DNA from: Candidatus Bathyanammoxibius amoris | Lineage (GTDB): Bacteria > Planctomycetota > Brocadiia > Brocadiales > Bathyanammoxibiaceae | Direction of reading: 5' to 3' | Assembly (NCBI GenBank): GCA_024451685.1 | Contig: JAMXCW010000002.1 | Location: 109,541-173,540, forward strand | Length of the DNA stretch: 64,000 nucleotides | In this document: piece by piece, positions 1 to 64,000 of the stretch | Position numbering within the stretch: the stretch's first letter is position 1 | Layout of the letters: every line of letters starts with the position of its first letter | The notes under the pieces: model-generated | Told to the model about the DNA's origin: nothing | The model's database searches: none | The model's input: the letters and a program-made list of their open reading frames with translations, nothing else | Made by a program: the position numbers and the translations under genes

Positions 1-418
1 GAACTACAGCCAGGGCGACCGGAGAGAGATACAGCGTAAGCCTGTTAAGCGACGCCGCAAATACCACGAACCCCAGCACGCAGGCCAGCGTAAACACCCA
101 GAGCGTCGAACGTCCCAGCTCCGTCTGCAGGACGGTCCATTTCCTGGTCCTTGGGTTTGTGGCGTCGTAGCGAAAGTCCGCCAGCCTGTTAAAGCCCATG
201 GCGCAGCTCCTTGCCATCACCAGGGCCCCAAGTATAAGCAGGAGCGGCTTCAGCGCAGGCATGCCCCCGGCCGCAAGAAACGCGCTCATCACCGCAAAGG
301 GTACGGAAAATATTGTGTGGGGAAATTTGATAAGCTCAAGAAGACTAAGGGCCTTCTCATAGAACCCCGGCCCCCTCACTCCTCCTGAATACACCCTCTT
401 GTCCTCTCCCGGGCCCAT
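1..418 (-). CDS. UbiA-family aromatic prenyltransferase (N-terminal part; gene runs off the window start)
   Basis: My own translation of the minus strand from ATG at 418-416 gives MGPGEDKRVYSGGVRGPGFYEKALSLLELIKFPHTIFSVPFAVMSAFLAAGGMPALKPLLLILGALVMARSCAMGFNRLADFRYDATNPRTRKW... The FPHTIF, NRxxDxxxD and NPRT motifs are typical of the 4-hydroxybenzoate/menaquinone polyprenyltransferase family. The ORF is absent from the track because it is open at the window edge. Confidence 0.65.
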   Translation of the reverse strand, partial: MGPGEDKRVYSGGVRGPGFYEKALSLLELIKFPHTIFSVPFAVMSAFLAAGGMPALKPLLLILGALVMARSCAMGFNRLADFRYDATNPRTRKWTVLQTELGRSTLWVFTLACVLGFVVFAASLNRLTLYLSPVALAVV

Positions 419-439
419 ATCTCGAGACTCCCCGGTGTA

Positions 440-2239
440 TTATGAGCTATGTTCTGCTTTAACAGAAGTCGCCCCAAGTTTTACCTTCATAGCATTAAGC
501 TCTTGCAAGATTTCCCGGGGCAGGCGGTCGCCAAACTGAAGTAAGAACTTTTCTATATCTTCCAGCTCCTGCTGCCAGTCCTGCGGGTGAATCTCGAATA
601 ATTTTTCAAGTCTTCCTTTGGGAATATCTAATCCTTCCAGGTCTAAATCCCTTAAATGCGGGACATATCCCAAAGGTGTTTCTTCAGCTTCAACACGGTT
701 ATTCACCCTGTCCAGTATCCACTTTAATACGCGGACGTTCTCCCCGAATCCGGGCCAGATGAACTCCCCTTCCTCGTCCACCCTGAACCAGTTAACTGAA
801 AATATCTTCGGGGGAGAGGCCAGCTTTTTCCCCATGTCAAGCCAATGCCTGAAGTAATCGCCCATGTGATAACCACAAAAGGGAAGCATGGCCATGGGAT
901 CTCTTCTTACCACACCTATTTGATGAGCGGCGGCGGCGGTAGTCTCAGAACCCGTTCTGGCGCCCGCAAATACACCGTGTTGCCAGTTAAAGCTCTCTGT
1001 CACCAGGGGTATAAGCTGCGACCTTCTTCCTCCCAGGATTATCGCCGAGATGGGAACGCCCATGGGGTTATCCAGCTCCGGCGAGACTGTGGGGCAGTTA
1101 TATATAGATACGGTAAACCTGCAATTGGGGTGTGCGGCAGTTGTCCCCTTTGAACTATCCCAGGGTTTACCCTGCCAATCCAATAGATTCTCCGGCACGG
1201 GACCATCCATCCCTTCCCACCAGGGTTCGTTTGTATCCGCGTTCAGGGCGGTATTTGTATAAAGGGTGGGATAGAATTTATTCGCCTTTAGTGTCCTCAT
1301 CATGTTGGGGTTGCTCTTCATGGAGGTTCCCGGCACCACCCCGAAGAAGCCAGCCTCAGGGTTGATGGCGTAGAGCCTGCCGTCATGACCGACATTTAAC
1401 CAGGAAATGTCATCCCCCACGGTCCATATCTTGTAGCCGGGGAGTGTGGACTCCAGCATGGCCATGTTGGTCTTCCCGCAGGCTGAAGGCATTGCGGCGG
1501 TAACATAGGTAACATTACCCTGGGGGTCCTCGATGCCGATAATCAGCATATGTTCGGCCAGCCATCCTTCTTTCAAGGCCAGGCAGGAGGCCATTCTCAA
1601 GGCAAAACACTTCTTCCCCAGCAGGGCGTTTCCTCCGTAACCGGAGCCAAAGCTCCAGATTAGATTATCCTCGGGGAAATGCATAATAAACCGCCTGTCA
1701 GGGTCGAGGTCTCCCACAGAATGGAGCCCCTTTGCAAAGTCCTGATTGTTTCCAATCTTCTCCACTGCAAGGCTTCCCACCCGGGCCATTATTCTCATAT
1801 TTACGGCTACGTAGCAACTGTCAGTAAGCTGAACGCAAGCCTTTGCGTAAGGTGAGTCGGGGTGCCCCATTGTGTAGGGTATAACATACATAGTCCTTCC
1901 CTGCATACAGCCTCTGGATAATTCGGTAAGGCGGGCCTTCGCCTCTTCGGGCGCCATCCAGTTATTGTTCGGGCCTGCGGCCTCTTTGTCTTTGTGACAG
2001 ACAAAGGTCAGGTGTTCGGTACGTGCTACGTCGGTGGGATGACTGCGATGCAAATAACAGTTTGGATACGTCTCCGGGTTCAGTTCATAAAATACCTGAC
2101 GTCCCCCAAGCTTCTCTTCTTTTATCCCTATCTCAATGAGCCTGTGAGCCTCTTCCTCCGAACCGTTGCACCAGTAAATTTTATCCGGTTTGGTAAGTCC
2201 GGCGATATCTTCAACCCATTTCTCAAGGTGTGTAGGCAC
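440..2239 (-). CDS. pckG: Phosphoenolpyruvate carboxykinase (GTP)
   Basis: The 599-aa ORF has full-length resemblance to GTP-dependent PEPCK. Supporting motifs are FPSACGKTN-like (MPSACGKTNMAM), GDDISWL and FGGRR-type (ILGGRRS). Confidence 0.95.
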   Translation of the reverse strand: MPTHLEKWVEDIAGLTKPDKIYWCNGSEEEAHRLIEIGIKEEKLGGRQVFYELNPETYPNCYLHRSHPTDVARTEHLTFVCHKDKEAAGPNNNWMAPEEAKARLTELSRGCMQGRTMYVIPYTMGHPDSPYAKACVQLTDSCYVAVNMRIMARVGSLAVEKIGNNQDFAKGLHSVGDLDPDRRFIMHFPEDNLIWSFGSGYGGNALLGKKCFALRMASCLALKEGWLAEHMLIIGIEDPQGNVTYVTAAMPSACGKTNMAMLESTLPGYKIWTVGDDISWLNVGHDGRLYAINPEAGFFGVVPGTSMKSNPNMMRTLKANKFYPTLYTNTALNADTNEPWWEGMDGPVPENLLDWQGKPWDSSKGTTAAHPNCRFTVSIYNCPTVSPELDNPMGVPISAIILGGRRSQLIPLVTESFNWQHGVFAGARTGSETTAAAAHQIGVVRRDPMAMLPFCGYHMGDYFRHWLDMGKKLASPPKIFSVNWFRVDEEGEFIWPGFGENVRVLKWILDRVNNRVEAEETPLGYVPHLRDLDLEGLDIPKGRLEKLFEIHPQDWQQELEDIEKFLLQFGDRLPREILQELNAMKVKLGATSVKAEHSS

Positions 2240-2571
2240 AATTTTAGTCCTTTCTCAAATACACTCTACAGGCTACAGGCAAAATTTTGGAAGGCGCATT
2301 GTACCTGCTTCCTGCCCTTTTGGCAAGACAGTTAAGGGCTCAGGGTTCCAGTCACATATTTCCAGACACATATATAGAACTTGACTTAATTAAAAAAACT
2401 GATAAAAACTAAGAAGACACGGAGGAGTCAGTAAATCAGGTTCCTGCCCGCCGCCTCAAGGACAAACCTGTTCTCAGGAAGCCTTTGAATGCGGCTGGAT
2501 CCTGCACCGTCAATATGGGTAATGGTACCTCCCGTTGAAAGCTGGCATCCTGTTATCTGCAATCCGGTACC

Positions 2572-3420
2572 ATGCTTAAAGGTTTTCCATTGGTAAATTA
2601 CTACGAGGTTCTACAGGTAGCCGAAGGGGCCTGTACCGAAGAAATAAAACGCTCGTTCAGGAAGCTGGTCAAGGAATACCATCCCGACAAGAACGGCAAC
2701 AAACCCTGGGCGGAAGCAAAGGTCAAGCAGGTGATTCAGGCCTACAAGATGCTTGGCGATGAGTCCCGCCGAAGCCATTATGACAAGATGTATGGTTTTC
2801 AGAAGGACAACGGCAACGGCAGGGTACTGGAAAAATGGCAGAACACCGCCAATTTTCAGGCGAGGACCATCCTTATTGACCTCCTGGACGGCAGGGGGAA
2901 ACAGGCGCTTGAGAACTATGCGCACCTGAAGAAGGAAGAGGATAACTCCGACCCCCTGTCTTATTACTCCTTCAAGGACTTCGTAGACTGCACATTTCTC
3001 CTTGGCGAAGAGTGTGAGAAACAGAAGAGGTACGCCGAGGCCCTTGAGTTCTATGAGGACGCATACCTGCGCCTGGAACGGGGAACGAAGAGGACGTATC
3101 TGATTGACGAACTCAAAGACCGTATCCAGAAGATATACTGCCGGCGTCTGGCCAGGCGCGCCGGTTCGAAAGAGGCAATCGCCTACTACGAAAAGGCGCT
3201 GGAGCTGAAGCTCGACAGGAGCGAGTCCGCCCATATGTACAAGAAGATGGCCGAATGTTACCTGAAGCTGGGGGATTATTATTCCGCCGTGATGCATCTG
3301 AATCTGGCACTTTCACTGAAGCCCAACCTGAGGGGCGTGCAAAGGGTCTGCGATAAGCTTGCCCCGCATATTCCTTTGAACGGACTCGCCTCAAAACACA
3401 CCGCAAGTGAAAAGAGATGA
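2572..3420 (+). CDS. J-domain (DnaJ-like) protein with TPR-like C-terminal region
   Basis: The N-terminus YYEVLQVAEGACTEEIKRSFRKLVKEYHPDKN is a canonical J domain with an HPD motif. The C-terminal half has TPR-like AxxYYxKALEL repeats. Confidence 0.8.
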   Translation: MLKGFPLVNYYEVLQVAEGACTEEIKRSFRKLVKEYHPDKNGNKPWAEAKVKQVIQAYKMLGDESRRSHYDKMYGFQKDNGNGRVLEKWQNTANFQARTILIDLLDGRGKQALENYAHLKKEEDNSDPLSYYSFKDFVDCTFLLGEECEKQKRYAEALEFYEDAYLRLERGTKRTYLIDELKDRIQKIYCRRLARRAGSKEAIAYYEKALELKLDRSESAHMYKKMAECYLKLGDYYSAVMHLNLALSLKPNLRGVQRVCDKLAPHIPLNGLASKHTASEKR

Positions 3421-4330
3421 CACCGTCATCCTGGAGACGTCTCTTCCCGGCCTGACCCTCTTCAAAAAGGGAAAGGTCAGAGACGTGTACGAACTCAACG
3501 GCAACCTGCTCTTCATTGCCACCGACAGGGTCTCAGTCTTCGACGTGGTAATCCCCACCGGCATCCCTTATAAAGGACGGGTGCTGACGGCCCTCTCCGA
3601 GTTCTGGTTCAATAAACTCGCGCACATAACACCGTCCCATTTCATCACCTCCGACATTAAAGAGATGGGCCGGGGACTTGAACTCTTCGGCGATGTCCTG
3701 GGGCGAACGGTGAGCGACGTCCTCGAGGGCAGGAGCATGCTGGTCGAAAAAACACAACCCCTGCCCGTTGAGTGCGTGGTCAGGGGGTATCTCGCCGGCT
3801 CCGGCCTCAAGGAATACCGGGAGACGGGACGCATCCAGGACATAGAACTCCCCGCCGGACTCAGAGAATCAGAAAAACTGTCAGAACCCATCTTTACCCC
3901 CGCCACCAAGGCCGAGACCGGCCACGACGAGAATATACCCGTCTCCCGGATGGAAGACATAGTGGGCATCGATGTAACACGTGAGGCCATTGACAAGAGC
4001 ATGGAAATATTCGTTGCGGGCAGCGAGTACGCGCTTGAGCGGGGAATAATCCTCGCCGACGCCAAGTTCGAATGGGGATTTTTGAACGACAGACTCATAC
4101 TGATAGACGAGGTGTTCACCCCCGACTCGTCCCGGTTCTGGCCCCTTGAGGGCTACAGCCCGGGCCGCCCCCAGCCCTCGTTTGACAAGCAGTACGTCAG
4201 GGATTTTTTGGAATCCACCGACTGGGACAAGACCCCGCCCGCGCCGCCCCTTCCTGATGAGATAGTGAAAAAGACCACCGAGAAATATTTAGAGGCCTAC
4301 ACCCGCCTCACCGGCAAATCCATGTCGTAG
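3407..4330 (+). CDS. purC: Phosphoribosylaminoimidazole-succinocarboxamide (SAICAR) synthase
   Basis: The 307-aa ORF carries the GKVRDVY and LLFIATDRVSVFD motifs of long-form PurC. It overlaps the upstream gene by 14 nt. Confidence 0.93.
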   Translation: MKRDDTVILETSLPGLTLFKKGKVRDVYELNGNLLFIATDRVSVFDVVIPTGIPYKGRVLTALSEFWFNKLAHITPSHFITSDIKEMGRGLELFGDVLGRTVSDVLEGRSMLVEKTQPLPVECVVRGYLAGSGLKEYRETGRIQDIELPAGLRESEKLSEPIFTPATKAETGHDENIPVSRMEDIVGIDVTREAIDKSMEIFVAGSEYALERGIILADAKFEWGFLNDRLILIDEVFTPDSSRFWPLEGYSPGRPQPSFDKQYVRDFLESTDWDKTPPAPPLPDEIVKKTTEKYLEAYTRLTGKSMS

Positions 4331-4390
4331 TCTGTCTTTCCCGGTAGACGGCACACAACAACCTTTACGGTCGTTGATTTACTGCTCTGT

Positions 4391-4672
4391 CAACGAAGTA
4401 AAATGCGCCAGAGGCGAATCTGCCTTTGGCACGGCTTCGTTGTCTACCTTCCGTAAAAAATTCCCTCCCCCTTGAGGGGGGAGGCCAGGTGGGGGTGAAT
4501 GCCACCCTCCCTTGAGGACAGCCCCTGTGGCTGTCCGCACGGGTTTATATTGTAGCTGCTCGATTCATCGAGCCGAAGGCAAAAAAGCCCCATAAATGGG
4601 GCAGCTACAGGGCAGGCGCAAGACCTGCCCCTACAGCACACGATTTGTACGCAGGGTGCGTCTGAACACACC
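4391..4672. repeat. Intergenic array of stacked hairpins (hairpin-cassette repeat region)
   Basis: Hairpins read directly from the sequence: caacgaag...cttcgttg (4391-4442, with a nested gccagaggc/gcctttggc stem); cctccccc-ttga-gggggagg; ggacagcc-cctgt-ggctgtcc; and tgtagctg[ctcga-ttca-tcgag][gcccc-ataaat-ggggc]cagctaca. The region lies downstream of purC and may also act as a terminator. Confidence 0.55.
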
Positions 4673-4721
4673 CTGACGCTATGGGTTATACAATCATATA
4701 ACCTATAAATAAATAAAAATC

Positions 4722-4750
4722 TTGCCCTCAGAAAATAACAAGATTAGAAT
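4722..4750 (+). promoter_or_regulatory. Putative sigma70-type promoter for the NfeD protease gene
   Basis: TTGCCC (4722-4727), a 17-nt spacer, then TAGAAT (4745-4750), about 50 nt upstream of the ATG at 4800. This is pattern match only. Confidence 0.3.
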
Positions 4751-4799
4751 ACTTTTAAAGGAAAGGCTTTAAATATAGGGCGAAGAATATACAGCACTT

Positions 4800-6272
4800 A
4801 TGAGAAAAAATCCGGCCTGTCTACTATCGTTCTTACTAACATCCCTCTTGCTGTGTTCGCACTTCATAACCGCGCAGGAGGAGGCTCCACGGGAGGCAAA
4901 GGTTTTCGTAATCGCCCTTGAGGGCATGATTGACGGGGGTCTCTACAGCTCCGTCGAGAGGCGGACAAAAATCGCCCTGGAAGAAAACCCATCGCTCATA
5001 ATATTCGAGATAGACACGTACGGCGGGCGGCTCGAACCCGCCTTTGAGATATCCGAGCATATCGCGGACATCCCGGAGGAGACAAAGACCGTGGCCTATA
5101 TACCCAAGAAGGCCATCTCCGCCGGCGCCCTCATAGCCGTCTCCTGCAACGAAATAGTGATGGGACCCCACGCCGAACTGGGCGATTGTGAACCGATTAT
5201 CCCCTCGGCCGAGGGCGGTTACAAGACCGTGGGCGAAAAGATTCAGACCGTCCTGCGGACAAAATTCCGCAAGTTCGCCGAGAAGAACGGCTACCCCGTC
5301 AAGCTGGCCGAGGCCATGGTAACCAGCGAACTGGAAGTCTACCGTATAATCACCGAAGATGCGCCCGAAGGCCGGTTCGTCACCACCAGAGAACTAAAGG
5401 AGATGACCGAAGAGGAAACGAAGCAGATAAAATCCAAGAAACTCATCATAGAGAAGGGCAAACTGCTCACCATGCATTCCATCGAGGCCAAGGACTACGG
5501 CTTCGCAAAATTTATAGTAAAAAACCGCGACGATCTGTTTGAGCAGTACGGCATAAAGCCGGAGCAGGCGGAAGGCCTTGAGGTCAACTGGTCTGAGGAC
5601 ATGGTGCGCTTTCTGGACAGTATCGCCCCCGTACTACTGGGCGTGGGGCTTGTGGCCATGTGGATGGAGATGAAATCGCCGGGCGTCGGGCTGCCTGGAC
5701 TGGTAGGGGTACTCTGTTTCGCGACCGTGTTCCTGAGCAAGTACATGGTGGGGCTGGCAGAGGTGCCGGAGATGATTATATTTATGCTGGGCATCATGCT
5801 CCTGGGCGTAGAGGTACTCGTGCTTCCGGGTTTCGGGCTTTTCGGTGTTGCGGGCATCCTCACCATGATGCTTGGGCTGGTGCTGGCGTTTCAGGATTTC
5901 CTGGTGCCCCAGACTCCTTACAATTATGAGGAACTGCGCGTAAACCTGCTCCAGATACTGGCCAGCATGATAGGAAGCATAGCGGTCATGGCGATACTGG
6001 TCAGATACCTGCCGGACATGCCGCTCTTTGGCCGGCTGATACTCAGGACCTCTGAGGAGGCCGCACTTGGCTTTGAGACGGTACCGGTGGCCTCCAAGGA
6101 AGACCTTGTAGGCAAGAGAGGCTATGCTATTAGCACACTCAGGCCGTCGGGCAGGGCGGATATTGACGGGGACGTTCTGGACGTCGTCACGCAGGGCGAA
6201 TTCATCGAGGCCGACCGGATGATAGAGGTGGTGGAGATCCAGGGCAACAGGATCGTGGTAAAACCAATATGA
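4800..6272 (+). CDS. NfeD-family membrane-bound serine protease (ClpP class), long form
   Basis: The 490-aa ORF has a signal peptide, an N-terminal ClpP/crotonase-like domain (ISAGALIA), a central block of about 5 TM helices and a C-terminal NfeD OB-fold (GRADIDGDVLDVVTQGEFIE...VVEIQGNRIVVKPI). The architecture matches YqeZ/STOPP-type proteins. Confidence 0.85.
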   Translation: MRKNPACLLSFLLTSLLLCSHFITAQEEAPREAKVFVIALEGMIDGGLYSSVERRTKIALEENPSLIIFEIDTYGGRLEPAFEISEHIADIPEETKTVAYIPKKAISAGALIAVSCNEIVMGPHAELGDCEPIIPSAEGGYKTVGEKIQTVLRTKFRKFAEKNGYPVKLAEAMVTSELEVYRIITEDAPEGRFVTTRELKEMTEEETKQIKSKKLIIEKGKLLTMHSIEAKDYGFAKFIVKNRDDLFEQYGIKPEQAEGLEVNWSEDMVRFLDSIAPVLLGVGLVAMWMEMKSPGVGLPGLVGVLCFATVFLSKYMVGLAEVPEMIIFMLGIMLLGVEVLVLPGFGLFGVAGILTMMLGLVLAFQDFLVPQTPYNYEELRVNLLQILASMIGSIAVMAILVRYLPDMPLFGRLILRTSEEAALGFETVPVASKEDLVGKRGYAISTLRPSGRADIDGDVLDVVTQGEFIEADRMIEVVEIQGNRIVVKPI

Positions 6273-6942
6273 ACGGTGCCTGTATTGAGCGTTTCCATCT
6301 CTTAACCTCCTTGATAAACGTGGCTAAAGAACAGCCTTTCCCGGCTTAAGCTAAGAGGATTACAACTGGTTTTCGTTGTTCTTCCATTTAACGCTTTTAT
6401 ACTTTGAAGAACAAAAAATTGTGATATACTTCGTATGGTAAAAACCGAGGAAGAAAGAGAAATACTTCGCTCGTACTGACAATTACAAAAAGGGGTGCTG
6501 ATACATGAAAACCTTCTTCAAAGGAATTTCGTCCTCCATTGTCACCTTTGCAGTAGCAGTTCCAAAACACATTAAAAACCTATTCCGAAAAAAACGCCCG
6601 GAAAAAAAAGAACCACAAGGGACACAACCACAACCCACACCTAAACCTTAAAGAAGACAACAACGACGACACAATAAATACAGCCACAGCCTGAACAGCA
6701 AGAACAATCCACAGAGAGCGAAGGGGCAGATAAGTCGAGGCCGTTAAGGCTTTTCTTTCTCTTTCTGTTATATAGTTTCTTCAGTTGTAAAAAGGCCTCG
6801 AGGCGTTCTTGCATAGTATCCGTCAAATACCGTTTTCATCAACAAACCCCACCTCTTGCCAACACAACCAACATCTGTTAAACTTATGTCAGAAAGACAA
6901 ATATAAGCATAACAACCATTTACAAAGACACCCCTTAACAGT

Positions 6943-7395
6943 ATGAGTCAGACTGAATTAATCATTTTATTTACGATAGGTCTTGCGGCCGTATTTGCAG
7001 AGATACTTATTCCTGGTATGATTGTGGGTATCTGCGGGGCCATCTGCATGCTGGCGAGCATCTACTGGGCCTATCAGGCGGGCGCGACCAACCTGGGACA
7101 TATTATGGTCGGCGTCAGCATAATATCCGTTCCCATTTTTGTCTTGCTATGGTATAGACTGGCCTCAAGGACCTTTGTCGTAACCGCCTCTGAGGCGGAT
7201 TTCAACCCGCCCGGCGAGTTTGGCAGGTTCCTGGGCGAAGAAGGCGTAGCAGTAACAAGCCTGCATCCCACGGGCATCGCCAGCGTAGACGGCAAGAGGG
7301 TAGACGTGGTAACCCGCGGTGAAATGGTCTCAAAGAATACGAGGATTAAGATAATAGACGTACAGGGAAACAGGGTTATAGTTAAATCCATTTAA
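6943..7395 (+). CDS. NfeD-family protein, short form (membrane anchor plus OB-fold)
   Basis: The 150-aa ORF has two or three N-terminal TM helices. Its C-terminal motif GIASVDGKRVDVVTRGEMV...IIDVQGNRVIVKSI is paralogous to the C-terminus of the 4800-6272 protein. Confidence 0.75.
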   Translation: MSQTELIILFTIGLAAVFAEILIPGMIVGICGAICMLASIYWAYQAGATNLGHIMVGVSIISVPIFVLLWYRLASRTFVVTASEADFNPPGEFGRFLGEEGVAVTSLHPTGIASVDGKRVDVVTRGEMVSKNTRIKIIDVQGNRVIVKSI

Positions 7396-7466
7396 CCAAC
7401 GCCTCCCCATGCACTGTTCTAGAGGGCAAAAATGGCAGGGGCGAAAGCCGGTAGGAAGGTAGAATA

Positions 7467-8492
7467 ATGGAACAATTACCTTTTGTGATACCAAAACAAT
7501 TTGCCGTGATAGGAGTGTTGTTTGGCGGGCTGATACTTCTCATCCTGCTCCTTATGTTGTTTAAGTACGGATGGCTGTACATCCAGGCCCTTGCGTCGGG
7601 TGCGCCCGTGTCGCTGATACAATTGGTCGGTATGACCCTCAGGAGGGTTAGAGCGCGGGTGGTGGTGGAGTCGAGGATAATGGCCAAGAAGGCCGGCATT
7701 GAGATAGACACCCAGCTCATTGAGGCCCACTACCTGGCCGGAGGCAACGTGATAAACGTCGTATGCTCGCTGATAGCCGCCAACAAGGCCAATATAGACC
7801 TTACCTTCAAGCAGGCCTGCGCCATTGACCTCGCGGGCCGTGACGTGCTGGAGGCGGTAAGGACAAGCGTCAACCCCAGGGTCATTGACTGCCCCGACCC
7901 CAAAAGGGGGCGGCAGACCATAGACGCCGTGGCCAAGGACGGTATACAGCTCAAGGTGAAGGCCCGCGTAACGGTTCGGGCCCACATGTCCCGGCTGGTC
8001 GGAGGCGCTACGGAAGAGACCGTTATCGCGCGCTGTGGAGAAGGCATCGTATCTACCATCGGCTCGGCGGAGAGCCACAAGAGGGTGCTTGAGAACCCGG
8101 ACCTCATCTCAAAGTCGGTACTGGAAAAGGGGCTCGACGCGGGGACGGCGTTTGAGATACTTTCCATTGATATTGCCGACGTAGATGTTGGAGTGAACAT
8201 AGGCGCAAAGCTTCAGGGGGACCAGGCCGAGGCTGACAAGCGCGTGGCGCAGGCCGAAGCGGAGAAGCGCAGGGCCATGGCCGTGGCACGCGAGCAGGAG
8301 ATGGTGGCACTGGTCTCGGAAAATCGCGCCAAGGTGGTGCTTGCCGAGGCCGAGATACCAAAGGCAATCTCCCAGGCGTTCAGGGAAGGCAACCTGGGGG
8401 TAATGGACTACTATCAACTCAGGAACATACAGGCCGATACTGATATGAGAAAGTCCATCTCAAAGTCTTCGGATGACACGTCTCAGGCGTAA
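7467..8492 (+). CDS. floA: Flotillin-like protein FloA (UPF0365/YqfA family)
   Basis: The 341-aa ORF is near-colinear with B. subtilis FloA as I remember it. Shared motifs include [57 protein letters not shown] and [11 protein letters not shown]. Confidence 0.92.
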
Positions 8493-8506
8493 GGGGTTTT
8501 TCTCAG

Positions 8507-8977
8507 ATGGAAAGAGGCATAGACCTTATTATTTGGGCCGTATTGCTGTTGCTCCTCTTCGGGGCAAACCTGATAAAGACGTTCCTCAAATGGCGTGCGG
8601 GACAGCGTAAAGAGGCCAGGAAGCCTGTGGCGGACAGGGAACGCCACACCTTCATGGAGGAGTTGAAAAAAACCCTCAAAAAGATGATGCCTCAACAGGA
8701 AGGGCCTGAAATAATCGTCGAGGAAGCACCGCCCGAATGGGAGGAAGAATACGTCGAGGGGGAGGCGGTACCGCCTTACCCACCCGTGCCCAAGTCACCT
8801 GTTAAAGACGAAGGAAGGGTAACACTGACACCTCTGGACACGGTGCTGTCGTTTAGGGAGAGAAAAAAGGTTTCGCTCTCAGAGATGCTCCCGAAGGACA
8901 AGTTGCAGAGGGCCATCGTGATGAGCGAGATACTCGGACCTCCAAGGGCTAAGAGAAGGACGCACCGCCTCTTCTAA
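8507..8977 (+). CDS. Hypothetical membrane-anchored charged protein (third gene of the floA module)
   Basis: The 156-aa ORF starts 15 nt after floA. It has an N-terminal TM helix followed by a K/E/P-rich region. I recognise no family. Confidence 0.5.
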   Translation: MERGIDLIIWAVLLLLLFGANLIKTFLKWRAGQRKEARKPVADRERHTFMEELKKTLKKMMPQQEGPEIIVEEAPPEWEEEYVEGEAVPPYPPVPKSPVKDEGRVTLTPLDTVLSFRERKKVSLSEMLPKDKLQRAIVMSEILGPPRAKRRTHRLF

Positions 8978-9033
8978 CATATTTTGACATAAGCGACCCT
9001 GGATGCTATCCTGTTATCCATCACTCGAAACGT

Positions 9034-9120
9034 GCCAGAGTGGTGGAACTGGAAGACGCGCTGGACTCAAAATCCAGTGGGCGCAAGCCCGTGTGGGTTC
9101 GACTCCCACCTCTGGCACCA
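9034..9120 (+). tRNA. tRNA-Leu (anticodon CAA), type II with long variable arm, CCA encoded
   Basis: The acceptor stem is GCCAGAG/CTCTGGC. The anticodon stem-loop is CTGGA-CTCAAAA-TCCAG. The variable arm is TGGGCGCAAGCCCGT, the T arm is GTGGG-TTCGACT-CCCAC, and the 3' end is ACCA. Confidence 0.9.
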
Positions 9121-9139
9121 TCTTAATTATCCCATAAAT

Positions 9140-10126
9140 CTACCCTTTGCTCACCTCAAACACCTCCGGGTTGACAACGTTTTTGGGTCTTTCGCCCCTG
9201 AGGCCGGCTAGCAGATTTTCGGCGGCCATTACGGCCATGTTGCGACGGGTCTCGGTGGTAGCGCTGCCGAGATGGGGGGCGAGAACCACGTTATCCAGTT
9301 CCCTCAGTCCGGGGGCTAGTTTGGGCTCTTCTTCGTAGACGTCCAGCCCCGCGCCTGCTATCTTTTTGTCCCTCAACGCCTCTACCAGCGCCTTCTCATC
9401 TACCACCGGGCCGCGGGAGGTGTTTACCAGGTAGGCGGTCTTTTTCATCAGTGAAAATTCCCTTGCCCCGATTAGATGGTATGTCTCCTGCGTCAGCGGT
9501 ACGTGCAGGGATACAAAATCACTTTCCCTGAGAAGTGTGTCCAGGTCCACCTGTTTCGCCCCCAGGTCATTCTCAAGGTCTTTCTTTTTGGAACGGCTGA
9601 AATACAATACACGCATATTGAAACCGCGGGACATCCGTACCATGGCCCGGCCTATCCTGCCCGCGCCGACAATGCCGAGGGTCTTGCCGCTCAACCCCTC
9701 GCCAAGGAGAAGCATAGGTTCCCATCCCCTGAAGCCGTTTGCCTCGCGCATCAGCCTGTCGGCCTCGACTATGCGTCTGGAGATTGAGAGCAGAAGGGCC
9801 CACGCCATCTCGGCCGTGGCATCGGTCAGAACGCCGGGAGTGTTTGTGACAATGATACTCCTGCCCGTGGCCTCCTCAACGTCTATATTGTCATATCCCA
9901 CCGCGTAGTTGGCTATGACCCTCAACGACTTTCCGGCATCCATCAGTTCTTTATCTATCTTCTCGGAGAGGAGGCACAGTATCCCATCCTTGTCCCGGAC
10001 CTTGTTGAGCAGCTCCTCCCTTGAAACGGGGTTGTGGTCTGCATAGACCTCAAGCCCGGAGCAGGCCGCACTCAAGACATCCAGCCCCTCCTGCGGTATC
10101 ATCCTCGTAACAAACACCTTGTACAT
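9140..10126 (-). CDS. D-isomer-specific 2-hydroxyacid dehydrogenase (glyoxylate/hydroxypyruvate reductase-like)
   Basis: The NAD-binding motif GIVGAGRIGRAM and the catalytic region LHVPLT...NTSRG..VDE.AL...AGAGLDV are typical of this family. I placed the start at ATG 10126 (MYKVFVTR); the track ORF extends to 10144. Confidence 0.88.
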   Translation of the reverse strand: MYKVFVTRMIPQEGLDVLSAACSGLEVYADHNPVSREELLNKVRDKDGILCLLSEKIDKELMDAGKSLRVIANYAVGYDNIDVEEATGRSIIVTNTPGVLTDATAEMAWALLLSISRRIVEADRLMREANGFRGWEPMLLLGEGLSGKTLGIVGAGRIGRAMVRMSRGFNMRVLYFSRSKKKDLENDLGAKQVDLDTLLRESDFVSLHVPLTQETYHLIGAREFSLMKKTAYLVNTSRGPVVDEKALVEALRDKKIAGAGLDVYEEEPKLAPGLRELDNVVLAPHLGSATTETRRNMAVMAAENLLAGLRGERPKNVVNPEVFEVSKG

Positions 10127-10165
10127 TGTGTACACCCCTCTCAAAAAGTCTCCTAATACCGCGTT

Positions 10166-10292
10166 GTCATTCTGAGTTTCTTGAGCGAAGAATCTGGCGT
10201 TTGTAGCGTTGGAGCTTGCTCCAACGTTGAGCGTGGCAGCAAGCTGCCACGCTACACCTTCTGCCGTTTCACTTCACGCCTGAGGCGGATGG
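10166..10292 (+). repeat. Hairpin-cassette repeat, family A copy 1
   Basis: The sequence is gtcattctgagtttcttgagcgaagaatctggcgtt-tgtagcg[ttggagcttgctccaa]cgttgagc[gtggcagcaagctgccac]gctaca... About 94 percent of it matches the reverse complement of 14135-14263 over the core of roughly 97 nt, by eye. More hairpins follow up to about 10395. Confidence 0.8.
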
Positions 10293-10573
10293 CTGTCCGC
10301 GGACAGGCCCGCTCAAAAAATAGCGGGTCCGCGCCCCTGGTGTGAGACAAACCCTATCCCTACGCCGCCTGATGCAGCAAAGAATGACACTTGGGGTATT
10401 TTGCAGAGGTCTCTATATATTAACCAGAGGCACGCCGGGGTGCAAGGTGCTGGGGCGTAAAGTTTTTTGCTTCCATTATTGGAAGAGGGTGTAATTTATT
10501 TATGTGTAATGTATATTACAGGCCGCCCGTCGTGGTTTCTCGACGCGCGGAAAAGGAAAGGAAGGAATAGATA

Positions 10574-11155
10574 ATGGCCGCAGAAACTAGGGAGTTCAAT
10601 ACATTCAGCGCCCCCCTGAGACGGCTGATCATTGTTCTGGTGCTGGCAGGTCTTGCCTTTGCCTTATTGAATGGCGTGTGGAACGTGTGGATGTACTCGC
10701 TGGTCAAGCCGCTTCCCCACGTTATGGAGGGTGTAGAGATAAAGGGGCGCGAGGTTTTGATCCAGTTGCTTATAGCCAGTTACATGGGAGGCCTCGGGAG
10801 CATAATCTTCTGCCTGAAGTCCCTGTCGGAGCCTGTGACTACTCAGGAAGAAGGGACGGACTGGGCCTACCTGTTCCGTCCGATATATGGAGCGGTAATG
10901 GCCCTTGTATTTTTCATGCTAATAAGGGGAGGGCCAATTGCCTTCACCGGCGGCAACGCAGAGTTATCCTGTATGGCCGGGGCGTCAACGGGGCAGGACG
11001 ATAGTCAGACACTGATGCAGCTTGACCTGCTACGCGCGTATGCCGGCGGTATAGGCGGTCTGGTCAGGATGTTTGCCCATGAGGGTATGGATAAGCTCCA
11101 AGAGGTCTCTGAGACGCTGTTTGGCCGGGGCGGAAGAAGTAGATATCAACGCTGA
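10574..11155 (+). CDS. Hypothetical integral membrane protein
   Basis: The 193-aa ORF has about four predicted TM segments. I recognise no family. Confidence 0.5.
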   Translation: MAAETREFNTFSAPLRRLIIVLVLAGLAFALLNGVWNVWMYSLVKPLPHVMEGVEIKGREVLIQLLIASYMGGLGSIIFCLKSLSEPVTTQEEGTDWAYLFRPIYGAVMALVFFMLIRGGPIAFTGGNAELSCMAGASTGQDDSQTLMQLDLLRAYAGGIGGLVRMFAHEGMDKLQEVSETLFGRGGRSRYQR

Positions 11156-11347
11156 TTAGACCTCAAGGTAGTGTTATCTGTGCGGTGAAGGCGGGGGTAT
11201 TACGGTTGCGGGGTCACTAATCACATTGGCCGGCGCTTTGCCGTCCGGCTCCTTCCCCGGTTTGGTTTACGGCCCTTGTTGATCTTGACCCTCCTGCTCC
11301 ACTTGAGATGGTCTCTCTTCTTATCCTTCCCCATCGGCTACGGTTCT

Positions 11348-11563
11348 TTATCCTTCCTTCTTCTGCGTCTCTTCCTCTAGCTTTTTCTTGGCCTCTTTGG
11401 TAGCAGCCTTATCCACATCATCTTCTATGCCCTGGACGCCCTTCTTGAATTCAACAATGCCCTTGCCCAAGGACCTCATGACGTCTGGAAGCCGCTTGCC
11501 AAAGATAAGAAGCGCGACGACAAGGATAACTATCCATTCCCAGCCACCCGGCATACCAAACAT
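11348..11563 (-). CDS. tatA: Twin-arginine translocase subunit TatA/E
   Basis: MFGMPGGWEWIVILVVALLIFGKRLPDVMRSLGKGIVEFKKG is a canonical TatA TM helix plus amphipathic helix. A GGGAGGA RBS lies upstream of ATG 11563. The longer track ORF (to 11665) is treated as an artefactual extension. Confidence 0.88.
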   Translation of the reverse strand: MFGMPGGWEWIVILVVALLIFGKRLPDVMRSLGKGIVEFKKGVQGIEDDVDKAATKEAKKKLEEETQKKEG

Positions 11564-11752
11564 GGGATGTCCTCCCAAAAATTGCGAGATTCTAAATAAA
11601 TAGACAGAACCTCTAGGCGTTGTACAATTCTGCCCTACAACTGGATATTTACAACTGTATCCCACATTTTAACTTATGCGGTGATATTGTCAACTTCTTT
11701 TATCCAAGGCGGCGGTATTGTATTAGATACTCTGTTACTACTTATAGTAATG

Positions 11753-12769
11753 TCACTTACGTCTTTTTTTTACGGGCCCGCGCTCTCGAAGGAGCTCAAG
11801 CACCCCCTCCATATCCCCGGGAAGCTCAGCCTGGAACGAGACCCTTTTTTTCAGTTCTGGGTGAAAAAACTCCAGCTTGTAGGCATGCAGGGCCTGCCTG
11901 TCCAATACCGGTTGCTCGTGCGGTTTTGGCTTCTCCCCAAATATCTCTGACCGATACAGGCAGTCACGTTTGTTATAATCCGCGTCTGCGACTATCGGGT
12001 GGCCTATCGCCTTCATGTGTACCCTTATCTGGTGGGTGCGGCCCGTCTTGGGCATGACCCTCACCAGCGTGAAATCACCAAACCGCTCCATTACTTCATA
12101 AATACTCGAGGCCGCCTTACCCCCGTCGTGCCTGACGGCCATCTTGAGCCGGTTAACGACATGCCGCCCTATCGGCAGCTCTATCAGGTCTGAATCCAAT
12201 TCTATATCACCCTCCACCAACGCGATATATTCCTTATTTACCGTACGCGACATGAACTGTCTGGCAACGTCGTTGTGGACCATGTCACTCTTTATTACCA
12301 GCATAACGCCGCTTGTGTCCCTGTCGAGACGGTGGACTATCCCCGCTTTCAGGGGTCCGCTGGCGGAGGAGAGTTCCTTCACATGAAAGGCCAGCGCGTT
12401 TACAAGCGTGCCGCTCATGTTGCCGGGTGCCGGATGGACAACCATGCCAGGCGGCTTATTAACCGCCATAATGTAATCGTCTTCGTAGATGATGTCGAGC
12501 GGGACGTCTTCTGGTTCTATCTTATTTTCCACTACGGCGGGAGGTTCCAGCGTTACCGTATCCCCGTATTTTATTACGTAACTGCTCTTTGCAGTCCGGC
12601 CGCCAATCTTGACGGAGCCTTCCTTTATGAGTCTCTGGATAAGGGAGCGGGAATACTGTGGGAACCGCGCGGCCAGGTATTTGTCCAGCCTTCTGCCCGC
12701 GTATATCTTTCTCTTGACTACGAATTCAAATTCCTTCTCTTCTGTAATGTCTTGTGTTTCCCGGGACAT
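11753..12769 (-). CDS. rluD: RluA/RluD-family 23S rRNA pseudouridine synthase
   Basis: There is an N-terminal S4 domain (RLDKYLA), the catalytic HRLDRDTSG motif, and GRTHQIRVH. Confidence 0.9.
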   Translation of the reverse strand: MSRETQDITEEKEFEFVVKRKIYAGRRLDKYLAARFPQYSRSLIQRLIKEGSVKIGGRTAKSSYVIKYGDTVTLEPPAVVENKIEPEDVPLDIIYEDDYIMAVNKPPGMVVHPAPGNMSGTLVNALAFHVKELSSASGPLKAGIVHRLDRDTSGVMLVIKSDMVHNDVARQFMSRTVNKEYIALVEGDIELDSDLIELPIGRHVVNRLKMAVRHDGGKAASSIYEVMERFGDFTLVRVMPKTGRTHQIRVHMKAIGHPIVADADYNKRDCLYRSEIFGEKPKPHEQPVLDRQALHAYKLEFFHPELKKRVSFQAELPGDMEGVLELLRERGPVKKRRK

Positions 12770-12783
12770 AACACTCTTGTGGA

Positions 12784-13446
12784 TTATTGCATGTTTTCCA
12801 GGCGGAACTGCGCAAGCTTAGCGGGCCAGCTGTCCGGCGCGAGCTTTACAGCCTCTCCATAGACCTTAACAGCCTCTTCCTTCCGGCCCAGCTTTTCATA
12901 GCACCTGCCAAGGTCCCATTTCTCCTGGGCCAGCAGGGAGGGCCCGTCTGCCGGCGCGTTACCATTAAGATACACTACCGCCTCGTCCAGGCGGCCGTTT
13001 TCCTCGCAGGCATAACCGAGGGACTGCCTGACCAGGGGAGCCAGGGGATGGTCACCGTAGCTGCCCAGAAACTGCTTGTAGGTCTCTGCGGCATCAGCAT
13101 ATTCCTTCGCGCCATACTGCGCATTCCCGAGTTCGAACACTATCCAGGGCCTGGTCTTTTTGGGGGCGGTGCCCTGTTCCAGAAGGAACTTGTATTGCTC
13201 AATCGCACTTGTAAACGTCTGTTTCTCGGCACTCTCATCCTGAAACTTAGCGACACTTGTATCCAGCGCAAGCGCACCTATTTTGGCCCAGGCGGCTTCA
13301 TACTCCTTCTCGCGTTTATCAACATAGGTTACCGTAACGATAGTAATCGCCGAAACGAATATTACCGTCAGCACGACAGTGATCTTATGTTCGAGCATCC
13401 AGTCCAACGCCTTTTGCCCGGCTTCTATTATCTCTTCGGGTGTCAT
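12784..13446 (-). CDS. Membrane-anchored TPR protein (YfgM-like architecture)
   Basis: The 220-aa ORF has a single N-terminal TM helix followed by TPR-like repeats. Confidence 0.65.
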   Translation of the reverse strand: MTPEEIIEAGQKALDWMLEHKITVVLTVIFVSAITIVTVTYVDKREKEYEAAWAKIGALALDTSVAKFQDESAEKQTFTSAIEQYKFLLEQGTAPKKTRPWIVFELGNAQYGAKEYADAAETYKQFLGSYGDHPLAPLVRQSLGYACEENGRLDEAVVYLNGNAPADGPSLLAQEKWDLGRCYEKLGRKEEAVKVYGEAVKLAPDSWPAKLAQFRLENMQ

Positions 13447-14105
13447 TACTTAAGGGACTCCTTCCGGCCGTGAAATAATCTCTCCGTTTCACCAAATAGC
13501 TCCCGTACCTCGTCCGGCCCAAGCCCGGCCCCCATCGCCACCTTCTCCGCCTCGGACCTGTTAAGCAGGTCTCCAGGTGAGTGCGCGTCAGAACCAAATA
13601 CCAGTACGGCACCGGTCTCTCTGGCCATGCCGGCGACGTGCCCGTTAGTCAATGAGTGGCCCTTCCTGGCCGATATCTCAAGCCCCACTCCGAGCTTGGC
13701 CGCAAGGGCGGCATCCTCCTCACTTATCAGGCCCGGATGTGTAAGTACGTCGGCCTCCGACTCAATACCGGCACGGTTGGTACCCTCTATAACGGGCTCT
13801 ACAATGGTCTCCCCATGAACCAGCACCATCTCCGCACCCAGTTCCTTCGCACGAGCCACAAGGCCGCGCACCTCAGAAGGCATTATATGGGTAAGCTCCG
13901 CCCCCGGCTTCACTACCAGCTTCATGACCTTGTTCAGTTGCCTGGACACCTCAACAAGTCGAGGAATCACAAAGTCTATATTTGACGCGTCTACGTGGTC
14001 CGAGATTACCAGACCCTTAAGACCCAGCACCTCCGCCCTGCGCGCAAGCTCCGAAGGCAGTAACTCTCCATCTGATAATATGCTGTGGGAATGTAGATCA
14101 AACAT
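13446..14105 (-). CDS. PHP-domain metal-dependent phosphoesterase
   Basis: MFDLHSHSILSDG...VISDHVD...VHGE...GSDAHSPGD matches the His/Asp pattern of the PHP family. Confidence 0.8.
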   Translation of the reverse strand: MFDLHSHSILSDGELLPSELARRAEVLGLKGLVISDHVDASNIDFVIPRLVEVSRQLNKVMKLVVKPGAELTHIMPSEVRGLVARAKELGAEMVLVHGETIVEPVIEGTNRAGIESEADVLTHPGLISEEDAALAAKLGVGLEISARKGHSLTNGHVAGMARETGAVLVFGSDAHSPGDLLNRSEAEKVAMGAGLGPDEVRELFGETERLFHGRKESLK

Positions 14106-14134
14106 AACGGTCTGTATCCATAAATAAGAAATCT

Positions 14135-14263
14135 GAACAATTGTCCTCCTGAGGGAGTGAAACGACCGAAGGTGTAGCGTGGCAGCTTGCTGCCACGTTC
14201 AACGTTGGAGCAAGCTTCAACGCTACAAACGCCAGATTCTTCACTCAAAAAACTCAGAATGAC
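14135..14263 (-). repeat. Hairpin-cassette repeat, family A copy 2 (inverted relative to copy 1)
   Basis: The reverse complement reads gtcattctgagttttttgagtgaagaatctggcgtttgtagcgttgaagcttgctccaacgttgaacgtggcagcaagctgccacgctacaccttc..., matching 10166-10292. Confidence 0.8.
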
Positions 14264-14375
14264 ACTCTATGACATTTATAACAAGTAATTATATAAGACC
14301 TTTTCTCCACCCGCAAGATAAATCATTCAGGCGTAGCAGGTTATGCGCCGGCAAAATTCTGTGGGTACGGGTGCA

Positions 14376-14405
14376 TTGCAATATACCCCTTTTAATTATT
14401 ATAAT
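14376..14405 (+). promoter_or_regulatory. Putative sigma70-type promoter for hutI
   Basis: TTGCAA (14376-14381), an 18-nt spacer, then TATAAT (14400-14405), 57 nt upstream of the start at 14462. This is pattern match only. Confidence 0.35.
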
Positions 14406-14461
14406 ACTCAAGATGAGAAACAGGGTTTACAGGCATCCTAATACCTCTATGGAATCCAGAT

Positions 14462-15742
14462 ATGGTTGACCCGGCAGATTTAGTTATTATGAACGCAGGT
14501 GAGGTGCTCACCCTTCGTGGGGCATCGCGTGTACCCAAAACGGGCGCACAGATGGACGACCTGGGCATTATCCGCAACGGCGCGCTGGCCATCAAGGACG
14601 GCAACGTGGTGGACGTCGGAACTAATGATGAGATAAACAAGAGATACGTGGTTGATGCCCTGGAGTCGATTGACGTAGGCGGCAAGGTGGTCATGCCGGG
14701 GTTCATTGACCCGCACACCCACGCAGTCTTCGGCGGTTCCCGGATAGAGGAGTTCGAACTACGCTCACAGGGCAAGCGCTACCTTGACATTCTGGGAGAG
14801 GGAGAGGGCATACTCAGTACCGTCAAAGCTACCCGCAAGTTGTCCCTGGAAGAGCTTGTTAGCACGACCATGCCGTATCTCGACAACATGCTCGTGTACG
14901 GTACCACTACGGCGGAGATAAAGAGCGGTTACGGACTCAGTCTGGATGAGGAGTTGAAGATACTCTGGTCCATAGAACGCCTCGACGAAATACACCCTCT
15001 TGACATCATCTCTACCTTTCTGGGAGCACACGCAGTACCGAAGGAGTTCAAGGACAACAAAGAGGGTTATGTCAAAGAGGTTTTGGACATGCTCCCGGTA
15101 GTGAAGGAAAGGAGTCGCGCAAGGTTCTGTGACGTCTTCTGCGACGAGGGGGCGTTCTCGCTTAAAGACACAAAAAGGATACTGGGTGAGGCAAAAAGCC
15201 TGGGTTTCCGCATCAAACTCCACACATGCGAGTTTGAGGATCTGGGGGGTGCATTCCTGGCCGTGAAGCTCGACGCCGTCTCGGTTGACCACCTCGACCA
15301 TGTCAGTGAAGACGGTATTAAGGCCCTGGCCAAAGAGAGGATAACGGGCGTGCTCCTGCCGGGTGTACCGTTCTTTTTGGGACTAGAGAACGAGACCCAG
15401 GCAAGGCGAATGATTGAAATGGGGCTGCCGATAGCCCTTGGAACGGACTTTAACCCCGGCTCCAGCCCTACCGTAAGTATGCAGATGATAATATCCCTTG
15501 CATGTCTGGAGATGGGATTAACGCCGGCGCAGGCGATCTGTGCCTCAACAATAAACGCCGCCCATGCCCTGGGCATGGGAAGGCGCGTGGGAAGCCTCGA
15601 ACCTGGCAAGTGGGCGGATATTATTGTACTGGACATACCCAGCCATAAGCACCTCCCCTACGAATTCGGCATGAACAACGTGAACATGGTGATAAAGGGT
15701 GGGAAGATAGTCGCGGAGGGTAAAAGGATAATACGTAAGTAG
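14462..15742 (+). CDS. hutI: Imidazolonepropionase (amidohydrolase superfamily)
   Basis: GFIDPHTHAVFGGSRIEEFELRSQGKRYLDILGEGEGILSTVKATR and the later HxxE/DxNPGS motifs match HutI as I remember it. Confidence 0.85.
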   Translation: MVDPADLVIMNAGEVLTLRGASRVPKTGAQMDDLGIIRNGALAIKDGNVVDVGTNDEINKRYVVDALESIDVGGKVVMPGFIDPHTHAVFGGSRIEEFELRSQGKRYLDILGEGEGILSTVKATRKLSLEELVSTTMPYLDNMLVYGTTTAEIKSGYGLSLDEELKILWSIERLDEIHPLDIISTFLGAHAVPKEFKDNKEGYVKEVLDMLPVVKERSRARFCDVFCDEGAFSLKDTKRILGEAKSLGFRIKLHTCEFEDLGGAFLAVKLDAVSVDHLDHVSEDGIKALAKERITGVLLPGVPFFLGLENETQARRMIEMGLPIALGTDFNPGSSPTVSMQMIISLACLEMGLTPAQAICASTINAAHALGMGRRVGSLEPGKWADIIVLDIPSHKHLPYEFGMNNVNMVIKGGKIVAEGKRIIRK

Positions 15743-15861
15743 TTGTTCACCCCCACCTGCACCTACTCTGCCACTGCACGGACAGGCGTTCAGTTGTTAC
15801 CGTAGGGGAAGTCGGCGAGACAGGAGACAAAGAAGGTAAGGGTCGCGGTAGATACCTCAGA

Positions 15862-17856
15862 CTACCACGACGGCGTGCTGTCTTTGTCGTCATACGGGTC
15901 ATAAGCAATTGTGGGTTCTTCCCGGATATCATCACCTGAAGCGGAGGAACCCTCCTTAACGGGCTCCTCCCTCTCAAGAAACTGCAGCTGAAAGAGTTTT
16001 GCGTAAAGATTACCCTGGGACACGAGCTCGTCATGCGTGCCTATCTCTGTTATCCTTCCCTTATCCAGTACGGCGATAATATCCGCGCTCAGTACGGTTG
16101 AGAGCCTGTGGGCAATAACAAAGGTTGTCCGGTTTTCAACCAGCTTGTAGATGGCTTCTTGTATTAGCTTTTCCGTTTCGGCGTCCACCGATGATGTCGC
16201 CTCGTCCAGGATGAGTATCCGCGGGTCTGCCAGAATGGCCCGGGCGATGGCTATCCTCTGTTTCTGTCCCCCTGAGAGTTTTATCCCCCTTTCTCCTACG
16301 ACCGTATCGTATCCTTCGGGAAGTTCGGTAATAAACTGCTGTGCGCCGGCTGTCTCTGCCGCGCGTACTACATCCTCCTCCGCGGCCTCGGGTCTGCCGT
16401 ATTTGATATTGCTTCTCACCGTATCGTTAAACAAAAACGGCTCCTGCAGTACCATGGCCATCTGCCGGCGAAGCGATTTTGAATTGATTTGTTTGAGGTC
16501 ATGACCGTCTATCAGAATTTTTCCCCGTGTAGGGTCATAGAACCTGGGTATAAGATTGGTCAGGGTGGTCTTTCCGGCACCGCTCGGACCCACCAGCGCG
16601 ACCATCTGGCCGGGACGGGCCTCAATGCTGATGTCCTTAAGCACCTCCGTCCCGTTCGGGTAGCTGAAGTATACGTTCTTAAACTCCACATGGCCCCTGA
16701 CCCTGGAAAGTTCTACGGCGTCCGGGGCATCCTGCAGGGTCACCGGTGCGTCCAGCACCTCGAAAATCCTCTCCGTAGAGGCCAGCGCACGCTGCATCTG
16801 GTTGTAGAACCTGCTCAGGCCCGAGATAGGCTCATAGACCATGCGCAGATACGGGAAGAATATTACGAACATCCCTGCGCTCATCTCTCCGTTGAGCACC
16901 TTATAACCACCCACACAGAGCACGATAACCGCCCCGGTCTCGGTAAACAGGTCAACTATCGGCCTGTACGTGGTGAACATACGGTAGATGCGCACATGCA
17001 GCCTGTAGTTCTCCTCGTTCTTCAGCCTGAACCGCTCCATCTCCCTGTCCTGCCGCGCAAAGCCCATAATAACCCTGATACCGGAGATGTTGTCATGTAT
17101 GAGCGCGTTCATTTCACCCACCTTGTCCCTGAGCTCACGATAGGTCCTGCGAATCATCCTGCCGAAACTGTATGTAATGATTACCATAAACGGCCCGACC
17201 GCCAGGGCAAGCGTGGTAAGCTGCCAGTCCCACTGGAAACAAAAAAACAGTACCCAGCCCAACTTAAACATGTCGGTTATAAACGTGGTCACGGGGACAA
17301 CCACCACCTGCTCCAGGGAATTCACGTCGTTCACCACCCTGCTCATAATGTCGCCGGTACTCTTATCCTCAAAATAGCTCAGCGGCATGTCCTGGACGTG
17401 TTGATAGACCTCATTTCTCATGTCGTATATAACCCTTTGCCCCACTCCAGACATAAAATACCCGTGTGCAATGGCTATCAGACTGGTGAACGCCTGCAAC
17501 AGAAAAAATGCGGCTGCCAAAACAAGGAAGGTCAAGTAGTCGGGGTCCACGGACGGGAACCATTCCCGCCCAACGTACAGGGTAGCTGACTTTAGCGGTG
17601 CGGTCAGGGGTATCTTACTTTCCACGGATATGTTAGCAGCTGCGCCCTCTTCCCCTGAGGTGACCGATACTACTCCCTCCATTACGTTCAACTTATCTAC
17701 GGCAATTCCAAGTATCTGTGTGGGAAGTACCGATATCAGCGCGCCGAGCAAGGAGAAAGAGAGCACCAGGAGCACCGTAGGCCAGTAGGGTATTGCGTAG
17801 CCGAGAAGCCTGCGATATGAATTCTGTGTCTGCTGGGGCATATGGGTGGGGTCCAA
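15862..17856 (-). CDS. ABC exporter, fused permease/ATPase (MsbA/multidrug type)
   Basis: The 664-aa ORF has a six-TM exporter domain followed by Walker A GPSGAGKTT, the signature LSGGQKQR and Walker B ILILDEATS. Confidence 0.9.
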   Translation of the reverse strand: MDPTHMPQQTQNSYRRLLGYAIPYWPTVLLVLSFSLLGALISVLPTQILGIAVDKLNVMEGVVSVTSGEEGAAANISVESKIPLTAPLKSATLYVGREWFPSVDPDYLTFLVLAAAFFLLQAFTSLIAIAHGYFMSGVGQRVIYDMRNEVYQHVQDMPLSYFEDKSTGDIMSRVVNDVNSLEQVVVVPVTTFITDMFKLGWVLFFCFQWDWQLTTLALAVGPFMVIITYSFGRMIRRTYRELRDKVGEMNALIHDNISGIRVIMGFARQDREMERFRLKNEENYRLHVRIYRMFTTYRPIVDLFTETGAVIVLCVGGYKVLNGEMSAGMFVIFFPYLRMVYEPISGLSRFYNQMQRALASTERIFEVLDAPVTLQDAPDAVELSRVRGHVEFKNVYFSYPNGTEVLKDISIEARPGQMVALVGPSGAGKTTLTNLIPRFYDPTRGKILIDGHDLKQINSKSLRRQMAMVLQEPFLFNDTVRSNIKYGRPEAAEEDVVRAAETAGAQQFITELPEGYDTVVGERGIKLSGGQKQRIAIARAILADPRILILDEATSSVDAETEKLIQEAIYKLVENRTTFVIAHRLSTVLSADIIAVLDKGRITEIGTHDELVSQGNLYAKLFQLQFLEREEPVKEGSSASGDDIREEPTIAYDPYDDKDSTPSW

Positions 17857-17867
17857 ATCAACAAATC

Positions 17868-17917
17868 TTCAACCTCCCCCTGCTTCGCAGAGGATGGAAG
17901 CAGGGTGGGAGGTTGAA
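17868..17917. terminator. Long imperfect hairpin between convergently spaced minus-strand genes (terminator or REP-like)
   Basis: ttcaacctccccctgcttc-gcagaggatg-gaagcagggtgggaggttgaa lies 15 nt downstream of the 17932 stop on the minus strand. Confidence 0.4.
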
Positions 17918-17931
17918 AGAAAACTACACTT

Positions 17932-18213
17932 CTAACATTTGTATCTCTTTATGTTGTGGTCCTTAACGTACTGTCCTGCCTTCGCTATGAGCTTCTTGTG
18001 GTCTGGATTTTCCATCCAGGCGGCGATGCTATCCTCGTTGTCCCACTCTGTCAGGACCATATATTTGTGCTTCTCGCCCACCGGGACAAATGCCGTTGCG
18101 CTCTTTAGCCCCTTCTGTTTCAGCGCGATCGGAAAAATCGCCATAACATCCGCCACGAAGGCCTGTTCTTGCTCAGGATGTACCTCGATGTTGAACACGC
18201 TTAATACGGCCAT
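17932..18213 (-). CDS. ABM (antibiotic biosynthesis monooxygenase-like) domain protein
   Basis: This small ferredoxin-like ORF (MAVLSVFNIEVHPEQEQAF...VLTEWDNEDSIAAWMENPDHKK) fits ABM-domain proteins. A GGAGGAG RBS precedes ATG 18213. Confidence 0.7.
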   Translation of the reverse strand: MAVLSVFNIEVHPEQEQAFVADVMAIFPIALKQKGLKSATAFVPVGEKHKYMVLTEWDNEDSIAAWMENPDHKKLIAKAGQYVKDHNIKRYKC

Positions 18214-18427
18214 TTTCTCCTCCTCTATCCTAAAATCATGAATTTGACCCAACGCAGGGCCTCAAATATACAACTAATGTCCAGATTATTTCATCCAAGT
18301 CAAGCTTAATCTTTTTGTCTTCTCCTGTATACTTATACTTTTAAAATTGAGCGGTAAAATGTAGAATGAATAGGAAGCGGGATAGGTTCCACGTATATCT
18401 TTCTTGATATAGGAGTTAAGTAAATCA

Positions 18428-19675
18428 ATGAAGGCGAAGTGGATTATCGTCCTGGCAATCGCAATACCCATCGTGGCCGCCAGCAGTACGCTAAGCGTCC
18501 TTAAGTTCAGGAAGAGGCCCCCGGAATACCGTACTGCTATACTGGAGAGGGGCGATATCACAGAAACAGTCATGGCCAGCGGCACCATCCACCCCCTTCT
18601 CAGTGTGCAGGTGGGCAGCGAGGTCTCCGGCACCATAGAGACGCTCTACACCGATATAGATTCAGCGGTTACACAGGGTCAGCTAATCGCCAAAATACAG
18701 CCTGACCCTTTCATAAGCAGGGTAAAAGAGGCAAAAGCGAACCTGAAGATGGCTCAGGCAAAGGTCGCAAGCGCATCGGCGGAGGTGACCAGCGCGGAAG
18801 TTCAAGCAAAGGACACGAAAAGGACTTACAACCGCTTCGATGCCCTCGTAAAGGAGGGTATAGTAACTAAAGAAGACAGGGACGCAACCCTTGCCAAATA
18901 CGAGATGGCCCTGGCCGGGCTTGAGGCGACAAAGGCGCGTCATGACTTAGCTCTGGCCGAACTGGAACAGTCCAGGGCCGCGCTGGAATCCACCGAGCTC
19001 GACCTCAGTCATACAGACATATATTCGCCCGTGGACGGCACAGTACTCACCAGAGAGGTCGACGCCGGACAAACCGTCTCGGCAAGGATGCAAACGCCCC
19101 TTCTATTTACCATCGCACACGACTTGAAGGAAATGGAGGCCCACCTGGACGTAAACGAGGCGGACGTAGGCAGGATATCCCTGGGCCAGCCCGCCACGTT
19201 CTACGTAAATGCCTACCCCAACAAGACCTTTGACGCCGAGGTTGTGGGCATCAGAAGTTCACCAAAGGTGACGCAGAATGTCGTAACGTATGACGTCGTC
19301 ATCGACGTAGACAACAGCAACCTGAAGCTAAAACCCGGCATGACGGCAAACGCTACTATTATCGTGGCGGAGGTAAAGAATATCATAAAGATACCCAACG
19401 CCGCACTTCGTTTCAGCCCTCCGCTGACTGAGAACAACGATAAGAAAGGCGCCGGGAATGCGCCGCGAAAAAACACCGGCTATAAGCCCCGGGAACGCGT
19501 CGTTTACGTGTTGGCCGCGAAGGGGAAGTTGAGGCCCGTACCGGTAGAGATCGGTATTTCGGACAACAGTTTCACGGCGCTCGCCAATGGAGACCTGAAG
19601 GTTGGAGAGCTTGTGGCCGTTGGCATGGAGTCAGGGCCCAAGTCCTTCAGGAGGCCCAGGAGGAGGTTGTTATAG
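18428..19675 (+). CDS. Efflux periplasmic adaptor (HlyD/MacA family)
   Basis: There is an N-terminal anchor, a coiled-coil hairpin region and beta-barrel motifs (IYSPVDGTV, NANATIIV). Confidence 0.85.
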   Translation: MKAKWIIVLAIAIPIVAASSTLSVLKFRKRPPEYRTAILERGDITETVMASGTIHPLLSVQVGSEVSGTIETLYTDIDSAVTQGQLIAKIQPDPFISRVKEAKANLKMAQAKVASASAEVTSAEVQAKDTKRTYNRFDALVKEGIVTKEDRDATLAKYEMALAGLEATKARHDLALAELEQSRAALESTELDLSHTDIYSPVDGTVLTREVDAGQTVSARMQTPLLFTIAHDLKEMEAHLDVNEADVGRISLGQPATFYVNAYPNKTFDAEVVGIRSSPKVTQNVVTYDVVIDVDNSNLKLKPGMTANATIIVAEVKNIIKIPNAALRFSPPLTENNDKKGAGNAPRKNTGYKPRERVVYVLAAKGKLRPVPVEIGISDNSFTALANGDLKVGELVAVGMESGPKSFRRPRRRLL

Positions 19676-20415
19676 TGCGAGACAGGGGCATAATAGTCGC
19701 AAAAGATTTGACGAAGGTGTACCGCATGGGCGAGGTCGAGGTGCACGCCCTTCGCGGGGTATCTTTACAGATCAACAAGGGCGAATTCCTGGCCGCCATG
19801 GGCCCATCAGGCGCGGGAAAGTCCACGTTCATGAACATACTGGGGTGTCTTGACAACCCAACCAGCGGCGTATATCTGCTTGAAGGGCGCGAGGTCTCCC
19901 GGCTGAACCGCGATGAACTGGCTGTTATTAGAAACGACAAGATAGGCTTTGTCTTTCAGAATTTCAACCTCCTGCCAAGGGTCACCGCCCTCGGTAACGT
20001 AGAACTGCCTCTCTTATACAAAGGTGTCCCACACAGGATAAGAATGAATAAGGCCGAAGAGGTGCTACATTCTGTCGGCCTGAAGAACAGGGAACGCTAC
20101 CCGCCCGGCAAGCTCTCCGGCGGAGAACAGCAGCGTGTCGCAATCGCACGGGCCATTATAAACAACCCGTCGCTGATACTGGCGGATGAGCCCACGGGAA
20201 ACCTGGACAGTAAAAATGCCGCGGACATCATGAATATCTTCGTAGAGTTGAACAAACGGGGCATCACCATCATCCTCGTTACCCATGAGACGGATATAGC
20301 GGCGTACGCACACAGAAAAATCATATTTAAGGACGGCCTTATCGTCGAGGACACCTCGACAGCCCGCCGTAAGGCTACGAAGAGCAGCAGCAGTAGTAGT
20401 AGTAGTCGGGTCTGA
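19675..20415 (+). CDS. ABC transporter ATP-binding protein (MacB/LolD type)
   Basis: The motifs are Walker [10 protein letters not shown], signature [14 protein letters not shown] and Walker [16 protein letters not shown] start overlaps the upstream stop by 1 nt. The C-terminus ends in eight consecutive Ser codons. Confidence 0.92.
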
Positions 20416-20416
20416 T

Positions 20417-21655
20417 ATGAGACTTCTTCTGGAAATATTCCGCACCGCGCTGGGCGCAATAAGACAGAACAAGATGCGCTCCGGCCTTACCATGCTCGGT
20501 GTGACCATCGGGGTGGGCTCGGTCATCATCATGGTAAGCATCGGCATGGGCGCAAGGGTTCAGGTAAAGGAGCGTATAGAGGGGCTCGGCACAAACATGC
20601 TGTTCGTCTTCGCGGGGACTACTACCTCGGGCGGGGCCAGGTCCGGGGCAGGCAGCAGCTTCACCCTTACGGCCGATGACGCCCGCGCCATCGCCAGGGA
20701 GTGCCCCGACGTCGCGATGACCTCGTACAGCAAACGGGAGACAAACCAGGTCATCTACGGCAACCGGAACTGGAATACCGTCATCGCGGGGGTAACTCCC
20801 GAATACCCGTTAATCAGAAACTGGCCGATAGGAGAAGGTAACTTCTTTGACGACAGGGACATGGAGCGGGCGGCCACCGTCTGTGTACCTGGGTCCGAGG
20901 TGGCCGAAAACCTGTTTGCCTGGGGTGAAGACCCGCTGGGAAAGACGATAATCATAAAAAAGGTCCCGTTTAAGGTCATCGGGGTCATGAGCCCAAGGGG
21001 CGCTATCGCCGGCGGCCGCGGAAGAAACCAGGACGACCAGATATTCATACCGTATACCACGGCGGAGTGGAAGATAATAGGCTCCGTACTACCCGGCTAC
21101 GTTAGCATCATATACATCTCGGCAATAAGTTCAGAGGCCGTCGGAGACGCCGAAGAGCAGATTAAGGCCCTCCTCAGACAACGGCATAATATCCAGCCGG
21201 ACCAGCCCGACGACTTCATCATACTGAACCTTCGCAACATAGCCGCCACCAGGGAGCAGATGGGCAAGATACTGACCTACCTCCTGGGCAGCATCGCGTC
21301 CGTATCGCTCATAGTGGGCGGGATAGGCATCATGAACATAATGCTGGTCTCCGTGACCGAGAGGACGAGGGAGGTGGGAATCCGGATGGCCGTGGGCGCA
21401 AAACAGCGTGATATAATGTTGCAGTTCCTGATCGAGTCCGTGGTGCTGAGCTGTATGGGCGGTATCATCGGCCTCTGTATAGGCATCATAGGCACGGAGG
21501 TTGTGTCGCTGGTGGGTGACTGGCCCGTGCTTATCTCGCCGGTTGTAGTCCTGGTAGCGTTCAGCTTCGCGGTGCTTGTGGGTGTAGTCTTCGGGCTCTA
21601 CCCGGCAAACAAGGCATCAAAACTCAACCCCATAGACGCCCTCAGGTATGAATAG
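20417..21655 (+). CDS. ABC transporter permease (MacB/FtsX family)
   Basis: The 412-aa ORF has an N-terminal TM helix, a large periplasmic domain and a C-terminal FtsX-type 3-TM bundle ([27 protein letters not shown]). Confidence 0.9.
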
Positions 21656-21657
21656 GG

Positions 21658-22461
21658 TCAACCCCCTCCTGCGGGGCTCCTGCTCAGTTGATCCTCTTTT
21701 GCGGCCTCTTCGTACATGCCCAGACGTCTGTATGCCTGGGAGAGGTGGTAGTGGATGAGGGGGTCGCCCGGGTCTATCTCTACGGCCTTCTTGTACGCAT
21801 CCACGGCCTTCTCATATTGCTTCTGCTCAAAATAGACCCTGCCGATAAGCATCTGGGCCTCCGCCTTCCATGGGTCAATCTCAACGGCGCGGGCATATTC
21901 GCCTACCGCTTCGCCGTATCTGCCGGTGGCGAAATAAACACTCCCTAATACCATATGCCGTTCCGCGTTTCCCGCGTCCCGCCCTATGCCCTTCTTCATC
22001 TCCCCCACCGCGTCGTTAAACCTTCTCAGGGCGAAATACGCCTGGCCGAGTGACATGTAGGCCCTCGCCATGCCAGGGTCACGTTCTACGGCCCTTTTAA
22101 AGGGCTTAACGGACCTCTTGTATTCACCTGTATTAAAGTACGCCTCGCCCAGGGCAAGGTGGAACTCCGCCCGTTTCTTATCATACTTTACGGCCCTCTT
22201 GTACGCCTCAATCTCCTTTTCATGGTTGCCCGTTGCCGCGTATACCTGCCCAAGGAGGAAATAAAACTCGCTATTCTTGCCCTCCAGCTCCAGCGCCTTT
22301 TCTATTTCAGTGAGGGCCTTTTGCAACTGCCCTTCTTGATAATAGGTCCGTCCCAGATGGTAATGCCCGGCGGCGTCCTCTGCCTCATCTGCATCGACCG
22401 GGATGGCCGTTAAAAGGAAGACGAGAAGGATGGCAAGCAGGGCCTTTGAAAAATTCTGCAT
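21658..22461 (-). CDS. Secreted TPR-repeat protein
   Basis: The signal peptide MQNFSKALLAILLVFLLTAIPVDA is followed by about six or seven TPR units. I moved the start to ATG 22461 because the track extension to 22665 reads through repeat element 22475-22541. Confidence 0.75.
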   Translation of the reverse strand: MQNFSKALLAILLVFLLTAIPVDADEAEDAAGHYHLGRTYYQEGQLQKALTEIEKALELEGKNSEFYFLLGQVYAATGNHEKEIEAYKRAVKYDKKRAEFHLALGEAYFNTGEYKRSVKPFKRAVERDPGMARAYMSLGQAYFALRRFNDAVGEMKKGIGRDAGNAERHMVLGSVYFATGRYGEAVGEYARAVEIDPWKAEAQMLIGRVYFEQKQYEKAVDAYKKAVEIDPGDPLIHYHLSQAYRRLGMYEEAAKEDQLSRSPAGGG

Positions 22462-22474
22462 CCACCTAAGACGG

Positions 22475-22541
22475 GTCATTCTGAGTAGGGGCGTGGTAAC
22501 TCCCCCCCGCAAGATTCTTCGCTCAAAAAACTCAGAATGAC
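22475..22541. repeat. Hairpin-cassette repeat, family A short copy
   Basis: gtcattctgagt...cgcaagattcttcgctcaaaaaactcagaatgac has self-complementary termini (gtcattctgag/ctcagaatgac). It shares the agattcttc(g/a)ctcaaaaaactcagaatgac module with 14231-14263 and, inverted, with 10166-10198. Confidence 0.75.
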
Positions 22542-22603
22542 AGGAAGTGTTATGGGCACTTTCACAGAAGTCTCTAATAATTTCCTTGTTCATTTTGTGC
22601 CTG

Positions 22604-23284
22604 CTATCTCTTAGCCCGTTTAGTCGCAACCATGCCAAACGTCCGGGTAGGCATCCAGGGGGCAATTATAGTAAATCGTTCAGGGTAAGAGAAGGAGGAC
22701 TTTTTAAGGAACGCCGCCACCTCCTCGCCGTCACGAAGCTTTGCGGCCCTGGTCACAGAATACACGTAGCGGTTTGCCCACCCCATAGAGGAGGGTAAAA
22801 ACTCCCACAGCACTAACCTGCCACCCGGCACCAGTACCCGGTGTGCCTCTCGAAACGCGGACGTAAGAGTCTCATCGGAGAGATGCTTTATCACGAATGC
22901 AAACAGTACCACAGCAAACCGCTCGTCTCCAAAGGGCAGTGAAGAGGCCGGCCCGGCTGCAATGAAGACGGAACTACCCAGGCCCCGTACGCCTATATTG
23001 CGCCTGGCCCTCTCAAGCATGGTCAGGGAAGTGTCCACCCCGTAGTACTTACTCATAGGATACCTGAAGCGTACTTCCCGGGCCCTCATTAAGATACTGG
23101 CCGTTCCACATCCCACCTCAAGCACACGGTCGGAAGGTCTCAGGCGGGCCTTACTGATGAAGTTACGGGCATAAAAGTAGCCGCTCAAGTCGAAGACTAT
23201 CCTGGCCACAAAGGATAACAGCCCCAGCCTGCCACCCTCCAGGTCATCATAAAAGACCCGGGTAAATTTCTCGTCGTCATTCAT
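22604..23284 (-). CDS. Class I SAM-dependent methyltransferase
   Basis: VLEVGCGTASI is motif I, and the remainder has a typical Rossmann-like methyltransferase layout. Confidence 0.75.
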   Translation of the reverse strand: MNDDEKFTRVFYDDLEGGRLGLLSFVARIVFDLSGYFYARNFISKARLRPSDRVLEVGCGTASILMRAREVRFRYPMSKYYGVDTSLTMLERARRNIGVRGLGSSVFIAAGPASSLPFGDERFAVVLFAFVIKHLSDETLTSAFREAHRVLVPGGRLVLWEFLPSSMGWANRYVYSVTRAAKLRDGEEVAAFLKKSSFSYPERFTIIAPWMPTRTFGMVATKRAKR

Positions 23285-23287
23285 GGC

Positions 23288-24442
23288 TCACGCGGCCGAT
23301 GACCCGGCCTCTCGCCGCCGAGCCCTGCGTCTCATCGCCTTCTGGACCCTGTCCCTTGCAATCTCCAGCGCAACGTCTCTGGGCTTCAAACCCCTCTTCC
23401 TGGAGGCCTCAAGCACCTCTCTTACGTTCTTCCTGAGCTTCGTCTCGACCGTCTTGAACATCTGTTTAGGGTTATATCCACGGTACTCCGCATAGGAAGA
23501 TATTACCCCGCCGACATTTGCCACAAAATCAGGTATCACCAGAATGCCCCTTCTAAACAACACTTCCTCCACCTCAGACTTCATTGGTATGTTAGATGCC
23601 TCTACCACTATCTTTGCCCGTACCTTGCCAACGTTCTCAGCTGTTATGACGTCAGAAAGGGCGGCAGGTACCAAAACGTCTACCTTCAGGCCGAAGAGGT
23701 CTTTTCCCTTGAGTACCCGGCCGGGTTTGTAATTCACCACGCTGCCCGTAGACTTTTTTATACGCATGAGTTTCTTCGGGTCCAGACCTTTTTTATTATA
23801 TATAGTCCCTTTTCTATCGCTGGTAGCAACCACCTTAGCGCCGAGCTTACACAGGTGCTCGGCGGTAAAAGTACCCACGTTCCCAAAGCCCTCAATAGCC
23901 ACTGTAGCGCCTCTCAGGTCCATTCCAATATGGTCAGCAGCCTCCAGCGCGGCCTGGGCGACGCCGAAACCGGTAGAGCCGAATTCATGGGGTATGCCGC
24001 ACTGCTCACCCGGCGCCACACACATGTTGGCGGGCTTGCCAGTGCAGGAATTATGAGCGCCGTTTGCCTCCGCATACCAGCGCATCTCTTCCATTCCCGT
24101 TCCCACATCCGGCCCCGCGATGTAAAGCTTGGGACAAAGCGGCTTAAGCGCCCTGGCAAACGCCTCTATAAGCGCCTTCTTTTCCCTCTCCGCCAAATCC
24201 TTAGGTTCCGCCACAATACCCGATTTGGCCCCGCCGAATGGTATATCCGCAAGGGCACATTTCCAGGTCATGGTCCTTGCCAGCCGGAAGACCTCATCTG
24301 CGGTAACCATGGACGTCATCCTTATACCGCCCTTCCCGGGGCCAAAGGCGGTGTTGTCTATGACCAGAAACCCATGCAGCCCGCTCTCCGGCTCGTATAC
24401 CTCCAGGACCTTCTCCGGCCCGAACTCGCCAAACTTTATCAT
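23288..24442 (-). CDS. Glu/Leu/Phe/Val-family amino acid dehydrogenase
   Basis: The motifs are GPGKGGIRM (catalytic Lys region), GGAKSGI and the NAD-binding GFGNVG. An unusual Arg-rich C-terminal tail is present (RRRARRREAGSSAA). Confidence 0.88.
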   Translation of the reverse strand: MIKFGEFGPEKVLEVYEPESGLHGFLVIDNTAFGPGKGGIRMTSMVTADEVFRLARTMTWKCALADIPFGGAKSGIVAEPKDLAEREKKALIEAFARALKPLCPKLYIAGPDVGTGMEEMRWYAEANGAHNSCTGKPANMCVAPGEQCGIPHEFGSTGFGVAQAALEAADHIGMDLRGATVAIEGFGNVGTFTAEHLCKLGAKVVATSDRKGTIYNKKGLDPKKLMRIKKSTGSVVNYKPGRVLKGKDLFGLKVDVLVPAALSDVITAENVGKVRAKIVVEASNIPMKSEVEEVLFRRGILVIPDFVANVGGVISSYAEYRGYNPKQMFKTVETKLRKNVREVLEASRKRGLKPRDVALEIARDRVQKAMRRRARRREAGSSAA

Positions 24443-24522
24443 ATAGTACTCTTCCTACATTCTGAGTCTTGATTCACATGGCGACCTGCGTAATTACGGC
24501 GCAAGTACAGAGACTTTTTTAT

Positions 24523-24551
24523 TTGACTGTAATTTTTACGGCCAGTATACT
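24523..24551 (+). promoter_or_regulatory. Putative sigma70-type promoter
   Basis: TTGACT (24523-24528), a 17-nt spacer, then TATACT (24546-24551), about 75 nt upstream of the ATG at 24628. A GAGGAGG RBS sits at 24611-24617. Confidence 0.4.
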
Positions 24552-24627
24552 TTACTCACCGAGGCAGTTCAAGGCCACGTTTCATGGTCTTGTAAGTCTT
24601 GTAATAGTTTAGAGGAGGGTATAACAG

Positions 24628-25032
24628 ATGCACTCGCAGGAGCATGCACACAAGGATGACAACAGCCATAAGGACCAGCCATCGACGTCTTCCCACAGTG
24701 AGAGCTGTCCGGTGGGCAGCCTGGTCTCAACAAAGTCTGTGTTCATATTGCTTATCGTGTTATGTCTGGCCTTCGGCATCACCATGATGCGGAAATACAG
24801 TAAACTTGAGGCAAAGATAGTGGCCATGGGGCTTGAGATTAATAACGACGGTACAGTACAGGTAGCGCAAAACGCCGACCCAAAGGCCGAAGAACACGCC
24901 AGGGCCCTGAGTCAGCTCGGTCACAGGCTGGGCGCACTAAAACTCAGTATGGATGAGATTGAGACCCTGTTAAAAGAGCTGGGTGTGAAGGTAGAATCGA
25001 AGAAGGCCTCGGGACCGCACGGGACACACTAA
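24628..25032 (+). CDS. Hypothetical single-pass membrane protein
   Basis: The 134-aa ORF has a His/Ser-rich N-terminus, one TM helix and a helical C-terminus. It has a good RBS. I recognise no family. Confidence 0.45.
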   Translation: MHSQEHAHKDDNSHKDQPSTSSHSESCPVGSLVSTKSVFILLIVLCLAFGITMMRKYSKLEAKIVAMGLEINNDGTVQVAQNADPKAEEHARALSQLGHRLGALKLSMDEIETLLKELGVKVESKKASGPHGTH

Positions 25033-25085
25033 CACCTGTATAGAAAAACAGACTTCGCGGCACACGCCCGGTGTACCCGGCCATA

Positions 25086-26099
25086 TTATTCCAGCAAACC
25101 CTGACTGGCCTCGTAAGAATACATATAGCCCATAAAGCCTTCCAGGCGCGGGTCCTTGGTCCTCCCCGCAACGTCCATCGTTTCCTCCAAATATTTCCCG
25201 GCATTATGGTAGTCCTCATCATTCACATACACCAGGGCCGTTAAGAAAATGCTGCTGGTATAATCGGCGGGAAAGAACTTCTCACTAAAAACGGTCCGGG
25301 CGTCGGAGAATGCGCCAAGCGCCTTCTCCATCATCAACCTGTCTTCACCGGCGCCAAACAAATCCATGTACACGCTCCCCAAACCCATCTGGGCCCTGCC
25401 ATACTGTACGGGGAATTTATCGTGGCTGGCCACTGAAAGCGTTTGTTTGAAGTAAGTTTCAGCCACACTCAAAAGGTCGCCTTTCCGCTCACCGATACTG
25501 TAAAGACGCAAACAAGCAGAACCAAGGCTGTTGCTCACGATGGCGTAGGCCCGGGGATTTTGCTCTTTCGTAAAATAGGTGGCGGCGTCTTCAAGCACCT
25601 TCACAGCCTCATCCAGGTTCTTGGTATGCTCATCTCCCGGCAACTCCTGAAGGGCCAGCCCCAAACCTACCTTCGCCTCATAAAATTCCTTTTTAAAACC
25701 ACTCTCTCCGCTAAGCTTAATCGCACTGCCAAAGTCCTCAGTCGCCAAACGAACGTGTTTCTCCCTTTGCACCGTCCTTAGCGTGAGATAAGAAAAACCG
25801 AGACGAATCCGCAATGTGACATAATCCCGTGGAGACTTTTCCTTGGTGTGGCGCGCAAGCAATTCCTCATAAGCCTCGATATCCTTTAAAAGCTCGTCCG
25901 TACTCTTATACGCATAAAGGGGCTCAAACGGTTTTTGCCCAAGTTCTTCTATATTTACTTCTACTCTCTCCCCACCCTTTTCCTCCAAGACCGCCTGAGA
26001 CTGGGCATAACACACGCCGCCGGACGTGCCGCAGTCTAAAATCGCCATACAAAAGGCACTCGCCAGTAAAATATGCACGAACAGCCGCAGGTTTCTCAT
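25086..26099 (-). CDS. Hypothetical secreted TPR-like repeat protein
   Basis: A signal-like N-terminus (MRNLRLFVHILLASAFCMAILDCG) is followed by helical repeats. The start is moved to ATG 26099. Confidence 0.55.
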   Translation of the reverse strand: MRNLRLFVHILLASAFCMAILDCGTSGGVCYAQSQAVLEEKGGERVEVNIEELGQKPFEPLYAYKSTDELLKDIEAYEELLARHTKEKSPRDYVTLRIRLGFSYLTLRTVQREKHVRLATEDFGSAIKLSGESGFKKEFYEAKVGLGLALQELPGDEHTKNLDEAVKVLEDAATYFTKEQNPRAYAIVSNSLGSACLRLYSIGERKGDLLSVAETYFKQTLSVASHDKFPVQYGRAQMGLGSVYMDLFGAGEDRLMMEKALGAFSDARTVFSEKFFPADYTSSIFLTALVYVNDEDYHNAGKYLEETMDVAGRTKDPRLEGFMGYMYSYEASQGLLE

Positions 26100-26241
26100 G
26101 GTAGTGTCATCCCCAAATGTTTCCGTCCGCTCCAATTATGTCAATTGTTAAGATTCGAAAAGGGTTTATAATCTATGGGGAACAATTTAGCAAGGTTATT
26201 TGACTGAACACTTTACTTATACCATTAATTACTCTCAAATA

Positions 26242-27168
26242 ATGAACATCGTCTCCGTAAGCAGGCGAACGGACATACCCGCATTCTACCCCGGCTGGTT
26301 TATGCGCCGCATAATGGAGGGGCATGTCCGGTACGTTAACCCCTTCGGCGGGCAGGAACACGAGGTATCCCTGCGGCCCGAAGACGTACATGCATTCGTA
26401 TTCTGGTCGAAGAATTATGGCCCGTTAATGAGATACCTGCCTGAGCTTGAGGGAAGAGGATACGACTTCTACTTCCACTTCACAATAACCGGTCTCCCCG
26501 GAACGTTTGAGAACCTCGTCATACCCCTGGACGACGCGGTCACAACCTTTCGTCTGCTGTCAGGGCGCTACGGACCCAGGCGCGTTCAGTGGAGGTTTGA
26601 CCCGATTATAATCTCCAACCTTACGGGGCCGGATTTTTACGTAACACGTTTTAAAGAAATCGCGTCCCGTCTCCAGGGGGCCACAGAGCGCTGCTACTTC
26701 AGCTTCGTGTGCGTGTACTCAAAGGTTCGCAGGAACCTGGACGTGCTCGTGAATAACTACAACATCACCTGCCGCGATCCGTCCGCCACGGACAAAACGG
26801 ACCTGACCGGGAGACTGAAGGAAATAGCCGACAGCTACGGCATAACACTCTACTCATGCTGTCAAGAGGCGCTGGCGACGGGGGGCGTAAGACAGGCGCA
26901 GTGCGTCGACGGCGAACTGCTCTTTGAACTTTTTTCCCACAAGCCCAGGCAGACAAAGATAAACCCGACACGCAAGGGCTGTCGTTGTGTCATAAGCAGA
27001 GACATCGGGGCCTACGACACCTGCCCGCACGGCTGCGTATACTGCTACGCCAACATGAACAAGGAGCTGGCACAAAAAAGGTTCCAGATGCACGACCCGT
27101 CAAGCGACATCCTGACACCTGCCCAAACCCCTCCAAACAAACCGGCGGACGTTCAGCCCCGGGCATGA
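26242..27168 (+). CDS. DUF1848-family protein (uncharacterised, C-terminal Cys cluster)
   Basis: The N-terminus MNIVSVSRRTDIPAFYPGWFMRRI and the C-terminal CPHGCVYCYAN match my memory of the DUF1848 family signature. The start is moved to ATG 26242. Confidence 0.7.
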   Translation: MNIVSVSRRTDIPAFYPGWFMRRIMEGHVRYVNPFGGQEHEVSLRPEDVHAFVFWSKNYGPLMRYLPELEGRGYDFYFHFTITGLPGTFENLVIPLDDAVTTFRLLSGRYGPRRVQWRFDPIIISNLTGPDFYVTRFKEIASRLQGATERCYFSFVCVYSKVRRNLDVLVNNYNITCRDPSATDKTDLTGRLKEIADSYGITLYSCCQEALATGGVRQAQCVDGELLFELFSHKPRQTKINPTRKGCRCVISRDIGAYDTCPHGCVYCYANMNKELAQKRFQMHDPSSDILTPAQTPPNKPADVQPRA

Positions 27169-27301
27169 CCGTGCCACTACTTACCTTCACAGGTAAGTCA
27201 CGGCTTCATAAAAAAAGGGGAGGACAAATGTCCTCCCCTTTAGATCAATTCCGCGCAAGCAATGCCCTGGGACATTGCCCTATGTATTACCCCTTACGGC
27301 C

Positions 27302-29776
27302 TTATTTCCCCGACTCACCGCTCAGGGCGGGTTCAGGAGGATGCACCTCCTCAAAGGACAGCTCACCGTCCTCAACCGTGACTGCTATTGTGGCGCCGTT
27401 AACGAACTTACCCTGAAGGAGTTCCTCCGCCATGGGGTCCTCTACCTGGTTTTCAATGGCGCGCCGCAATGGTCTGGCACCAAAGTGGGGGTCGTAACCT
27501 TTATCAATAATGTAATCAAGGGCCTTATCGTCCAGAGAGATTGTAATGTTGTAATTGCTCAGTCTCTTTTTAAGCTCATCGAGTTCTATCTGGATAATCT
27601 CCATGAGGTCTTTCTTGGTGAGCGCCTTAAACACTATTACACCGTCAATGCGGTTCAGGAACTCAGGCCTGAACTGTTTCTCCACCACCTTCATTAACTG
27701 TTCCTTCATGGCCGCGTATGACTGCTCCCCCGCGGTTTTCTTGAAGCCCACGGTGACCTGGTTCTTTATAACCTCCGCACCGACGTTTGAGGTCATGATA
27801 AGCACCACGTTACGGAAGTCCACCTTTCTGCCAAAGCTGTCGGTAAGCCTCCCCTCCTCCATTATCTGGAGCAGCATGTTGAAGACGTCCGAATGAGCCT
27901 TCTCTATCTCATCGAGGAGTACCACCGCATACGGCCTGCGGCGAATTCTCTCTGTAAGCTGACCACCCTCCTCGTAGCCTACATAGCCTGGAGGGGCACC
28001 GATAAGTCTGGAGACGTTGTGCTTTTCCATGTATTCCGACATGTCTATCTGAACCAGCGCCCCTTCCTCACCGAACATAAACTTGGCAAGGCTCTTTGCG
28101 AGATGAGTCTTACCAACGCCTGATGGGCCAACGAAGATAAACGTGGCTACCGGACGCCCAGGGTCCTTCAGCCCGGCCCTTGAGCGGCGGATGGCCTTGG
28201 CGATGGCCTTTACGGCCTCATCCTGACTCACCACCATCTTGTGGAGCTCTTCCTCCAGATGGAGCAGTTTCTTTGCCTCCTCGGTCTCCATTCTTGTGAG
28301 CGGTATTCCCGTCATCTTTGAAACCACCTCCGTCACGACATCATCATCGACGATGGCGGCCACCTCTGCGCACCTTTCTTTCCAGTTGCGCTCAATGGAT
28401 TCCTTTTTTTTCTTGAGCTTGTCGGCCTTGTCCCTGAGGCGCGCAGCCCTCTCAAAATCCTGTACGGCTACAGACTCGTCTTTGTCTTTATCGAGTTTTC
28501 CCATCTCCAGCTCAATATGCTTCAGGTCCGGCGGCTGTGCCATGTTTTTCAGCCTGACCCTTGCGCTGGCCTCGTCGATAACGTCAATGGCCTTATCGGG
28601 CAGGAACCTTCCGGTAATATAGCGGCTGGAGAGTTCTGTGGCCGCTATTATGGCATTTTCAGTAATCTTGACTTTATGATGAGCCTCGTAGCGTGTCTTC
28701 AGTCCTTTAAGAATCTCCACGGTATCCGATTTATTCGGCGGGTCCACAATTATGGTCTGGAAACGTCTCTCCAGCGCACCGTCCTTTTCTATGTACTTGC
28801 GGTACTCATCCAGTGTGGTTGCGCCTATACACTGGATTTCACCCCTGGAGAGTGCCGGCTTAAGGACGTTAGAGGCGTCTATCGCACCCTCGGCCCCGCC
28901 TGCGCCAACGAGCGTATGAAGCTCATCGATAAAGAGGATGACGTTCTTTGCACGACGCACCTCGGACATGACCGCCTTTATCCTCTCCTCAAACTGCCCT
29001 CTATATTTCGTTCCTGCCACTATCATGGCAAGGTCGAGGGCCACGATGCGGCGGCCGCCGAGTATCTCGGGCACACTGCAATTCACTATGGACTGTGCCA
29101 GACCCTCTACAATCGCCGTTTTGCCGACACCCGCCTCCCCAAGGAGCACGGGGTTATTCTTCGTGCGGCGGCACAACACCTGTATGACCCTTTCAATAAC
29201 CTCCTGACGGCCGATAACCGGGTCAAGCTCTGAATCCCTGGCCTGCTGAGTAAGGTCGCGCCCAAAGGAGTCCAGCGCAGGGGTTTTAGATTTACCCCTC
29301 CTTTCTTCCTTCTCCGGGCCTTCGCCGGGATGCGCCGATTCGGCGCCTAAAAGATTTATGACCTCTTCCCTGACGTCTTCAAGCTTAACGCCTAAGTTCA
29401 GAAGCACCTGGGCAGCCACACCCTCGTGCTCCCTCAGAAGGCCGAGAAGCAGGTGTTCGGTGCCAATGTAGTTGTGGCCCAAATTCTTCGCCTCTTCCAT
29501 CGAGAACTCCAGCACCTTCTTCACCTTTGGCGTAAACGGAAGCTGCCCCACCGACACCAGGTCGGGACCCGTTTGAACTATCTTCTCAACCTCTATACGT
29601 ATCTTCTTAAGCTCAATATCCAGGTTCTGGAGCACGTTGGCTGCGACACCACTGCCTTCCTTTACAAGGCCCAGGAGTATATGCTCCGTCCCTATATATT
29701 CGTGGTTGTACCGTCTGGCCTCTTCTCTGGCCAGCGCCATCACCTTTCTTGCCCTGTCTGTAAACTTGTCAAACAT
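27302..29776 (-). CDS. clpC: ATP-dependent Clp protease ATP-binding subunit ClpC
   Basis: The 824-aa ORF has a duplicated Clp-N repeat and two AAA+ modules (GEAGVGKTA; GPSGVGKT). A UVR-like linker (FERAARLRD) lies between them, as in ClpC. Confidence 0.95.
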
Positions 29777-29790
29777 GAACTTCCTTCCTT

Positions 29791-30846
29791 CTAATTAGTA
29801 TTACTCAAACGCTTTCTTACAAAGGTAGCCCGTAATTCATTCCTTTGGGTCGCTTCCAGCTCTTTACCTTCCAGTTTCTGTAAATGTGCCGGAAGGGTAA
29901 GTATAAAAAGCTCATTGAGTGTTTCAAGGGATAAGTCTTTAAATAATCCGAGGTTTACGCCCAGCCGCACCTGCGATATAAGATGCATCGTCTCTTCAGA
30001 GGACAGCATCCTTGCCATCTTAAGCATGCCGTACGAGCGCCAGACCCTGTCTTCCAACTGTTTCCTGTTATCTGTCACCAGGGCCTCCCTTGCCATACGT
30101 TCATAACTGGTAATATTCGGGACTACGCTCTCTACTATTTCAATGATTTCCGCCTCCGACTTACCCAGGGTAAACTGGTTTGAAATCTGGTAAAGGTCAC
30201 CGAGTACCTGGGTTCCTTCTCCATACAGCCCTCTCACTATCAGACCCAGCTTACCGACGGCGCTAAAAACCTTTTCAACGTGATGAGTAAGGCCGAGGGC
30301 GGGCAGATGTAACATAACGGAGGCCCTCATGCCCGTGCCTACGTTCGTGGGACAGGCGGTCAGGTAGCCAAAAGTGGGGCTGAAGGCATATTTCAATTCC
30401 TTCTCCAGGATGTTGTCTATTTCGTCTATTACCTTCCAGGTCCCTCTGAGCTCAAAGCCAGACCGTATTACCTGTATTCTCAGGTGGTCCTCCTCGTTGA
30501 CCATAACGCTGACGGTCTCCGACTTGCCGAAGGCGACTCCCCGCTCACCATCCCCACCCGCGTGCTCCCTGCTTATCAGCCGCCGTTCCACCAAGAAGAG
30601 CCTGTCAACGGCGCTTATATCAGAAAGTCTTATATAATGGAGGTCTTTCGTGTCATTGGCGCGTTTAATCTTTTGCCTTATAAGCCCCTCTATTTCCCTT
30701 TTTTGCTCGGTGTTGGCCCTGCTGAGGAAGGGGAAGTTAGCCAGGTTTCTTGCCAACCTGATCCTCGTGCTTATTACAGTGTCGGCCTCGGGGCCCGTAC
30801 CCCTAAGCCAGTCACCTGTTTTATTATAAAGTTCTCTTAGCATCAT
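29791..30846 (-). CDS. mcsB: Protein arginine kinase McsB (ATP:guanido phosphotransferase family)
   Basis: The motifs EEDHLRIQ and CPTNVGTGMRASVMLHLPAL are present. The start is placed at ATGATG 30846/30843 behind a GGGAG RBS, overlapping the mcsA stop. Confidence 0.9.
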   Translation of the reverse strand: MMLRELYNKTGDWLRGTGPEADTVISTRIRLARNLANFPFLSRANTEQKREIEGLIRQKIKRANDTKDLHYIRLSDISAVDRLFLVERRLISREHAGGDGERGVAFGKSETVSVMVNEEDHLRIQVIRSGFELRGTWKVIDEIDNILEKELKYAFSPTFGYLTACPTNVGTGMRASVMLHLPALGLTHHVEKVFSAVGKLGLIVRGLYGEGTQVLGDLYQISNQFTLGKSEAEIIEIVESVVPNITSYERMAREALVTDNRKQLEDRVWRSYGMLKMARMLSSEETMHLISQVRLGVNLGLFKDLSLETLNELFILTLPAHLQKLEGKELEATQRNELRATFVRKRLSNTN

Positions 30847-31339
30847 CACTCCCAGAGAGTTCAAATATGCGGTCGCGTATCTTTGCGGCCTTCTCGTAGT
30901 CTTCCTTCTCGACCGCTTTGTCCAACTCCTTCCTGAGTTGAAGCACCTCGTTCTTGACCACCAGTTCTTTTCCTGCACGGCTGGGCACCTTGCCTATATG
31001 CTGTGACGAACCGTGCATCTTATCCAGCAGCGGCACGATACCCTTCTTAAAGGCCATGTAATCCATCGGACAGCCGAGCCTGCCGCTTGAACGAAACTCC
31101 AGATACGATATCCCGCACGCCGGACATACCGTCTTAGACATTTCACTAATCTCAGGCGCCACCTGGTTTATAAGGTTGGTGAGTATGTCCGTGGGAGAAG
31201 GCATCTTCACCAGTTGGTTATTCAGATTGTGGGCACACTCGTCACACAGATGCTGCTCCTTCTTCTCGCTGCCGGTAATCTCTGTAAGGTGTACCGTGGC
31301 GTGTCTTTTGTTGCAAGATTCACATTTCATCGGGGTCAA
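30824..31339 (-). CDS. mcsA: McsA-like zinc-finger / UVR-domain activator of McsB
   Basis: There are two CxxC...CxxC zinc fingers (CESCNKR...CDEC; CPACG...) and a C-terminal UVR motif (LRKELDKAVEKEDYEKAAKIRDRI). Confidence 0.8.
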   Translation of the reverse strand: MTPMKCESCNKRHATVHLTEITGSEKKEQHLCDECAHNLNNQLVKMPSPTDILTNLINQVAPEISEMSKTVCPACGISYLEFRSSGRLGCPMDYMAFKKGIVPLLDKMHGSSQHIGKVPSRAGKELVVKNEVLQLRKELDKAVEKEDYEKAAKIRDRIFELSGSDDAKRTL

Positions 31340-31393
31340 CCCTTTAACAATAAATGAAACTCCGATAAATTCCCGGAGATTATACTTATGTTG

Positions 31394-32683
31394 TTATCTC
31401 TTCTCCCACTTTAACAGGTCTACAACCTCTGCCAAGGTCATTTTTCCCTTTTTTATTTCCGCCCTGATTCTGTTTTCCTTTTCCAGCCAGTCCATCGCAT
31501 GGTTTACCATTACCTCGGCCTCTCTCGCGGCAACCACCATCAAACCGTCGTCATCACCGACAATCCAATCGCCCGCGCAGACGGTAATTCCCGATATGTT
31601 CACGGGAACCCCTATCTCACCAAACCCCTTTGGCTCGCCGGCGTTTGGCATTACCATCCTGGCAAAGACCGGAAATCCTGATTCGCGTATCTCAGAGGTA
31701 TCTCTGACCGCGCCGTTTATGACGACTCCCGCAAGACCCTTCTGAAGGGCGCTCAGCGTTGCGAGTTCGCCCCAGATGGCAGGGCCGACCCCGCCAGCGT
31801 CCACAACCAGAACCTGTCCCTTCTCAGCAACGTCTATGGCCTCGACTGGTTTCGCCCAGTCACCGGGATAACACCTCACCGTCAGGGCTGTTCCAACCAT
31901 TTTTACCCCTTTGGTGATTGCCTCAAACCCGGTCATGCCGGCGGCGCGATGGCTCCCATCTGATATATTAGACGTGGAAACCTTGAGCAACGCATCCTTT
32001 ACACCGTTCCCGGAGACCCTCTTGTAAAGCCTCGTGGGGATACTCTTGACCTTAAGGATGGCCTCTTTTATCTCCCGCGTGGCCTCTCTTGCATCGGCGG
32101 CCTTGCTTATGGCGCCGCCTACCACTACGATCTCGGCCCCGGCCTTTGCGGCGTCTGCCGCATTCTCTGAATTTATTCCACCTGCTACGGCAACGGGTAT
32201 ACCTGTCTGGCCGGTTATTTCCTTCAGCTTGTCGAACGGCTGTATGCCCTTCATCTGGTCGTCTACAGCCACATGGACATTGAGGTAACTGGCACCCCAG
32301 CCCTCTACCTCTTTTGCGCGCCGCGAAGCTTCCTTAACTCCCAGCAGGTCCACACCTACGTCAAGACCGTAATTACGCCCGGCCGCTATACACTCCTTTA
32401 TCGTAGCGTCGGACGCGGCACCCATTACCACGGCATAACGTGCACCCGCCTTGGCCGCCATCTCCATCTCCGTACGGCCGGCGTCCATGGTCTTCATGTC
32501 GGCCACGATCGGGATATGAGGAAAGGTCTCATGCAGCTTCCTTACCACGTTGAGGCCTTCACTCTTTATCAGGGGCGTACCTGCCTCCAGCCTGTCCGCC
32601 CCGCCTCCCACAGACTCTTCCGCAACCTTGAAGGCCCTGTGCAGGTCTACAAAATCTAGCGCTACTTGCAGGATGGGCAACAT
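31394..32683 (-). CDS. Fusion protein: 3-hexulose-6-phosphate synthase-like (OMP-decarboxylase fold) N-domain plus RraA/aldolase-like C-domain
   Basis: The N-terminal half (LQVALDF...IVADMKTMDAG...VHVAVD...VAGGI) fits HPS/KGPDC. The C-terminal half (VLVVDAGG...AIWGELATLSALQKGLAGVVINGAVRD...GFPVFA) fits the RraA family. The ATG at 32683 is preferred over the TTG at 32695. Confidence 0.8.
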   Translation of the reverse strand: MLPILQVALDFVDLHRAFKVAEESVGGGADRLEAGTPLIKSEGLNVVRKLHETFPHIPIVADMKTMDAGRTEMEMAAKAGARYAVVMGAASDATIKECIAAGRNYGLDVGVDLLGVKEASRRAKEVEGWGASYLNVHVAVDDQMKGIQPFDKLKEITGQTGIPVAVAGGINSENAADAAKAGAEIVVVGGAISKAADAREATREIKEAILKVKSIPTRLYKRVSGNGVKDALLKVSTSNISDGSHRAAGMTGFEAITKGVKMVGTALTVRCYPGDWAKPVEAIDVAEKGQVLVVDAGGVGPAIWGELATLSALQKGLAGVVINGAVRDTSEIRESGFPVFARMVMPNAGEPKGFGEIGVPVNISGITVCAGDWIVGDDDGLMVVAAREAEVMVNHAMDWLEKENRIRAEIKKGKMTLAEVVDLLKWEKR

Positions 32684-32707
32684 CCCACACACCAACTTTT
32701 AAAAGAA

Positions 32708-33073
32708 CTATTCAAAGTAAGAGGCCCCGCACCGGTCTGACTCCCAGACTGATACCTTTCGCAAAGTGACCTCTTTTGGTAATTTCTTGGAGAACTCAGC
32801 GTAAAGAACCCTGGATATGTTTTCCGTGGTGGGATTATCCTTCCTGAAATATGCAAGCTCGTTAAGGTTTTTGTGGTCAAAGGCCTCAAGGATCTCCCTC
32901 GCTATACCCTTTATGTCCTTAAAATCTAAAACCATGCCCACGCCGTCCAGTCTCTCCGCACTCAGTACTATCTGAACCTTCCAGTTATGGCCATGTACGT
33001 TTTCACACTTACCGTGGTATTCTCTAAGCGAGTGCGCGGCAGCAAAATCCGTCTCTACCATCAGTTCGTACAT
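32708..33073 (-). CDS. queD: 6-carboxy-5,6,7,8-tetrahydropterin synthase
   Basis: The 121-aa ORF has FAAAHSL...CENVHGHNW, typical of QueD/PTPS. Confidence 0.9.
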   Translation of the reverse strand: MYELMVETDFAAAHSLREYHGKCENVHGHNWKVQIVLSAERLDGVGMVLDFKDIKGIAREILEAFDHKNLNELAYFRKDNPTTENISRVLYAEFSKKLPKEVTLRKVSVWESDRCGASYFE

Positions 33074-33246
33074 TTAGTTTCTTTGTTATAGGTGGGGCGC
33101 CAAAAGCTAGTCTTTGAGCAAACGGACCTACTATTTCTTTCGCTGCACGGGACACCATAAAGAACAACTACTTGTAGATGGCGCTAAAGGCCAATCCGGT
33201 TACAACGGATACTAGCATTGAGGGTGTTAAAAGTCAAGATTATTTG

Positions 33247-35004
33247 TTACTTGCCGGTTCTCTTAAATTGTTTGTCTAACTCCTCTAAGGAGAAAAACAG
33301 GGTGGTGGGACGGCCATGAGGACAGTGCGACAGCGGCTCGGTATCTTTCCGCCTTTCAAGCAGGGCAACGAGTTCCTGTGAACTAAGTTTCTGCCCGGAT
33401 TTAACGGCACCCCTGCAGGCCAGGACCTTTATTATCCGGTCAGTCATCTGCTCGCCTGTAAGCCTTTCCCTGGTATCTTCGAGGAGCCCTTTTATAAGTT
33501 CTTTTGAGTCAACGTCTTTAAGTATCTGAGGAACGGCGCGTACGATGACACTGTTGCGGCCAAACTCCTCCAGCTCGAGCCCAAGCCTTTCCAGTACGTC
33601 CTTTAATTCCAGGATACGGAAAAAATCCTCTGGGCTCAGTTCCAAAAGTTCAGGTATAAGCAACCTCTGGCTGGATAACGTCTTTTCCTGAATTGTGCCC
33701 TTTATATCGTGATAAAGCGCGGCCTCGTGTAAGGCGTGCTGGTCAATGATGTTAATACCTTTGGGGGTCTCTTCAACTATGTATGCGGAGTGAAGCTGCA
33801 CAAACCGCCCGTAACCCGTCTCCGCAGTCTCCCTGCCGGGCGTAACCGCAGGGGTTCTGGGTAGAAGCGACCCGGTTACGCCGCCTGAGCCGCATCTATC
33901 GAACATTTTTGGAGGAACCCTGACATCCTGAGACGCTCCGGTATTTGCATCTGCCCCGGATGGAGCGGCTGACGGCGGTACAAGTCCCGGCTGTAACTGG
34001 TTCAGGGCCTTTTTGACGGCCTGCAACACCTGGCCGTAAACCCTGGAACCGTCCCTGAACCGAACCTCCAGCTTAGTGGGATGAACGTTTACGTCTACAG
34101 ACGACGGGTCTATGTCAAGCGACAGAAAGATTATCGGAAACCTGCCCGGCGGCAACAGGGCCCGGTAGGCGTTGTTTATGGCATGGGTCAGGCCCGCATC
34201 CTTTATGGGCCTGCCGTTGAGGAATACAAATTGCATCCGGGTGTTCGTTCGGTACTGCGAGGGTGGCAGGGCATAACCCCTGACCTCAAGCCCGGGCTCC
34301 CTGGAACTTATGGGAACAATGTCCCTGGCCAGCTCCTCACCGTAATACGCCGCAATCCTCTCTTTCAGGCTAGAGGTGGAGGGGAGGTTGAATACCTCAC
34401 GACCGTTGTGCGAGAACACAAAATGCACCGCCGGATGAGAAAGCGTCAGTTTGGCAAGCATATCTGAGATATGCGACATTTCGGCCGGGGTGGATTTAAG
34501 AAATTTTCTCCGGGCGGGTATGTTAAAAAAGAGTTCCTTCACCTCTACCTGCGTACCATCCGGGGCACCCACGTATTTGTGTTTCCCGCGGTCGCCTCCC
34601 TTTACCTCGACCTCCGCCCCCTGTCCGGCGCCCCTGGCGCAAGAGACTACCCTGGCCATAGACACCGCGCCGATACTGGCAAGCGCCTCGCCCCTGAAGC
34701 CCATGGTATATATGGCCTCAAGGTCCTCAATGGCGGCAATCTTACTCGTGGCATGTTTCAGGAAGACCTTGGCCAGGTCATCCGCAGGGATGCCCACACC
34801 GTCGTCCGCCACGCGAATCAGGGTCTTACCCCCCTCGACCAGCTCTACGTCAATCCTGGTTGAACCGGCGTCTATCGAGTTCTCCACCAGTTCTTTCACT
34901 ACAGAAGAAGGCCGCTCGATAACCTCACCGGCGGAGATCTTTCTCGCAACGTCCGGGGAAAGGACCTGTATCCGGCCCAAAGAATCCTGTTGCTTTTGCA
35001 TCAA
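33247..35004 (-). CDS. mutL: DNA mismatch repair protein MutL
   Basis: The N-terminal GHKL ATPase motifs are IAAGEVIERP-like, VKELVENSIDAG and GFRGEALASI. The C-terminal dimerisation domain carries CPHGRP. Confidence 0.93.
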   Translation of the reverse strand: MMQKQQDSLGRIQVLSPDVARKISAGEVIERPSSVVKELVENSIDAGSTRIDVELVEGGKTLIRVADDGVGIPADDLAKVFLKHATSKIAAIEDLEAIYTMGFRGEALASIGAVSMARVVSCARGAGQGAEVEVKGGDRGKHKYVGAPDGTQVEVKELFFNIPARRKFLKSTPAEMSHISDMLAKLTLSHPAVHFVFSHNGREVFNLPSTSSLKERIAAYYGEELARDIVPISSREPGLEVRGYALPPSQYRTNTRMQFVFLNGRPIKDAGLTHAINNAYRALLPPGRFPIIFLSLDIDPSSVDVNVHPTKLEVRFRDGSRVYGQVLQAVKKALNQLQPGLVPPSAAPSGADANTGASQDVRVPPKMFDRCGSGGVTGSLLPRTPAVTPGRETAETGYGRFVQLHSAYIVEETPKGINIIDQHALHEAALYHDIKGTIQEKTLSSQRLLIPELLELSPEDFFRILELKDVLERLGLELEEFGRNSVIVRAVPQILKDVDSKELIKGLLEDTRERLTGEQMTDRIIKVLACRGAVKSGQKLSSQELVALLERRKDTEPLSHCPHGRPTTLFFSLEELDKQFKRTGK

Positions 35005-35501
35005 GAAAACCCTCTGCCACTAAGGCCGTTAACTATCTCGTCATATCCCTCCCCATGACTGGAGAGCTCAACCTTTCTCGTCGTCGGACCTTCTATAGAC
35101 ATGGAAATCTTCAGGTAACTATCGGGAAGACATTCCTCAACCCTGTCGGCCCACTCGACCACAGAGACCCCGTTCCCCCAGAAAATCTCGTCGCAACCTA
35201 GCTCATACATCTCCCTCGCCCCCTCCAGCCGGTAGGCATCAAAATGGTAGATCGGCACGCGGGCCTTATACTCGGCTATCAGTAAAAAGCTGGCGCTCCT
35301 CACCTCTCTCGCGTCACTGATACCAAGTCCCTCAGCCAGTCCCTTCACCAGTGTAGTCTTACCGGAACCCAAGCTGCCCATGAGCGCGACCACGCCGCCG
35401 GGTTCCAGAAGCCCGCCTATCCTGCGGCCGAGCGCCACTGTCTCCTCCTCGCTGGAGGTGGTGACAACACACGCTACCTGGGCGTCATCAGATGTGCTCA
35501 T
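35001..35501 (-). CDS. tsaE: tRNA t6A biosynthesis ATPase TsaE (YjeE)
   Basis: The motifs are GSLGSGKTTLVKGLAEGLG, SASFLLIAEY and HFDAYRL. There is a 4-nt overlap with mutL. Confidence 0.85.
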   Translation of the reverse strand: MSTSDDAQVACVVTTSSEEETVALGRRIGGLLEPGGVVALMGSLGSGKTTLVKGLAEGLGISDAREVRSASFLLIAEYKARVPIYHFDAYRLEGAREMYELGCDEIFWGNGVSVVEWADRVEECLPDSYLKISMSIEGPTTRKVELSSHGEGYDEIVNGLSGRGFS

Positions 35502-36456
35502 ATCCTTCAGGCCTTATTCTTCCGAGTTTCCCGCTGTTATCTTCTTTAAGAAAAAGCCCCCTCTCCCTGCGTATGTGGCCTATCCCGGTAACGGGGACCT
35601 TTAGCGGCAGGTTCTTGCCTGTAAGTCTCTCTGCATGCGATTTGCCAAGTGTGAACAAGAGTTCGTAGTCCTCCCCGTCCGTCAGTGCATGATACAGGGG
35701 GGTTTTACCGGTCCTGCGCGCGAGCCTGCGGGCGGCACGGGAAACGGGTATCTGTTTTTCGTATAAGACGGCCCCGACACCGCTATCTTCCAGTATATGA
35801 CCCAGGTCTAGGGAGAGACCGTCGCTTATGTCTATCATGGAATGCAGCCTGAAATTTTTATTCAAATAGACGGCCTCCTCCAGTCTGGGGTCGAAGCGCA
35901 TGTGTTTACCTAATATAGACCCTCCAAGTTCACCCGTGACCATTATGACGTCGCCCGGTCTCGCTCCGGAACGGAGGACGGGTCTAAGTCCGTCTGTCTC
36001 ACCAAGCACCGTAACGTTTATAAACAGAGGCCCCTTGCCGCTCACGGTGTCTCCACCGGCCACCGTCACTCCGTACTTCGCGGCCGCGCTATTCAACCCA
36101 CGGGTAAGCTGCCGGGCAAAACTCATGGGCGTAGAGCGCGGGAAGGCGATAGACACGAGGGCAAAGGTGGCCCTGCATCCCATGGCCGCCACGTCACTCA
36201 GGCTTGAGGCGATGGCCTTTCTGCCCAACTCCCTGGGGCTGGCGTCCTTGAGGTTGAAGTGGGTCCCTTCAAGGAGGGTGTCCGTGCTAAGCACACAGAG
36301 CCCCTTCGGCACCCTTACGACCGCCGCGTCGTCTCCGATGCCAGTCAGGACGTTCTTTGACACCCCCTGGACTTCCTTGAGATATTTGATATATTCGCTT
36401 TCACGCATGGGCTGACGGGTATGGGTAAAATCTTTTCCCACTGCCTGTACGTTCAA
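35488..36456 (-). CDS. thiL: Thiamine-monophosphate kinase
   Basis: The AIR-synthase-like fold motifs are GIGDDAAV, DTLLEGTHF, GGDT and DISDGL. Confidence 0.88.
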   Translation of the reverse strand: MNVQAVGKDFTHTRQPMRESEYIKYLKEVQGVSKNVLTGIGDDAAVVRVPKGLCVLSTDTLLEGTHFNLKDASPRELGRKAIASSLSDVAAMGCRATFALVSIAFPRSTPMSFARQLTRGLNSAAAKYGVTVAGGDTVSGKGPLFINVTVLGETDGLRPVLRSGARPGDVIMVTGELGGSILGKHMRFDPRLEEAVYLNKNFRLHSMIDISDGLSLDLGHILEDSGVGAVLYEKQIPVSRAARRLARRTGKTPLYHALTDGEDYELLFTLGKSHAERLTGKNLPLKVPVTGIGHIRRERGLFLKEDNSGKLGRIRPEGYEHI

Positions 36457-36554
36457 TTATAAGGAGAGGGGGCTGGATTTCTATTTGATTTTTAAAATCC
36501 TTTCTGTCAGTACGGGAACGGACATTATGGGGAATTGTCACTAAAACCCTGCCT

Positions 36555-37190
36555 ATGGAAAAGACCACACGCATCATCACCCTCCTTGAAAAGGAATATC
36601 CCGGGACCGGGCTGGCGCTGGAGTTTAAGTCACCGCTCGAACTACTTATAGCCCTTATACTTGCGGCGCAGTGCACCGACGAAAGGGTAAACCGGGTAAC
36701 CCGCGTTTTATTCAAGAAATACCGCCGCGCCGGGGATTACGCCATGGCAGACCTCGCGACACTTGAGGGAGAGATACGGTCCACGGGATTTTTTAGAAAC
36801 AAGGCGAAGAGTATAAAGGCGTGCACCGGAGATATCGCGAAAAAATTCGGGGGTAAAGTACCTGAAAATCCGGAAGACCTCCTAAAACTTCACTGCGTGG
36901 GCCGGAAGACGGCCAATATCGTCCTCGGCAATGCGTTTGGGATACCCGCCATCGGGGTGGACACCCATGTCGGGCGCCTGGCGCAGCGCATAGGGCTGGC
37001 CAGATCGAAAAACCCGGACAAGATAGAGGCCGAACTGACGGCCGCCATCCCGAAGAACAAGTGGATTAAATTCTGCCACCTGCTCCAAGACCACGGCAGA
37101 AAGGTCTGCGTCGCACGAAAACCCCTGTGTTATCAGTGCGTTATCGAGAAATACTGCAACTATTCTGATAAAACTGCGGAGCCGAAGTAG
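36555..37190 (+). CDS. nth: Endonuclease III
   Basis: There is an HhH-GPD motif (LHCVGRKTANIVL...GVDTHV) and a C-terminal 4Fe-4S cluster, CVARKPLCYQCVIEKYC. Confidence 0.93.
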   Translation: MEKTTRIITLLEKEYPGTGLALEFKSPLELLIALILAAQCTDERVNRVTRVLFKKYRRAGDYAMADLATLEGEIRSTGFFRNKAKSIKACTGDIAKKFGGKVPENPEDLLKLHCVGRKTANIVLGNAFGIPAIGVDTHVGRLAQRIGLARSKNPDKIEAELTAAIPKNKWIKFCHLLQDHGRKVCVARKPLCYQCVIEKYCNYSDKTAEPK

Positions 37191-37195
37191 TAAGA

Positions 37196-37244
37196 TAGCA
37201 GGGGCATGGCATGCCGTGTCCCTGCTATAAAATATTTTTCTTTT
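37196..37244 (+). terminator. Rho-independent terminator candidate after nth
   Basis: The stem tagcaggg...ccctgcta (37196-37227) is followed by taaaatatttttctttt. Confidence 0.5.
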
Positions 37245-37398
37245 ACAAGCTAATCATACTTGAGCACATCTAATCAATACGCCTCTCTACGGTAGCTCAC
37301 ACCCACAACGGTAAGCATATACTAATATCTTAGTAATTTTTGCCATAGATTTTTCTTTGGCTCTTTTCTCTACAAAGACCTTTGTCGCGTCTTCCCTA

Positions 37399-38022
37399 CT
37401 ATCTCCCTTTCTTCCTGCACTTTATCAGGCGGCATATGCCCATGACGTTTACGCCCTCTATGTGCTCGATGACAAGGCCGGATTCGGCTATAAGGACCCC
37501 AAAGTCCACGTTCCTCCCCAGCCCCATCGCCTCGCGGATGGGTTGGAACTTTCGTTCGAACCAGGCCACTATACCGTTTGACGCATTAACATAGTTGAGT
37601 ATATAGACCTCGCCGTCGTCCTTACAGACCCTGGCCATCTCCTTCATCACCTTCAAGGGCTCAGGCACCACACTTATCACGTGGGCGGCCACCACCTTGT
37701 CAAACCGCCCGTCCGGGAAATCCAGACTGCCGGCGTCCATCTCGCGAATCTCCACGTTGGAAAGGTTCATGGAGGTCTTTCTCTTTTCGGCCTCTGCCAG
37801 CATCTCCGTGGAGATATCTATACCCACCACCCTGGCGTACTTGGGATAACGCGGGAGTGAGACGCCCGTCCCAACACCCACCTCCAGTATCTCCTGCCCT
37901 GCCTTTATGTCCATAAGCCTGATGGCCGCTAGTCTCCCGGGGGCATAAAGCCTCCCGAAGATGCCGTCGTAAAAGTAGGAGTGAATGGCGTATACGCTCT
38001 TTATCTTGTCTATTTTCATCAA
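37399..38022 (-). CDS. Class I SAM-dependent methyltransferase
   Basis: ILEVGVGTGVSL is motif I. The 207-aa size and layout resemble small lipid/quinone methyltransferases. Confidence 0.75.
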   Translation of the reverse strand: MMKIDKIKSVYAIHSYFYDGIFGRLYAPGRLAAIRLMDIKAGQEILEVGVGTGVSLPRYPKYARVVGIDISTEMLAEAEKRKTSMNLSNVEIREMDAGSLDFPDGRFDKVVAAHVISVVPEPLKVMKEMARVCKDDGEVYILNYVNASNGIVAWFERKFQPIREAMGLGRNVDFGVLIAESGLVIEHIEGVNVMGICRLIKCRKKGR

Positions 38023-38029
38023 ATATTAT

Positions 38030-39556
38030 CTAGTAGTTCACCAGGGCCCTGCATATAGAGTCCTGGACCTTCTTAATCTTTGCGTTAGAGGCCTTAAAGT
38101 CGTTAATGAGAATAGAAAAGGCCAGCCTCTTGCCACTCAGCGTCTCCACGTATCCCGAAAGGGCACTGGCCTTGGAGATATAACCCGTCTTCGCCCTCAC
38201 CCGGCCCTTATAAGGCTCCTTCTTGAGCCGGCGGCCCATGGTGCCGGACGTGCCGGAAACGGACAGCGACGAGTAAAACACGTCGCCTTCACCATGTTTG
38301 TACATGTAGGCGAGTATGTCTACCAGCATGCGGGGGGAGAGCCTGTTGTTCCTTGAAAGGCCTGAACCGTCGGCAATCGTGTACCTGTCGGGAGGGTGTC
38401 CAAGCTCCAGCAAAAATTCTTCCAGCACCTCGCGGCCGGCGGCAAAACTGCCCTCGCCCTTTATCTCCATCCCAAGTGTCTTCAGTATCTGCTCCGCATA
38501 AAAATTCTGGCTCTTTGTATTGGCAACCTTAACGGACTGCGCCATCGTTGAGGCCGTCGAGGCAAGTTCATGTAACTCCCCTGGCGAACTCACGTCCTCC
38601 CCGGCTATCAACCGTACACGGCCGTCTACCCTGATGCCGTTTCGTTCAAGGACCTCCCTGAAGACGCTGGCAAGAAACAGCGGGGGGTCATCGACCGTCA
38701 CAAAGTGTGTCGCGGGCAGGTGCCCGCGCCTGACCTTCCCCTTTACAAATATCTCGTTAGCACCGGGCTTTCTATAAACAATGAAATTCGCGCCCTTCTT
38801 TTTCTTGGTCATGCGGCTTGAATTGTGTACCCTTACGTACCGGGTATTGGGTTCTTTGACAACCCTTACCCCGCCGTCATCGCCGGGCACCATGCGAAGT
38901 TCTATACAGTTATCGTTAAAGGACAGCGCGCTGACCGGTGCGCAGTACCACCTGGTGAGCTGGTTCCGCGGCCAATCGGGGTGGACGTGCTCCCTGTCAA
39001 ACCACGTATCGTCCGCAATGACGTCTCCGCCGATCTCCGTTATGCCGGCCTTGCCCAGCTCCAGGGCCCAATGCTCCAGTACCGCCGTGCTGCGGCCCTC
39101 GTGGAAACGACCCGATATGTTCGGGTCGCCGCCTCCTTTGATGATTAGATCGCCGTTTAACACCCCTCCCTCTGAGACGTCCCCACGGCCGTAGACGGTG
39201 GTCACAAACCGGTATTCGGGTCCCAGGTATTCCAGCGCAGCGGCGGTCGTAAGAAGCTTCATGTTGGACGCCACTATAAAAAGCCTGTCACTGTTGAGGC
39301 TGTAAAGTTCCTTCTCACCGGGGAGGGAAACAACGCAGATACCGACAGACGCGCCTTTCAACGAGGAAGAAGAAGAAGTCAGGACATGCTTGATCTTCTT
39401 CCCCAGGGTCCCGTCATCAGGACCGGCACATAGACGGGCCTCCAGGGCGATAAGGACCAAACATGAGGCAAGAACCAGTTTCAGAAGCCGAAACGCCGCC
39501 CTTTTCTTTGTTCCCTTACATCTTGATGCCACAATCATTCTAAGAGTGGCTGGCAT
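38030..39556 (-). CDS. dacB: D-alanyl-D-alanine carboxypeptidase/endopeptidase (PBP4, peptidase S13)
   Basis: There is a signal peptide, SNMK (SxxK), a DGSGLS region and KTGY (KTG). The 508-aa length fits the family. Confidence 0.88.
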   Translation of the reverse strand: MPATLRMIVASRCKGTKKRAAFRLLKLVLASCLVLIALEARLCAGPDDGTLGKKIKHVLTSSSSSLKGASVGICVVSLPGEKELYSLNSDRLFIVASNMKLLTTAAALEYLGPEYRFVTTVYGRGDVSEGGVLNGDLIIKGGGDPNISGRFHEGRSTAVLEHWALELGKAGITEIGGDVIADDTWFDREHVHPDWPRNQLTRWYCAPVSALSFNDNCIELRMVPGDDGGVRVVKEPNTRYVRVHNSSRMTKKKKGANFIVYRKPGANEIFVKGKVRRGHLPATHFVTVDDPPLFLASVFREVLERNGIRVDGRVRLIAGEDVSSPGELHELASTASTMAQSVKVANTKSQNFYAEQILKTLGMEIKGEGSFAAGREVLEEFLLELGHPPDRYTIADGSGLSRNNRLSPRMLVDILAYMYKHGEGDVFYSSLSVSGTSGTMGRRLKKEPYKGRVRAKTGYISKASALSGYVETLSGKRLAFSILINDFKASNAKIKKVQDSICRALVNY

Positions 39557-39598
39557 GACAGCATGTACGAAGAATAACTAAACTCCCTTTCACCCCCG

Positions 39599-40081
39599 CT
39601 ACCTTTTTTTCGCCTTTTTCTTAACCTTTTTTGTAACTTCCTTCTTGACCTTTTTTTTGACCTTGGGTCGTATTTTTTTGCTGGCCTTTTTCTTTTTCTT
39701 TTTCTTCGGCACCAACGGAGTCTTTACTACACCTTCTATCAGCTTCAGCGACGACTCTTTCTCCAACGGCTGAGTCAGGACCCCATGAGCACCGGATCTC
39801 AACAGGGAAGCCTGGTGGCGTTTGGACCTCTGGGACGTAATCATCACGACCTTGATATCCGGGTCAAGCTCCTTGAGCTTCTTAAGGATATCAAGACCGC
39901 TGACCTCGTGCACTTCCTCGCCTACAACGGCCAGGTCCATCTTTCTCTCTTCGACGATACTAAAGCCCACCGGGACGGCGAGGGCAACCTCCGTCTCATA
40001 ACCATAGAACTCCAGGTTGTCCCTGAGCTCATCCACCGTCTGGCGTTCATCTTCTATTATAAGTATCCGTGTAACGGCCAT
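39599..40081 (-). CDS. Single-domain response regulator (receiver) with lysine-rich C-terminal tail
   Basis: ILIIEDE...DLAVV...KVVMITS fits a CheY-like receiver. The last roughly 40 residues are about 60 percent Lys (KKKKKKKASKKIRPKVKKKVKKEVTKKVKKKAKKR). The start is moved to ATG 40081. Confidence 0.75.
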   Translation of the reverse strand: MAVTRILIIEDERQTVDELRDNLEFYGYETEVALAVPVGFSIVEERKMDLAVVGEEVHEVSGLDILKKLKELDPDIKVVMITSQRSKRHQASLLRSGAHGVLTQPLEKESSLKLIEGVVKTPLVPKKKKKKKASKKIRPKVKKKVKKEVTKKVKKKAKKR

Positions 40082-40314
40082 TTGCCTTAAACGAAGCCCC
40101 CCGGTACCCCCTTTACTTAAGTCTATTCTTCTATAACTTTTCCTCCCATTCGTCCAGCAAATATTTAAAATTTTTTGCCGCGTGTCGCTCCGCTGCCATT
40201 CCAGACACCCACGTAACATTAGTCGGAATAAAAGGTTAGGGTGTTTGGCGGTGGCGCTTTCCTACGTTCTGCCGAATATACATCCACCTTCAATCGAGGT
40301 TTTTTATTCGTTCT

Positions 40315-40887
40315 TCAAAAACTTTCCGATAAAACCTCGAAATATGCCTGAGGATGGGCGCAGGCTATACACACGGACGGTGCCTCCGTGCCCTCGTGGA
40401 CATATCCACATTTTCTGCACCGCCAGGTGACCTTCTTGTCCTTCTTAAAAACGGTTCCGGCCTCCACATTTTGCAGTAAAGCGAGATACCGTTGTTCGTG
40501 ATACTTCTCGACCACGGCAATAGCCTCGAACGCCTTGGCCACGGCCCCGAAGCCCTCCTCTCTGGCAGTCGTGGCGAACGAGGGGTAAAGCGTTTCCCAT
40601 TCCAGGTGTTCACCGCCCGCCGCGGCCTTCAGGTTTTCTGCCGTGGCGCCGGTAACGCCGGCCGGGAACGTGGCCGTTATCTCCACGTCGCCGCCCTTTA
40701 GAAACTTAAAGAACCGGCTCGCGTGAGCCTTCTCATGACCGGCCGTCTCTTCGAATATGTCCGCAATCTGCACAAAGCCATCTTTCACGGCCTTCTTTGC
40801 AAAAAACGTATAACGGTTTCTGGCCTGAGACTCACCGGCAAACGCCCCCAGCAGGTTTTTCTCCGTCTGACTCCCCTTCAGATCCAT
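40315..40887 (-). CDS. rbr: Rubrerythrin
   Basis: The N-terminal diiron four-helix bundle (EKNLLGAFAGESQARNRY, ExxH motifs) is followed by a C-terminal rubredoxin-like CRKCG...CIAC. An AGGAGG RBS precedes ATG 40887. Confidence 0.9.
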   Translation of the reverse strand: MDLKGSQTEKNLLGAFAGESQARNRYTFFAKKAVKDGFVQIADIFEETAGHEKAHASRFFKFLKGGDVEITATFPAGVTGATAENLKAAAGGEHLEWETLYPSFATTAREEGFGAVAKAFEAIAVVEKYHEQRYLALLQNVEAGTVFKKDKKVTWRCRKCGYVHEGTEAPSVCIACAHPQAYFEVLSESF

Positions 40888-41059
40888 ACACTCTCCTCCT
40901 TGCCGAAAAACGTAAACCACTCTTAAAAAAAACCATCCACAAACATCAGTCCCTGGATTATATACATATTGCAGGACATTATAAGAGTTAATTCCCGGTG
41001 TTGACTATTTTTAAAGAAGATTAGCGAAGAAGATTTTTTTGTGTATTTTCTAGTGGGGG

Positions 41060-41109
41060 CCCCATGGCTTTAGCCATGGGGTTAGTTCGCGCAGGGTTAA
41101 AACCCTGCG
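41060..41109. repeat. Two tandem hairpins immediately downstream of the tmRNA 3' end (terminator/hairpin cassette)
   Basis: The hairpins are ccccatgg-cttta-gccatgggg (41060-41081) and cgcaggg-ttaaaa-ccctgcg (41090-41109). Confidence 0.45.
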
Positions 41110-41139
41110 GCACCAGGGCGGGGTTTTTGTGTAAGGGAA

Positions 41140-41496
41140 TGGTGGAGGCGGCGGGAATTGAACCCGCGTCCCAATGCACATCGGTAAAGGTTTCTACATG
41201 CTTAGTCTATCTTTTTAAGAAATCTCGCCGTACTGCGGACCCCGGTAGACAGGGTTCCGCGACAGCCAGCCTGATAATTTTCTCACCCAGTCTCCTCAGG
41301 TAAAAAGTCCGGGCCAGCCTGTTAGCTGTCATCCTTGGGTCCTACAGGCAGGACCCGGAGGAAGGGCTACTTTTATGCAGCCATTGCCATTTGATAATCG
41401 GCACTTGTTGTTTGCGCCAGGTGTTTAATGAGGCCTCCTGACAACCTCAGCATGCTGCCTGTTACCTCCGTAACACGGTCGATTCCATTCGCCCCC
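41140..41496 (-). ncRNA. ssrA: tmRNA (SsrA)
   Basis: On the minus strand the 5' end is GGGGGCGAATGGAATCGAC and the 3' end is GGTTCAATTCCCGCCGCCTCCACCA, a tRNA-Ala-like acceptor with a G3:U pair. An internal tag reading frame, GCG CAA ACA ACA AGT GCC GAT TAT CAA ATG GCA ATG GCT GCA TAA, lies at 41417-41373. smpB is adjacent. Confidence 0.88.
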
Positions 41497-41524
41497 CAAA
41501 AAATTTTACCTCGGAGAAGGGCAA

Positions 41525-41583
41525 CTACGGCGTCGAGCAAGCTCGACCGCTACAAGCGGGGCGCAAGGTGTTGTGCCCCTGCG
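41525..41583. repeat. Hairpin cassette between smpB and ssrA
   Basis: ctacggc[gtcgagcaagctcgac]cgctacaagc[ggggcgcaaggtgttgtgcccc]tgcgg has the same style (a GCTACA motif plus short GC hairpins) as the other cassettes. Confidence 0.45.
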
Positions 41584-41588
41584 GCCCT

Positions 41589-42032
41589 TTAGCGTTTCAT
41601 GGCCCTTTGGATATCGCGCTCGGTCTCGCGCTTTCGGATGGCCTCGCGCTTGTCGTGGACCCGCCTGCCCTTTGCCAGGGCGACCTCCACCTTGGCGATT
41701 CCGCGCCTGTTAAAGTAGAGCGTTACGGGCACCAGCGCGTAGCCCTTCTCGTTCATCTTGCCGATAATCTTGGATATCTCGGTCTTATTGAGAAGGAGCT
41801 TGCGCGGACGCTTCGGCTCGTGGCCCTGGAGACCCGCCTGCTGGTACTGGCCTATGTGGAGGTTATAGAGATACACCTCCCGGCCCCTTACCTGCGCGAA
41901 GGCCTCGTTCAGGCTCGCGTCCTTATTCCTCAGGCTCTTTACTTCGCTACCCTTCAACACAAGCCCGGCCTCGTATTTATCCATCAACTCATACTTGAAA
42001 CGGGCCTGCCTGTTAGTGGCTATTATGTCCAT
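41589..42032 (-). CDS. smpB: SsrA-binding protein SmpB
   Basis: The 147-aa ORF has NRQARFKYEL, GSEVKSLR and a basic C-terminal tail. Confidence 0.93.
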   Translation of the reverse strand: MDIIATNRQARFKYELMDKYEAGLVLKGSEVKSLRNKDASLNEAFAQVRGREVYLYNLHIGQYQQAGLQGHEPKRPRKLLLNKTEISKIIGKMNEKGYALVPVTLYFNRRGIAKVEVALAKGRRVHDKREAIRKRETERDIQRAMKR

Positions 42033-42132
42033 TTCTACCGCTTGTTGAAGGGTTTACATAAATAAGATAGCACTTTTGGCGGCGTAACGCAACCTCATAA
42101 ATCAACGGGATTGCACCTGTTGGAAGGCACCG

Positions 42133-45100
42133 TCACGCCTTAACGAGCTTGACCCTGGTGCTGAAGAACGCGGAACTGCCGCCTATGGGGTCGGTGAGGC
42201 AAACGTCCTTAAGATACGGGTCTAGGCGCATGACGGCGTTCGGGCACAGCCCCTTCGTGCGGCGCTCATCTCCCTTCACGACCTCTCCGTCAATTACCGT
42301 ATCCGCCGCTCCGTATGCCCAGTGGCCGAAGTGCCAGCTGACGTTGACCACGCCCGGCTTCAGGCCCTCGGTCAGCTTGACCTTGCCCTCAGTGTACTTC
42401 TTCTGCCCCGCCGGTCCTATATGCCACGCGCCGCTCGTGTTTGTCGCAGACACAATGCGCACCACGTCTCCAGCCTTTACCCCAATTGCCTCCGCGTCCA
42501 CGGGGTTAAGCTCGACGTGGTTCTCGGGCCAGATCTGGCTCAGCCAGTAGTCGTTGGGCAGCGTCCTGGACTGCCCGCCCAGAATGCCCTTATACGTAAT
42601 CAGCGTGAACGGATATATCTCATCCCCGATCTTCCCGCCGTCACACGCCGTCGAGGGTGCATGTCCGGGCGTTCCTGAAAAATATTCACCGGTCATTGAA
42701 TCCCTGCCATTGGCCACGGGTTCCACGTAAAGGTTAACATGGCTGGAGAAGGTGTGGGCCAGCCTGTTACCCTTATACGCCCCGTCAAAGTTTTGAAACC
42801 TCCCTCCCCGCGATAGTATATACGCCACCATCTTCCAGTATTTCGCGCCAACCGTCCGTTCCCACCGTTTCACATCGAACACGCTCCCCGGCAGGTGGCG
42901 GAGTGACTTTTCATACGACTCAATTTCGGCGGGGTTTGCCTCCGGGACCTTATCCTTTTGCTTATCACCCCACGCAACGTTTGCCACCATGCGGAGATAA
43001 TAGTCCTCAAAATGTTCAAACGGCTCTCTCTGCCTGAACCCGTTCTCGCCGTAACCGGGAAGACCCATCTTCTCGGCTATCTTGAGCATTACCGTCTCCA
43101 TGCATATGGGCATATCCCTGTCAAACACCTCAACCGTCTCTGGGATGGGGGCCACGGCGGGCTGGCGGAGCTTGCTGGTCTTTGTCTGTACGTCGGGCGT
43201 TACGTGCGGCAGGCCCCATCGCTCCCATATACTGGTATCCGGAAATACGTAATCGGCAAACACGGTGGAGTCGCCTATTACTATATCGGTGCTTATAAGG
43301 AGCGGGACCTTTTCCAAGTTCCGCAGTGCCGCGAGCTGGCTGTTGGCCCCGGGGGTGGACAGACCCGGAGTGGCCATGTGCATCCAGACCACCTTTGCGC
43401 CGTACGGATACTGACTCACGGCCGAGGGCAGGACCTCCTGGTACACGTTGCTGGTAAACGGATACCACGGCCGTTTTGCCGGGTAGCCGGCAAAGAGCGT
43501 GGATTTTTCGTATGAAGACTCCTCGCGTGTCAGTTTGTGGCCGAAGGGGTGAATCTTTCCCGGATGCAGCGCCTTTTTGAGCGGGAACGGTTGACCTGTC
43601 TTATCTCCGGCCTCATGCCAGTGGCCGCCGCCCTTGCCGAGACCGCCCTTCCAGTCCAGGTTCCCGATGAGCACGTTGAGCGCTATAATCGCCTGTGCAT
43701 TGTAATACCCGTTCGTATGCTGAACGGCCCCCCTGTAAAACTCCGCCGCGGCCTTCTTACCGTGAGACGTGAACTCGCGCGCGACCTCAAAAATGTCTTC
43801 CTTTTTTATGTGGGTAATTGCGGCGTATTCGTCGAAGGTCCTGCTGAACGCGGATTCCTTCAGCAACTGGAGGGCCGTCTTGACGGCTACACCTTTTACC
43901 ATACCGTCCACAAACAGGTCGCCGAAGACGGGCTCGTTGTTCGAGTCGATTTCCATGGCCTCCGGCACGCCGCCGGAAAGCGCGACAAACTCGTTTTCCT
44001 TGCCGATGCCTATTTCCAAGGCCCGCAGGTATTTGGTCGGACGTCCGTCCTCAATCTTAACGAGCAAGCTCGCGGTACTCCATGAGGTCTCGCCGCTGTC
44101 AACCGCCGCCTTGCGGGTGGTATTTCGGAGGAAATTTTTGTCGTACCGGTCATTTTCAATAATCCAGCGAACCATCGCCAGCGCCAGCGCCCCGTCCGTG
44201 CCGGGTTTTATGGGCAGCCACTTCCATGCCTTGGCCGCGCCATTACTGAAGCGCGGGTCTACCACTACCGTCTTGAGCCGTCCGGAAATAATACCGGCCG
44301 TGACCTTCCTCGCGGCAGGCGGGGGGCCAAAACCCGCCTCAAGCCCGCCGGTGGTGCCGAAGTAGATAATGAATTCACTGTTCAGGGTGTCCGGCTTCAT
44401 GTGGGTCTTGCCGCCCTTCCACTTTCCAGCCTTGAATTTGCCGGTCATCTGCTTGTAGGCTATGTGGTGGGACTGCTCGCATATGGACGTGTGCTCGTAC
44501 CAGTTTATCGAACCAAAGCTCTGGCGCAGCCACCTCTGGCTGAACTCCTTTCTGCCGTGCTCGATGCGTCCCGCCAAAAACACAAACTGGTTGTTCCTGG
44601 GCCCAAGGTCAGGGTGTTCAGGGTCTATAAGGGTGTCCAGGTGTTCCTTATGTCTCTTCTTATACCCCGCGACAGACAACTCTCCGGAGGCCACCCTCAT
44701 GGCGTCCGCCGCCATCCACAAGGAAGTCTGGCCGTCCTTCAGGGCGAAAAGGTCTTTTAGTCCCGGAACGGCCCTCTCTTCTTCTCCCTCTACCTGTTCA
44801 AAAAGTTTGCCGCCGTTAACGATTTCGTCTATCGCCTGCTCAAAATCTATGGTGACCCATTTGTTCTCTCCCCGTCGTCCAGCACGCTTCAGCACCTTGC
44901 GTATCCTGTACGGGTCATAAAGGGACTGAATCCCGGCCTGGCCCTTCGGGCAGATATAGCCGTCCAGTTGACCTACGGCGAGGGGACTGTTCTCATACGG
45001 AATATGCGGCAGCATTGACTGGGGTGAGTAGGGATTCCCGTTTATGTTGACCAGTATGCCGTCTATTACGCTCACCTTTATCGGGCAAGCCGTGTGACAC

Positions 45101-45303
45101 TGCAGACAGGTTGAATAGACGATGTTCTCAGGCTTCGCCATCGGGTATCCCTGCGCGGTCCCAAGCCACGACCATGAGGCGTGCGCGGTCTCCACCCTGG
45201 CCGCCTGGTAGGCCAGAAGGGCACCCGTACCCAGCAAGGCTCCCGCCTTAATAAAATCCCGGCGATTAAACCTGTTGACGTCACTTTTGGAAGTTTTCTT
45301 CAT
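42133..45303 (-). CDS. Tat-exported molybdopterin oxidoreductase catalytic subunit, tetrathionate reductase TtrA-like
   Basis: The Tat signal is NRRDFIKAGALLGTGALLA...AHA. The N-terminal FeS motif is CLQCHTACPIKV...CPKGQAG. The stretch GNPYSPQS...SLYDPYRIRKVLKRAGRRGENKWVTIDFEQAIDEIVNGGKLF parallels Salmonella TtrA as I recall it. The ATG at 45303 overlaps the upstream stop (ATGA). Confidence 0.85.
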   Translation of the reverse strand: MKKTSKSDVNRFNRRDFIKAGALLGTGALLAYQAARVETAHASWSWLGTAQGYPMAKPENIVYSTCLQCHTACPIKVSVIDGILVNINGNPYSPQSMLPHIPYENSPLAVGQLDGYICPKGQAGIQSLYDPYRIRKVLKRAGRRGENKWVTIDFEQAIDEIVNGGKLFEQVEGEEERAVPGLKDLFALKDGQTSLWMAADAMRVASGELSVAGYKKRHKEHLDTLIDPEHPDLGPRNNQFVFLAGRIEHGRKEFSQRWLRQSFGSINWYEHTSICEQSHHIAYKQMTGKFKAGKWKGGKTHMKPDTLNSEFIIYFGTTGGLEAGFGPPPAARKVTAGIISGRLKTVVVDPRFSNGAAKAWKWLPIKPGTDGALALAMVRWIIENDRYDKNFLRNTTRKAAVDSGETSWSTASLLVKIEDGRPTKYLRALEIGIGKENEFVALSGGVPEAMEIDSNNEPVFGDLFVDGMVKGVAVKTALQLLKESAFSRTFDEYAAITHIKKEDIFEVAREFTSHGKKAAAEFYRGAVQHTNGYYNAQAIIALNVLIGNLDWKGGLGKGGGHWHEAGDKTGQPFPLKKALHPGKIHPFGHKLTREESSYEKSTLFAGYPAKRPWYPFTSNVYQEVLPSAVSQYPYGAKVVWMHMATPGLSTPGANSQLAALRNLEKVPLLISTDIVIGDSTVFADYVFPDTSIWERWGLPHVTPDVQTKTSKLRQPAVAPIPETVEVFDRDMPICMETVMLKIAEKMGLPGYGENGFRQREPFEHFEDYYLRMVANVAWGDKQKDKVPEANPAEIESYEKSLRHLPGSVFDVKRWERTVGAKYWKMVAYILSRGGRFQNFDGAYKGNRLAHTFSSHVNLYVEPVANGRDSMTGEYFSGTPGHAPSTACDGGKIGDEIYPFTLITYKGILGGQSRTLPNDYWLSQIWPENHVELNPVDAEAIGVKAGDVVRIVSATNTSGAWHIGPAGQKKYTEGKVKLTEGLKPGVVNVSWHFGHWAYGAADTVIDGEVVKGDERRTKGLCPNAVMRLDPYLKDVCLTDPIGGSSAFFSTRVKLVKA

Positions 45304-46289
45304 TTCAGATTCATACCCGTATGGCAGGGCGTACACGAACTAAGACCCGGCAGCACGTCAGGCACTTCCGTGGCGATATAGACCACATTAGGGTCCGTAC
45401 CGAGAACGTCCTTCATTTTAGCCACCTGATGCGCGCGCATTAGTTCCGACACAAGGCTGTTGGTGTCGTTTCCATCCCCAAAATACATGGCCCCGCCTAT
45501 ACACGTGGTAACACACGCGGGAAGCATCCCGTTTCTCAGCCGGTGGAGGCAGAAGTCACACTTTCTCGGCTTCCCGACAAGGTCCTCGCGCTTTTCGGGA
45601 GACCCATACTGATAGTTATCCACCTCTTCATACGGCTGGGGGGGAGCGTCCGTACCTTCGACACCCCCAACACCTTGTGTAAAATAAGACCCGTCGTCAT
45701 AAAATATAGTATTCTCGTACGGGCAGGCTTCTATGACCGCGTCCACCTCCGCCTTGTCCCTGAACTTTTTGAGGTTAACCGTAACGATGCCGTCGGGCCG
45801 CTTCTCCAGCCCTCCCTCCGGCGCGGCCTCGACACAGGGCGGGTTATTACACTGCATACAGTTACTCGGCATGAAGGTCCTGGTGACGTCGGGGAAGGTT
45901 CCATACTCCGCAGTAAAGACCTTTCGCAGGGTCACACCCGGAGGTGAAACGTTTTCTGAGATGCAGGCCACCTCGCAGGCGTAGCAGCCGATACACTGGT
46001 TTACATTTATGACCATCTTCCACCGCAGGTCTTCGATAGGTCTCTTGATGGCATATCTGAGGTCATCGTACATCCGCGTCAGCGTGCCCTGGCCCGGCGG
46101 AACGTTTTTCGGGAGAAGCAACTCCGGTGCGGCGACCTTCGGGTTCCCCGCCTCCCCGGTTTTCTTAGGGGTCTTGAACGCGGTTTTCTTCTTCTCAATG
46201 CACCCGCCCAGCACTCCCAGGGACATGCCCGCGATGCCGGCCTTCAAGAAGTCCCTGCGGCCTAATTTGTTTGTCTTTTTACCACGCAT
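45300..46289 (-). CDS. Tat-exported 4x[4Fe-4S] ferredoxin-type subunit (TtrB/PsrB-like), possible lipoprotein
   Basis: The Tat motif GRRDFLKAG is followed by the h-region AGMSLGVLGG and a Cys (lipobox-like LGGC). The Cys clusters are CIGCYACEVAC, CMQCNNPPC and CDFCLHR...CVTTC. Confidence 0.85.
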   Translation of the reverse strand: MRGKKTNKLGRRDFLKAGIAGMSLGVLGGCIEKKKTAFKTPKKTGEAGNPKVAAPELLLPKNVPPGQGTLTRMYDDLRYAIKRPIEDLRWKMVINVNQCIGCYACEVACISENVSPPGVTLRKVFTAEYGTFPDVTRTFMPSNCMQCNNPPCVEAAPEGGLEKRPDGIVTVNLKKFRDKAEVDAVIEACPYENTIFYDDGSYFTQGVGGVEGTDAPPQPYEEVDNYQYGSPEKREDLVGKPRKCDFCLHRLRNGMLPACVTTCIGGAMYFGDGNDTNSLVSELMRAHQVAKMKDVLGTDPNVVYIATEVPDVLPGLSSCTPCHTGMNLK

Positions 46290-46462
46290 ATATTTTCAGA
46301 CTTCTTAGTGTCGTTAGACAGAAGAAACGTAATATATCTATAAACGCACCATACATTTAACTTACAAATCATACCATCACCGCATTCAAAAATCAAATTC
46401 GTCAAACATTTTTAATTCTTTGTTTGACTACGCTTACGTCACTGCCTAAAATCTCACTTGAT

Positions 46463-46549
46463 GCCGAAGTGGCGGAACTGGCAGACGCGCTAGGTTCAGG
46501 ACCTAGTGGACGCAAGTCCATCGGGGTTCGACTCCCCGCTTCGGCACCA
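46463..46549 (+). tRNA. tRNA-Leu (anticodon CAG), type II, CCA encoded
   Basis: The acceptor stem is GCCGAAG/CTTCGGC. The anticodon stem-loop is CTAGG-TTCAGGA-CCTAG. The variable arm is TGGACGCAAGTCCAT and the T arm is CGGGG-TTCGACT-CCCCG. Confidence 0.9.
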
Positions 46550-46612
46550 ATAACAGCCGTGCGTTGAAGGCGGGGGGCTTCCAGCCGGGAGGATAAAAAG
46601 AAAAACAACGTT

Positions 46613-46957
46613 ATGAAAAGTTTCTATCTGATAACCCTCATATGTATTCTAGGTTTAGGCCTGCCGGGTACGGGGTGTACCTCCAGCAAGACGGCAAAGG
46701 GTGCCGGAATAGGTATGGGGGCAGGTGCAGCCACCGGTGCGGCAATCGGCGCGGCCTTCGGTGCGCCCGGTATAGGTGCCGCCATCGGTGCAGGCGCCGG
46801 TAGTGTGGTAGGCGCTGTGACCAGCAAAATAATGCAAAAAAAAGAGAAGGACGAAGAAGAGAAAAAGGAAATAAAAAAGCAGCTTGATGACGTCGAGGCC
46901 AGAATGAAGCTTGGAACTCCCGCACAGACCGGCGAACCCGAAAAACCCCCTGAATAG
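46613..46957 (+). CDS. Glycine-zipper lipoprotein with acidic/basic C-terminal tail
   Basis: The signal peptide has a lipobox (LPGTGC). It is followed by GxxxG-type glycine-zipper repeats (GAGIGMGAGAATGAAIGAAFGAPGIGAAIGAGAG). Confidence 0.65.
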   Translation: MKSFYLITLICILGLGLPGTGCTSSKTAKGAGIGMGAGAATGAAIGAAFGAPGIGAAIGAGAGSVVGAVTSKIMQKKEKDEEEKKEIKKQLDDVEARMKLGTPAQTGEPEKPPE

Positions 46958-47036
46958 CGAGACAAAAACCCACCCCGCAAGAAAAGGCGGAACCTGGCCT
47001 GCAACTCACAAACCCTTACGTCCTGAAAACGTCTTA

Positions 47037-47711
47037 TTATTGCGGTTTTACCTTAAATATCAGGAAATAGTGCTGCCGTAAGAACGGGTGGTAACGGACC
47101 GTGTAGTAGCCCGCTTCTTCCGCAGCAATCTCCACGTCGTTCCGCGCTACCCTTTCATCCATGGGGGGGCCAAAATCCGATTCCCTATCTTTCCGCCAAT
47201 CTATGATAACCAACATGCCACCGGGCTTTAGCGAACGGCTTATACTCTTTAAAAGCGCTGCCGGGTTCTCCACCTCATGGTAGACGTTCCCCATAAACGC
47301 CAGATCCAGCGAGCCCTCAGGGAAGCCGGGGTCATCGGGTTTGCCCAGCACTACCTTAATGTTCTCTATTCCCTCTTCTTTTATCTTTTCTGCCGTATAG
47401 TCCACCATCTCCTGCTGTATGTCCTCGGCGTAGACAATGCCGTTTTCTCCAACCCAGTCAGAAAAGTACAGGGCGAAGTACCCGGCGCCGGTACCTATGT
47501 CGGCCACAACATAGCCGTGCTCTATGTCCAGAAACTCCATAATCTGTTCGGGCTTCTGCCATTCCCTGGGTTCCTCAAGTTCCTCAATCCTCTCGGGAGG
47601 GAAAATCTTGCTCTTTTTCTTTACCTCAGCCTCTTGTGCATAGGCAATGAAAGTCATGCTTAACACAACCACACAGAAACACACGACATTAACGATAGAC
47701 AGTACCTTCAT
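47037..47711 (-). CDS. Class I SAM-dependent methyltransferase with N-terminal signal peptide/anchor
   Basis: MKVLSIVNVVCFCVVVLSMTFIAYAQ is followed by motif I, VVADIGTGAGYFA. A GGAGG RBS precedes ATG 47711. Confidence 0.75.
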   Translation of the reverse strand: MKVLSIVNVVCFCVVVLSMTFIAYAQEAEVKKKSKIFPPERIEELEEPREWQKPEQIMEFLDIEHGYVVADIGTGAGYFALYFSDWVGENGIVYAEDIQQEMVDYTAEKIKEEGIENIKVVLGKPDDPGFPEGSLDLAFMGNVYHEVENPAALLKSISRSLKPGGMLVIIDWRKDRESDFGPPMDERVARNDVEIAAEEAGYYTVRYHPFLRQHYFLIFKVKPQ

Positions 47712-47886
47712 CACCATTCCTCCCCAGGCCCAAGGCCCATTTCCCATATTATCTAAGAATTATCCGGCCAAAATGGGGTCCAAACTCGACCTTTACCCCT
47801 TCATAAACTACGTAATATATCAATATTTGCCATTTTTTAAAGACAAAAATAGTGAGAAAACCATAAAAAAAGGACACCGTTTCAGA

Positions 47887-48100
47887 AAATCCATCATAAT
47901 TCACCACCTGCCAGAAACTCCGTCACATTAAGCAACAAACGGCCGTTATTCGCCTTATTCCAATTGTCATAAAGGCGGCGCCCCGGTGTGCTTGTAGTGC
48001 CGTCGTCAGCCGGTGAACTATCAGACAGGGCCGCAATCCTGCCCCCGCCCAGCCTGGAGGTGGCAAGTATTATGTTGAGTCCCGTCTGCCACGCCCTTCT
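47887..48100 (-). pseudogene. Orphan 3' fragment of a paralog of the 62214-63122 gene (left copy of a 214-bp direct repeat)
   Basis: Nucleotides 47887-48100 match 62207-62420 with only about half a dozen mismatches by eye. The encoded peptide ...LNIILATSRLGGGRIAALSDSSPADDGTTSTPGRRLYDNWNKANNGRLLLNVTEFLAGGE is the C-terminus of the 302-aa protein. Nothing upstream is homologous. Confidence 0.85.
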
Positions 48101-48294
48101 TATGCTAAAATTTAATTTGCCTCGCTCTATCCCAATTTGCATGATTTTAGACCTCTTTTACCCACCTGAAATTTGTTGTCAGTATAATTACGAATCCTAC
48201 ACTAAAATAATTTATGTACACTTATTTTGATTGAGGTTACGTCAGCAATAGCGGTAATCTTGGTCAGAGTACAATTTGTTGGGTCTAAAGGACC

Positions 48295-49590
48295 TTAAGA
48301 AGCTGCCGTTGCGCCCCTTAGGAATTTTAAAGAGAGCCCGACAACACCCGAATCCCCTACAATCTCACGATAGGTCTTGGTGCCTGAGAGGAAGTCTGTC
48401 AATACGTTTAACAGGACCCTGTCTTTAGCCGCGACCCTGAGCGCGCCGGGCATCGTACCGTATTTCTCCCCAAGTATGGTCATCTGCCTTACCGTACGGC
48501 CGTAGGGGAGGTCCTTTACTATGTGTGAAAAGGCTGTATAGTACTCTTTCAGGGCCCGGTGGGATATTCCAACCTTTAACATCACCTCTGCCGCCTTTAT
48601 CCCGGTCTCGCAGGCGGAGTTGATACCGTTGCCTTTGTAGGCCCTGACAAGCCCGGAGGTGTCTCCTACCGTGACATACCTGTCTCCAAAACTGTTTTGC
48701 GCAGGCTCCAGAGGGATGGGCAACGGCCGGGACACCAGCTTCTCATCTTCCCTGACGACATCCGCCGGAACCAGTTCCCTTACCTCCGGCAGGGAGAGGA
48801 ACCGTTCCAGGGACTCTTCAGTCACGGCAGGCCCTGCCACGTTAACGATAAGGTCGGTAAGTTTTGGGGTGACCACACCGAACTCTATGTCATCGAGGGT
48901 GGTAGGCAAGAACACATGTAAATAGTCCTCACATTCCTTTAAATACTCCGGGTCGGCGGGGATCTTGGTCACAACAGAGAACAGCGCCTTGGGAGTCACA
49001 TAGGGTGTGGCCTGTTCCAGAAGGTTGGCTGTCTCTGCGTCCAGCCCAAAGGCGCCTACCAGGACGTCTCCCTTTGTCGCTCCCTTTGCCCCCTTCAGGT
49101 CACTTTCTACTGCAATACCGTCAGGATAGAATTTTATGTCCTTTACCCTCCCCGGGATAACCCTTACACCCAGCTCCTTGGCCTTGCCCAACAGGTAGCG
49201 GTCAATGGCCACGTTGTGTCCCACAAAGGAGAGTCTTCCTCCCAGATTAAGCTTGATCTTGGCATCGCCTGAGTGGAGATAATACCCGGCTACCTTCCTC
49301 TGGATGGCCTCACAGGGAAAGGTTACTCCCAAGACCTCTTCCAGGGTCTCCTTGAGGGGCGGGGACAGAACTCCTACCCTCTTAATACAGTCTTCGTTGA
49401 ACTTCATTCCCTCATATATGATGACGTTTATGTCCCTGCCCAGCTTCTTGCCCATCATCTTCAGGGTGATGGCGCAACTTGAGCCGGCAGGGCCGCCCCC
49501 AATAATGATTGCAGTCTGACCGTCCTCCAGAGGACCCAGGGAGTGACTCACTCTTGCTACGTTTGGATGGTAGTTATCGGAAATGGACAT
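48295..49590 (-). CDS. FAD-dependent oxidoreductase (geranylgeranyl-reductase-like family)
   Basis: AIIIGGGPAGSSCA is a dinucleotide-binding motif near the N-terminus, with GD..G later in the sequence. The start is moved to ATG 49590. Confidence 0.75.
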   Translation of the reverse strand: MSISDNYHPNVARVSHSLGPLEDGQTAIIIGGGPAGSSCAITLKMMGKKLGRDINVIIYEGMKFNEDCIKRVGVLSPPLKETLEEVLGVTFPCEAIQRKVAGYYLHSGDAKIKLNLGGRLSFVGHNVAIDRYLLGKAKELGVRVIPGRVKDIKFYPDGIAVESDLKGAKGATKGDVLVGAFGLDAETANLLEQATPYVTPKALFSVVTKIPADPEYLKECEDYLHVFLPTTLDDIEFGVVTPKLTDLIVNVAGPAVTEESLERFLSLPEVRELVPADVVREDEKLVSRPLPIPLEPAQNSFGDRYVTVGDTSGLVRAYKGNGINSACETGIKAAEVMLKVGISHRALKEYYTAFSHIVKDLPYGRTVRQMTILGEKYGTMPGALRVAAKDRVLLNVLTDFLSGTKTYREIVGDSGVVGLSLKFLRGATAAS

Positions 49591-49839
49591 GTTATTGCGA
49601 TGTCCTTGCTGCAAACTCTCAGGAGGTAGGCTGTTAGCGGAATTAAATCTTAATTGTACAGAGCAAGTCATAAGCCCTGTTAGCAAGTTCGGTCATACGG
49701 GTATCATCATAGGCGCACCGCCGGCCCCTGGATAGAAACTACCACAACGCCAACCAGTAGGACGAAGAGTGTGGCCACATCTGTGGCGGAGAGTATCACA
49801 GCTTTTGTTCTGTTATTTACTAATATCACAGCACGACCC

Positions 49840-50469
49840 TTATTGGACAGGGAAGGTCATGCTTATACCTCCCTTTAGCTCTCCAAGCTTGTAGTTTTCC
49901 ATGTAACTGCCAGTTATGTCTTTCCCGTCACCTGTGGGGCTGTTCGAGGGGTCGCCGTGACACTTTAGGCATTGCTCATTCATGTAGAGGGGGTGGAAGT
50001 AGCGGTAAACTATCTCCTTTGGCCTCTCGTCTACCCTGCTGTATTCTCCAAAACCTGCGTCAGCTCGAAGTCCCTGCCCCTTGAATTTACTGATTTGGAC
50101 CTGCTCCCATTCATCAGCCAGGTTATCCGGGTTTCTGATGCCATACTCGTCTTTCCCTACATCAACGAACTTGATCCTAACTCCTGACCTTTTTGTAAAG
50201 TCCTTGCTAATGGTTATGGCGAAGTTGACGGGGTTAATGCCCTTGTAGCTGTAAGGTTCATCTTCGGGGACAGGCATGCCGAGTTTTGCATTGTGCGTGT
50301 CAATAACATCCATATTCTCGGCTATCAGAACGCTTGAAACGGTCAACATGTTTATAATATGTTTGGCTATTTTGTTGAAGTCATAAACCTGTGCAAAACA
50401 GTCTCCGACAGGAAATATTGTCAGAGTATACATTAACACTACAACTGCGATTTTCTGTAGGGATTTCAT
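49840..50469 (-). CDS. Secreted monoheme c-type protein, DUF3365 (Tll0287-like) family, paralog 1
   Basis: There is a signal peptide and a single CLKCHGDP heme motif in the context YRYFHPLYMNEQCLKCHGDPSNSPTGDGKD.TG. The ATG at 50469 overlaps the upstream stop (ATGA). Confidence 0.7.
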   Translation of the reverse strand: MKSLQKIAVVVLMYTLTIFPVGDCFAQVYDFNKIAKHIINMLTVSSVLIAENMDVIDTHNAKLGMPVPEDEPYSYKGINPVNFAITISKDFTKRSGVRIKFVDVGKDEYGIRNPDNLADEWEQVQISKFKGQGLRADAGFGEYSRVDERPKEIVYRYFHPLYMNEQCLKCHGDPSNSPTGDGKDITGSYMENYKLGELKGGISMTFPVQ

Positions 50470-51140
50470 TTCCGTTCTCCCTCCTCTTCCTTGGCCAGCC
50501 ATGTTTCATCCACAGGGAACGCAAGGCTTATGGCACCACGAAGTTCTCCCAGCTTGTAGTCTTCCATCTCAAAGCCAGTCAAGTCTTTACCGTCCCCAGT
50601 GGGGCTTGCTGCAGGGTCACCATGACATTTTAGGCAACGGTCCTCTATGTACAGGGGGTATATATAGCGGTAGACCATCTTGTTTAGCTCCGCACCGCCC
50701 ACCAGCTCTATCTCTCCGTAGCCTACCCCCTTGGGGTATCTTACCTTAGAAAATTTCTCCAGTTGCTTGTTCTCCCACTTGTCCGGTTTATTGTACATAT
50801 TCCTTGGGCCGCATTTACCCTTTCCATTCGAGACGAATTTTGTCGATATCCCAGTCATCCTGGCAAACTCTATCGCTATCAAGGTGGCAAATCCCTCGGG
50901 ATTAATCCCCTTGTAGCTAGTGAGTTCACCTTCGGGGATTGGTTCTCCAACCTTTGCGTTGTGGGTATTTATCACCTCGAAGTTATCCGCAATAAAGTCT
51001 GTCGTCGCGTTCATCATGTTTACGATGGAGCTTGACACCCTTTCGTAGTCATATACTTGAGCCCTGCCGTCTTCGGCAAAGAAAAGGCTCAGTGCCGTGA
51101 AGGCTAATACGAACTTAATTTTCCTCACTGCATCTTTCAT
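50466..51140 (-). CDS. Secreted monoheme c-type protein, DUF3365 (Tll0287-like) family, paralog 2
   Basis: The signal peptide is MKDAVRKIKFVLAFTALSLFFA. The heme context is YRYIYPLYIEDRCLKCHGDPAASPTGDGKDLTG. A GGAGG RBS precedes ATG 51140. The ORF is colinear with paralog 1. Confidence 0.7.
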   Translation of the reverse strand: MKDAVRKIKFVLAFTALSLFFAEDGRAQVYDYERVSSSIVNMMNATTDFIADNFEVINTHNAKVGEPIPEGELTSYKGINPEGFATLIAIEFARMTGISTKFVSNGKGKCGPRNMYNKPDKWENKQLEKFSKVRYPKGVGYGEIELVGGAELNKMVYRYIYPLYIEDRCLKCHGDPAASPTGDGKDLTGFEMEDYKLGELRGAISLAFPVDETWLAKEEEGERK

Positions 51141-51372
51141 GGCATGTCCTCCGTCTGCCTTAATGAGTATTTTGCTGTGTGGCTTCCAAGACCATCCCAG
51201 CCGCCTTCTCCATGCCCTCTTGTGAATGCTGTTTTGAGCCCCGATTCTCCCGGCATCTTTCTTGCAATGTGGGTCTTGATACACCCCGGTCTTACTACAA
51301 AAAGCATCTTATAAAATACTAACGGACCACAAATAAATCCGTAGACTACTACTGTTCCCGTTTCTGAAAGAA

Positions 51373-51744
51373 CTAATCTGCAGGAATCTCCAGGCTCATA
51401 GGTCCACCTTGGAGACTACCCGAACCCTCCAGCTTGGCATGCGCCTTTACCTCTCCGTTAGTAAGGATCTCTACTCTGGTGTCACGCTCCACCCTGACCT
51501 CCATCACCGTTTCTGACAAATTTACCCCGATGTTCGCAGGCTCCGTAGTTATCTCCATGCCACTCAAACGAATAAAGGGCAAAAACCAGAGCTTCATCTT
51601 AACCTCGGGCAGTTTTATCTTGATCCCGGGGAGGGTGATTGACACCTTTCCACCGGGGTTAATCTTTAGCTCCGTGGGCTGAATGTCTATTGCACTTTTC
51701 ACATCCAATAAAGTAGTAGCGTCAGTTTCGCCCCTAAGTGGCAT
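51373..51744 (-). CDS. Hypothetical 123-aa protein (beta-rich, no signal peptide)
   Basis: A clean ORF with an AAAGGAGG RBS upstream of ATG 51744. I recognise no family. Confidence 0.5.
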   Translation of the reverse strand: MPLRGETDATTLLDVKSAIDIQPTELKINPGGKVSITLPGIKIKLPEVKMKLWFLPFIRLSGMEITTEPANIGVNLSETVMEVRVERDTRVEILTNGEVKAHAKLEGSGSLQGGPMSLEIPAD

Positions 51745-52051
51745 TGGCGGACCTCCTTTAATTTGCCTTACGCAGTTAGAGTAGGACCCTTACAAAAGTC
51801 CCACACAAAAGCTATCAACTCACCTGAACTTCCCACGCCTATACCTCCGCAGAGAAAACAAAAACCCATAAAAACAGGCCTTAAACCAGACGATACCTTT
51901 GAAGCACCCGGCACATACGATAACTGGTAAATACATCTATGTAAGAAAGAGAGAGCCCAACTCATACGGAGAGTATACATCTGGGACATTCTCCATATAA
52001 GGGAGGCCGCGTCGAGAACGGGGGCTCTCTCTTCAGTCGTCGGTCAGTGAT

Positions 52052-53665
52052 CTATTTCTCCTCCAGGGCCTTGAGCCTTCTGAGCCTATTGGCCTCATCC
52101 TGGATACGAGCCAGTGAACCAATCATGTGCGACCAGCCATACCACCAGGAATAATCCTGCTGGGCATGGGCTGTACCCTTATAACCCTTGAGCTTGTACC
52201 AGAACCACATTTCCGCGTACTCCCTCTCTATGGCACTGGGAGTGCCGGGTCTGGTGATGAAGACACTATAGACCCCAAGAATGGGGCCTATTACAGGGAC
52301 ACGCCCCTCCAGATCCTTGAAGGCCTTGTAGACACCCATCCCTAACTTATCCGGGCCCAGGGCATCGGCCAGTACGTCTCCCATAGGGAAGACAGGCCTG
52401 TCTTTAGGAGCAGGGTTAAGCAGGCCCTCAGCAACGACCTGATCAAGTATCAGCTGGGCTTCGTCCTGCTTCTTGAAACACAGGAACATGTACTGATCCA
52501 TGTTTTCCAGCCACAGTCGCGCAAAGCGGCTGCTGTGACACCTGCCGCACATCTCTATCCACAGCTCCCGCTTCTGGAGATTCTCCGGGGAATATACCTC
52601 CAGTTTCGCATCCAAAGGAGGGATATTAATCCCGTAGGGGTAGTCCTTGAGGCTGGACTTATACTCTACCTCCTTCGGGGGTACGGTGCCCATGCGCCAG
52701 ATGCCCTTGCTAATGGGATTAATCGTCCATTTATTACCCCCCATATACATGTGGCAATACTGACAGGTGGGACTCTTATAGTCCTTTCCAGGGATGATGT
52801 CCCCCAGGGGCTTGTCCCAGGGCCAATGTTCACCCTCCAGCTCATAAATAGTGCCCATCTTAGAATGGCTGTAGGTCTCCCAATCGGGATGGTCAGGTCC
52901 CATGTGACAACTCATGCAGGCCTCCGGTCTCCTGCCCTCAGCGGCTGAGAAGCTGTGCCTGGTGTGGCATGTGTCACACCTGGCCATTTCCTCATGACAC
53001 ATGTCACAGCCTATCAGAGAGGCGCCTTCTCCCTGACGATATGACTCTATATACCAGGGCACCACCACGTTGGCCTCCCAGCTCTGGAGATGGCTGGGCC
53101 GACCGTACTTTCTCTCAGAGGCATACTCCTCTGCCTGCTTCAAGTGGCACTCACCACAGGCATTATCCACGGTGGGCATCTGCAGCACATCGTGGCTCTT
53201 GCCGTGGCAACCAGAACAGTCTACCTCTTTTATCTCCCGACCCAGGCGTTTTTCTATCTCCGCGGTCTTTGCGGCGAAATATTCATTCCTCTTGGGCTGG
53301 GCATGGGTGGAGGCCTTCCAGGAGTTGACTATCCCAGGTGTGATATCGGCGTGGCACTCCACACACTGATCGGGTTGAAATTTTTTCATCAACTCTGGAA
53401 ACATCTTGATGTCTGGCCGTACGTAGTGTCTTAAAGGATTCATATACATGTAGAGAGGTATGGGCTTGTAGGCATCGGCAAAGGGACCATCCCCCTTTTC
53501 CAGGTACACTGCCTCTGCGAACATTTTCTGAAGCTCTGGTGTGGGATAGGCCCAGGACTTCTTGGCTACCTTCTCCTCAGGGGCCTTTTCGTCGGCGGCT
53601 CGGGCCTGACCCGGCCCTAGTAAAATAACTGCCGTGGCCAACGCTATGATAAATGGTAATCTCAT
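52052..53665 (-). CDS. Octaheme cytochrome c, hydroxylamine oxidoreductase (HAO)-like
   Basis: The signal peptide is MRLPFIIALATAVILLGPGQARA. There are eight CxxCH motifs: CVECH, CSGCH, CGECH, CDMCH, CDTCH, CMSCH, CQYCH and CGRCH. Their spacing, including the CDMCHEEMARCDTCH doublet, is typical of the HAO family. Confidence 0.88.
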   Translation of the reverse strand: MRLPFIIALATAVILLGPGQARAADEKAPEEKVAKKSWAYPTPELQKMFAEAVYLEKGDGPFADAYKPIPLYMYMNPLRHYVRPDIKMFPELMKKFQPDQCVECHADITPGIVNSWKASTHAQPKRNEYFAAKTAEIEKRLGREIKEVDCSGCHGKSHDVLQMPTVDNACGECHLKQAEEYASERKYGRPSHLQSWEANVVVPWYIESYRQGEGASLIGCDMCHEEMARCDTCHTRHSFSAAEGRRPEACMSCHMGPDHPDWETYSHSKMGTIYELEGEHWPWDKPLGDIIPGKDYKSPTCQYCHMYMGGNKWTINPISKGIWRMGTVPPKEVEYKSSLKDYPYGINIPPLDAKLEVYSPENLQKRELWIEMCGRCHSSRFARLWLENMDQYMFLCFKKQDEAQLILDQVVAEGLLNPAPKDRPVFPMGDVLADALGPDKLGMGVYKAFKDLEGRVPVIGPILGVYSVFITRPGTPSAIEREYAEMWFWYKLKGYKGTAHAQQDYSWWYGWSHMIGSLARIQDEANRLRRLKALEEK

Positions 53666-53772
53666 AAACGCCTCCCTCCTTAACAAAGTTTCTACTACTG
53701 CTTAACCTCCCTGGGTACTGGAGGTCTTGGCCTGAAGGTTTCGTAGTCTCTTGTAACACTCTCGCTTGGGTT

Positions 53773-55290
53773 TTAAGGAATAGCTTCTCCTTCCTGCTGT
53801 GGGGACTTTTCATCCAGGGGCATGGCCTCCTGCCCCACAGCCTCCTGGGCTGGGGGGAAGGCCTCTCCTTCAACGATTACCAGTTTAGTTTCCCGGATGA
53901 TCTCGTCTTCCGAGAAAGAAGTAGCTTCTCCTTCCTGCTGTGGGGACTTTTCATCCAGGGGCATGGCCTCCTGTCCCGCAGCCTCCTGGGCCGGGGGTGG
54001 GGCCTCTCCTTCAACGATTACCAGTTTAGTTTCCCGGATAATCTCGTCTTCCGAGAAAGAAGTAGCTTCTCCTTCCTGCTGTGGGGACTTTTCATCCAGG
54101 GGCACGGCCTCCTGTCCCACCGCCTCCTGGACCGGGGAGAAGGCCTCTCCTTCAACGATTACCAATTTAGTTTCCCGGATGATCTCATCTTCCGAGAGCG
54201 GGGATGTCCCGGCAGACCCCCCAAATACAGGCACCTGCACGCTAACAGGTATTACCTCTTCCTGAGAGGTTTCTTTCTGCGGTAAGGCCTGTGTCACCGG
54301 GCCTTCGGATTGAATCTTGGCGAGGGGTTCAGCCCTCAGCTCGTGGTGTCTGGCCATATGGCATTTACCGCAGACGTCATAGCTAAAACCTAGTTTGCTG
54401 AGCCTACCAGCCTCGTCCACCTTTCCCTGACTCATAAAATAGACGTAAAGCTGTCCGGGCCCGTGACAGGCCTCACAGGTGACACCTTCCTCTACATATT
54501 CGCCGGTCTCTTCATCGTACCCGGTGGTATGGCACTCGTAGCACTTCTTTCTGTACTCCTCATCACCTTGTATAAAGTCTTTTGCTTTTTTGACCCGTTC
54601 CATGGTGACAAACTTGTTGTCCTTCCAGCGGTCGATGTGCCAGGTGGTGAGGCCCTTGTGACACCTGACGCAGGCAGTGCTGCCCACGTAGACCGCCTTC
54701 TCGCCGGTTATGCTGTAATACTTGTAATCTGAGGCTTCCTGGCCCTCCTTGGGGGAAAGTTCGGCCAATCCCTTCCACAACTCCAGCACGGCATCAGCGG
54801 TGTCTATCCTGCCAATCATTTCTTTCCTGCTGGCATATAAGTGCTCATGGGCCCCCTCCAGTCGGAGGGATTCGCCCTGGCCACCGTGGCAGACCGTACA
54901 GCCGTAAATGTCGTAAGGTAAATAATCAAACGTCTTGGGGTGCAGTTCTTCTAATTTGTCCACATCTACATGACAGGTCATACACCTGTCCACCTTCTCT
55001 CCGTTTTCCCCATCCTTCCAACGTCCGCTGCCTTTAAGGAGTAACTGTTTTACCCCCACGGGGGGGTTTTTTAGGGCCGCAATCCTCTGTTTCAGCTTTT
55101 CTGCCATGACAGGATCCCCCCATTTAGGGTCGGACCACCTCTCCAGCTCGTGCTCTAGCCTGTCCACCTGTTCGGCATAAGCGACCTTCTGATAGCCCAC
55201 CCACTCGGGGTAGACTTCCCTGACAACCCAGAGGACAAGCAGGCCCAGCAAGACCACTGATAAGACAACAAAAGGTATCCTCCACAACAT
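53773..55290 (-). CDS. Membrane-anchored hexaheme cytochrome c with repetitive acidic C-terminal extension
   Basis: There is an N-terminal TM helix and six CxxCH motifs (CMTCH, CTVCH, CVRCH, CYECH, CEACH, CGKCH). The C-terminal roughly 140 aa are three 47-aa repeats. Confidence 0.85.
   Translation of the reverse strand: MLWRIPFVVLSVVLLGLLVLWVVREVYPEWVGYQKVAYAEQVDRLEHELERWSDPKWGDPVMAEKLKQRIAALKNPPVGVKQLLLKGSGRWKDGENGEKVDRCMTCHVDVDKLEELHPKTFDYLPYDIYGCTVCHGGQGESLRLEGAHEHLYASRKEMIGRIDTADAVLELWKGLAELSPKEGQEASDYKYYSITGEKAVYVGSTACVRCHKGLTTWHIDRWKDNKFVTMERVKKAKDFIQGDEEYRKKCYECHTTGYDEETGEYVEEGVTCEACHGPGQLYVYFMSQGKVDEAGRLSKLGFSYDVCGKCHMARHHELRAEPLAKIQSEGPVTQALPQKETSQEEVIPVSVQVPVFGGSAGTSPLSEDEIIRETKLVIVEGEAFSPVQEAVGQEAVPLDEKSPQQEGEATSFSEDEIIRETKLVIVEGEAPPPAQEAAGQEAMPLDEKSPQQEGEATSFSEDEIIRETKLVIVEGEAFPPAQEAVGQEAMPLDEKSPQQEGEAIP
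53776..54195 (-). repeat. In-frame tandem repeat, 3 x 141 bp (47 aa), inside the hexaheme cytochrome gene
   Basis: The unit is SEDEIIRETKLVIVEGEA(F/P)(S/P)P(V/A)QEA(V/A)GQEA(V/M)PLDEKSPQQEGEATSF. The unit boundaries are 54195/54054/53913/53776. The DNA copies are nearly identical. Confidence 0.9.
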
Positions 55291-55301
55291 TCCACTCTAC
55301 C

Positions 55302-56078
55302 TCATATGTTAAACCAGGGGGTTACCAGTACGTATTTGACATTAAAGACGACCCTCAATAATATCTTTATGGGCACAAATAGCATGGCGGCAAATAGATT
55401 CATTGTAATGAAGTATCGTATAAGACCCAGTTTGAAGAAAAACTTAGGGAAGAGGATGGCCGGGAGTATAAGCATCAGAGCACCGTAACATACCAAAAAG
55501 GCTATGCCCGCAGGAAGGGGGAAACTGCCCAGCGCCTGCTCCATGGGTTTGATAACATCCCAGCTTTCCCCCGGCCAATAAAAGTTCCAGAATGGGCCCC
55601 GGAAATACTGACCCACTATCACCAAGACAAACCACATAGTAAAGCCCCCAATGAAACAGGCCGAGGCAAACTTTCTCGTCCTCACGTTATAGCGGCCCAC
55701 CCCCTTTATGGGGTCAGGGTCGATGTAGGGTATGAGAGCCAGGCCAACAAGGATGACAGTAGGCAGTACCACTCCTGCCATCCAGGGGTCAAAATACACC
55801 AGCAGTTCCTGCAGGCCCACGAAATACCAGGGTGCCTTGGCCAACTTGGGGGTCTCATTAGGATTGGCCAGCTCCTCCAGAGGGGCATTTTGTAGCAGGC
55901 TCCAGGCCACGACCACTATGGAGGCCGCCAGCACGGCTATGAGTTCCCTCTTTACCAGGTGGGGCCAGGTGTCTACCTTTTCTTCTTTCGGATAGACATC
56001 ACGCTGCCTGAGCAGGAGGTCCTCTCTTACCACGGTGATGAGTCTAATCTTTTCTTTGTTTTCTGTTTTCTCTACCAT
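55302..56078 (-). CDS. Cytochrome b C-terminal half (subunit IV / PetD-like) with extra C-terminal TM helices
   Basis: The Qo-loop region ETPKLAKAPWYFVGLQELL aligns to the PEWYF region of subunit IV. There are about six or seven predicted TM helices. Confidence 0.85.
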   Translation of the reverse strand: MVEKTENKEKIRLITVVREDLLLRQRDVYPKEEKVDTWPHLVKRELIAVLAASIVVVAWSLLQNAPLEELANPNETPKLAKAPWYFVGLQELLVYFDPWMAGVVLPTVILVGLALIPYIDPDPIKGVGRYNVRTRKFASACFIGGFTMWFVLVIVGQYFRGPFWNFYWPGESWDVIKPMEQALGSFPLPAGIAFLVCYGALMLILPAILFPKFFFKLGLIRYFITMNLFAAMLFVPIKILLRVVFNVKYVLVTPWFNI

Positions 56079-56090
56079 TTGTCTAATACA

Positions 56091-56825
56091 CTATAAAGGC
56101 CTGGAAATGCCTCCGGACTTTCTGATTCTCCAGAAGTGAACGGCCATTAATCCCACTGCGACCCCTGGCAGGCCCACACAGTGGGCAAAGTAAAAGCGAA
56201 TCAGGGTGGGCTGATCTATTGCGGTGCCGCCCAATATAATAAAATGGATATCCTGTTCAGGGCCAAGGATGCTAAAAGGGCCTTTAGCGCCCAAGACGGG
56301 GGTGTTTTCCCCCATTGTAGCTCCTACTGTCACTGCCCAGAAAGACAACTGGTCCCAGGGCAGTAAATAGCCCGAAAAACTAAGCAATAAGGTTATCACA
56401 AGCAGGCCCACCCCGATGACCCAGTTAAACTCTCTAGGTGGTTTATAAGAGCTGGTCAAAAATACCCTTAGCATGTGCAGAGGCACAATGAGGACCATCA
56501 GGTGAGCTGCCCAGCGGTGGAGGTTCCTCTGAAAGGAGCCGAAGGGTACTATATAGTCTATGTCCTTCATGCTGGAATAGGCCTTATCCACATGGGGCAC
56601 ATAATAAAGCATCAGAAACGCGCCGGTTATGGCCGTGACTATAAAGAAGAAGAGAGCGAACCCACCCAGGCAGAAGGTGTAAGTAAACTTTATGCCGTCC
56701 TTGCTCACCCGGGCTGGTTGGATATGAAGGACAAAATTCGATATCACACGGAAGACCCGGTGGAGGTGACTATCAGAAGTCCCGGTCCTGAATACAGACC
56801 TCCACATCTGGGTGAATATATTCAT
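56091..56825 (-). CDS. Cytochrome b6-type N-terminal half (PetB-like)
   Basis: The heme ligand pairs are HRWAAHLMVLIVPLH (H-x13-H) and HCVGLPGVAVGLMAVH (H-x14-H). The FCLGG motif corresponds to the heme ci Cys of b6. Confidence 0.9.
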   Translation of the reverse strand: MNIFTQMWRSVFRTGTSDSHLHRVFRVISNFVLHIQPARVSKDGIKFTYTFCLGGFALFFFIVTAITGAFLMLYYVPHVDKAYSSMKDIDYIVPFGSFQRNLHRWAAHLMVLIVPLHMLRVFLTSSYKPPREFNWVIGVGLLVITLLLSFSGYLLPWDQLSFWAVTVGATMGENTPVLGAKGPFSILGPEQDIHFIILGGTAIDQPTLIRFYFAHCVGLPGVAVGLMAVHFWRIRKSGGISRPL

Positions 56826-56848
56826 CTCTCTCCTCTTAAAAAGAATCG

Positions 56849-57370
56849 CTAGGCACGCAGGAAGTAGTCTATATTCACTTTCTTGCCCTCATCAACCTCC
56901 AACCGTCCATCTTTGGCCACGGTAATCTCCAGGCGCTCCAAGGGTTTGGGGGCCGGGCCAGCAAAGTTTACCCCGTTCTTGTAAAAACGGCTGCCATGGC
57001 AGGGGCATTTGAAGATCTGCTGGCCTTCATACCATACCGGCTGGCAACCTAGATGGGTACATATGGCCAGGAGGGCATAAAAGCCCTTATCTCCCCGTAT
57101 TATCCAGACCTTTCGGCCGGTCACCAGGTTCACCGAGCCCTTTGCGTACTGCTCAGGCCTCTTGGCCTTAAAAATCTTAGAGGGCTCGTAAGTGGCCCTG
57201 GGGTAGAGGAACCGTACCAGCGTTGCCCCTGTAACACTGAGTATGACAAGAAGTAGCCCCCAGCCACTCCACCAGAGCGCAGTCCACATAGCCTGTCGTC
57301 TGGCGGGCTTCTTAACCCCCGTGGGTATAGCTTCCTCTGCATTTGTCTTAGACTTAACCATCACATACAA
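56849..57370 (-). CDS. Rieske [2Fe-2S] protein
   Basis: The cluster motifs CTHLGC and CPCHGS are present. The N-terminal RR-containing TM anchor is KKPARRQAMWTALWWSGWGLLLVIL. Confidence 0.9.
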   Translation of the reverse strand: MYVMVKSKTNAEEAIPTGVKKPARRQAMWTALWWSGWGLLLVILSVTGATLVRFLYPRATYEPSKIFKAKRPEQYAKGSVNLVTGRKVWIIRGDKGFYALLAICTHLGCQPVWYEGQQIFKCPCHGSRFYKNGVNFAGPAPKPLERLEITVAKDGRLEVDEGKKVNIDYFLRA

Positions 57371-57375
57371 CCTCT

Positions 57376-59316
57376 CTACAAGATTTCCTCAAATTTCACC
57401 ATTGAGATGGCATCAACGGGACAGCGATAGCTACACAGTCCGCAGTGGATGCAAAGCTCCTCATCCTGTGTCAGCCCTACCCAGGGCCCATCACCTCCCG
57501 CACCATCCCATAGGGAAAACTCCTTCACCACTGACCCATCCAGATAGGCCATAGCGAGAGCCCTGGTGGGGCAGACGTCCACACAACCTCCGCAGAGGAT
57601 ACACTGCATCTCCTGCCTTTGCCCTATTACCGGGCTGACATTGCAGTTCAAGCACCGCCCGGCCTGGTCCTGGGCCTCGTACTCTGAGTAAGGTATCTCT
57701 GAGGCCTCCCATCCCTTGAGCCTTTCTTCGGGAGGCCGCAGGGTAGGATACTGCTTTGTCAGGGAGAGTCCGTAGTAGAACCTCTCAAATCTCCAGGTAA
57801 TGGGTATTGCCTCCATGTGCTCCTGTTTGCTCAGCCCCAGGGAGCCAACGCCTCCCAGATATTCATGCATGGACTGGGCGGCCAGCTGACCCGAAGCTAC
57901 TGCATTTATTACCAGACCCGGGCCCAGGATGTCGCCGCAGGCATAGACTCCGGGCTTGGAGGTGGCCAGGGTAACGGGGTCTACCTTTAGCATCTTCCTC
58001 TGGTTTAGCTCAAAACCCTGACTGCCGTCCAGGAAACTCATATCAGGGGCCTGACCCACAGCCAGGAGGATGTTGTCGCATTCTATGATGCGTTCTGTAC
58101 CCGGGACAAAGGTTGGGTTAAACCGGCCCTCTGAGTCATAAACATCGATTACATTTATCACCTCCAGACCCGCGACCCGGCCATCCTGACCCACCACCAC
58201 CCTCTTGGGGCCCCAGGAGGTGTTCATGATGATTCCTTCCTCACTAGCATCCACAACGTCGCCTATCCAGGCAGGCATCTCCTCCTTGAGGTTATCAGGT
58301 CTACAGCCCTTCATGGCCTCCAGGCATACAAGGTGCACCTCGCTGGTGGAGTCAATTCTCATTGCCGCCCTGGCTACATCGGTAGCCACGCATCCCCCTC
58401 CTATTACTACTACCTTCTCACCCAGAGTAAACTTTCGGTCAGTTGCTATGTCCCCTACGTCCATCAGGAAGTCCAACCCTGATAAAACCCCTGGCGTCTC
58501 CACTCCCGGGACGGGTACACCCCTCCCCTTCTGGAGACCCACCGCGATAAGAACTGCGCCAAACTCCTCCTTGAGCTGGTCAAGGCTGAAGTCCTTTCCG
58601 CAGGCCTGATTAAGTTTCAGCTTTATGGGCAAAGAGAGTATGGACTCCACGTCCTTCCTCACTGCCTCTCTATCCAATCTGAAGAAGGGTAGCGCATTGG
58701 CAGGCATACCACCAGGATTACTGCCGGCCTCATAGAGCGTTACCTCGTAACCCATGAGTATCAGGTCATGGGCGGCCGAAAGGCCGGCGGGCCCCGCACC
58801 AATTATCGCCATCCGAGCCGGGACGAGCTTGGGAGACTCCCTCTTCACCACTGCAGGCTTCACCTTTCCCATCTTCTGCCTTATCCAACGATAAACCTCC
58901 CCAGTACTCAGGTGGTTGTTTTTTACGGCAAAATCCTTCAGGCCCCTTATGCTTACCGCCTCGTCCACCTTGCCCCTCTGGCAGGCCGACTCACAGGGCG
59001 CACCACAGACCTTAGCGCAGACGGCAACAAAGGGATTATTCCTCCTGGCAATCAGATAGGCCTCCTGGTACCTACCTTCATCAATGGCCATCACGTAGCC
59101 CCTTGCATTGGTGCCAGACGGACAGGTGCGGCGACAGGGCACATTCTCACGAAACCATTCCTTGTCCACAGAAGTGGCTACCGGTGTGTCAGTCAGCACA
59201 GATTGCCGTGCGGCCTCCAGATGCCTGGCCCTCATCTGGGAGAGCTCATCTAGAGATATTGAGAAGTCGCGCTCCTTGAAGCTTATTGTTATAGAATTAG
59301 CAGACTCTCCGCTCAT
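57376..59316 (-). CDS. NAD(P)H-dependent FAD oxidoreductase (glutamate synthase small subunit GltD/NfnB-like) fused to a C-terminal 2x[4Fe-4S] ferredoxin domain
   Basis: The N-terminal FeS region is CPSGTNARGY...CAKVCGAPCESAC. The FAD motif is IIGAGPAGLSAAHDL and the NAD(P) motif is VVVIGGGCVATDVA. The C-terminal clusters are CLNCN...CILCGGCVDVCP and CIHCGLCSYRCP. There is no signal peptide or TM helix. Confidence 0.88.
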   Translation of the reverse strand: MSGESANSITISFKERDFSISLDELSQMRARHLEAARQSVLTDTPVATSVDKEWFRENVPCRRTCPSGTNARGYVMAIDEGRYQEAYLIARRNNPFVAVCAKVCGAPCESACQRGKVDEAVSIRGLKDFAVKNNHLSTGEVYRWIRQKMGKVKPAVVKRESPKLVPARMAIIGAGPAGLSAAHDLILMGYEVTLYEAGSNPGGMPANALPFFRLDREAVRKDVESILSLPIKLKLNQACGKDFSLDQLKEEFGAVLIAVGLQKGRGVPVPGVETPGVLSGLDFLMDVGDIATDRKFTLGEKVVVIGGGCVATDVARAAMRIDSTSEVHLVCLEAMKGCRPDNLKEEMPAWIGDVVDASEEGIIMNTSWGPKRVVVGQDGRVAGLEVINVIDVYDSEGRFNPTFVPGTERIIECDNILLAVGQAPDMSFLDGSQGFELNQRKMLKVDPVTLATSKPGVYACGDILGPGLVINAVASGQLAAQSMHEYLGGVGSLGLSKQEHMEAIPITWRFERFYYGLSLTKQYPTLRPPEERLKGWEASEIPYSEYEAQDQAGRCLNCNVSPVIGQRQEMQCILCGGCVDVCPTRALAMAYLDGSVVKEFSLWDGAGGDGPWVGLTQDEELCIHCGLCSYRCPVDAISMVKFEEIL

Positions 59317-59522
59317 ATCTTTCCTCTATTAGAAAAAAGAGACTGTTACCATCCACCATCTTTAGAGAAAGATCAGGACACGCTACTTTGCAGGATGGGG
59401 TAGACGTTGAAGGACCGGCGGCTACTGCCATACCGCTGGCAATGCCGGATTGCTGAAGGTAGCTTCGCCTACTAGTCCTCATTATCCTTCCTGCTATTTT
59501 AAGGTGAGGTTTTTGTTACAAT
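59275..59522 (-). repeat. Leader/5'-CDS repeat unit, copy 1 (functional copy, upstream of and overlapping the first 42 nt of the oxidoreductase gene)
   Basis: It aligns by eye along its whole length with 60160-60417, and its distal 100 nt align with 60063-60159. Confidence 0.85.
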
Positions 59523-60057
59523 CTTACCGGCCATACTGTGTGGCAAGCTTATTTGTGCGTGCCACCAGCTTCGCCTCCCCAGAGGCTACATGTGCTCTAT
59601 GCCTCCGGGTGGACATGGACCGACCCGGTATCTTACATGCACACCGCTTCAACTCCTTAAACCCGAACCGTACACGCTTTACTACTATGCGCCGTTTCGA
59701 CGGGCCTAGAACTTTACAGAAGCGGCGTCCTTAAGAATCTCCTTGTCCAGAGACAGGTCCGCCACCAGACGTTTAAGACGGGTGTTCTCATACTCAAGCT
59801 CCTTCAGACGCTTGCCCTGATCTACCTTCAGGCCACCGTATTCCCTGCGCCACCGGTAATACGTTTGCTCCGCGATTCCGAGCTTGCGTGCAATATGTCC
59901 AACCGTCTTTCCCTGAGATAGCTCCATCTTTGCTTCTTCAAGTCTGTGGATTATCTGGTCTACTGTATATCTCTTGCGACTCACAACTCCCCACTTCTTC
60001 TGATCCAATTTAACTCCAAAGACTGACATTAAAACTGGACCGATTTAAAGGAGGCAG
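59523..60057 (-). mobile_element. IS3-family insertion sequence remnant (orfA intact-looking, orfB truncated after about 60 codons)
   Basis: The OrfA 59706-60029 reads ...SRKRYTVDQIIHRLEEAKMELSQGKTVGHIARKLGIAEQTYYRWRREYGGLKVDQGKRLKELEYENTRLKRLVADLSLDKEILK, an HTH plus leucine zipper typical of IS3 OrfA. The downstream -1 frame reads CKIPGRSMSTRRHRAHVASGEAKLVARTNKLATQYGR (like an OrfB N-terminus) and stops at the junction with repeat copy 1. No DDE domain is present. Confidence 0.8.
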
Positions 60058-60062
60058 ATCGC

Positions 60063-60159
60063 TACCATACCGCAGGCAATGCCGAACTGCTGAAGGTAGC
60101 TTCGCCTACTAGCCCTCATTATCACTCCTGCCATTTTAAGGTGAGGTTCTTGTTATGAT
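60063..60159 (-). repeat. Leader repeat unit, copy 2 (distal part only; proximal part replaced by the IS3 remnant)
   Basis: ctaccataccgcaggcaatgccgaactgctgaaggtagcttcgcctactagccctcattatcactcctgccattttaaggtgaggttcttgttatgatc aligns with 59424-59522. Confidence 0.85.
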
Positions 60160-60417
60160 CTTGAAATTAGTGTTACAGAGTTAGCACAGGCCCTTTGTCT
60201 ATATCTTCCTTGTTAGAAAATGAGACTGTTACCATTTCACTATCTTTGAGAAGGTTAGAACATGTTAGTTTAAAGTTAGAATACGTTACTTTGTGGGAGG
60301 GGGTAGGCGTAGACGTTGAAAAACCACGGGTTACTGCCATACCACAGGCAATACCAGACCATCGAAGGTAGCTTCGCCTACTAGCCCTCATTATCATTCC
60401 TGCCATTTTAAGGTGTT
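60160..60417 (-). repeat. Leader/5'-CDS repeat unit, copy 3 (degenerate; start codon mutated to ATA)
   Basis: On the minus strand, GATATAGACAAAGGGCCTGTGCTAACTCTGTAACACTAATTTCAAG aligns with GATATGAGCGGAGAGTCTGCTAATTCTATAACAATAAGCTTCAAG of the real gene start. The rest aligns with copy 1, apart from an insertion of about 20 nt. Confidence 0.85.
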
Positions 60418-61170
60418 TTTGTCGTGATATACCGTAAAACAGCCTAGTTTTACGACAATCAGCGGCAGTTATACACCATTTGTCGTAACAACCAACATGT
60501 GATATGTCGGTGAGATTTTATCGCAACTATACCACACAAAAAGGTGTTTGCAAGAACTTTTTAAGAAAATTTTAGGGAGGGGAAACTTGCTTACCAACTT
60601 AAAGAGGATCGTAATAGTAGCCCTCTTTGTTATCAATTTATGTTCGAATAACTTATTCTAATCAAACAGTAACATAGTACGATGCAGGATAACAACCCAA
60701 TGCGTACGGCAATCAGGCACTGCTAAGACTTTGAATTGGCCATTAATCGGGCTTTGCCGATATAAGCCGTGTCAATGGCAAACCTCAAACCTGCGCTCGT
60801 ACAAAATTCTGTCAGCAGTTTTATCCATAAGTTCATTCCCACATGTCAGACACTCTCTGCTGGACATACAAATCTTGTATATGTAATTGAAAGCTTGCGA
60901 GATTAAATATGGGGCCACAAAAACATGTAGTTGAAATAAAACGGGAATCTAAGATTACTATATTTTTCTCCTACCCGGCTTTTTTTTGACAAACACTTTT
61001 TTGTGGTAAACTTCTGACCAGTTTGATAACCTCTTGCTTATGGCCTTTAAGAGATAGGCGCATAGATGGGCAATGGAAGGCCTGATGGTGTGCCGCCAAT
61101 CCTTGGCACACTTATTTTTGTGTTCTCTGCACTGAGCTTCTTAACTCACCGGCAGGTGTGAGGTGCGACG

Positions 61171-62205
61171 ATGCAGGACCGGACAGGGCCTGGTAGATAT
61201 TTGACCCTTTTCACAATAACGGCAATTATCCTGTTTTGCCTTCAGGATGCCCAGGCACAGGATGCACAGAAGTCTTTCAACACCGGAAAAGCCCTACTCA
61301 AGCAGCGAAGGTATGAGGATGCACTTATCCACTTTAACAAGACGCTGGAGATTGAACCAGGGTTTGCCACAGCATGGAACGAAAAAGGCACGGTCTTTCT
61401 CAAATTGGGCAGGTACTGGGAGGCGATTGAATGCTTTGACAAGGCACTGAAGATTAACCTAAGCTACGCCGAGGCATGGCATAACAAGGGCAAGGGCTTT
61501 GACAACTTGGGCAGGTATCAGAGGGGCATTAAATGCTACAATAAGGCATTGAAGATTAACCCACGCTACGCCGAGGCATGGTACAGCAAGGGAGCGTCCC
61601 TGTTCGCGCTGGGCTACAAGAACGGCGCAACCCAGTACGCGGCACGCTTGTATCAGGAGGCCTTTGAATGTAGCGACAAGGCGCTGGAGATGGACCCAAA
61701 GCTTGCCGAGGGATGGCTCAACAGGGGCTTTGCCGGCGTCGAACTAGGCAGCTATAAAGAAGGCATTGGAGGCGACAACAAGGCACTTAAGACTGATCCA
61801 AGGTACGCCGAGGCATGGTACGGCCAGTGCATGGAGCTGGGTAGCCAGGGCAGTTATCAGGATGCCATTGACTACTACGACAAGGCACTGGAGATAAACC
61901 CAAAGGACGCTGGAGCATGGTATAAAAAGGGCGTGGCACTAGGTAACCTGCGCAGGTATCAAGAAGCTATTGAATGCTATGACAAAATACTGGAGATTGA
62001 CCCAAAGAATACATACGCGTGGAGCAATAAGGGCTGGGTCCTGGCCAGGATGGGCAGACCGCCTGAAAAAGAATTTGCCTGCTACGAAAAAGCATTAGAG
62101 ATAGACCCAAAGCATGTCCCTGCGTGGAGCACAAACGGCGCACCCCTGTCAGAACTGCCTCGATATATAGAGGTAGAAAAGGCCGCCATGGGTGTGAAGA
62201 GATAG
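61171..62205 (+). CDS. Secreted TPR-repeat protein
   Basis: A signal-like N-terminus is followed by about eight or nine canonical 34-aa TPR units (YxEAIECYDKALEINPKxAxAW repeated). Confidence 0.8.
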   Translation: MQDRTGPGRYLTLFTITAIILFCLQDAQAQDAQKSFNTGKALLKQRRYEDALIHFNKTLEIEPGFATAWNEKGTVFLKLGRYWEAIECFDKALKINLSYAEAWHNKGKGFDNLGRYQRGIKCYNKALKINPRYAEAWYSKGASLFALGYKNGATQYAARLYQEAFECSDKALEMDPKLAEGWLNRGFAGVELGSYKEGIGGDNKALKTDPRYAEAWYGQCMELGSQGSYQDAIDYYDKALEINPKDAGAWYKKGVALGNLRRYQEAIECYDKILEIDPKNTYAWSNKGWVLARMGRPPEKEFACYEKALEIDPKHVPAWSTNGAPLSELPRYIEVEKAAMGVKR

Positions 62206-62206
62206 A

Positions 62207-62420
62207 GAATCCATCAGAATTCACCACCTGCCAGAAACTCCGTCACATTAAGCAACAAACGGCCGTTATTCGCCTTATTCCAATTGTCATAAAGGCGGCG
62301 CCCCGGTGTGCTTGTGGTGCCGTCGTCAGCCGGTGAACTGTCGGACAGGGCCGCAATCCTGCCCCCGCCCAGCCTGGAGGTGGCAAGTATTATGTTGAGT
62401 TCCGTCTGCCGCGCCCCTTT
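62207..62420 (-). repeat. Right copy of the 214-bp direct repeat (3' end of the intact 62214-63122 gene)
   Basis: See 47887-48100. The two copies have the same orientation and lie 14.3 kb apart. Confidence 0.85.
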
Positions 62421-63122
62421 TAACCATATATGTCCTCTCGCGGCGGGGCTTGCCGGGGATTTCACTATACTGATTGTCCCAAAACCATGAAGATATATCA
62501 TCTCTACCACACCAAAGGGGCCGCGCAGGACCGCCACGTCATCAGGACTGAAATTGGCGGTGTAATGGCCGCCCCTTGTCCACGAATTAATCTCATTCCC
62601 GGTCTGGAAGTGTATCCCGGTGTGCGACTGAAGCTTATTAAAGATGCCGGTAGAGTCTATACCGTCGTTGTTCCTGTCGGAATTGAAGTGGTCCGCAATG
62701 AGAAATAGCCCGCCCCCGTTTTTCACAAACGAGATGACGGCGGCCCGCTCGGATACGGCGAGGTCACTGTTGGGCTCGCACAATATCAGCACGTCGTACC
62801 CCGAGAGGTCTTGCGGGTTTTCCGGGTTACCGTAGCTTAGCGGCTCTTTCGTGCTCTCCACCCCGTACCTGCCGGTCTTATAAAGTTCATAGGCCCACGA
62901 GGATATCCCGCCCGACCAGTCCCCGGGCGAAGAGGGGTCCGTGGGTTTCGGCACCGACATGTCGTCGTCAATTATCCAGTCGGCATGCCTGCCGGAACTC
63001 TGTGCGTGGCCGGCATCAAACAGTACCCTGTAATACTTCCCGCCCGCGCCTGCCGTCATACATACAGGCAGGCAAACGACAATAATTAGTAGAAATATTC
63101 GCAGGAATTTCTTGGCAGACAT
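62214..63122 (-). CDS. Hypothetical secreted protein
   Basis: The 302-aa ORF has a signal peptide (MSAKKFLRIFLLIIVVCLPVCMTAGA). The central motif GGGLFLIADHFNSDRNNDG suggests a GATase1/ThuA-like fold, but I cannot assign a family. Confidence 0.6.
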   Translation of the reverse strand: MSAKKFLRIFLLIIVVCLPVCMTAGAGGKYYRVLFDAGHAQSSGRHADWIIDDDMSVPKPTDPSSPGDWSGGISSWAYELYKTGRYGVESTKEPLSYGNPENPQDLSGYDVLILCEPNSDLAVSERAAVISFVKNGGGLFLIADHFNSDRNNDGIDSTGIFNKLQSHTGIHFQTGNEINSWTRGGHYTANFSPDDVAVLRGPFGVVEMIYLHGFGTISIVKSPASPAARGHIWLKGARQTELNIILATSRLGGGRIAALSDSSPADDGTTSTPGRRLYDNWNKANNGRLLLNVTEFLAGGEF

Positions 63123-63341
63123 TTGGTATAATTATCTTCCTGGCAACCGGGTTTATCTTAGGGAAAGGCTTTGCTTTGAACGGCAACGTCCTGTCACGAT
63201 AACCAGGCGGAGAACACCTTTCCCGTATTAACCGTTATATTAGCCGTATTCCGGGCATTTTTCAAAGCATAACCCATTATCATCGTACCCGGCTTCAACA
63301 TTTCCAGAAGGTTTTTTCTCAAACACAAAGGGGGGGGGTTC

Positions 63342-63911
63342 ATGAAGAGATCGTTAGGCTCAAAGGCGCTTATCCATCCAACACCCGTGTGGTGCGTTGG
63401 GTCTTATGATCGGGAGGGCAGGCCAAACGTCGCGACCATCGCCTGGGGCGGTATCTGCAGCTCCAAGCCGCCATCCGTAACCGTTTCGCTGCGCAAGGCC
63501 ACTTACACCTACGGCAATATCATGGAACGGAAGGCATACACGGTCAGCGTGCCGTCAGAAAGGTTTGCCAGAGAGGCGGACTATTTCGGCATAGTTTCGG
63601 GCAAGACGGCGGACAAGTTTGCGGCAACCGGCCTGACCCCCGTAAAAAGCGAAATAGTGAACGCGCCCTACGTCGGGGAATTTCCGCTTATACTGGAGTG
63701 CAGTGTCACGAACGTCGTTGAGGTCGGCCTCCACACCCAGTTTATCGGGGAGGTCATGGACGTCAAGGCCGACGAGGATATACTGGATGAAAACGGGTTA
63801 CCGGACCTTAAAAAGCTCTGCCCGGTCATCTTTACCCCTGAATCACGTTACTACTACGGAATCGGCGAACTGATAGGCAAGGCATTTTCCATCGGCCGGG
63901 AGATTAAGTGA
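63342..63911 (+). CDS. Flavin reductase-like FMN-binding protein (flavoredoxin family)
   Basis: The 189-aa ORF has the split-barrel flavin reductase pattern (NVATIAWGG...SVTVSLRK.TYTY.NI...AYTVSVP). A poly-G/GGGGG RBS lies upstream. Confidence 0.8.
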   Translation: MKRSLGSKALIHPTPVWCVGSYDREGRPNVATIAWGGICSSKPPSVTVSLRKATYTYGNIMERKAYTVSVPSERFAREADYFGIVSGKTADKFAATGLTPVKSEIVNAPYVGEFPLILECSVTNVVEVGLHTQFIGEVMDVKADEDILDENGLPDLKKLCPVIFTPESRYYYGIGELIGKAFSIGREIK

Positions 63912-64000
63912 CACGTACTGGCAAGCAATTTTTCGGTCATGCGGCTGCCGCGTCTTTTTATGCACGGCCGGCTCACTAGCTCGAATTGACGCGCCGCCTG

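Follow-up and report, generated by a model that had tools for sequence, protein, structure and literature searches.

Tetrathionate reductase TtrBCA, as described in Salmonella enterica and Shewanella sp. ANA-3, is encoded with B before A in the operon, has Tat leaders on both of these subunits, and has a large A subunit (∼1020–1060 aa) with Cys-ligated Mo-bisPGD and an FS0 cluster, all features found again in the locus described here. Among the Ttr-like arsenate reductases that we compared (Melioribacter roseus MROS_1074–1076, Anaeromyxobacter sp. PSR-1, Geobacter sp. OR-1, and Pyrobaculum aerophilum PAE1265), the A subunit branches with Ttr and possesses a Gly-Arg (GR) motif, as here; the M. 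roseus system, the sole described Ttr-like one with a readable gene order, is B-C-A with an NrfD-type anchor. PsrABC of Thermus thermophilus (2vpw), which shares the overall fold of both subunits, has the gene order ABC, and PsrC holds the menaquinol site beside the distal cluster. ArrAB of Shewanella sp. ANA-3 (6cz7) resembles the present system as a soluble periplasmic two-subunit enzyme with no dedicated membrane subunit, and it is fed by the c-type cytochrome CymA, much like the donor proposed below; however, its gene order is arrAB, ArrA has ∼850 residues, and ArrB, with four clusters, lacks both a Tat signal and CxxCH. AioAB, too, is a periplasmic Mo enzyme that lacks a quinone-reactive subunit and exchanges electrons with soluble cytochrome c; it is tethered via the Tat signal of its small subunit and is controlled by AioXSR, but its Mo subunit belongs to a distant clade and its small subunit is a Rieske protein rather than a polyferredoxin, with no haem motif.

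The locus analysed here lies within a 64-kb stretch of DNA (the window). It departs from TtrBCA by having no TtrC, a B subunit with three clusters rather than four, a CxxCH tail and a lipobox, TtrA and TtrB scores far under the cut-offs, and an Arr/Arx-type GR motif in A; from the Ttr-like arsenate reductases by its remodelled B and by lacking both an anchor and neighbouring arsenic genes; and from PsrABC by missing both the PsrC subunit and the distal cluster. The gene for FeS subunit B, a predicted three-cluster ferredoxin-type electron-transfer protein (45300..46289, minus strand, 329 aa), and that for the Ttr-like Mo-bisPGD catalytic subunit A (42133..45303, minus strand, 1056 aa, with ATG at 45303 and stop at 42133) overlap in an ATGA at 45300–45303, which confirms the coupled gene pair of the preliminary description. 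An alternative, longer start for A is present at a GTG (45336), from which the reading frame is open. A weak promoter-like site (TTGATT-17-TATGAT with TG; 46368..46396, minus strand) precedes the start of B by about 80 nt; such sites were no more numerous in this region than the shuffled expectation. The tRNA-Leu gene (46463–46549, plus strand) lies upstream of B, smpB (41589–42032, PF01668) is the next gene downstream of A, and tmRNA (41140–41469) lies beyond it. As the earlier description had noted, no NrfD-type gene adjoins the pair, and a tblastn search with the NrfD-family C subunit of a related B-C-A locus found no match anywhere in the 64-kb window (E ≤ 1e-3).

We classified 80 related loci by gene order, with C denoting an NrfD-family protein; 43 were B-A and 37 were B-C-A. 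Pfam NrfD was matched by C in 32 of the 37 B-C-A loci, those with an intact C ORF clustered, and in none of the B-A loci. The B subunits of the two kinds were reciprocally monophyletic in a tree of the FeS core (225 core columns, tail excluded), and B-A was not resolved from B-C-A in the A-subunit tree. Most B-A hosts are reducers of sulfate, sulfur or iron; Methylomirabilales, Ectothiorhodospiraceae and Brocadiales are also represented. Faulty assembly does not explain the missing membrane subunit; we rejected that explanation since 43 of 80 loci are without C and B is remodelled in them.

A canonical membrane-bound tetrathionate reductase, with TtrC encoded elsewhere in the genome or lost by misassembly, would account for Tat signals on both subunits, as in Salmonella Ttr (PMC12949373), and for TtrA being the best family match, and contig ends have been invoked for missing ttrC in other work (bioRxiv 10.1101/2020.10.01.322446). 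However, the genes are 42 kb from one end of the window and 18 kb from the other, between tRNA-Leu and smpB, the window holds no NrfD homologue, the synteny is identical in one relative, and neither equivalog cut-off was reached (TtrA, the top NCBIfam match of A, scored 510 bits vs a cut-off of 1750; TtrB scored 111 bits vs 416 for B). Because the B-A order recurs in 43 independent loci whose B is without the cluster that would connect it to C, it is very unlikely that TtrC is encoded elsewhere, and this already largely refuted reading is highly improbable. The earlier proposal that the enzyme has no quinol-oxidising membrane subunit is strongly supported, as C is missing and the distal cluster lost across many phyla.

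B matched Fer4_11 in Pfam (E 4e-23), its best structural matches were ArrB (6cz7_B) and PsrB (2vpw_B), and PsrABC (2vpw) was the best sequence match of both A and B among solved structures. B has 12 cluster cysteines compared to 16 in its counterparts from B-C-A loci. When B was aligned to PsrB and ArrB, the remnant of a lost distal [4Fe-4S] site fell at residues 156–189 (45722..45823, minus strand), with VEAAP instead of VxxCP and KKFRDKAEVDAVIEAC instead of CxxCxxCxxxC. The four group-III cluster columns were occupied by Cys in 0–21% of 43 B-A sequences versus 100% of 36 B-C-A sequences, and the other 12 cluster Cys were retained in the B-A sequences, all 43 of which are without the four-Cys set. 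In DmsB (C102 variants) and NarH ([3Fe-4S] cluster), the group-III cluster is FS4, beside the quinol site; the cluster lost from B is the one that normally faces the membrane subunit in those two proteins. A Met four residues ahead of the first Cys in what is now the terminal cluster (position −4) was specific to three-cluster forms, being present in 65 of 75 tail-type and 14 of 16 His-only three-cluster sequences and in 0 of 29 four-cluster sequences.

In all 43 B-A loci, B ended in an [ST]CxxCH tail, which none of the 37 B-C-A loci had. Loss of the cluster and gain of the motif correlated perfectly with the absence of C, and the locus, judged by these features, is one member of a widespread B-A sub-type with no C, the distal cluster lost and [ST]CxxCH gained. 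In the window, the motif is C319-T-P-C322-H323 (45321..45335, minus strand), a putative covalent haem c site. Of the best 120 B homologues, 75 carry the tail, 0–1 residue followed CxxCH in 82 of 107 sequences, and AlphaFold2 predicted the tail of B to be ordered (pLDDT 81–93), with a short helix directly before C319. A sister class of B keeps the His with the two Cys of the motif gone, and one such His-only locus is embedded among c7-type, NrfB-like and MtrB-type genes. Tail-type B also occurs in a MAG of the Methanosarcinales, an archaeal lineage that makes cytochromes c. The window itself encodes multihaem cytochromes, which indicates that its host matures c-type haems. We infer that haem c on the tail takes over electron entry from both the distal cluster and subunit C.

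The tail might instead be another metal centre, a redox-active disulfide or a docking peptide, in which case electrons would enter B from a partner protein straight at the exposed third cluster. The motif is carried by a folded protein exported by Tat, not the usual client of cytochrome c maturation: in nature, c-type cytochromes as a rule travel by Sec and are matured in an unfolded state, and we know of no natural precedent for a haem motif on a Tat-exported, folded FeS protein, both of which count against a haem. The His-only sister class without both Cys likewise implies that the thioether cysteines are dispensable in some relatives, and the tail is modelled as ordered without any cofactor. 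On the other hand, the exact C-x-x-C-H spacing is invariant in 107/107 tails, neighbouring Cys and His are poor co-ligands for one cubane, there is no conserved fourth Cys partner, and the His-only variants and class-specific Met are easier to reconcile with His/Met ligation of a haem than with an FeS site. A non-haem tail therefore seems unlikely to us, and we favour haem attachment. The preliminary description had suggested that electrons come from c-type cytochromes and not from quinol; this remains a plausible proposal, now backed by an invariant C-terminal CxxCH that had gone unnoticed.

The N-terminus of B, MRGKKTNKLGRRDFLKAGIAGMSLGVLGGC, is a predicted Tat signal peptide (GRRDFLK; 46200..46289, minus strand) that ends in a lipobox, LGVLGG-C30, according to a PROSITE PS51257-type regular expression. 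This rule was matched by the window protein and 9 of 11 full-length Brocadiales-clade homologues (10/12 with the window), and every one of the 11 retains the lipobox Cys. Among 41 other tail-type B subunits with a Tat signal, none matched; the lipobox (LGVLGGC in the window) is specific to the Brocadiales clade. Between the predicted lipid-modified Cys and the FeS core is a Lys/Pro-rich linker (residues 31 to ∼85; 46035..46199, minus strand), a segment missing from the 243–261-aa B subunits of most other B-A loci. AlphaFold2 predicted disorder for residues 21–60 (pLDDT 40–56), which comprise the hydrophobic core of the signal and the start of the linker behind Cys30, with values rising to 96 from residue 71. 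The lipobox pattern, the clade-conserved Cys and the disordered linker support, at the level of pattern, the earlier suggestion that B is a Tat-exported lipoprotein; if B is lipid-modified, the flexible linker and lipobox signal make it probable that the complex is lipid-tethered rather than held by a protein subunit.

The A subunit begins with MKKTSKSDVNRFNRRDFIKAG...VETAHA, a predicted Tat signal peptide (NRRDFIKAG ... AHA; 45178..45303, minus strand) in which R14 and R15 are invariant in the alignment, and both twin-arginine motifs previously ascribed to the pair were found in the sequence. Pfam matches of A were Molybdop_Fe4S4 (PF04879), Molybdopterin (PF00384) and Molydop_binding (PF01568). 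It is 75–78% identical to proteins of Brocadiales MAGs and 51–60% identical to a large multi-phylum family, and Melioribacteraceae loci belong to this family at 50–60% identity; the PSR-1 and OR-1 arsenate reductases were absent from its closest homologues and are therefore probably less than ∼57% identical. Arr equivalog scores were also far under the cut-offs (ArrA, 125 vs 1600 bits; ArrB, 124 vs 450). The FS0 [4Fe-4S] motif, C66-x2-C69-x3-C73 ... C118 (44950..45108, minus strand), has four Cys that are invariant in 41 B-A and 37 B-C-A sequences. The active-site segment (44464..44571, minus strand) contains G245-R246, H271, T272, C275 and H280, in columns that are invariant or nearly so across the family. 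In a phmmer alignment to ArrA (6cz7), LAGRIEH fell on LRGRYSH and HTSICEQSH on HSSVCAEAH; the Mo ligand, which the preliminary description had proposed to inspect in this way, is C275, opposite the ArrA Cys. Equivalents of ArrA R165, H189 and C193 are conserved, with R165 aligned to the family-invariant GR motif. Of the six ArrA positions that contact arsenate, two have an altogether different residue in A (Y166 to I, Y210 to H), and the K198 position is His, which counts against arsenate.

The GR motif is reported to occur in Arr, Arx and Ttr-like As(V) reductases and to be absent from true TtrA (PMC12949373). Relatives of the window locus share AioXSR/'ArrTSR'-like regulators and neighbouring ars genes with the Ttr-like arsenate reductases: about half of the loci with sufficient flanking sequence have AioXSR-like X/S/R genes upstream, 10 of 43 B-A loci have ars genes within 10 kb, and 15 loci have OprO/P-like porin genes upstream of B. 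The B-C-A enzyme of M. roseus is arsenate-induced and has the same kind of context (PMC5492636). Because of the GR motif and these neighbours, the substrate is most likely arsenate, reduced to arsenite, in which we have moderate confidence only. The earlier view that the substrate cannot be read from the sequence is superseded to that extent. No ars, X/S/R or porin genes were found nearby in the window's own clade, which counts against arsenate.

The same architecture could serve tetrathionate, thiosulfate, polysulfide, selenate or antimonate, a possibility that carries real weight but falls short of an even chance. TtrA is the top NCBIfam match, arsenic genes are absent near the window's locus, and 10 related loci have rhodanese genes nearby, a hint that some members act on sulfur compounds. 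Ttr homologues, one of them 'lacking TtrC', increase in abundance in sulfur-disproportionating bacteria (PMC9751629, PMC13490349), and the TtrA/SrdA/alternative-Arr family is catalytically versatile (PMC10100899). Arsenate is nevertheless favoured by an invariant GR motif reported absent from true TtrA, by a TtrA score far below its cut-off, and by the recurrence of AioXSR-type regulators, Acr3/ArsR and OprO/P-like porins. The enzyme might also run oxidatively, as an Arx-like arsenite oxidase or an oxidase of some other reduced substrate, with electrons leaving by the tail haem for the cytochrome c pool and then a terminal reductase. The sigma54-type X/S/R trio upstream of B-A loci is built like AioXSR/ArxXSR, regulators of arsenite oxidases, cytochrome c coupling with no quinone site resembles AioAB, and Methylomirabilales, Ectothiorhodospiraceae and Brocadiales are among the hosts; however, most B-A hosts reduce sulfate, sulfur or iron, ars efflux genes beside the enzyme fit arsenite as a product, and the related Melioribacter enzyme was induced during arsenate respiration (PMC5492636), which makes this direction distinctly doubtful.

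We consider it somewhat probable that the locus encodes an exported two-subunit Mo-bisPGD arsenate reductase with a haem-tailed B and a lipid tether. Tat export would take the complex to the periplasm or, should the host be an anammox bacterium, to the anammoxosome lumen, and haem c would then be attached covalently to the tail of B, with H323 as one axial ligand and the sub-type-specific M140 possibly as the other. Electrons would pass from the haem through the three [4Fe-4S] clusters of B and FS0 of A and so reach the Mo centre, whose ligand is C275. B of the Brocadiales clade has, in addition, gained a Tat signal of its own, with a lipobox, and a ∼55-residue flexible linker. The tail haem would stand in for the lost cluster, accepting electrons from periplasmic or membrane-bound c-type cytochromes that may be reduced by a quinol dehydrogenase encoded elsewhere.

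ORF calling and Pfam searches placed both genes of the operon on the minus strand of the window. The FeS subunit B (329 aa, Fer4_11) occupies 45300-46289, and the Mo-bisPGD catalytic subunit A (1056 aa; Molybdop_Fe4S4, Molybdopterin, and Molydop_binding) extends from its ATG at 45303 to 42133, with an ATGA formed by the overlap of the B stop with the A start. Each protein starts with its own twin-arginine signal, with the motif RRDFLK in the N-terminus of B (MRGKKTNKLGRRDFLKAGIAGMSLGVLGGC) and RRDFIK in that of A (MKKTSKSDVNRFNRRDFIKAG...VETAHA). The smpB gene (41589-42032, minus strand) lies directly downstream, followed by its partner, the tmRNA (41140-41469, minus strand; tag peptide ADYQMAMAA), and the order B, A, smpB is also kept in a syntenic relative, locus L002, which likewise has B and A side by side. 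When the NrfD-family membrane subunit (C) of a related locus was used as a tblastn query against the whole 64-kb window, no homologue was detected at E <= 1e-3. The preliminary description was thus accurate in its gene layout (coordinates, ATGA overlap, two twin-arginine signals, and smpB as the next feature) and in stating that no NrfD-type gene follows; its observation was confirmed and its interpretation supported overall.

Upstream of B, a tRNA-Leu gene (46463-46549) lies on the strand opposite to the operon; the upstream region yielded neither a Moco riboswitch nor any other Rfam element, and counts of consensus promoters and terminators showed no excess over shuffled expectation. A UbiE/PCMT-type methyltransferase of 236 aa with an N-terminal hydrophobic segment (47037-47747, minus strand) recurs on the upstream side of the operon in four Brocadiales-clade loci (7113-7787 in L002). 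It was considered as an ArsM-like partner, and this reading was set aside because the ArsM-like seed from Deferrisoma gave no match to it. On the other side of the operon, a response-regulator receiver protein (39599-40219, minus strand) has no recognised output domain and ends in a very lysine-rich tail of ~40 residues (KKKKKKKASKKIRPKVKKKVKKEVTKKVKKKAKKR).

Related loci (80 from one-genome-per-species contigs and three from metagenome look-ups) were assigned to types by tblastn. The B-A order was seen in 43 of the 80 loci having a B gene, with a B-to-A gap of -36 to +151 nt, and the remaining 37 had the order B-C-A, in which a ~415-aa gene with 9-10 predicted membrane helices (Pfam NrfD) stands between B and A. 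Judged from these gene orders, the missing subunit C is a trait of a sub-family, whose cultured members include Deferrisoma camini and Geothermobacter hydrogeniphilus as hosts. Earlier papers mention TtrAB lacking TtrC in passing or ascribe it to contig ends (PMC9751629, PMC13490349, bioRxiv 10.1101/2020.10.01.322446). A neighbour-joining tree of 82 A subunits left B-A and B-C-A proteins unseparated, with star-like deep branches; because of this poor resolution at depth, we relied on the B-subunit tree for the relationships of the types. In that tree, computed on 225 core columns with the C-terminal tail excluded, the B subunits of both types were reciprocally monophyletic, so the rebuilt B subunit probably arose once. 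In locus L080 (2961-3578) and nine other loci, eight of them B-A, a gene close behind A codes for an FmdE-like protein (PF02663) bearing a DksA/TraR-type zinc finger; the gene occurs mostly in Nitrospirota B-A loci, often with genes for Moco biosynthesis and molybdate transport, and is absent from the window.

The rebuilding of B was apparent in an alignment of 43 B-A and 36 B-C-A sequences. All 16 cluster cysteines were present in each of the 36 B-C-A subunits, and four of these columns (cysteine 4 of group II and cysteines 1-3 of group III) were filled in just 0-21% of the B-A subunits. The window protein has A156, F176, V182, and V185 at these positions and retains 12 cluster cysteines, versus 16 for a tetracubane B subunit. 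The alignment sets CVPVCP...KKCIACGACIAACPY of PsrB (2vpw) against CVEAAP...KKFRDKAEVDAVIEACPY of the window protein; the best structural matches of B were ArrB (6cz7) and PsrB. By established work on the DmsB group-III C102 variants and the [3Fe-4S] cluster FS4 of NarH, the lost cluster is the one beside the membrane subunit and its quinol site. At a separate position (alignment column 107), 15 of the 43 B-A subunits have Asp instead of the second cysteine in the first cluster motif, a sign that the proximal cluster of some sub-family members may be Asp-ligated or [3Fe-4S]; the window protein keeps this residue as C102.

The C-termini of 43/43 B-A subunits, and of 0/37 of the B-C-A type, are extended by a segment that closes with [ST]CxxCH; the B-C-A subunits end in ...GTxPxVYYL. 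The window motif is C319-T-P-C322-H323, encoded at 45321-45335. The CxxCH spacing was invariant in 107/107 tail-type sequences, and one residue at most follows the motif in 82 of them. The best 120 database homologues of B included 75 three-cluster proteins with the tail, 29 four-cluster proteins without it, and 16 three-cluster proteins that had kept the tail histidine and lost both cysteines (e.g., ...AAAYHT). Further histidine-only tails read ...IAGFHA and ...LCKSQHP; the homologues P0146, P0150, P0165, and P0190 are among the members of this class. A methionine four residues before the first cysteine of the now-terminal cluster (M140 in the window) was present in 65/75 tail-type, 14/16 histidine-only, and 0/29 four-cluster proteins. 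An AlphaFold2 model of B, built from a 60-sequence alignment (mean pLDDT of 84), predicted an ordered tail (residues 301-329, pLDDT values of 93, 88, and 81) with a short helix leading into C319. A profile search of 1.8 billion 50%-identity representatives recovered the tail in only about five clusters and revealed none on Arr- or Psr-type B subunits, and literature searches for CxxCH on TtrB-like subunits returned nothing relevant.

An invariant CxxCH on an exported redox protein is most simply read as a putative covalent haem c site, a feature that the window B, a polypeptide with its own Tat signal, would share with c-type cytochromes. The histidine-only variants and the class-specific methionine fit His/Met ligation of a haem at the place of the former distal cluster. 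In locus L085 (12-7949), the genes on either side of a histidine-only B-A pair code for c7-type and NrfB-like multihaem cytochromes and for an MtrB/PioB porin, a setting that fits electron exchange with periplasmic cytochromes; unlike L085, loci of the CxxCH type seldom have adjoining cytochrome genes. The weak point of the haem reading is biogenesis. Attachment of c-type haem normally acts on unfolded Sec substrates, and many B-A B subunits lack a separate signal peptide and therefore must cross the Tat system folded, together with A. For this reason, a non-haem role of the tail is a serious rival. If the tail does bind haem, its exposed C-terminal position could make it a substrate for attachment after export. 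With confidence somewhat short of even, we propose a previously undescribed wiring in which a single covalent tail haem would take over from the distal [4Fe-4S] cluster as well as from the NrfD subunit, B would be a natural Tat-dependent c-type cytochrome matured in the folded state after export, and the Brocadiales module would be a Tat lipoprotein.

The last element concerns the signal of B, in which the preliminary description had recognised a lipobox. The sequence matches the PROSITE PS51257-type rule (positive n-region, uncharged h-region, and VLGG-C30), which agrees with that reading, lipid modification of Cys30 being a prediction from the pattern. Among 11 full-length Brocadiales-clade homologues, the cysteine was kept in all and a canonical lipobox in nine, and a lipobox was found in 0/41 Tat-bearing tail-type homologues outside this clade. 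The ~55 residues behind Cys30 are rich in Lys and Pro and are missing from most other B-A subunits. AlphaFold2 predicted disorder over residues 21-60, including the first 30 of this stretch, which in the model looks like a lipoprotein tether. A small glycine-zipper protein encoded divergently from the operon (46613-46957, plus strand) has a classical Sec-type lipoprotein signal (...GLGLPGTGC), suggesting that the host makes lipoproteins.

The best NCBIfam match of A was TtrA (NF011567), with 510.5 bits versus an equivalog cut-off of 1750, and ArrA gave 124.8 bits versus 1600; by these scores, A is Ttr-like and is an equivalog of neither. B likewise fell short of both cut-offs, with 110.6 bits versus the TtrB cut-off of 416 (NF011569) and 124.3 bits versus the ArrB cut-off of 450. 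In bona fide TtrBCA systems, the gene for a nine-helix NrfD-type TtrC stands between ttrB and ttrA; the window locus differs in having no TtrC gene there and in its B subunit not being tetracubane. It resembles these systems in the Tat leaders on A and B, which are a Ttr trait when present on both TtrA and TtrB (PMC12949373). The gene order B-A also departs from the arrAB order of Arr.

The closest proteins to A (75-78% identity) came from Candidatus Brocadiales and Planctomycetota MAGs. Next comes a very large family sharing 51-60% identity with it, which includes Calditrichota, Bacteroidota, Ignavibacteria, Nitrospirota, Desulfobacterota, Chloroflexota, and Methylomirabilales; Melioribacteraceae MAG loci fall within it at 52-53%. 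The family shows no variation at the FS0 cysteines C66, C69, C73, and C118 or in the motif EHTSIC275EQSHH. A phmmer alignment with Shewanella ArrA (6cz7) paired LAGRIEH with LRGRYSH and HTSICEQSH with HSSVCAEAH. The Mo-ligand residue, which the preliminary description had recommended inspecting, is C275, the counterpart of the ArrA ligand C193, and H271 and T272 correspond to H189 and S190. ArrA Y166, K198, and Y210 are replaced by I247, H280, and H301. The alignment also equates G245-R246, a pair invariant in the family, with the ArrA Gly-Arg165 pair. According to a 2026 study of the Shewanella ANA-3 Ttr (PMC12949373), Arr, Arx, and Ttr-like arsenate reductases share this pair and true TtrA lacks it. 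The window A therefore differs from true TtrA and resembles the Ttr-like arsenate reductases, combining a Ttr-branch affiliation (TtrA as best match) with the Arr/Arx Gly-Arg motif.

Genomic context bears on the substrate from both sides. The B-A locus of Deferrisoma camini stands directly behind a trio of genes for a Phosphonate-bd protein, a sensor kinase, and a sigma54 regulator (X, S, and R), organised like AioXSR, and it adjoins genes for Acr3, ArsD, ArsA, and an LMW phosphatase. Among loci with 4 kb or more of sequence upstream, about one in two had X and S (13-16/28 B-A and 11-12/25 B-C-A); Acr3, ArsR, or ArsA was encoded within 10 kb of 10/43 B-A loci and 1/37 B-C-A loci. An OprO/P-like porin gene is positioned directly upstream of B in 15 loci of both types; the product (L003, 7955-9178; L045, 6729-7754) is a signal-peptide protein with weak similarity to phosphate-selective porin O/P (PF07396; 22 bits in L003, E = 0.11 in L045). 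The B-C-A enzyme of Melioribacter roseus has a like context and is arsenate-induced (PMC5492636), and arsenate reduction is reported for the Ttr homologues of Anaeromyxobacter PSR-1 and Geobacter OR-1 (PMC11462812). The characterised Ttr-like arsenate reductases include PSR-1 WP_059435911.1, OR-1 WP_041969781.1, MROS_1076, and PAE1265. The PSR-1 and OR-1 proteins were not among the best 120 homologues, and a further search with a Geothermobacter A subunit as query did not recover the Geobacter OR-1 or Anaeromyxobacter proteins. Arsenic-linked context (X/S/R or ars genes), present in many relatives, was absent from the window locus and its four closest relatives, and no OprO/P-like porin gene was found near the locus in the window's clade. 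Rhodanese genes near 10 loci and the lack of close homology to the PSR-1 and OR-1 proteins also weigh against arsenate or limit that reading. On balance, arsenate appears to be the most likely substrate, with roughly even chances, and the enzyme is best described as a Ttr-like, probably arsenate-reducing molybdoenzyme whose reaction may run in either direction.

The operon has no electron-donor gene linked to it. On its strand, ~6 kb off, a cluster at 52052-59316 (minus strand) encodes a Rieske protein, a split cytochrome b (244 + 258 aa), an NAD(P)/FAD-FeS subunit (646 aa), a hexahaem cytochrome (505 aa), and an octahaem cytochrome (PF13447, 544 aa), a composition resembling that of the anammox-type Rieske/cytochrome b complexes. 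By oxidising quinol, such a complex might supply the B-A enzyme with reduced cytochrome c, and it is a candidate for this role. Between the cluster and the operon are two adjacent Tll0287-like proteins (PF11845; 49840-51284, minus strand) with one CxxCH each.

The main new result is that the anchor-less form is a coherent sub-family with a rebuilt electron-transfer subunit. We infer that the three-cluster FeS subunit with its CxxCH tail stands in for the membrane subunit throughout the B-A sub-family and that the lipid tether is an addition in the window's lineage. Repeated sightings of TtrAB without TtrC were ascribed to contig ends or left unexplained, and arsenate respiration in soils and in hot springs is now tracked with Ttr-like molybdoenzymes as markers. 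The CxxCH tail and the four missing cysteines offer a simple sequence signature that separates both forms in metagenomes. The bioenergetics would be altered as well, since the B-A enzyme has no quinol site and therefore would make no redox-loop contribution of its own. For cytochrome c biogenesis, it becomes a testable question whether the tail of a Tat substrate that has already folded can receive a haem, and the Brocadiales gain a possible arsenic-transforming enzyme.

What the first reader, a model, noticed from the sequence alone, without database searches (positions are those of the whole stretch)
47887..62420. A 14.3-kb respiratory segment is bracketed by 214-bp near-identical direct repeats (gene-3'-end duplication)
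Nucleotides 47887-48100 and 62207-62420 are in the same orientation and differ at only about six positions by eye. The right copy is the 3' end of an intact 302-aa gene. The left copy is an orphan fragment with an unrelated upstream sequence.

The segment between them holds:
- the R/b-HAO operon
- the DUF3365/FAD module
- the IS3 remnant
- the triplicated leader
- an ORF-free AT-rich tract
- a TPR gene

A repeat this long is not a transposition target duplication. It is what Campbell-type integration of a circular DNA carrying a short homologous patch would leave, or what a segmental duplication junction would leave.

This suggests the whole respiratory module is a recently acquired, duplicated or excisable island. 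That would fit the existence of paralogous R/b clusters in anammox-type genomes.
Basis: partly seen in the sequence, partly recalled or inferred. Interest (0 to 1): 0.6.

Follow-up and report, generated by a model that had tools for sequence, protein, structure and literature searches.

The report
Relocated respiratory gene cluster with duplicated target
In this anammox bacterium a 14-kb block of respiratory genes sits between two genes that are direct neighbours in every relative examined, and about 210 bases of the target gene's end were duplicated on either side when it went in; this is an ordinary kind of genome rearrangement, but it moved a core energy-metabolism operon.

Summary
The repeat is real: window 47884-48102 and 62204-62422, direct, 219 nt, 9 differences. 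The right copy is the 3' end of an intact 302-aa gene. The left copy is an orphan joined to that gene's native downstream DNA.

The window is from Candidatus Bathyanammoxibius amoris. In ten loci from at least six other Bathyanammoxibiaceae/Hypogeohydataceae populations the 302-aa orthologue is followed directly by the methyltransferase. The 14.1 kb between the copies is therefore an insertion.

It has no integrase or transposase ends. At the right junction the inserted DNA ends at the TPR stop codon plus 8 nt (AGAGAATC) that overlap the target (AGAAAATC). The duplicated patch is the host's own sequence: other genera are only 74-82% identical there.

In the sister genome Bin_158 the same cluster appears, from accession order, to abut a FAD gene rather than the 302-aa gene. 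I read this as a recent relocation by illegitimate, microhomology-assisted insertion with a ~205-211-bp target duplication.

Caveats:
- The FAD gene inside the segment has two copies in this genome.
- The independent assembly does not span 48480-~49418.
- Composition does not prove foreign origin.

Campbell integration is neither proven nor favoured, and there is no sign of a paralogous second cluster.

The parts
47884..48102 (-). Left (orphan) copy of the 3' end of the 302-aa gene, contiguous on its left with the gene's native downstream spacer and the methyltransferase. The secure duplicated core is 47892-48096.
   Evidence: Annotated in the source genome as an 82-aa hypothetical protein, MCQ4574039.
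62204..62422 (-). Right copy: the functional 3' end of the 302-aa gene. Its first 8 nt (62204-62211, AGAGAATC) come from the inserted DNA and form the junction microhomology.
62214..63122 (-). Intact 302-aa target gene. NCBI names it 'DUF2194 domain-containing' or hydrolase; Pfam matches (ABC_transp_aux, DUF4350) are weak and below threshold.
47037..47747 (-). Class I SAM-dependent methyltransferase. In all relatives examined it is the immediate downstream neighbour of the 302-aa orthologue.
48103..48257 (.). S1: a 155-nt AT-rich stretch at the left end of the insert. It has no homologue in the window or in any fetched locus.
48258..49670 (-). FAD-dependent oxidoreductase unit: the gene (48295-49590 by the NCBI start), about 80 nt of promoter region and about 37 nt of 3' flank. 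It has a type I N-terminus. Orthologues in two other genomes lie next to MetRS. A second, partial copy with a type II N-terminus sits at the end of another B. amoris contig.
49840..51284 (-). Two DUF3365/Tll0287-like genes with CxxCH motifs.
51373..51989 (-). Two small ORFs (123 aa and 73 aa). They are collinear with L022.
52052..53686 (-). HAO-like octahaem cytochrome c.
53773..55290 (-). Multihaem cytochrome c with three 47-aa C-terminal repeats.
55302..59316 (-). Rieske/cytochrome b core: NAD(P) oxidoreductase (57376-59316), Rieske protein (56849-57370), cytochrome b6-like protein (56091-56825) and a subunit-IV-like protein (55302-56078). This is the Kuste4569-4574 type.
   Evidence: PMC12954380.
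59397..60415 (-). Upstream region holding three copies of a roughly 110-nt element and the IS3-orfA-like HTH gene (59706-60029). The same layout is conserved in L010.
61171..62205 (+). TPR gene, the right end of the insert. Its C-terminus is intact and its TAG stop straddles the junction (T|AG).

Best explanation
A 14.1-kb block carrying the R/b-3-type respiratory cluster was inserted into the chromosome of Ca. Bathyanammoxibius amoris. The block runs TPR, HTH gene, NAD(P) oxidoreductase, Rieske, cytochrome b, multihaem cytochrome, HAO-like cytochrome, two DUF3365 genes, FAD oxidoreductase. It went in 2-10 nt downstream of the stop codon of a 302-aa gene, which separated that gene from its ancestral neighbour, a methyltransferase.

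The insertion was not made by an integrase or a transposase. It was an illegitimate, microhomology-assisted joining in which the two chromosomal ends overlapped by about 205-211 bp. Possible routes are a staggered break, unequal sister-strand joining, or a replication template switch that returned about 210 nt behind its point of departure. As a result the last 69 codons of the gene are present on both sides: one copy keeps the gene intact and the other stays with the native downstream DNA.

The block most likely came from elsewhere in the same genome or from a conspecific strain. In the sister genome Bin_158 the cluster appears to lie next to a FAD gene at what is the MetRS locus in other genera. 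Two near-identical FAD paralogues could release the cluster as a circle.

Shown: the repeat, the empty ancestral site, the 8-nt junction overlap, and the host origin of the patch.
Inferred: the source locus, any circular intermediate, and how the 210-bp overlap arose.
For: 1. Ancestral empty site. In L003, L004, L005 and L023 (Ca. Avalokitesvara rifleensis) the order is flavin reductase(-), 298-aa orthologue, methyltransferase, small ORF, Fer4, Mo-pterin oxidoreductase, SmpB. This matches the window's flanks without the 14 kb. The gene pair is also adjacent in L006, L007-L009 (Hypogeohydataceae YC41), L014, L015 and L016.

2. Right junction. After the TPR stop, L010 reads TAGAGAATC|TTTTT. The window's right copy reads TAGAGAATC|CATCAGAATTC. 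The native target (left copy) reads CAGAAAATC|CATCATAATTC. There is thus an 8-nt overlap with 7 of 8 matches, and the right copy carries the insert's variant. The TPR C-terminus is complete.

3. The patch is host sequence. The two copies are about 97% identical over the 205-nt core, against 82%, 78%, 77% and 75% for orthologues in other genera.

4. No mobility genes. The ORF-free tract has no Pfam match in any frame. The only transposase-like ORF is a 107-aa IS3 orfA homologue, conserved at the same place in L010 and Bin_158, with dN/dS 0.42 like its neighbours.

5. The block is a pre-existing cluster. L010 is collinear with window 54741-62211 at 79-86% DNA identity, and L022 with 49484-52057 at 83%.

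6. Sister genome. On a 15,366-bp Bin_158 contig the accessions run FAD (type II N-terminus) MCB7128103, X 8104, orfA 8105, NAD(P) oxidoreductase 8106, Rieske 8107, cytochrome b (partial) 8108. The Bin_158 302-aa gene (MCB7129507/8) and methyltransferase (MCB7129620) lie on other short contigs.

7. B. amoris has a second FAD copy, MCQ4575372: 141 aa at the end of a contig, with a type II N-terminus, and about 97% identical to the island copy after residue 22.

8. Each cluster protein is found on only one B. amoris contig.
Against: - The source sequence of the left end (S1, 48103-48257) is unknown, so the left junction cannot be checked for microhomology.
- The Bin_158 gene order is inferred from consecutive accession numbers and a shared contig length, not from its DNA. 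X was not identified, because the TPR protein is not in the searchable collection.
- Bin_158's 302-aa and methyltransferase contigs both seem to end at the edges of the patch (my estimate from CDS lengths). The same duplication, or a mixture of strains, could therefore exist there too.
- The independent assembly breaks inside the two-copy FAD gene, so linkage of the two repeat copies across 14.3 kb is not independently confirmed.
- I know of no well-documented bacterial precedent for a roughly 210-bp target duplication made in one step without a recombinase.
- The stable differences between the copies cluster near the edges. Gene conversion between older, more diverged copies would give the same pattern.
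Confidence: 0.52

Rival explanations
1. Campbell-type integration. A circular form of the cluster that already carried a roughly 210-bp copy of the 302-aa gene's 3' end recombined with the chromosomal gene by RecA-dependent homologous recombination. This left the patch on both sides.
For: - The geometry fits exactly: direct repeats, one attached to the gene body and one to the native downstream DNA.
- Two of the orphan copy's amino-acid variants (Gly at codon 13 of the tail, Leu as last residue) occur as alleles of the intact gene in other Bathyanammoxibius strains (P0278, P0279), as expected if the patch came from another strain.
- Recombination between repeats is active in this genome. The FAD paralogues are homogenised, and the central patch sites differ between assemblies.
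- Recombination between the two patch copies would regenerate such a circle, so the model could explain spread between strains.
Against: - It does not explain how the patch first became joined to the cluster. The patch is host-type, so the circle must derive from an earlier integrated state that already had both junctions.
- The TPR|patch junction shows a microhomology typical of an illegitimate join.
- No replication, partition or recombinase genes are present.
- No protein like the 82-aa fragment is annotated at MCB7128104 in Bin_158.
Confidence: 0.15
2. There is no 14-kb island. The two patch copies are the breakpoints of a larger rearrangement, for example an inversion between the 302-aa|methyltransferase site and the FAD-II|TPR spacer of a Bin_158-like ancestor. 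On this reading the window's contig threads wrongly through the two near-identical FAD genes.
For: - FAD is a two-copy repeat in this MAG. One contig ends 40 codons after the last site that distinguishes the copies.
- The ENA scaffolds stop at 48479 and at about 49419, inside FAD.
- A single inversion of a Bin_158-like arrangement would create both observed junctions: 302-aa gene|TPR, and FAD-S1|patch-methyltransferase (reasoned).
- The 37 nt after the FAD stop match the MetRS-locus type of flank.
Against: - SPAdes normally threads a repeat only with read-pair support, and the exact-identity stretches between distinguishing sites are about 350-400 nt, which read pairs could bridge (inference).
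- In Bin_158 the type II N-terminus is linked to the 'b' C-terminal variant, so by parsimony the type I N-terminus goes with the 'a' variant seen next to S1.
- L022 shows DUF3365 followed by a type I FAD as a genuine adjacency in another lineage.
Confidence: 0.12
3. A degraded site-specific integrative element that targets the 3' end of a protein gene and carries its own replacement copy of that end. Phage 21 and e14 at icd in E. coli work this way (from my own knowledge). The integrase would since have been lost.
For: Long, slightly diverged direct repeats made of a gene's 3' end, with the gene kept intact, are the hallmark of such elements.
Against: - No integrase gene or pseudogene is present.
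- The block's content is a conserved chromosomal operon, collinear with relatives.
- The patch is about 97% identical to the host gene although other genera differ by 18-25%.
- The right edge of the insert coincides with a TPR stop codon plus microhomology, not with an att core.
Confidence: 0.03
4. Assembly artefact or strain mixture. One copy of the patch, or one junction, does not exist in any single genome. For example, a population with an empty site plus a free or differently placed cluster could have been collapsed into one path.
For: - This is a metagenome-assembled genome.
- The central 183 nt of the patch cannot be phased by short reads.
- The two assemblies disagree at three central sites.
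Against: - All four junction sequences (methyltransferase spacer|patch, patch|S1, TPR|patch, patch|gene body) are recovered by two different assemblies, each with kilobases of flank.
- A free 14-kb circle without replication functions would not persist, and it would still need a host-derived patch.
Confidence: 0.05

Closest known systems
Illegitimate (microhomology-mediated) integration of DNA in bacteria: homology-facilitated illegitimate recombination and double illegitimate recombination described for Acinetobacter baylyi and Streptococcus pneumoniae, and replication-based template switching (FoSTeS/MMBIR). Cited mostly from my own knowledge; SPDIR is summarised in bioRxiv 10.1101/2023.11.22.568220.
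   Same: No recombinase is involved. One junction shows a short imperfect microhomology (8 nt, 7 of 8). A contiguous piece of DNA from elsewhere was inserted. Template-switch models predict a duplication of the flank when synthesis returns behind its point of departure.
   Different: The insert here is 14 kb and the flank duplication about 210 bp. The documented bacterial cases are mostly short patches, or integrations that delete recipient DNA. Nothing here shows which pathway acted, and only one of the two junctions could be examined.
Campbell-type integration and excision through homologous repeats, as in plasmid or episome integration and the looping-out of segments between direct repeats.
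   Same: Direct repeats of about 205 nt at about 97% identity bracket the block and could support RecA-mediated excision that restores the ancestral gene pair. The two FAD paralogues offer a second pair of such repeats.
   Different: No circular form has been observed. The patch is host sequence, so this mechanism cannot account for the first joining of patch and cluster.
Integrative elements that replace the 3' end of their target gene: phage 21 and e14 at icd, and tRNA- or tmRNA-targeting islands (from my own knowledge).
   Same: The gene stays intact, and a displaced orphan 3' end lies on the far side of the insert.
   Different: There is no integrase and no att core. The cargo is a conserved chromosomal operon. 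The duplicated end is host-type rather than element-type. The nearby tRNA-Leu (46463-46549) and tmRNA (41140-41469) were not used as targets.
Kuste4569-4574 Rieske/cytochrome b complex of Kuenenia stuttgartiensis (R/b-3; PMC12954380).
   Same: The same set of components: NAD(P) oxidoreductase, Rieske protein, b6-like cytochrome b, subunit-IV-like protein, multihaem cytochrome c and an HAO-like octahaem protein.
   Different: This concerns the cargo, not the repeat. The gene order differs slightly, and this cluster carries additional DUF3365, FAD, TPR and HTH genes. Function was not tested here.

Membership tests
Transposon or IS insertion with target-site duplication | A transposase gene and terminal inverted repeats at the ends of the insert | tested here: not met
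   No inverted repeats at the ends. The only transposase-like ORF is an internal 107-aa IS3 orfA homologue conserved in relatives.
Transposon or IS insertion with target-site duplication | A short target duplication of fixed length (2-14 bp) | tested here: not met
   The duplication is about 205-211 bp.
Site-specific integrative element (genomic island or prophage) at a gene's 3' end | A tyrosine or serine recombinase gene near one end | tested here: not met
   Pfam and NCBIfam scans of all ORFs, and of stop-to-stop fragments of the ORF-free tract, found none.
Site-specific integrative element (genomic island or prophage) at a gene's 3' end | The repeat next to the gene body is element-derived, and so diverged from the host's displaced end at the donor-host level | tested here: not met
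   The copies are about 97% identical, and orthologous patches from other genera are 74-82% identical. Later gene conversion could mask this.
Site-specific integrative element (genomic island or prophage) at a gene's 3' end | The same element occurs at the same target in other genomes | tested here: not met
   All ten loci from other populations have an empty site.
Campbell-type integration by homologous recombination | A circular donor molecule that carries the homologous patch | not testable with these tools
   This needs reads or long reads showing an S1-patch-TPR junction.
Campbell-type integration by homologous recombination | Direct repeats of the homologous patch flank the insert, and each repeat is a hybrid of donor and recipient | tested here: inconclusive
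   The geometry is met. Hybrid structure cannot be read from 6 differences, 3 of which are unstable between assemblies.
Microhomology-mediated illegitimate insertion | Short imperfect homology between the insert end and the target at the junction | tested here: met
   Right junction: AGAGAATC (insert, as in L010) against AGAAAATC (target). The left junction is untestable because the donor sequence of S1 is unknown.
Microhomology-mediated illegitimate insertion | The site is empty in the ancestral or sister state | tested here: met
Horizontally acquired genomic island (foreign composition) | An oligonucleotide or codon signature distinct from the host's and not explained by gene content | tested here: inconclusive
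   By raw tetranucleotide frequencies the island correlates with the flanks at r = 0.61-0.70, against 0.81-0.90 among flank segments. TETRA z-scores give 0.72 against 0.75-0.84. The orthologous cluster in CSMAG_3136 is equally atypical of its own genome (0.53). GC3 is 0.61 against 0.65 +/- 0.04.
Segmental duplication (paralogous R/b cluster) | A second copy of the cluster in the same genome | tested here: not met
   Every cluster protein was seen on one B. amoris contig only; only FAD has a second (partial) copy. The rest of the genome could not be read directly.

The most novel reading that the evidence does not exclude
The R/b-3/HAO respiratory cluster of Bathyanammoxibius behaves as a recombinase-free mobile cassette. 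Near-identical FAD paralogues, and now the 205-nt patch repeats, let it loop out as a circle and re-enter the chromosome at other places or in other strains. A core catabolic operon would then change position, and possibly host, within a species.
Probability: 0.15. Interest if true: 0.6.

Novelty: new member of a known kind. Interest (0 to 1): 0.35.

Why it matters
The cargo is the Kuste4569-4574-type Rieske/cytochrome b complex with its HAO-like partner. [quoted passage not shown] Bathyanammoxibiaceae lack NirS and NirK (PMC9723696), which makes this cluster a prime suspect for that missing step.

If two genomes with 98.8% AAI carry the cluster at different loci, then core anammox modules are rearranged on short timescales. 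That matters for synteny-based annotation, for MAG binning and for inferences about horizontal transfer.

In practice, the 205-nt repeats and the two-copy FAD gene are assembly hazards in this published reference MAG. They also predict a precise, PCR-testable deletion or circle product.

The rearrangement itself, an insertion with flanking duplication, is a known kind of event.

Tried and rejected
1. Composition as proof of foreign origin. Raw tetranucleotide correlations looked decisive: all island segments were closer to GCA_046758865.1 than to the host. The signal largely vanished with TETRA z-scores and with the control that the orthologous cluster in CSMAG_3136 is just as atypical of its own genome. 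GC3 differs by only about one standard deviation. I do not use it as evidence.

2. Integrase or transposase pseudogenes in the ORF-free AT-rich tract 60416-61170. No Pfam matches were found, and part of the tract is conserved in L010.

3. The 'IS3 remnant' as a footprint of the insertion. Rejected, because it is conserved in L010 and Bin_158 with dN/dS 0.42.

4. The roughly 110-nt 'leader' repeats as IS ends or a structured RNA. There is no Rfam hit and no covariation. They are unrelated to the 109-nt inverted repeats at 10165/14156.

5. Origin of S1 (48103-48257). No match in the window or in 23 loci.

6. Identifying Bin_158 protein MCB7128104 as the TPR. Neither the 344-aa nor the 334-aa version of the TPR protein is in the collection.

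7. Conspecific contigs in JGI metagenomes and GTDB genomes. Only another Avalokitesvara population (L023) and two more distant clusters (L010, L011) were returned; the source genome itself was not.

8. Promoter and terminator scans around both copies gave nothing beyond shuffled expectation.

9. Polarising the differences between the copies with orthologues. Only R to W in the orphan copy is clearly derived. The others fall at sites that vary among strains.

Full report
**Observation**

The window holds a direct repeat at 47884-48102 and 62204-62422: 219 nt, 96% identity, 14,320 nt apart. Ninety-four consecutive bases are identical in the two copies, and no shuffle of the window produced any match.

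The right copy consists of the last 69 codons, the stop codon and 10 downstream bases of an intact 302-aa ORF (62214-63122, minus strand). The left copy is embedded in an 82-aa ORF whose first 13 codons are unrelated.

There are nine differences between the copies, but they are not all of one kind:
- 47887/62207 lies in eight bases that belong to the inserted DNA (see Junctions below).
- 48097 and 48099 lie in a fuzzy edge.
- The three central sites read AAA (left) and GGG (right) in the window, but AAG in both copies in an independent assembly of the same sample.

The secure duplicated core is therefore 47892-48096 (205 nt). Its only stable differences are 47897, 48081 and 48091.

**Source of the window and independent support**

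Exact protein look-ups identify the window as part of a 230,592-bp contig of Candidatus Bathyanammoxibius amoris. The locus tags are NOU37_, and proteins MCQ4574036-4574053 run across the region. According to PMC10060263 this MAG comes from Arctic Mid-Ocean Ridge sediment and was re-assembled with SPAdes.

A second assembly of the same sample (ENA ERZ23499028) contains both copies with their flanks, at 99.9-100% identity:
- Scaffold_11498 runs from the tmRNA gene through the methyltransferase, the left copy and S1, and 185 nt into the FAD gene.
- Scaffold_727 runs from about 170 nt inside the FAD gene's 5' end through the whole cluster, the right copy and the 302-aa gene, and on for another 33 kb.

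Neither scaffold covers 48480-~49418.

**The ancestral state**

In Ca. Avalokitesvara rifleensis (two MAGs, a Logan contig and a JGI contig) the gene order is: phosphate transporter genes, HGD-D genes, BcrAD, flavin reductase (minus strand), 298-aa orthologue, methyltransferase, small ORF, Fer4 protein, molybdopterin oxidoreductase, SmpB. These are the window's two flanks joined together.

The orthologue is also followed directly by a methyltransferase in GCA_051388875.1 (L006), in Hypogeohydataceae YC41 (L007-L009) and in three further Brocadiales MAGs or contigs (L014-L016). In L006 and L007 the two genes overlap or are 4 nt apart, which suggests an operon. The 14.1 kb at 48103-62203 is therefore an insertion specific to this lineage.

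**What was inserted**

The block carries, in order on the minus strand except where noted:
- a TPR gene (divergent, on the plus strand)
- a long upstream region with three copies of a roughly 110-nt element and a 107-aa IS3-orfA-like HTH gene
- an NAD(P) oxidoreductase
- a Rieske protein
- a b6-like cytochrome b
- a subunit-IV-like protein
- a multihaem cytochrome c
- an HAO-like octahaem protein
- two small ORFs
- two DUF3365/Tll0287-like CxxCH proteins
- a FAD-dependent oxidoreductase

The core matches the component list of the Kuste4569-4574 complex of Kuenenia (PMC12954380).

The block is not a patchwork made at the time of insertion. L010 (MAG CSMAG_3136) is collinear with window 54741-62211 at 79-86% DNA identity, including the HTH gene and three copies of the 110-nt element. 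L022 (GCA_044343095.1) is collinear with 49484-52057 at 83%, from the HAO end into the FAD 5' end.

Other relatives, however, have pieces of it elsewhere:
- FAD orthologues of CSMAG_3136 and GCA_046758865.1 lie after MetRS.
- A DUF3365 pair lies between sucC-like and sucD-like genes in GCA_046758865.1.

**Junctions**

At the right junction, L010 gives the expected sequence of the insert's end. After the TPR stop it reads TAGAGAATC followed by TTTTT. The window's right copy reads TAGAGAATC followed by CATCAGAATTC. The left copy, which is continuous with the native downstream spacer, reads CAGAAAATC followed by CATCATAATTC.

Insert and target therefore overlap by eight bases with one mismatch, and the right copy carries the insert's variant. 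The TPR protein ends exactly as its L010 homologue does, so the insert's edge is the TPR stop codon plus this overlap, 2 nt from the 302-aa gene's stop.

The left junction (48096-48105) cannot be analysed in the same way. The 155-nt S1 has no known homologue. Homology of the FAD unit to the MetRS-locus FAD genes ends about 37 nt after the stop codon.

**Whose sequence is the patch?**

Orthologous patches from other genera are 82%, 78%, 77% and 75% identical to the window's, whereas the two copies are about 97% identical to each other. The orphan copy was therefore copied from this species' own gene. It did not arrive with a distant donor, unless gene conversion has since homogenised the copies.

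Exchange between repeats does occur in this genome. The central patch sites are unstable between assemblies, and the two FAD paralogues are about 97% identical after residue 22 even though their N-termini belong to two old types.

**The sister genome and the source locus**

Cluster look-ups return consecutive accessions on a single 15,366-bp contig of 'Bathyanammoxibius sp.' (J3T61_ tags). This genome is Bin_158 by my inference from PMC9723696 and PMC10060263; it shares 98.8% AAI with B. amoris. The order is:
- FAD with a type II N-terminus, MCB7128103
- an unidentified protein X, 8104
- the HTH gene, 8105
- the NAD(P) oxidoreductase, 8106
- Rieske, 8107
- a contig-end fragment of cytochrome b, 8108

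There the TPR side of the cluster seems to abut a FAD gene rather than the 302-aa gene. In other genera, FAD with that N-terminal type lies at the MetRS locus.

B. amoris itself has a second FAD gene with the type II N-terminus, at the end of a 36.7-kb contig (MCQ4575372). That contig stops 40 codons after the last site distinguishing the two copies, which is the mark of an assembler running into an exact repeat.

The cluster proteins themselves were each seen on one B. amoris contig only. The simplest reading is that the cluster moved from a position next to FAD-II to its present site in the B. amoris lineage, rather than being duplicated. Two near-identical FAD genes in direct orientation around the cluster could release a circle of exactly the insert's size. 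That step is inference.

**Mechanism**

A transposase or an integrase is excluded as far as sequence can show. There are no such genes or pseudogenes, no terminal inverted repeats and no shared target in other genomes.

The one junction that can be read shows microhomology. The duplicated flank is host sequence. I therefore favour an illegitimate insertion in which the chromosomal ends overlapped by about 205-211 bp (confidence 0.52).

Campbell integration of a circle that already carried the patch remains possible (0.15). It cannot explain how patch and cluster first became joined. It could, however, describe later spread or excision.

**The main caveat**

FAD is a two-copy repeat, and the independent assembly breaks inside it. 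The two patch copies might therefore be the breakpoints of an inversion of a Bin_158-like arrangement, with the window's contig a mis-thread through FAD (0.12).

Three points argue against this:
- L022 shows that DUF3365 followed by a type I FAD is a genuine adjacency.
- SPAdes threads repeats only with read-pair support, and the identical stretches between distinguishing sites are about 350-400 nt.
- In Bin_158 the type II N-terminus is linked to the 'b' C-terminal variant, which leaves type I linked to the 'a' variant seen next to S1.

**Composition**

Raw tetranucleotide frequencies separate every island segment from every flank segment. Island to host gives r = 0.61-0.70, against 0.81-0.90 among flank segments. 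Island to GCA_046758865.1 housekeeping DNA gives 0.81-0.85.

With TETRA z-scores the island is only marginally atypical (0.72 against 0.75-0.84) and is not closer to the relatives. The orthologous cluster of CSMAG_3136 is equally atypical of its own genome (0.53). GC3 is 0.61 against 0.65 +/- 0.04. I do not treat composition as evidence for foreign origin.

**Verdict**

The specific Campbell mechanism and the link to paralogous clusters are not supported.

The event is a known kind of rearrangement. Its interest lies in the cargo, a core anammox respiratory operon, and in the apparent positional polymorphism between two nearly identical genomes.

Noticed in passing
window 53775-54197: Three tandem 141-nt units (93-94% identical) encode 47-aa repeats at the C-terminus of the multihaem cytochrome (53773-55290). 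The independent assembly has mismatches and an N-gap here. A 458-aa variant, exactly one unit shorter, exists in ENA (P0304). Copy number therefore seems variable or mis-assembled.
   Followed up: partly
window 59397-59506, 60034-60143, 60306-60415; L010 4537-4634, 4774-4879, 5416-5546: A roughly 95-110-nt element occurs three times upstream of the R/b operon and of the HTH gene, and three times at the equivalent place in another species. It has no Rfam match and no covariation support for a structure. Its function is unknown.
   Followed up: partly
window 59706-60029 (-): The IS3-orfA-like HTH gene is not a fresh IS remnant. It is intact and syntenic in L010 (72-74% aa identity) and in Bin_158 (identical 100-aa protein). 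Its dN/dS of 0.42 is similar to the neighbouring respiratory genes. It may be a domesticated regulator.
   Followed up: partly
window 48295-49590 and another B. amoris contig (MCQ4575372): B. amoris has two FAD-oxidoreductase paralogues with different old N-terminal types: MSISDNYHPNVARVSHS and MVISGSGHPNVPKGSGS. They are about 97% identical after residue 22, which suggests gene conversion. This near-identical repeat of about 1 kb breaks assemblies.
   Followed up: partly
window 49816-51310; L020 9161-10654: The DUF3365/Tll0287-like gene pair is 80.5% identical in DNA to a pair that lies between sucC-like and sucD-like genes in GCA_046758865.1. The pair thus occupies different genomic contexts in related genomes.
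   Followed up: partly
window 10165-10273 and 14156-14264: Inverted repeats of 109 nt (94% complementary), rich in internal hairpins, bracket 3.9 kb of housekeeping genes (pseudouridine synthase, a TPR protein, a PHP-domain protein). They are unrelated to the 110-nt element. They could be REP/MITE-like copies or the ends of an invertible segment.
   Followed up: partly
window 46463-46549 and 41140-41469: A tRNA-Leu(CAG) gene and a tmRNA gene, both classic island integration targets, lie 1.3 kb and 6.4 kb from the insertion but were not used. The tRNA-Leu(CAG) is 77% identical to the tRNA-Leu(CAA) at 9034-9120, which accounts for repeat family D4.
   Followed up: no
L019 8343-9653 and L010 395-2503: In MAG CSMAG_3136 the MetRS-locus FAD gene is followed by a dCache-HAMP-PAS sensor. 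The TPR gene of the R/b cluster is followed by a DUF3365 gene, a response regulator and a PEMT-like methyltransferase. The two contigs may be neighbours, which would place the cluster near the FAD/MetRS locus in that genome too.
   Followed up: no

Follow-up and report, generated by a model that had tools for sequence, protein, structure and literature searches.

A variant R/b-3-type Rieske/cytochrome b operon with predicted hexaheme and octaheme cytochromes c in Candidatus Bathyanammoxibius amoris

The question raised by this locus is whether an NAD(P) oxidoreductase, a Rieske/cytochrome b core and two multiheme cytochromes c that are encoded side by side belong to one machine and, if so, what that machine might do. 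According to the ORF listing, six co-oriented genes occupy positions 52052-59316 of the window (the whole stretch of 64,000 nucleotides that was analysed), all on the minus strand. They are given here with the neighbouring elements:

59394-59526, minus strand: proximal copy of a ~130-nt non-coding repeat (repeat finding)
57376-59316, minus strand: NfnB/GltD-like oxidoreductase, 646 aa
56849-57370, minus strand: Rieske protein, 173 aa (170 aa if the start is the ATG at 57361)
56091-56825, minus strand: cytochrome b, 244 aa
55302-56078, minus strand: subunit IV-like protein, 258 aa
53773-55290, minus strand: hexaheme cytochrome c, 505 aa
53775-54197, minus strand: repeats of the hexaheme tail, three tandem 141-nt (47-aa) copies, 93-94% identical (repeat finding)
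52052-53686, minus strand: octaheme HAO-like protein, 544 aa from a TTG, 537 aa from the ATG at 53665
51373-51744, minus strand: p123, a conserved orphan of 123 aa directly downstream of the HAO gene
49840-51284, minus strand: a tandem pair of Tll0287-like genes, each with a heme-c PAS-like domain and one CxxCH (Pfam)

The sequence-only reading had described six minus-strand genes in this order, and all the ORFs were found where it had placed them; moreover, every one of its domain calls was borne out by Pfam. The intergenic gaps of 5, 23, 12 and 11 nt were also matched. They are followed by the largest gap, between the hexaheme and HAO genes, for which the earlier value of 107 nt holds from the ATG at 53665 (86 nt from the upstream TTG). 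This ATG is the probable start of the HAO gene, and it is the one used by database protein P0001 and by relatives. At least five more contigs of Brocadiales have the same gene set, as do Kuenenia and Brocadia genomes. To judge from this recurrence in related genomes the six-gene arrangement is something other than a chance juxtaposition, and on the sequence evidence 52052-59316 is a real operon for a predicted membrane respiratory complex of the anammox R/b-3 kind.

The six genes proposed earlier were thus confirmed, but the likely end of the unit is one gene beyond these, at 51373, and p123 is a probable seventh component. The p123 protein lacks Cys, a signal peptide and TM segments, is predicted to be all-beta and found no match in Pfam or the PDB. 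In all the oxidoreductase-first clusters examined its gene directly follows that for HAO (homolog search and gene context), and no homolog was found in the Kuenenia R/b-3 locus. Promoter and terminator scans of the locus scored no better than shuffled sequence. A terminator-like hairpin, which is weak evidence, lies after p123 at 51342-51322, with none before p123. The products of the Tll0287-like genes may be associated sensors or carriers, and in a relative (L003) a single copy occupies the same position. At the other end, ~80 nt separate the proximal ~130-nt repeat from the oxidoreductase ATG downstream of it; further copies are found at 60062-60162 and 60283-60422, and a relative has two copies (81% identity) ahead of its orthologous operon.

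The cytochrome b is b6-type, with a Cytochrome_B domain (Pfam), four TM segments (hydropathy) and the heme-b ligands H103, H117, H215 and H230, located by alignment with a Kuenenia sp. ortholog. Its Cys52, within an FCLGG motif and conserved with that ortholog, occupies what we take, from a cyanobacterial b6 sequence, to be the site where heme c_n is attached in b6. The subunit IV-like protein contains Cytochrom_B_C (Pfam) and 5-6 TM helices (hydropathy), and its Qo-site motif is APWY, not PEWY, as in the Kuenenia sp. ortholog. In addition, His34 of cytochrome b aligns with His43 of Kuste4571, which has been proposed to bind an extra heme b at the interface (PMC12954380). The Rieske protein has the expected domain (Pfam), one TM segment (hydropathy), a conserved RR (Tat-like) motif and the boxes CTHLGC and CPCHGSRF. 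Of the potential-tuning residues, which were taken from PMC12954380, the Ser is kept and the Tyr is replaced by Phe, the same pair as in Kustd1480. The potentials measured for Kuenenia Rieske proteins are +303 and +335 mV, the latter being that of Kustd1480 (PMC12954380).

The oxidoreductase is composed of an N-terminal Fer4_20 domain for two clusters, Pyr_redox_2 and, at the C-terminus, a 2x[4Fe-4S] domain (Pfam); this ferredoxin domain has two CxxCxxCxxxCP motifs, and a conserved CxxC pair is also present. As no TM segment or signal was found by hydropathy, it is expected on the cytoplasmic (n) side. Its best PDB relatives are NfnA, NfnB and GltD, and in the NfnB/GltD family NAD(P)H is bound at an FAD fed by FeS clusters. 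It is also collinear with the oxidoreductase of the Kuenenia sp. R/b-3 locus. Whether it could be a true glutamate synthase small subunit had been left as a check. It falls below the cut-off for all NCBIfam hits, including every GltD equivalog, and the window contains no gltB-sized ORF, which speaks against a bona fide GltD.

The hexaheme protein is a cytochrome c554/c7-type multiheme (Pfam) with a single N-terminal TM anchor (hydropathy) and six CxxCH motifs, whose positions are conserved in Kuenenia R/b-3 and Scalindua hexahemes. It ends in an acidic, Glu/Pro-rich tail of ~175 aa. The copy number of the tail repeats is uncertain, and another assembly of the same contig has a 100-N gap there.

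The octaheme protein matches Multi-haem_cyto (HAO family; Pfam) and has eight CxxCH motifs and a Sec-type N-terminal signal ending in AxA. The cross-linking Tyr, whose presence was to be scored, is absent: Trp514 stands in its alignment column, which points to an octaheme of the reductive (HAOr-like) type. The protein clusters with Tyr-less HAOr, kuste4574 and a multicopper-oxidase (MCO)-fused group (100% NJ bootstrap for this ingroup), apart from the stand-alone hydroxylamine and hydrazine oxidisers to which it might have belonged. It grouped with the kuste4574 clade in 0/200 NJ replicates and with the multicopper-oxidase-fused clade in 80%, and the HAOr clade was monophyletic without it in 100%. 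The closest solved structure is HAOr (PDB 6h5l, E = 5e-175), aligned end to end with no large gaps, and identity to HAOr-clade hits is 48-52%. Purified Tyr-less HAOr converts nitrite to NO and is unable to oxidise NH2OH or N2H4; its NO formation in vitro is very slow, and strong reductants drive the reaction on to ammonium (PMC8042395). As regards the "N-oxide or hydroxylamine reaction" suggested before, the octaheme is predicted to be a reductase, and hydroxylamine oxidation by this Tyr-less protein is therefore unlikely.

In Kuenenia, R/b-2 corresponds to kustd1480-85 and R/b-3 to kuste4569-74, in agreement with the sequence-only reading, and the HAO-like octaheme is found only in R/b-3 (PMC12954380; PMC9325076). 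All six window proteins match those of one Kuenenia sp. R/b-3 locus, with identities of 33% (oxidoreductase), 37% (Rieske), 58% (cytochrome b), 48% (subunit IV), 47% (hexaheme) and 53% (HAO). By sequence the window cluster, which comes from a deep-branching relative of these bacteria, is a variant of R/b-3 and not a strict ortholog. The oxidoreductase and the HAO fall outside the Brocadiaceae R/b-3 clades in NJ trees, so that any transfer of function from Kuenenia is by analogy. The modules are separable, since Scalindua has a hexaheme-HAO pair with no adjacent Rieske/cytochrome b genes and one R/b-HAO cluster (L014) has no adjacent oxidoreductase. Moreover, an oxidoreductase-first Rieske/cytochrome b core without HAO occurs in several non-anammox phyla, and oxidoreductase-first Rieske/cytochrome b-multiheme clusters in Acidobacteriia, Verrucomicrobia, Ignavibacteriales and Chloroflexi.

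By analogy with Kuenenia we infer, with somewhat better than even confidence, that the locus encodes one R/b-3-type membrane complex of Brocadiales in which quinol oxidation would be split to NO and NAD(P)H. This reading is favoured by the homology of all six subunits and their collinear architecture with the Kuenenia sp. locus, by the conservation of all cofactor ligands including the His43 equivalent and the heme c_n Cys, and by the high-potential Ser of the Rieske protein, as in Kustd1480. It is also favoured by a topology with the oxidoreductase on the n side and the two cytochromes c opposite, on the p side, by the seven-gene order, including p123, kept in five further contigs and by the co-migration of all Kuenenia R/b-3 subunits in blue-native gels, for which AlphaFold3 models exist as well (PMC12954380). 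Menaquinol would be oxidised at a Qo site to which cytochrome b, subunit IV and the head of the Rieske protein all contribute. The first, high-potential electron would leave the Rieske cluster for the membrane-anchored hexaheme and go on to the Tyr-less octaheme, which, located in the anammoxosome lumen or periplasm (p side), would reduce nitrite to NO, the substrate of hydrazine synthase. The second, low-potential electron would travel over hemes bL and bH, the heme c_n position and possibly an extra interfacial heme b (His34) into the FeS chain and FAD of the cytoplasmic NfnB-like subunit, where NAD(P)+ would be reduced, the uphill formation of NAD(P)H being paid for by exergonic nitrite reduction. 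The mechanism follows the published hypothesis for Kuste4569-4574, and the coupling of quinol bifurcation to NAD(P)H and N-oxide chemistry suggested by the sequence-only reading coincides with it. The earlier remark that no activity had been demonstrated still holds for Kuste4574, and enzymatic activity has so far been shown for none of the R/b-linked HAOs (PMC12485887).

The same complex could also run with its flavoprotein reversed, although this seems unlikely. NAD(P)H would then be the donor and electrons would enter the n-side hemes through the FeS chain, to reduce quinone at a Qi-like site or to cross the membrane. Instead of generating NAD(P)H, the machine would use it together with quinol to reduce nitrite, or would serve cyclic or reverse electron flow. 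By family, NfnB/GltD-type flavoproteins are reversible, the heme c_n Cys is a conserved Qi-site feature of b6f, and oxidoreductase-first clusters occur in many non-anammox lineages of heterotroph type where an uphill need for NAD(P)H is not obvious. However, autotrophic anammox bacteria require a source of low-potential reductant and the high measured Rieske potentials suit bifurcation energetics (PMC12954380); the sequence features fix neither direction of electron flow. A functional Qi site is a point left unsettled in the literature (PMC12954380). There is likewise only a modest chance that the complex is as described and the octaheme carries out another reductive N-oxide reaction, for detoxification or ammonium supply: NO to NH2OH, NH2OH to NH4+ or six-electron nitrite ammonification. 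In vitro Tyr-less HAOr is faster on NO and NH2OH than on nitrite and yields ammonium with methyl viologen, and Tyr-less HAOs of epsilonproteobacteria act reductively on nitrite as well as on hydroxylamine (PMC8042395). Since the window HAO belongs to neither the HAOr nor the kuste4574 subclade, its specificity may not be the same. Nevertheless the active site of HAOr has been argued to be tuned for NO release (PMC8042395), and the lineage is reported to be without another NO-forming nitrite reductase yet to have an NO-requiring hydrazine synthase.

It is quite improbable that one transcript encodes two machines, a Rieske/cytochrome b-oxidoreductase complex and a separate membrane-tethered hexaheme-HAO module fed by soluble carriers, with synteny reflecting co-regulation and not physical assembly. 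The Scalindua pair, the position of the largest gap before the HAO gene and the failure of AlphaFold3 to give a reasonable docking of Kuste4574 on the complex (PMC12954380) would agree with this. On the other hand, all six Kuenenia subunits co-migrate, and just 11 nt separate the hexaheme gene from that for subunit IV; in every case the hexaheme gene stands between those for subunit IV and HAO. As nothing else in the complex corresponds to cytochrome f or c1, electrons from the Rieske cluster have no candidate acceptor other than the hexaheme.

Bathyanammoxibiaceae are reported without NirS, NirK and HAOr and with one to three "HAO7" variants 47-53% identical to Kustc0458 (PMC9723696), a range that fits the identities of the window octaheme to the HAOr clade. 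Given the reported lack of these three enzymes, the complex would be the family's best candidate nitrite reductase. No hzs genes are present in the window.

Compared with b6f and bc1 complexes, the predicted window complex shares the split b6 and subunit IV, the Tat-type Rieske N-terminus, the four b-heme His and the heme c_n Cys. It differs in having no cytochrome f or c1, a subunit IV of ~5 helices with APWY replacing PEWY, and two additions, a flavoprotein on the n side and 14 c hemes on the p side. With NfnAB and GltD it has in common the Fer4_20 and FAD/NAD(P) fold, but its oxidoreductase adds the C-terminal 2x[4Fe-4S] domain, has neither an NfnA nor a GltB partner gene in the window, and belongs to a type whose genomic partner is always a Rieske/cytochrome b core. 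HAOr (Kustc0458/Kustc0457), a nitrite-to-NO reductase and the sole biochemically characterised relative of the octaheme, likewise has eight heme motifs and Trp in the Tyr column; it is soluble with a diheme partner, whereas the window octaheme, outside the HAOr clade, is partnered by a TM-anchored hexaheme in a Rieske/cytochrome b operon. R/b-2, compared by published description, has a similar Rieske/cytochrome b6-type core, NAD(P) oxidoreductase and multiheme cytochrome c and the same Ser/Phe pair in Kustd1480 (PMC12954380), but no HAO-like octaheme and another gene order. R/b-3 is built of the same six kinds of subunit, collinear in domain architecture, and shares the b-heme His, heme c_n Cys, His43 equivalent and APWY motif. 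In contrast, the window has the oxidoreductase gene before the Rieske gene, and the two are swapped in Kuenenia and Brocadia. Its oxidoreductase shows 35-36% identity to that of R/b-3 in trimmed alignment columns and formed an exclusive clade with the R/b-3 oxidoreductases in 0/300 NJ bootstraps, and its HAO stood outside the kuste4574 clade in all NJ replicates. The acidic repeat tail (absent in Kuenenia), p123 and the Phe in place of the tuning Tyr further set the window apart. The locus can be seen as a known kind of system, R/b-3, which occurs here in a variant build.

The six genes that the sequence-only reading had described as co-oriented on the minus strand and tightly spaced were all recovered as open reading frames, and a seventh, orphan ORF (p123) follows them.

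Genes of the operon and the ORF that follows it (window positions)
57376-59316, minus strand, NAD(P) oxidoreductase (flavoprotein), 646 aa; ORF with Pfam Fer4_20 and Pyr_redox_2 and a C-terminal 2x[4Fe-4S] domain
56849-57370, minus strand, Rieske protein, 173 aa; ORF with Pfam Rieske domain
56091-56825, minus strand, cytochrome b, 244 aa; ORF with Pfam Cytochrome_B
55302-56078, minus strand, subunit-IV-like protein, 258 aa; ORF with Pfam Cytochrom_B_C
53773-55290, minus strand, hexaheme cytochrome c, 505 aa; ORF with Pfam c554/c7-type multiheme match and 6 CxxCH
52052-53686, minus strand, octaheme HAO-like protein, 544-aa ORF; Pfam Multi-haem_cyto (HAO family) and 8 CxxCH
51373-51744, minus strand, p123, 123-aa ORF after the HAO gene

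The gaps between the genes are 5, 23, 12 and 11 nt, and the last is 107 nt when the HAO gene starts at the ATG at 53665, the start used in the 100% identical database protein P0001 and with which the N-termini of the relatives agree. The domain assignments made from the sequence alone are borne out for the six subunits by Pfam, by the heme motif counts (6 and 8) and by hydropathy. In a Kyte-Doolittle scan the flavoprotein has no hydrophobic segment, the Rieske protein has one, cytochrome b four and subunit IV five to six, while the hexaheme carries a single N-terminal anchor and the HAO-like protein an N-terminal signal. A promoter and terminator scan gave the same counts as in shuffled sequence.

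The finding is real and its interpretation correct, including the parallel already recognised there with the clusters R/b-2 (Kustd1480-1485) and R/b-3 (Kuste4569-4574) of Kuenenia stuttgartiensis. Six of the six window proteins match counterparts in an R/b-3 locus of Kuenenia sp. (L005). In both R/b-2 and R/b-3 a b6-like cytochrome b is joined by a subunit IV with five helices, by a multiheme cytochrome c that replaces cytochrome f and by an NAD(P) oxidoreductase that is putatively cytoplasmic, and the HAO-like octaheme occurs in R/b-3 only (PMC12954380; PMC9325076). In L005 the Rieske gene comes first, ahead of those for the oxidoreductase, cytochrome b, subunit IV, a hexaheme of 363 aa and an HAO of 584 aa, and the identity of the window proteins to these counterparts is 33% for the oxidoreductase, 37% for the Rieske protein, 58% for cytochrome b, 48% for subunit IV, 47% for the hexaheme and 53% for the HAO. 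The four heme-b His and the FCLGG Cys, the heme c_n site of b6, are kept in the aligned cytochrome b of both the window and Kuenenia sp. Moreover His34 of the window protein is equivalent to His43 of Kuste4571, a residue recently proposed to be the ligand of an additional heme b where the two halves of the dimer meet (PMC12954380). The Rieske protein has the CTHLGC and CPCHGS boxes, one TM helix and an RR (twin-Arg) motif. From its sequence CPCHGSRF the potential-raising Ser is present and Phe stands in place of Tyr, a pair like that of Kustd1480, which has a potential of +335 mV (PMC12954380). In the hexaheme the six CxxCH lie at conserved positions behind the N-terminal TM helix. Cofactor motifs, topology and homology of the subunits are what the analysis itself shows.

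The oxidoreductase aligns over its full length with the Kuenenia sp. protein, keeping both C-terminal CxxCxxCxxxCP motifs and the CxxC pair, and has neither a TM segment nor a signal. Its closest solved relatives are NfnA, NfnB and GltD. The sequence-only reading had named a glutamate synthase small subunit with a nearby gltB as the result that would speak against it; in contrast to GltD, the protein scored 180-230 bits with the GltD/gltA models against cut-offs of 448-483 and failed all GltD-type equivalog cut-offs, and there is no gltB-sized ORF in the 64 kb, the longest (1067 aa) being that of a molybdopterin enzyme. In bootstrapped neighbour-joining (NJ) trees, the method used throughout with 300 replicates for the oxidoreductase and 200 for the HAO, the oxidoreductases from this lineage group together in 100% of the replicates (unrooted tree), and an exclusive pairing with the Brocadiaceae R/b-3 oxidoreductases appeared in 0 of 300 replicates. 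Over trimmed alignment columns the identity of the window protein is 45% to a protein of Ignavibacteriales and 43% to one of Acidobacteriia, but only 35-36% to the Kuenenia and Brocadia proteins.

The top solved relative of the octaheme is 6h5l (E = 5e-175), deposited as 'Similar to hydroxylamine oxidoreductase', which we take to be the structure of Kustc0458 that PMC8042395 describes. The protein was aligned with anammox homologs and with nine Tyr-bearing HAOs of proteobacteria, methanotrophs and verrucomicrobia, the scoring of the cross-linking Tyr that had been proposed from the sequence alone. The column of this residue (NPGGFTYxEGW; Y467 of Nitrosomonas HAO) holds Trp514 in the window octaheme and Trp in all aligned members of the HAOr, kuste4574 and multicopper-oxidase-fused groups. 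Unlike the oxidative HAO, HOX and HDH (P460 enzymes), the window octaheme therefore has no cross-link Tyr, and with the HDH equivalog model it reaches 159 bits where 900 are required. Because purified HAOr (Kustc0458/Kustc0457), which has no cross-link either, converts nitrite to NO and oxidises neither hydroxylamine nor hydrazine (PMC8042395), the window protein is predicted from its sequence to be a reductase.

Together with three close relatives it forms a clade of its own in 100% of the NJ replicates, which joined the kuste4574 clade in 0 of 200 replicates and the multicopper-oxidase-fused clade in 80%. The multicopper-oxidase-fused HAO, the closest Brocadiaceae homolog, was considered as kuste4574 and rejected, as no Rieske/cytochrome b genes lie near it in Kuenenia sp., where the true R/b-3 HAO is the 584-aa P0032. 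This fused HAO of Kuenenia sp. (838 aa) comes directly after an encapsulin-family (Linocin_M18) gene (L002, a further Kuenenia sp. locus, 8996-12517). According to Zhao et al., Bathyanammoxibiaceae have no NirS, NirK or HAO2 (HAOr) and encode one to three 'HAO7' variants 47-53% identical to Kustc0458 (PMC9723696). The placement of the octaheme outside the HAOr and kuste4574 clades agrees with these findings, and the passages that give them make no mention of a Rieske/cytochrome b operon context for the 'HAO7' HAOs (PMC9723696).

The tail of the window hexaheme consists of three 47-aa tandem repeats (141 nt each, 53775-54197). In another assembly of the same contig (L001) a 100-N scaffold gap lies at these repeats (~9731-9830), so their copy number is unreliable and may not be real. 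The p123 family is tiny: a word-indexed search gave 17 clusters, all the named ones from Brocadiales MAGs, and an HMM/profile search of 1.8 billion representatives gave seven matches, six of them short (82-120 aa) and the weakest a 1,905-aa protein (E = 1e-4). P0261, a short match and the one whose gene context was inspected, follows the HAO gene of an oxidoreductase-first cluster. In every context inspected p123 was found directly after the HAO gene of such a cluster, namely in the window, in both tandem clusters of the related Brocadiales MAG K_2_bin.28, in the divergent locus L094 and in L090/L091 and L092/L093. The protein is devoid of Cys, of a signal peptide and of TM segments, and no Pfam, NCBIfam or PDB match was obtained even at E = 10; an AlphaFold2 model from a 17-sequence alignment had a pLDDT of 38.8 and is unusable. 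We consider p123 a probable seventh component of the operon. In MAG K_2_bin.28 two paralogous seven-gene clusters stand in tandem (L088 4476-12303 and 13914-21728), each in the order oxidoreductase, Rieske, cytochrome b, subunit IV, hexaheme, HAO and p123, and the HAO of the upstream cluster groups with the hexaheme-linked HAO of Scalindua in 90% of the NJ bootstraps.

Downstream of p123 there are two tandem Tll0287-like genes (heme-c PAS-like; 49840-51284, minus strand), and a gene for a 463-aa geranylgeranyl-reductase-family FAD protein (48295-49686, minus strand). In the MAG K_2_bin.28 locus L003 the corresponding position is taken by a Tll0287-like gene, and in L088 and L090 the A-type clusters are preceded by a gene for a related FAD protein. 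Upstream of the operon a non-coding element of ~130 nt occurs three times on the minus strand (59394-59526, 60062-60162 and 60283-60422), with the core CACCTTAAAATGGCAGGA...GATAATGAGGGCTAGTAGGCGAAGC, and two copies with 81% identity precede the orthologous operon of MAG K_2_bin.28 (L003 3450-3582 and 3705-3837). The element had no Rfam match and no exact match among JGI metagenome contigs, and a structured RNA was discarded since no compensatory pairs came out of RNAalifold. A regulatory site, a leader or a small repeat element are possible readings of it. An IS3-family orfA (HTH_Tnp_1, 107 aa) followed by ~60 codons of a truncated orfB (59530-60029) sits between copies 2 and 3 of the element. 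This position between repeats, along with a 5'UTR-like segment (60206-60252) similar to that ahead of the oxidoreductase ATG, suggests a local duplication around the IS remnant.

A 219-nt direct repeat (47884-48102 and 62204-62422, 96% identical, copies 14.3 kb apart) flanks a segment that contains the whole cluster and the Tll0287-like genes as well as a TPR gene, the IS remnant and an FAD oxidoreductase gene. It corresponds to the 3' end of a secreted-protein gene (62214-63122), and could be the trace of a past insertion or rearrangement, or an assembly artefact. The remaining genes of the window are housekeeping genes and those for a TtrA-like molybdoenzyme and a rubrerythrin; neither hzs genes nor rRNA were found within the 64-kb window, and an Rfam scan of 47-64 kb gave no match at the gathering score. 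The gene of the molybdopterin oxidoreductase (1067 aa) is overlapped at its start by that of a 329-aa TtrB/ArrB-like four-cluster FeS protein (42133-46289, minus strand). An assignment of this enzyme as NXR was dismissed, as the best family was TtrA-like (510 bits against a cut-off of 1750) and NxrA matched marginally. The G+C content of Kuenenia, Brocadia and Scalindua is far lower than the ~52-53% of the window. It agrees with the 52.36% published for Ca. Bathyanammoxibius amoris, a species of Arctic Mid-Ocean Ridge sediment (PMC10060263), and the octaheme is 100% identical to a protein of a MAG labelled Candidatus Brocadiales bacterium, so that this species or a near relative in the Bathyanammoxibiaceae is the probable source.

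A cytochrome b profile scan of species-representative genomes was used to follow the core outside the Brocadiales. Among its best 80 loci at least nine non-Brocadiales Rieske/cytochrome b loci contain an oxidoreductase homolog, and in seven of these nine its gene immediately precedes that for Rieske or cytochrome b. Verrucomicrobia, Ignavibacteriales and Chloroflexi are among the phyla represented. Where the ORFs were inspected, the next gene encodes a cytochrome c that is TM-anchored and carries two to eight hemes, and there is no HAO. Two further oxidoreductase homologs from the protein search (Acidobacteriia and unclassified) are followed by Rieske, cytochrome b and multiheme genes. The non-anammox clusters are as follows.

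L023, L045, L048-L052, L095 and L096, non-anammox phyla: oxidoreductase-first clusters, some lacking subunit IV, without HAO

In L095 a molybdopterin oxidoreductase and an FeS subunit come after the flavoprotein-Rieske/cytochrome b-multiheme cluster. Given clusters in Verrucomicrobia, Ignavibacteriales, Chloroflexi and Acidobacteriia, the NAD(P)-linked Rieske/cytochrome b core is not anammox-specific. An incomplete literature search found no published description of them, and ten Brink et al. 2013 may cover them. In Planctomycetes bacterium RIFOXYC2_FULL_41_27 the genes for Rieske, cytochrome b, subunit IV, hexaheme and HAO stand together (L014 4707-9800), and an oxidoreductase gene is found neither between the first two of them nor within 4.7 kb upstream. 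Recognisable homologs of the hexaheme, by contrast, were found in anammox lineages only, among them a stand-alone hexaheme-HAO pair in Scalindua. The simplest reading is a modular origin, from a widespread flavoprotein-Rieske/cytochrome b core and an anammox-specific hexaheme-HAO module.

For the function we adopt as the best explanation the hypothesis published for R/b-3 (PMC12954380). The Qo site would oxidise menaquinol (about -70 mV), and one electron would pass by way of the Rieske cluster, which has a high potential, and then the hexaheme to reach the octaheme, where nitrite would be reduced to NO (+380 mV). The other electron would run along the b hemes, the c_n position and possibly a His34-ligated heme before it enters the flavoprotein, where the FeS chain and the FAD would hand it on for the reduction of NAD(P)+ (-320 mV). 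Assembly, direction of electron flow and substrate, as well as the role of p123, are what we infer here. The flow could also be reversed at the cytoplasmic end, with the NfnB-like flavoprotein as an input module oxidising NAD(P)H, which we judge rather improbable. A low probability is likewise given to an octaheme that reduces NO or NH2OH or carries out ammonification and not NO formation. That the hexaheme and the HAO are a separate module is very improbable in our opinion; the Scalindua pair speaks for it, and co-migration of the R/b-3 subunits, reported in Kuenenia only, speaks against it (PMC12954380).

If the host is truly without NirS, NirK and HAOr, the complex is the strongest candidate it has for the source of the NO that hydrazine synthase needs, and the bifurcation hypothesis then weighs more here than in Kuenenia. 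Taken jointly, it is a tentative and somewhat doubtful proposal that the HAO tethered to Rieske/cytochrome b is the physiological NO-forming nitrite reductase and the oxidoreductase-first core a widespread respiratory class. This would set the NO-forming role in a deep-branching family reported to be without NirS, NirK and HAOr, and would make p123 a seventh subunit, or an assembly factor, that had so far escaped recognition. The core (NfnB-like flavoprotein, Rieske, cytochrome b, subunit IV and multiheme) would be essentially undescribed, with interchangeable p-side modules, and the anammox lineage would have docked the hexaheme-HAO module onto it.

Two puzzles of anammox are the origin of NO from nitrite and that of NAD(P)H from a quinol pool ~250 mV too positive, and R/b-2 and R/b-3 are the standing, putative candidates for both. 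If true, the proposal would make this operon the cleanest case in nature on which to test the quinol-bifurcating machine for NAD(P)H and NO that has long been proposed. As the lineage may have no reductive HAO other than the R/b-linked one, the redundancy of Kuenenia (NirS and HAOr), an experimental confounder, would be removed. In addition, the extra gene after HAO, the anammox-specific hexaheme-HAO module and the widespread core provide handles for structure, biochemistry and evolution.

In comparison with the canonical b6f and bc1 complexes, the operon has no gene for a monoheme f or c1 and has a hexaheme instead, and the Qo motif of subunit IV is APWY, not PEWY, in the window and in Kuenenia sp. 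alike. The octaheme lies outside the HAOr clade, and its neighbour cytochrome is a TM hexaheme, whereas that of HAOr is a diheme. All five subunit-type features of the R/b-3 architecture (Kuste4569-4574) are present, but the NJ bootstraps do not support strict orthology to Kuste4570 and Kuste4574. Further differences from R/b-3 are p123 after the HAO gene, the ~175-aa acidic tail of the hexaheme and the gene order, with the oxidoreductase before Rieske in the window and Rieske before the oxidoreductase in Kuenenia and Brocadia. What the comparison adds is a conserved seventh gene, a non-orthologous flavoprotein and HAO, a tandem duplication in a relative, a host that may be free of redundant enzymes and a core that is widely distributed. 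The operon overturns nothing and is a variant build of a known kind of complex, the function of which we infer.
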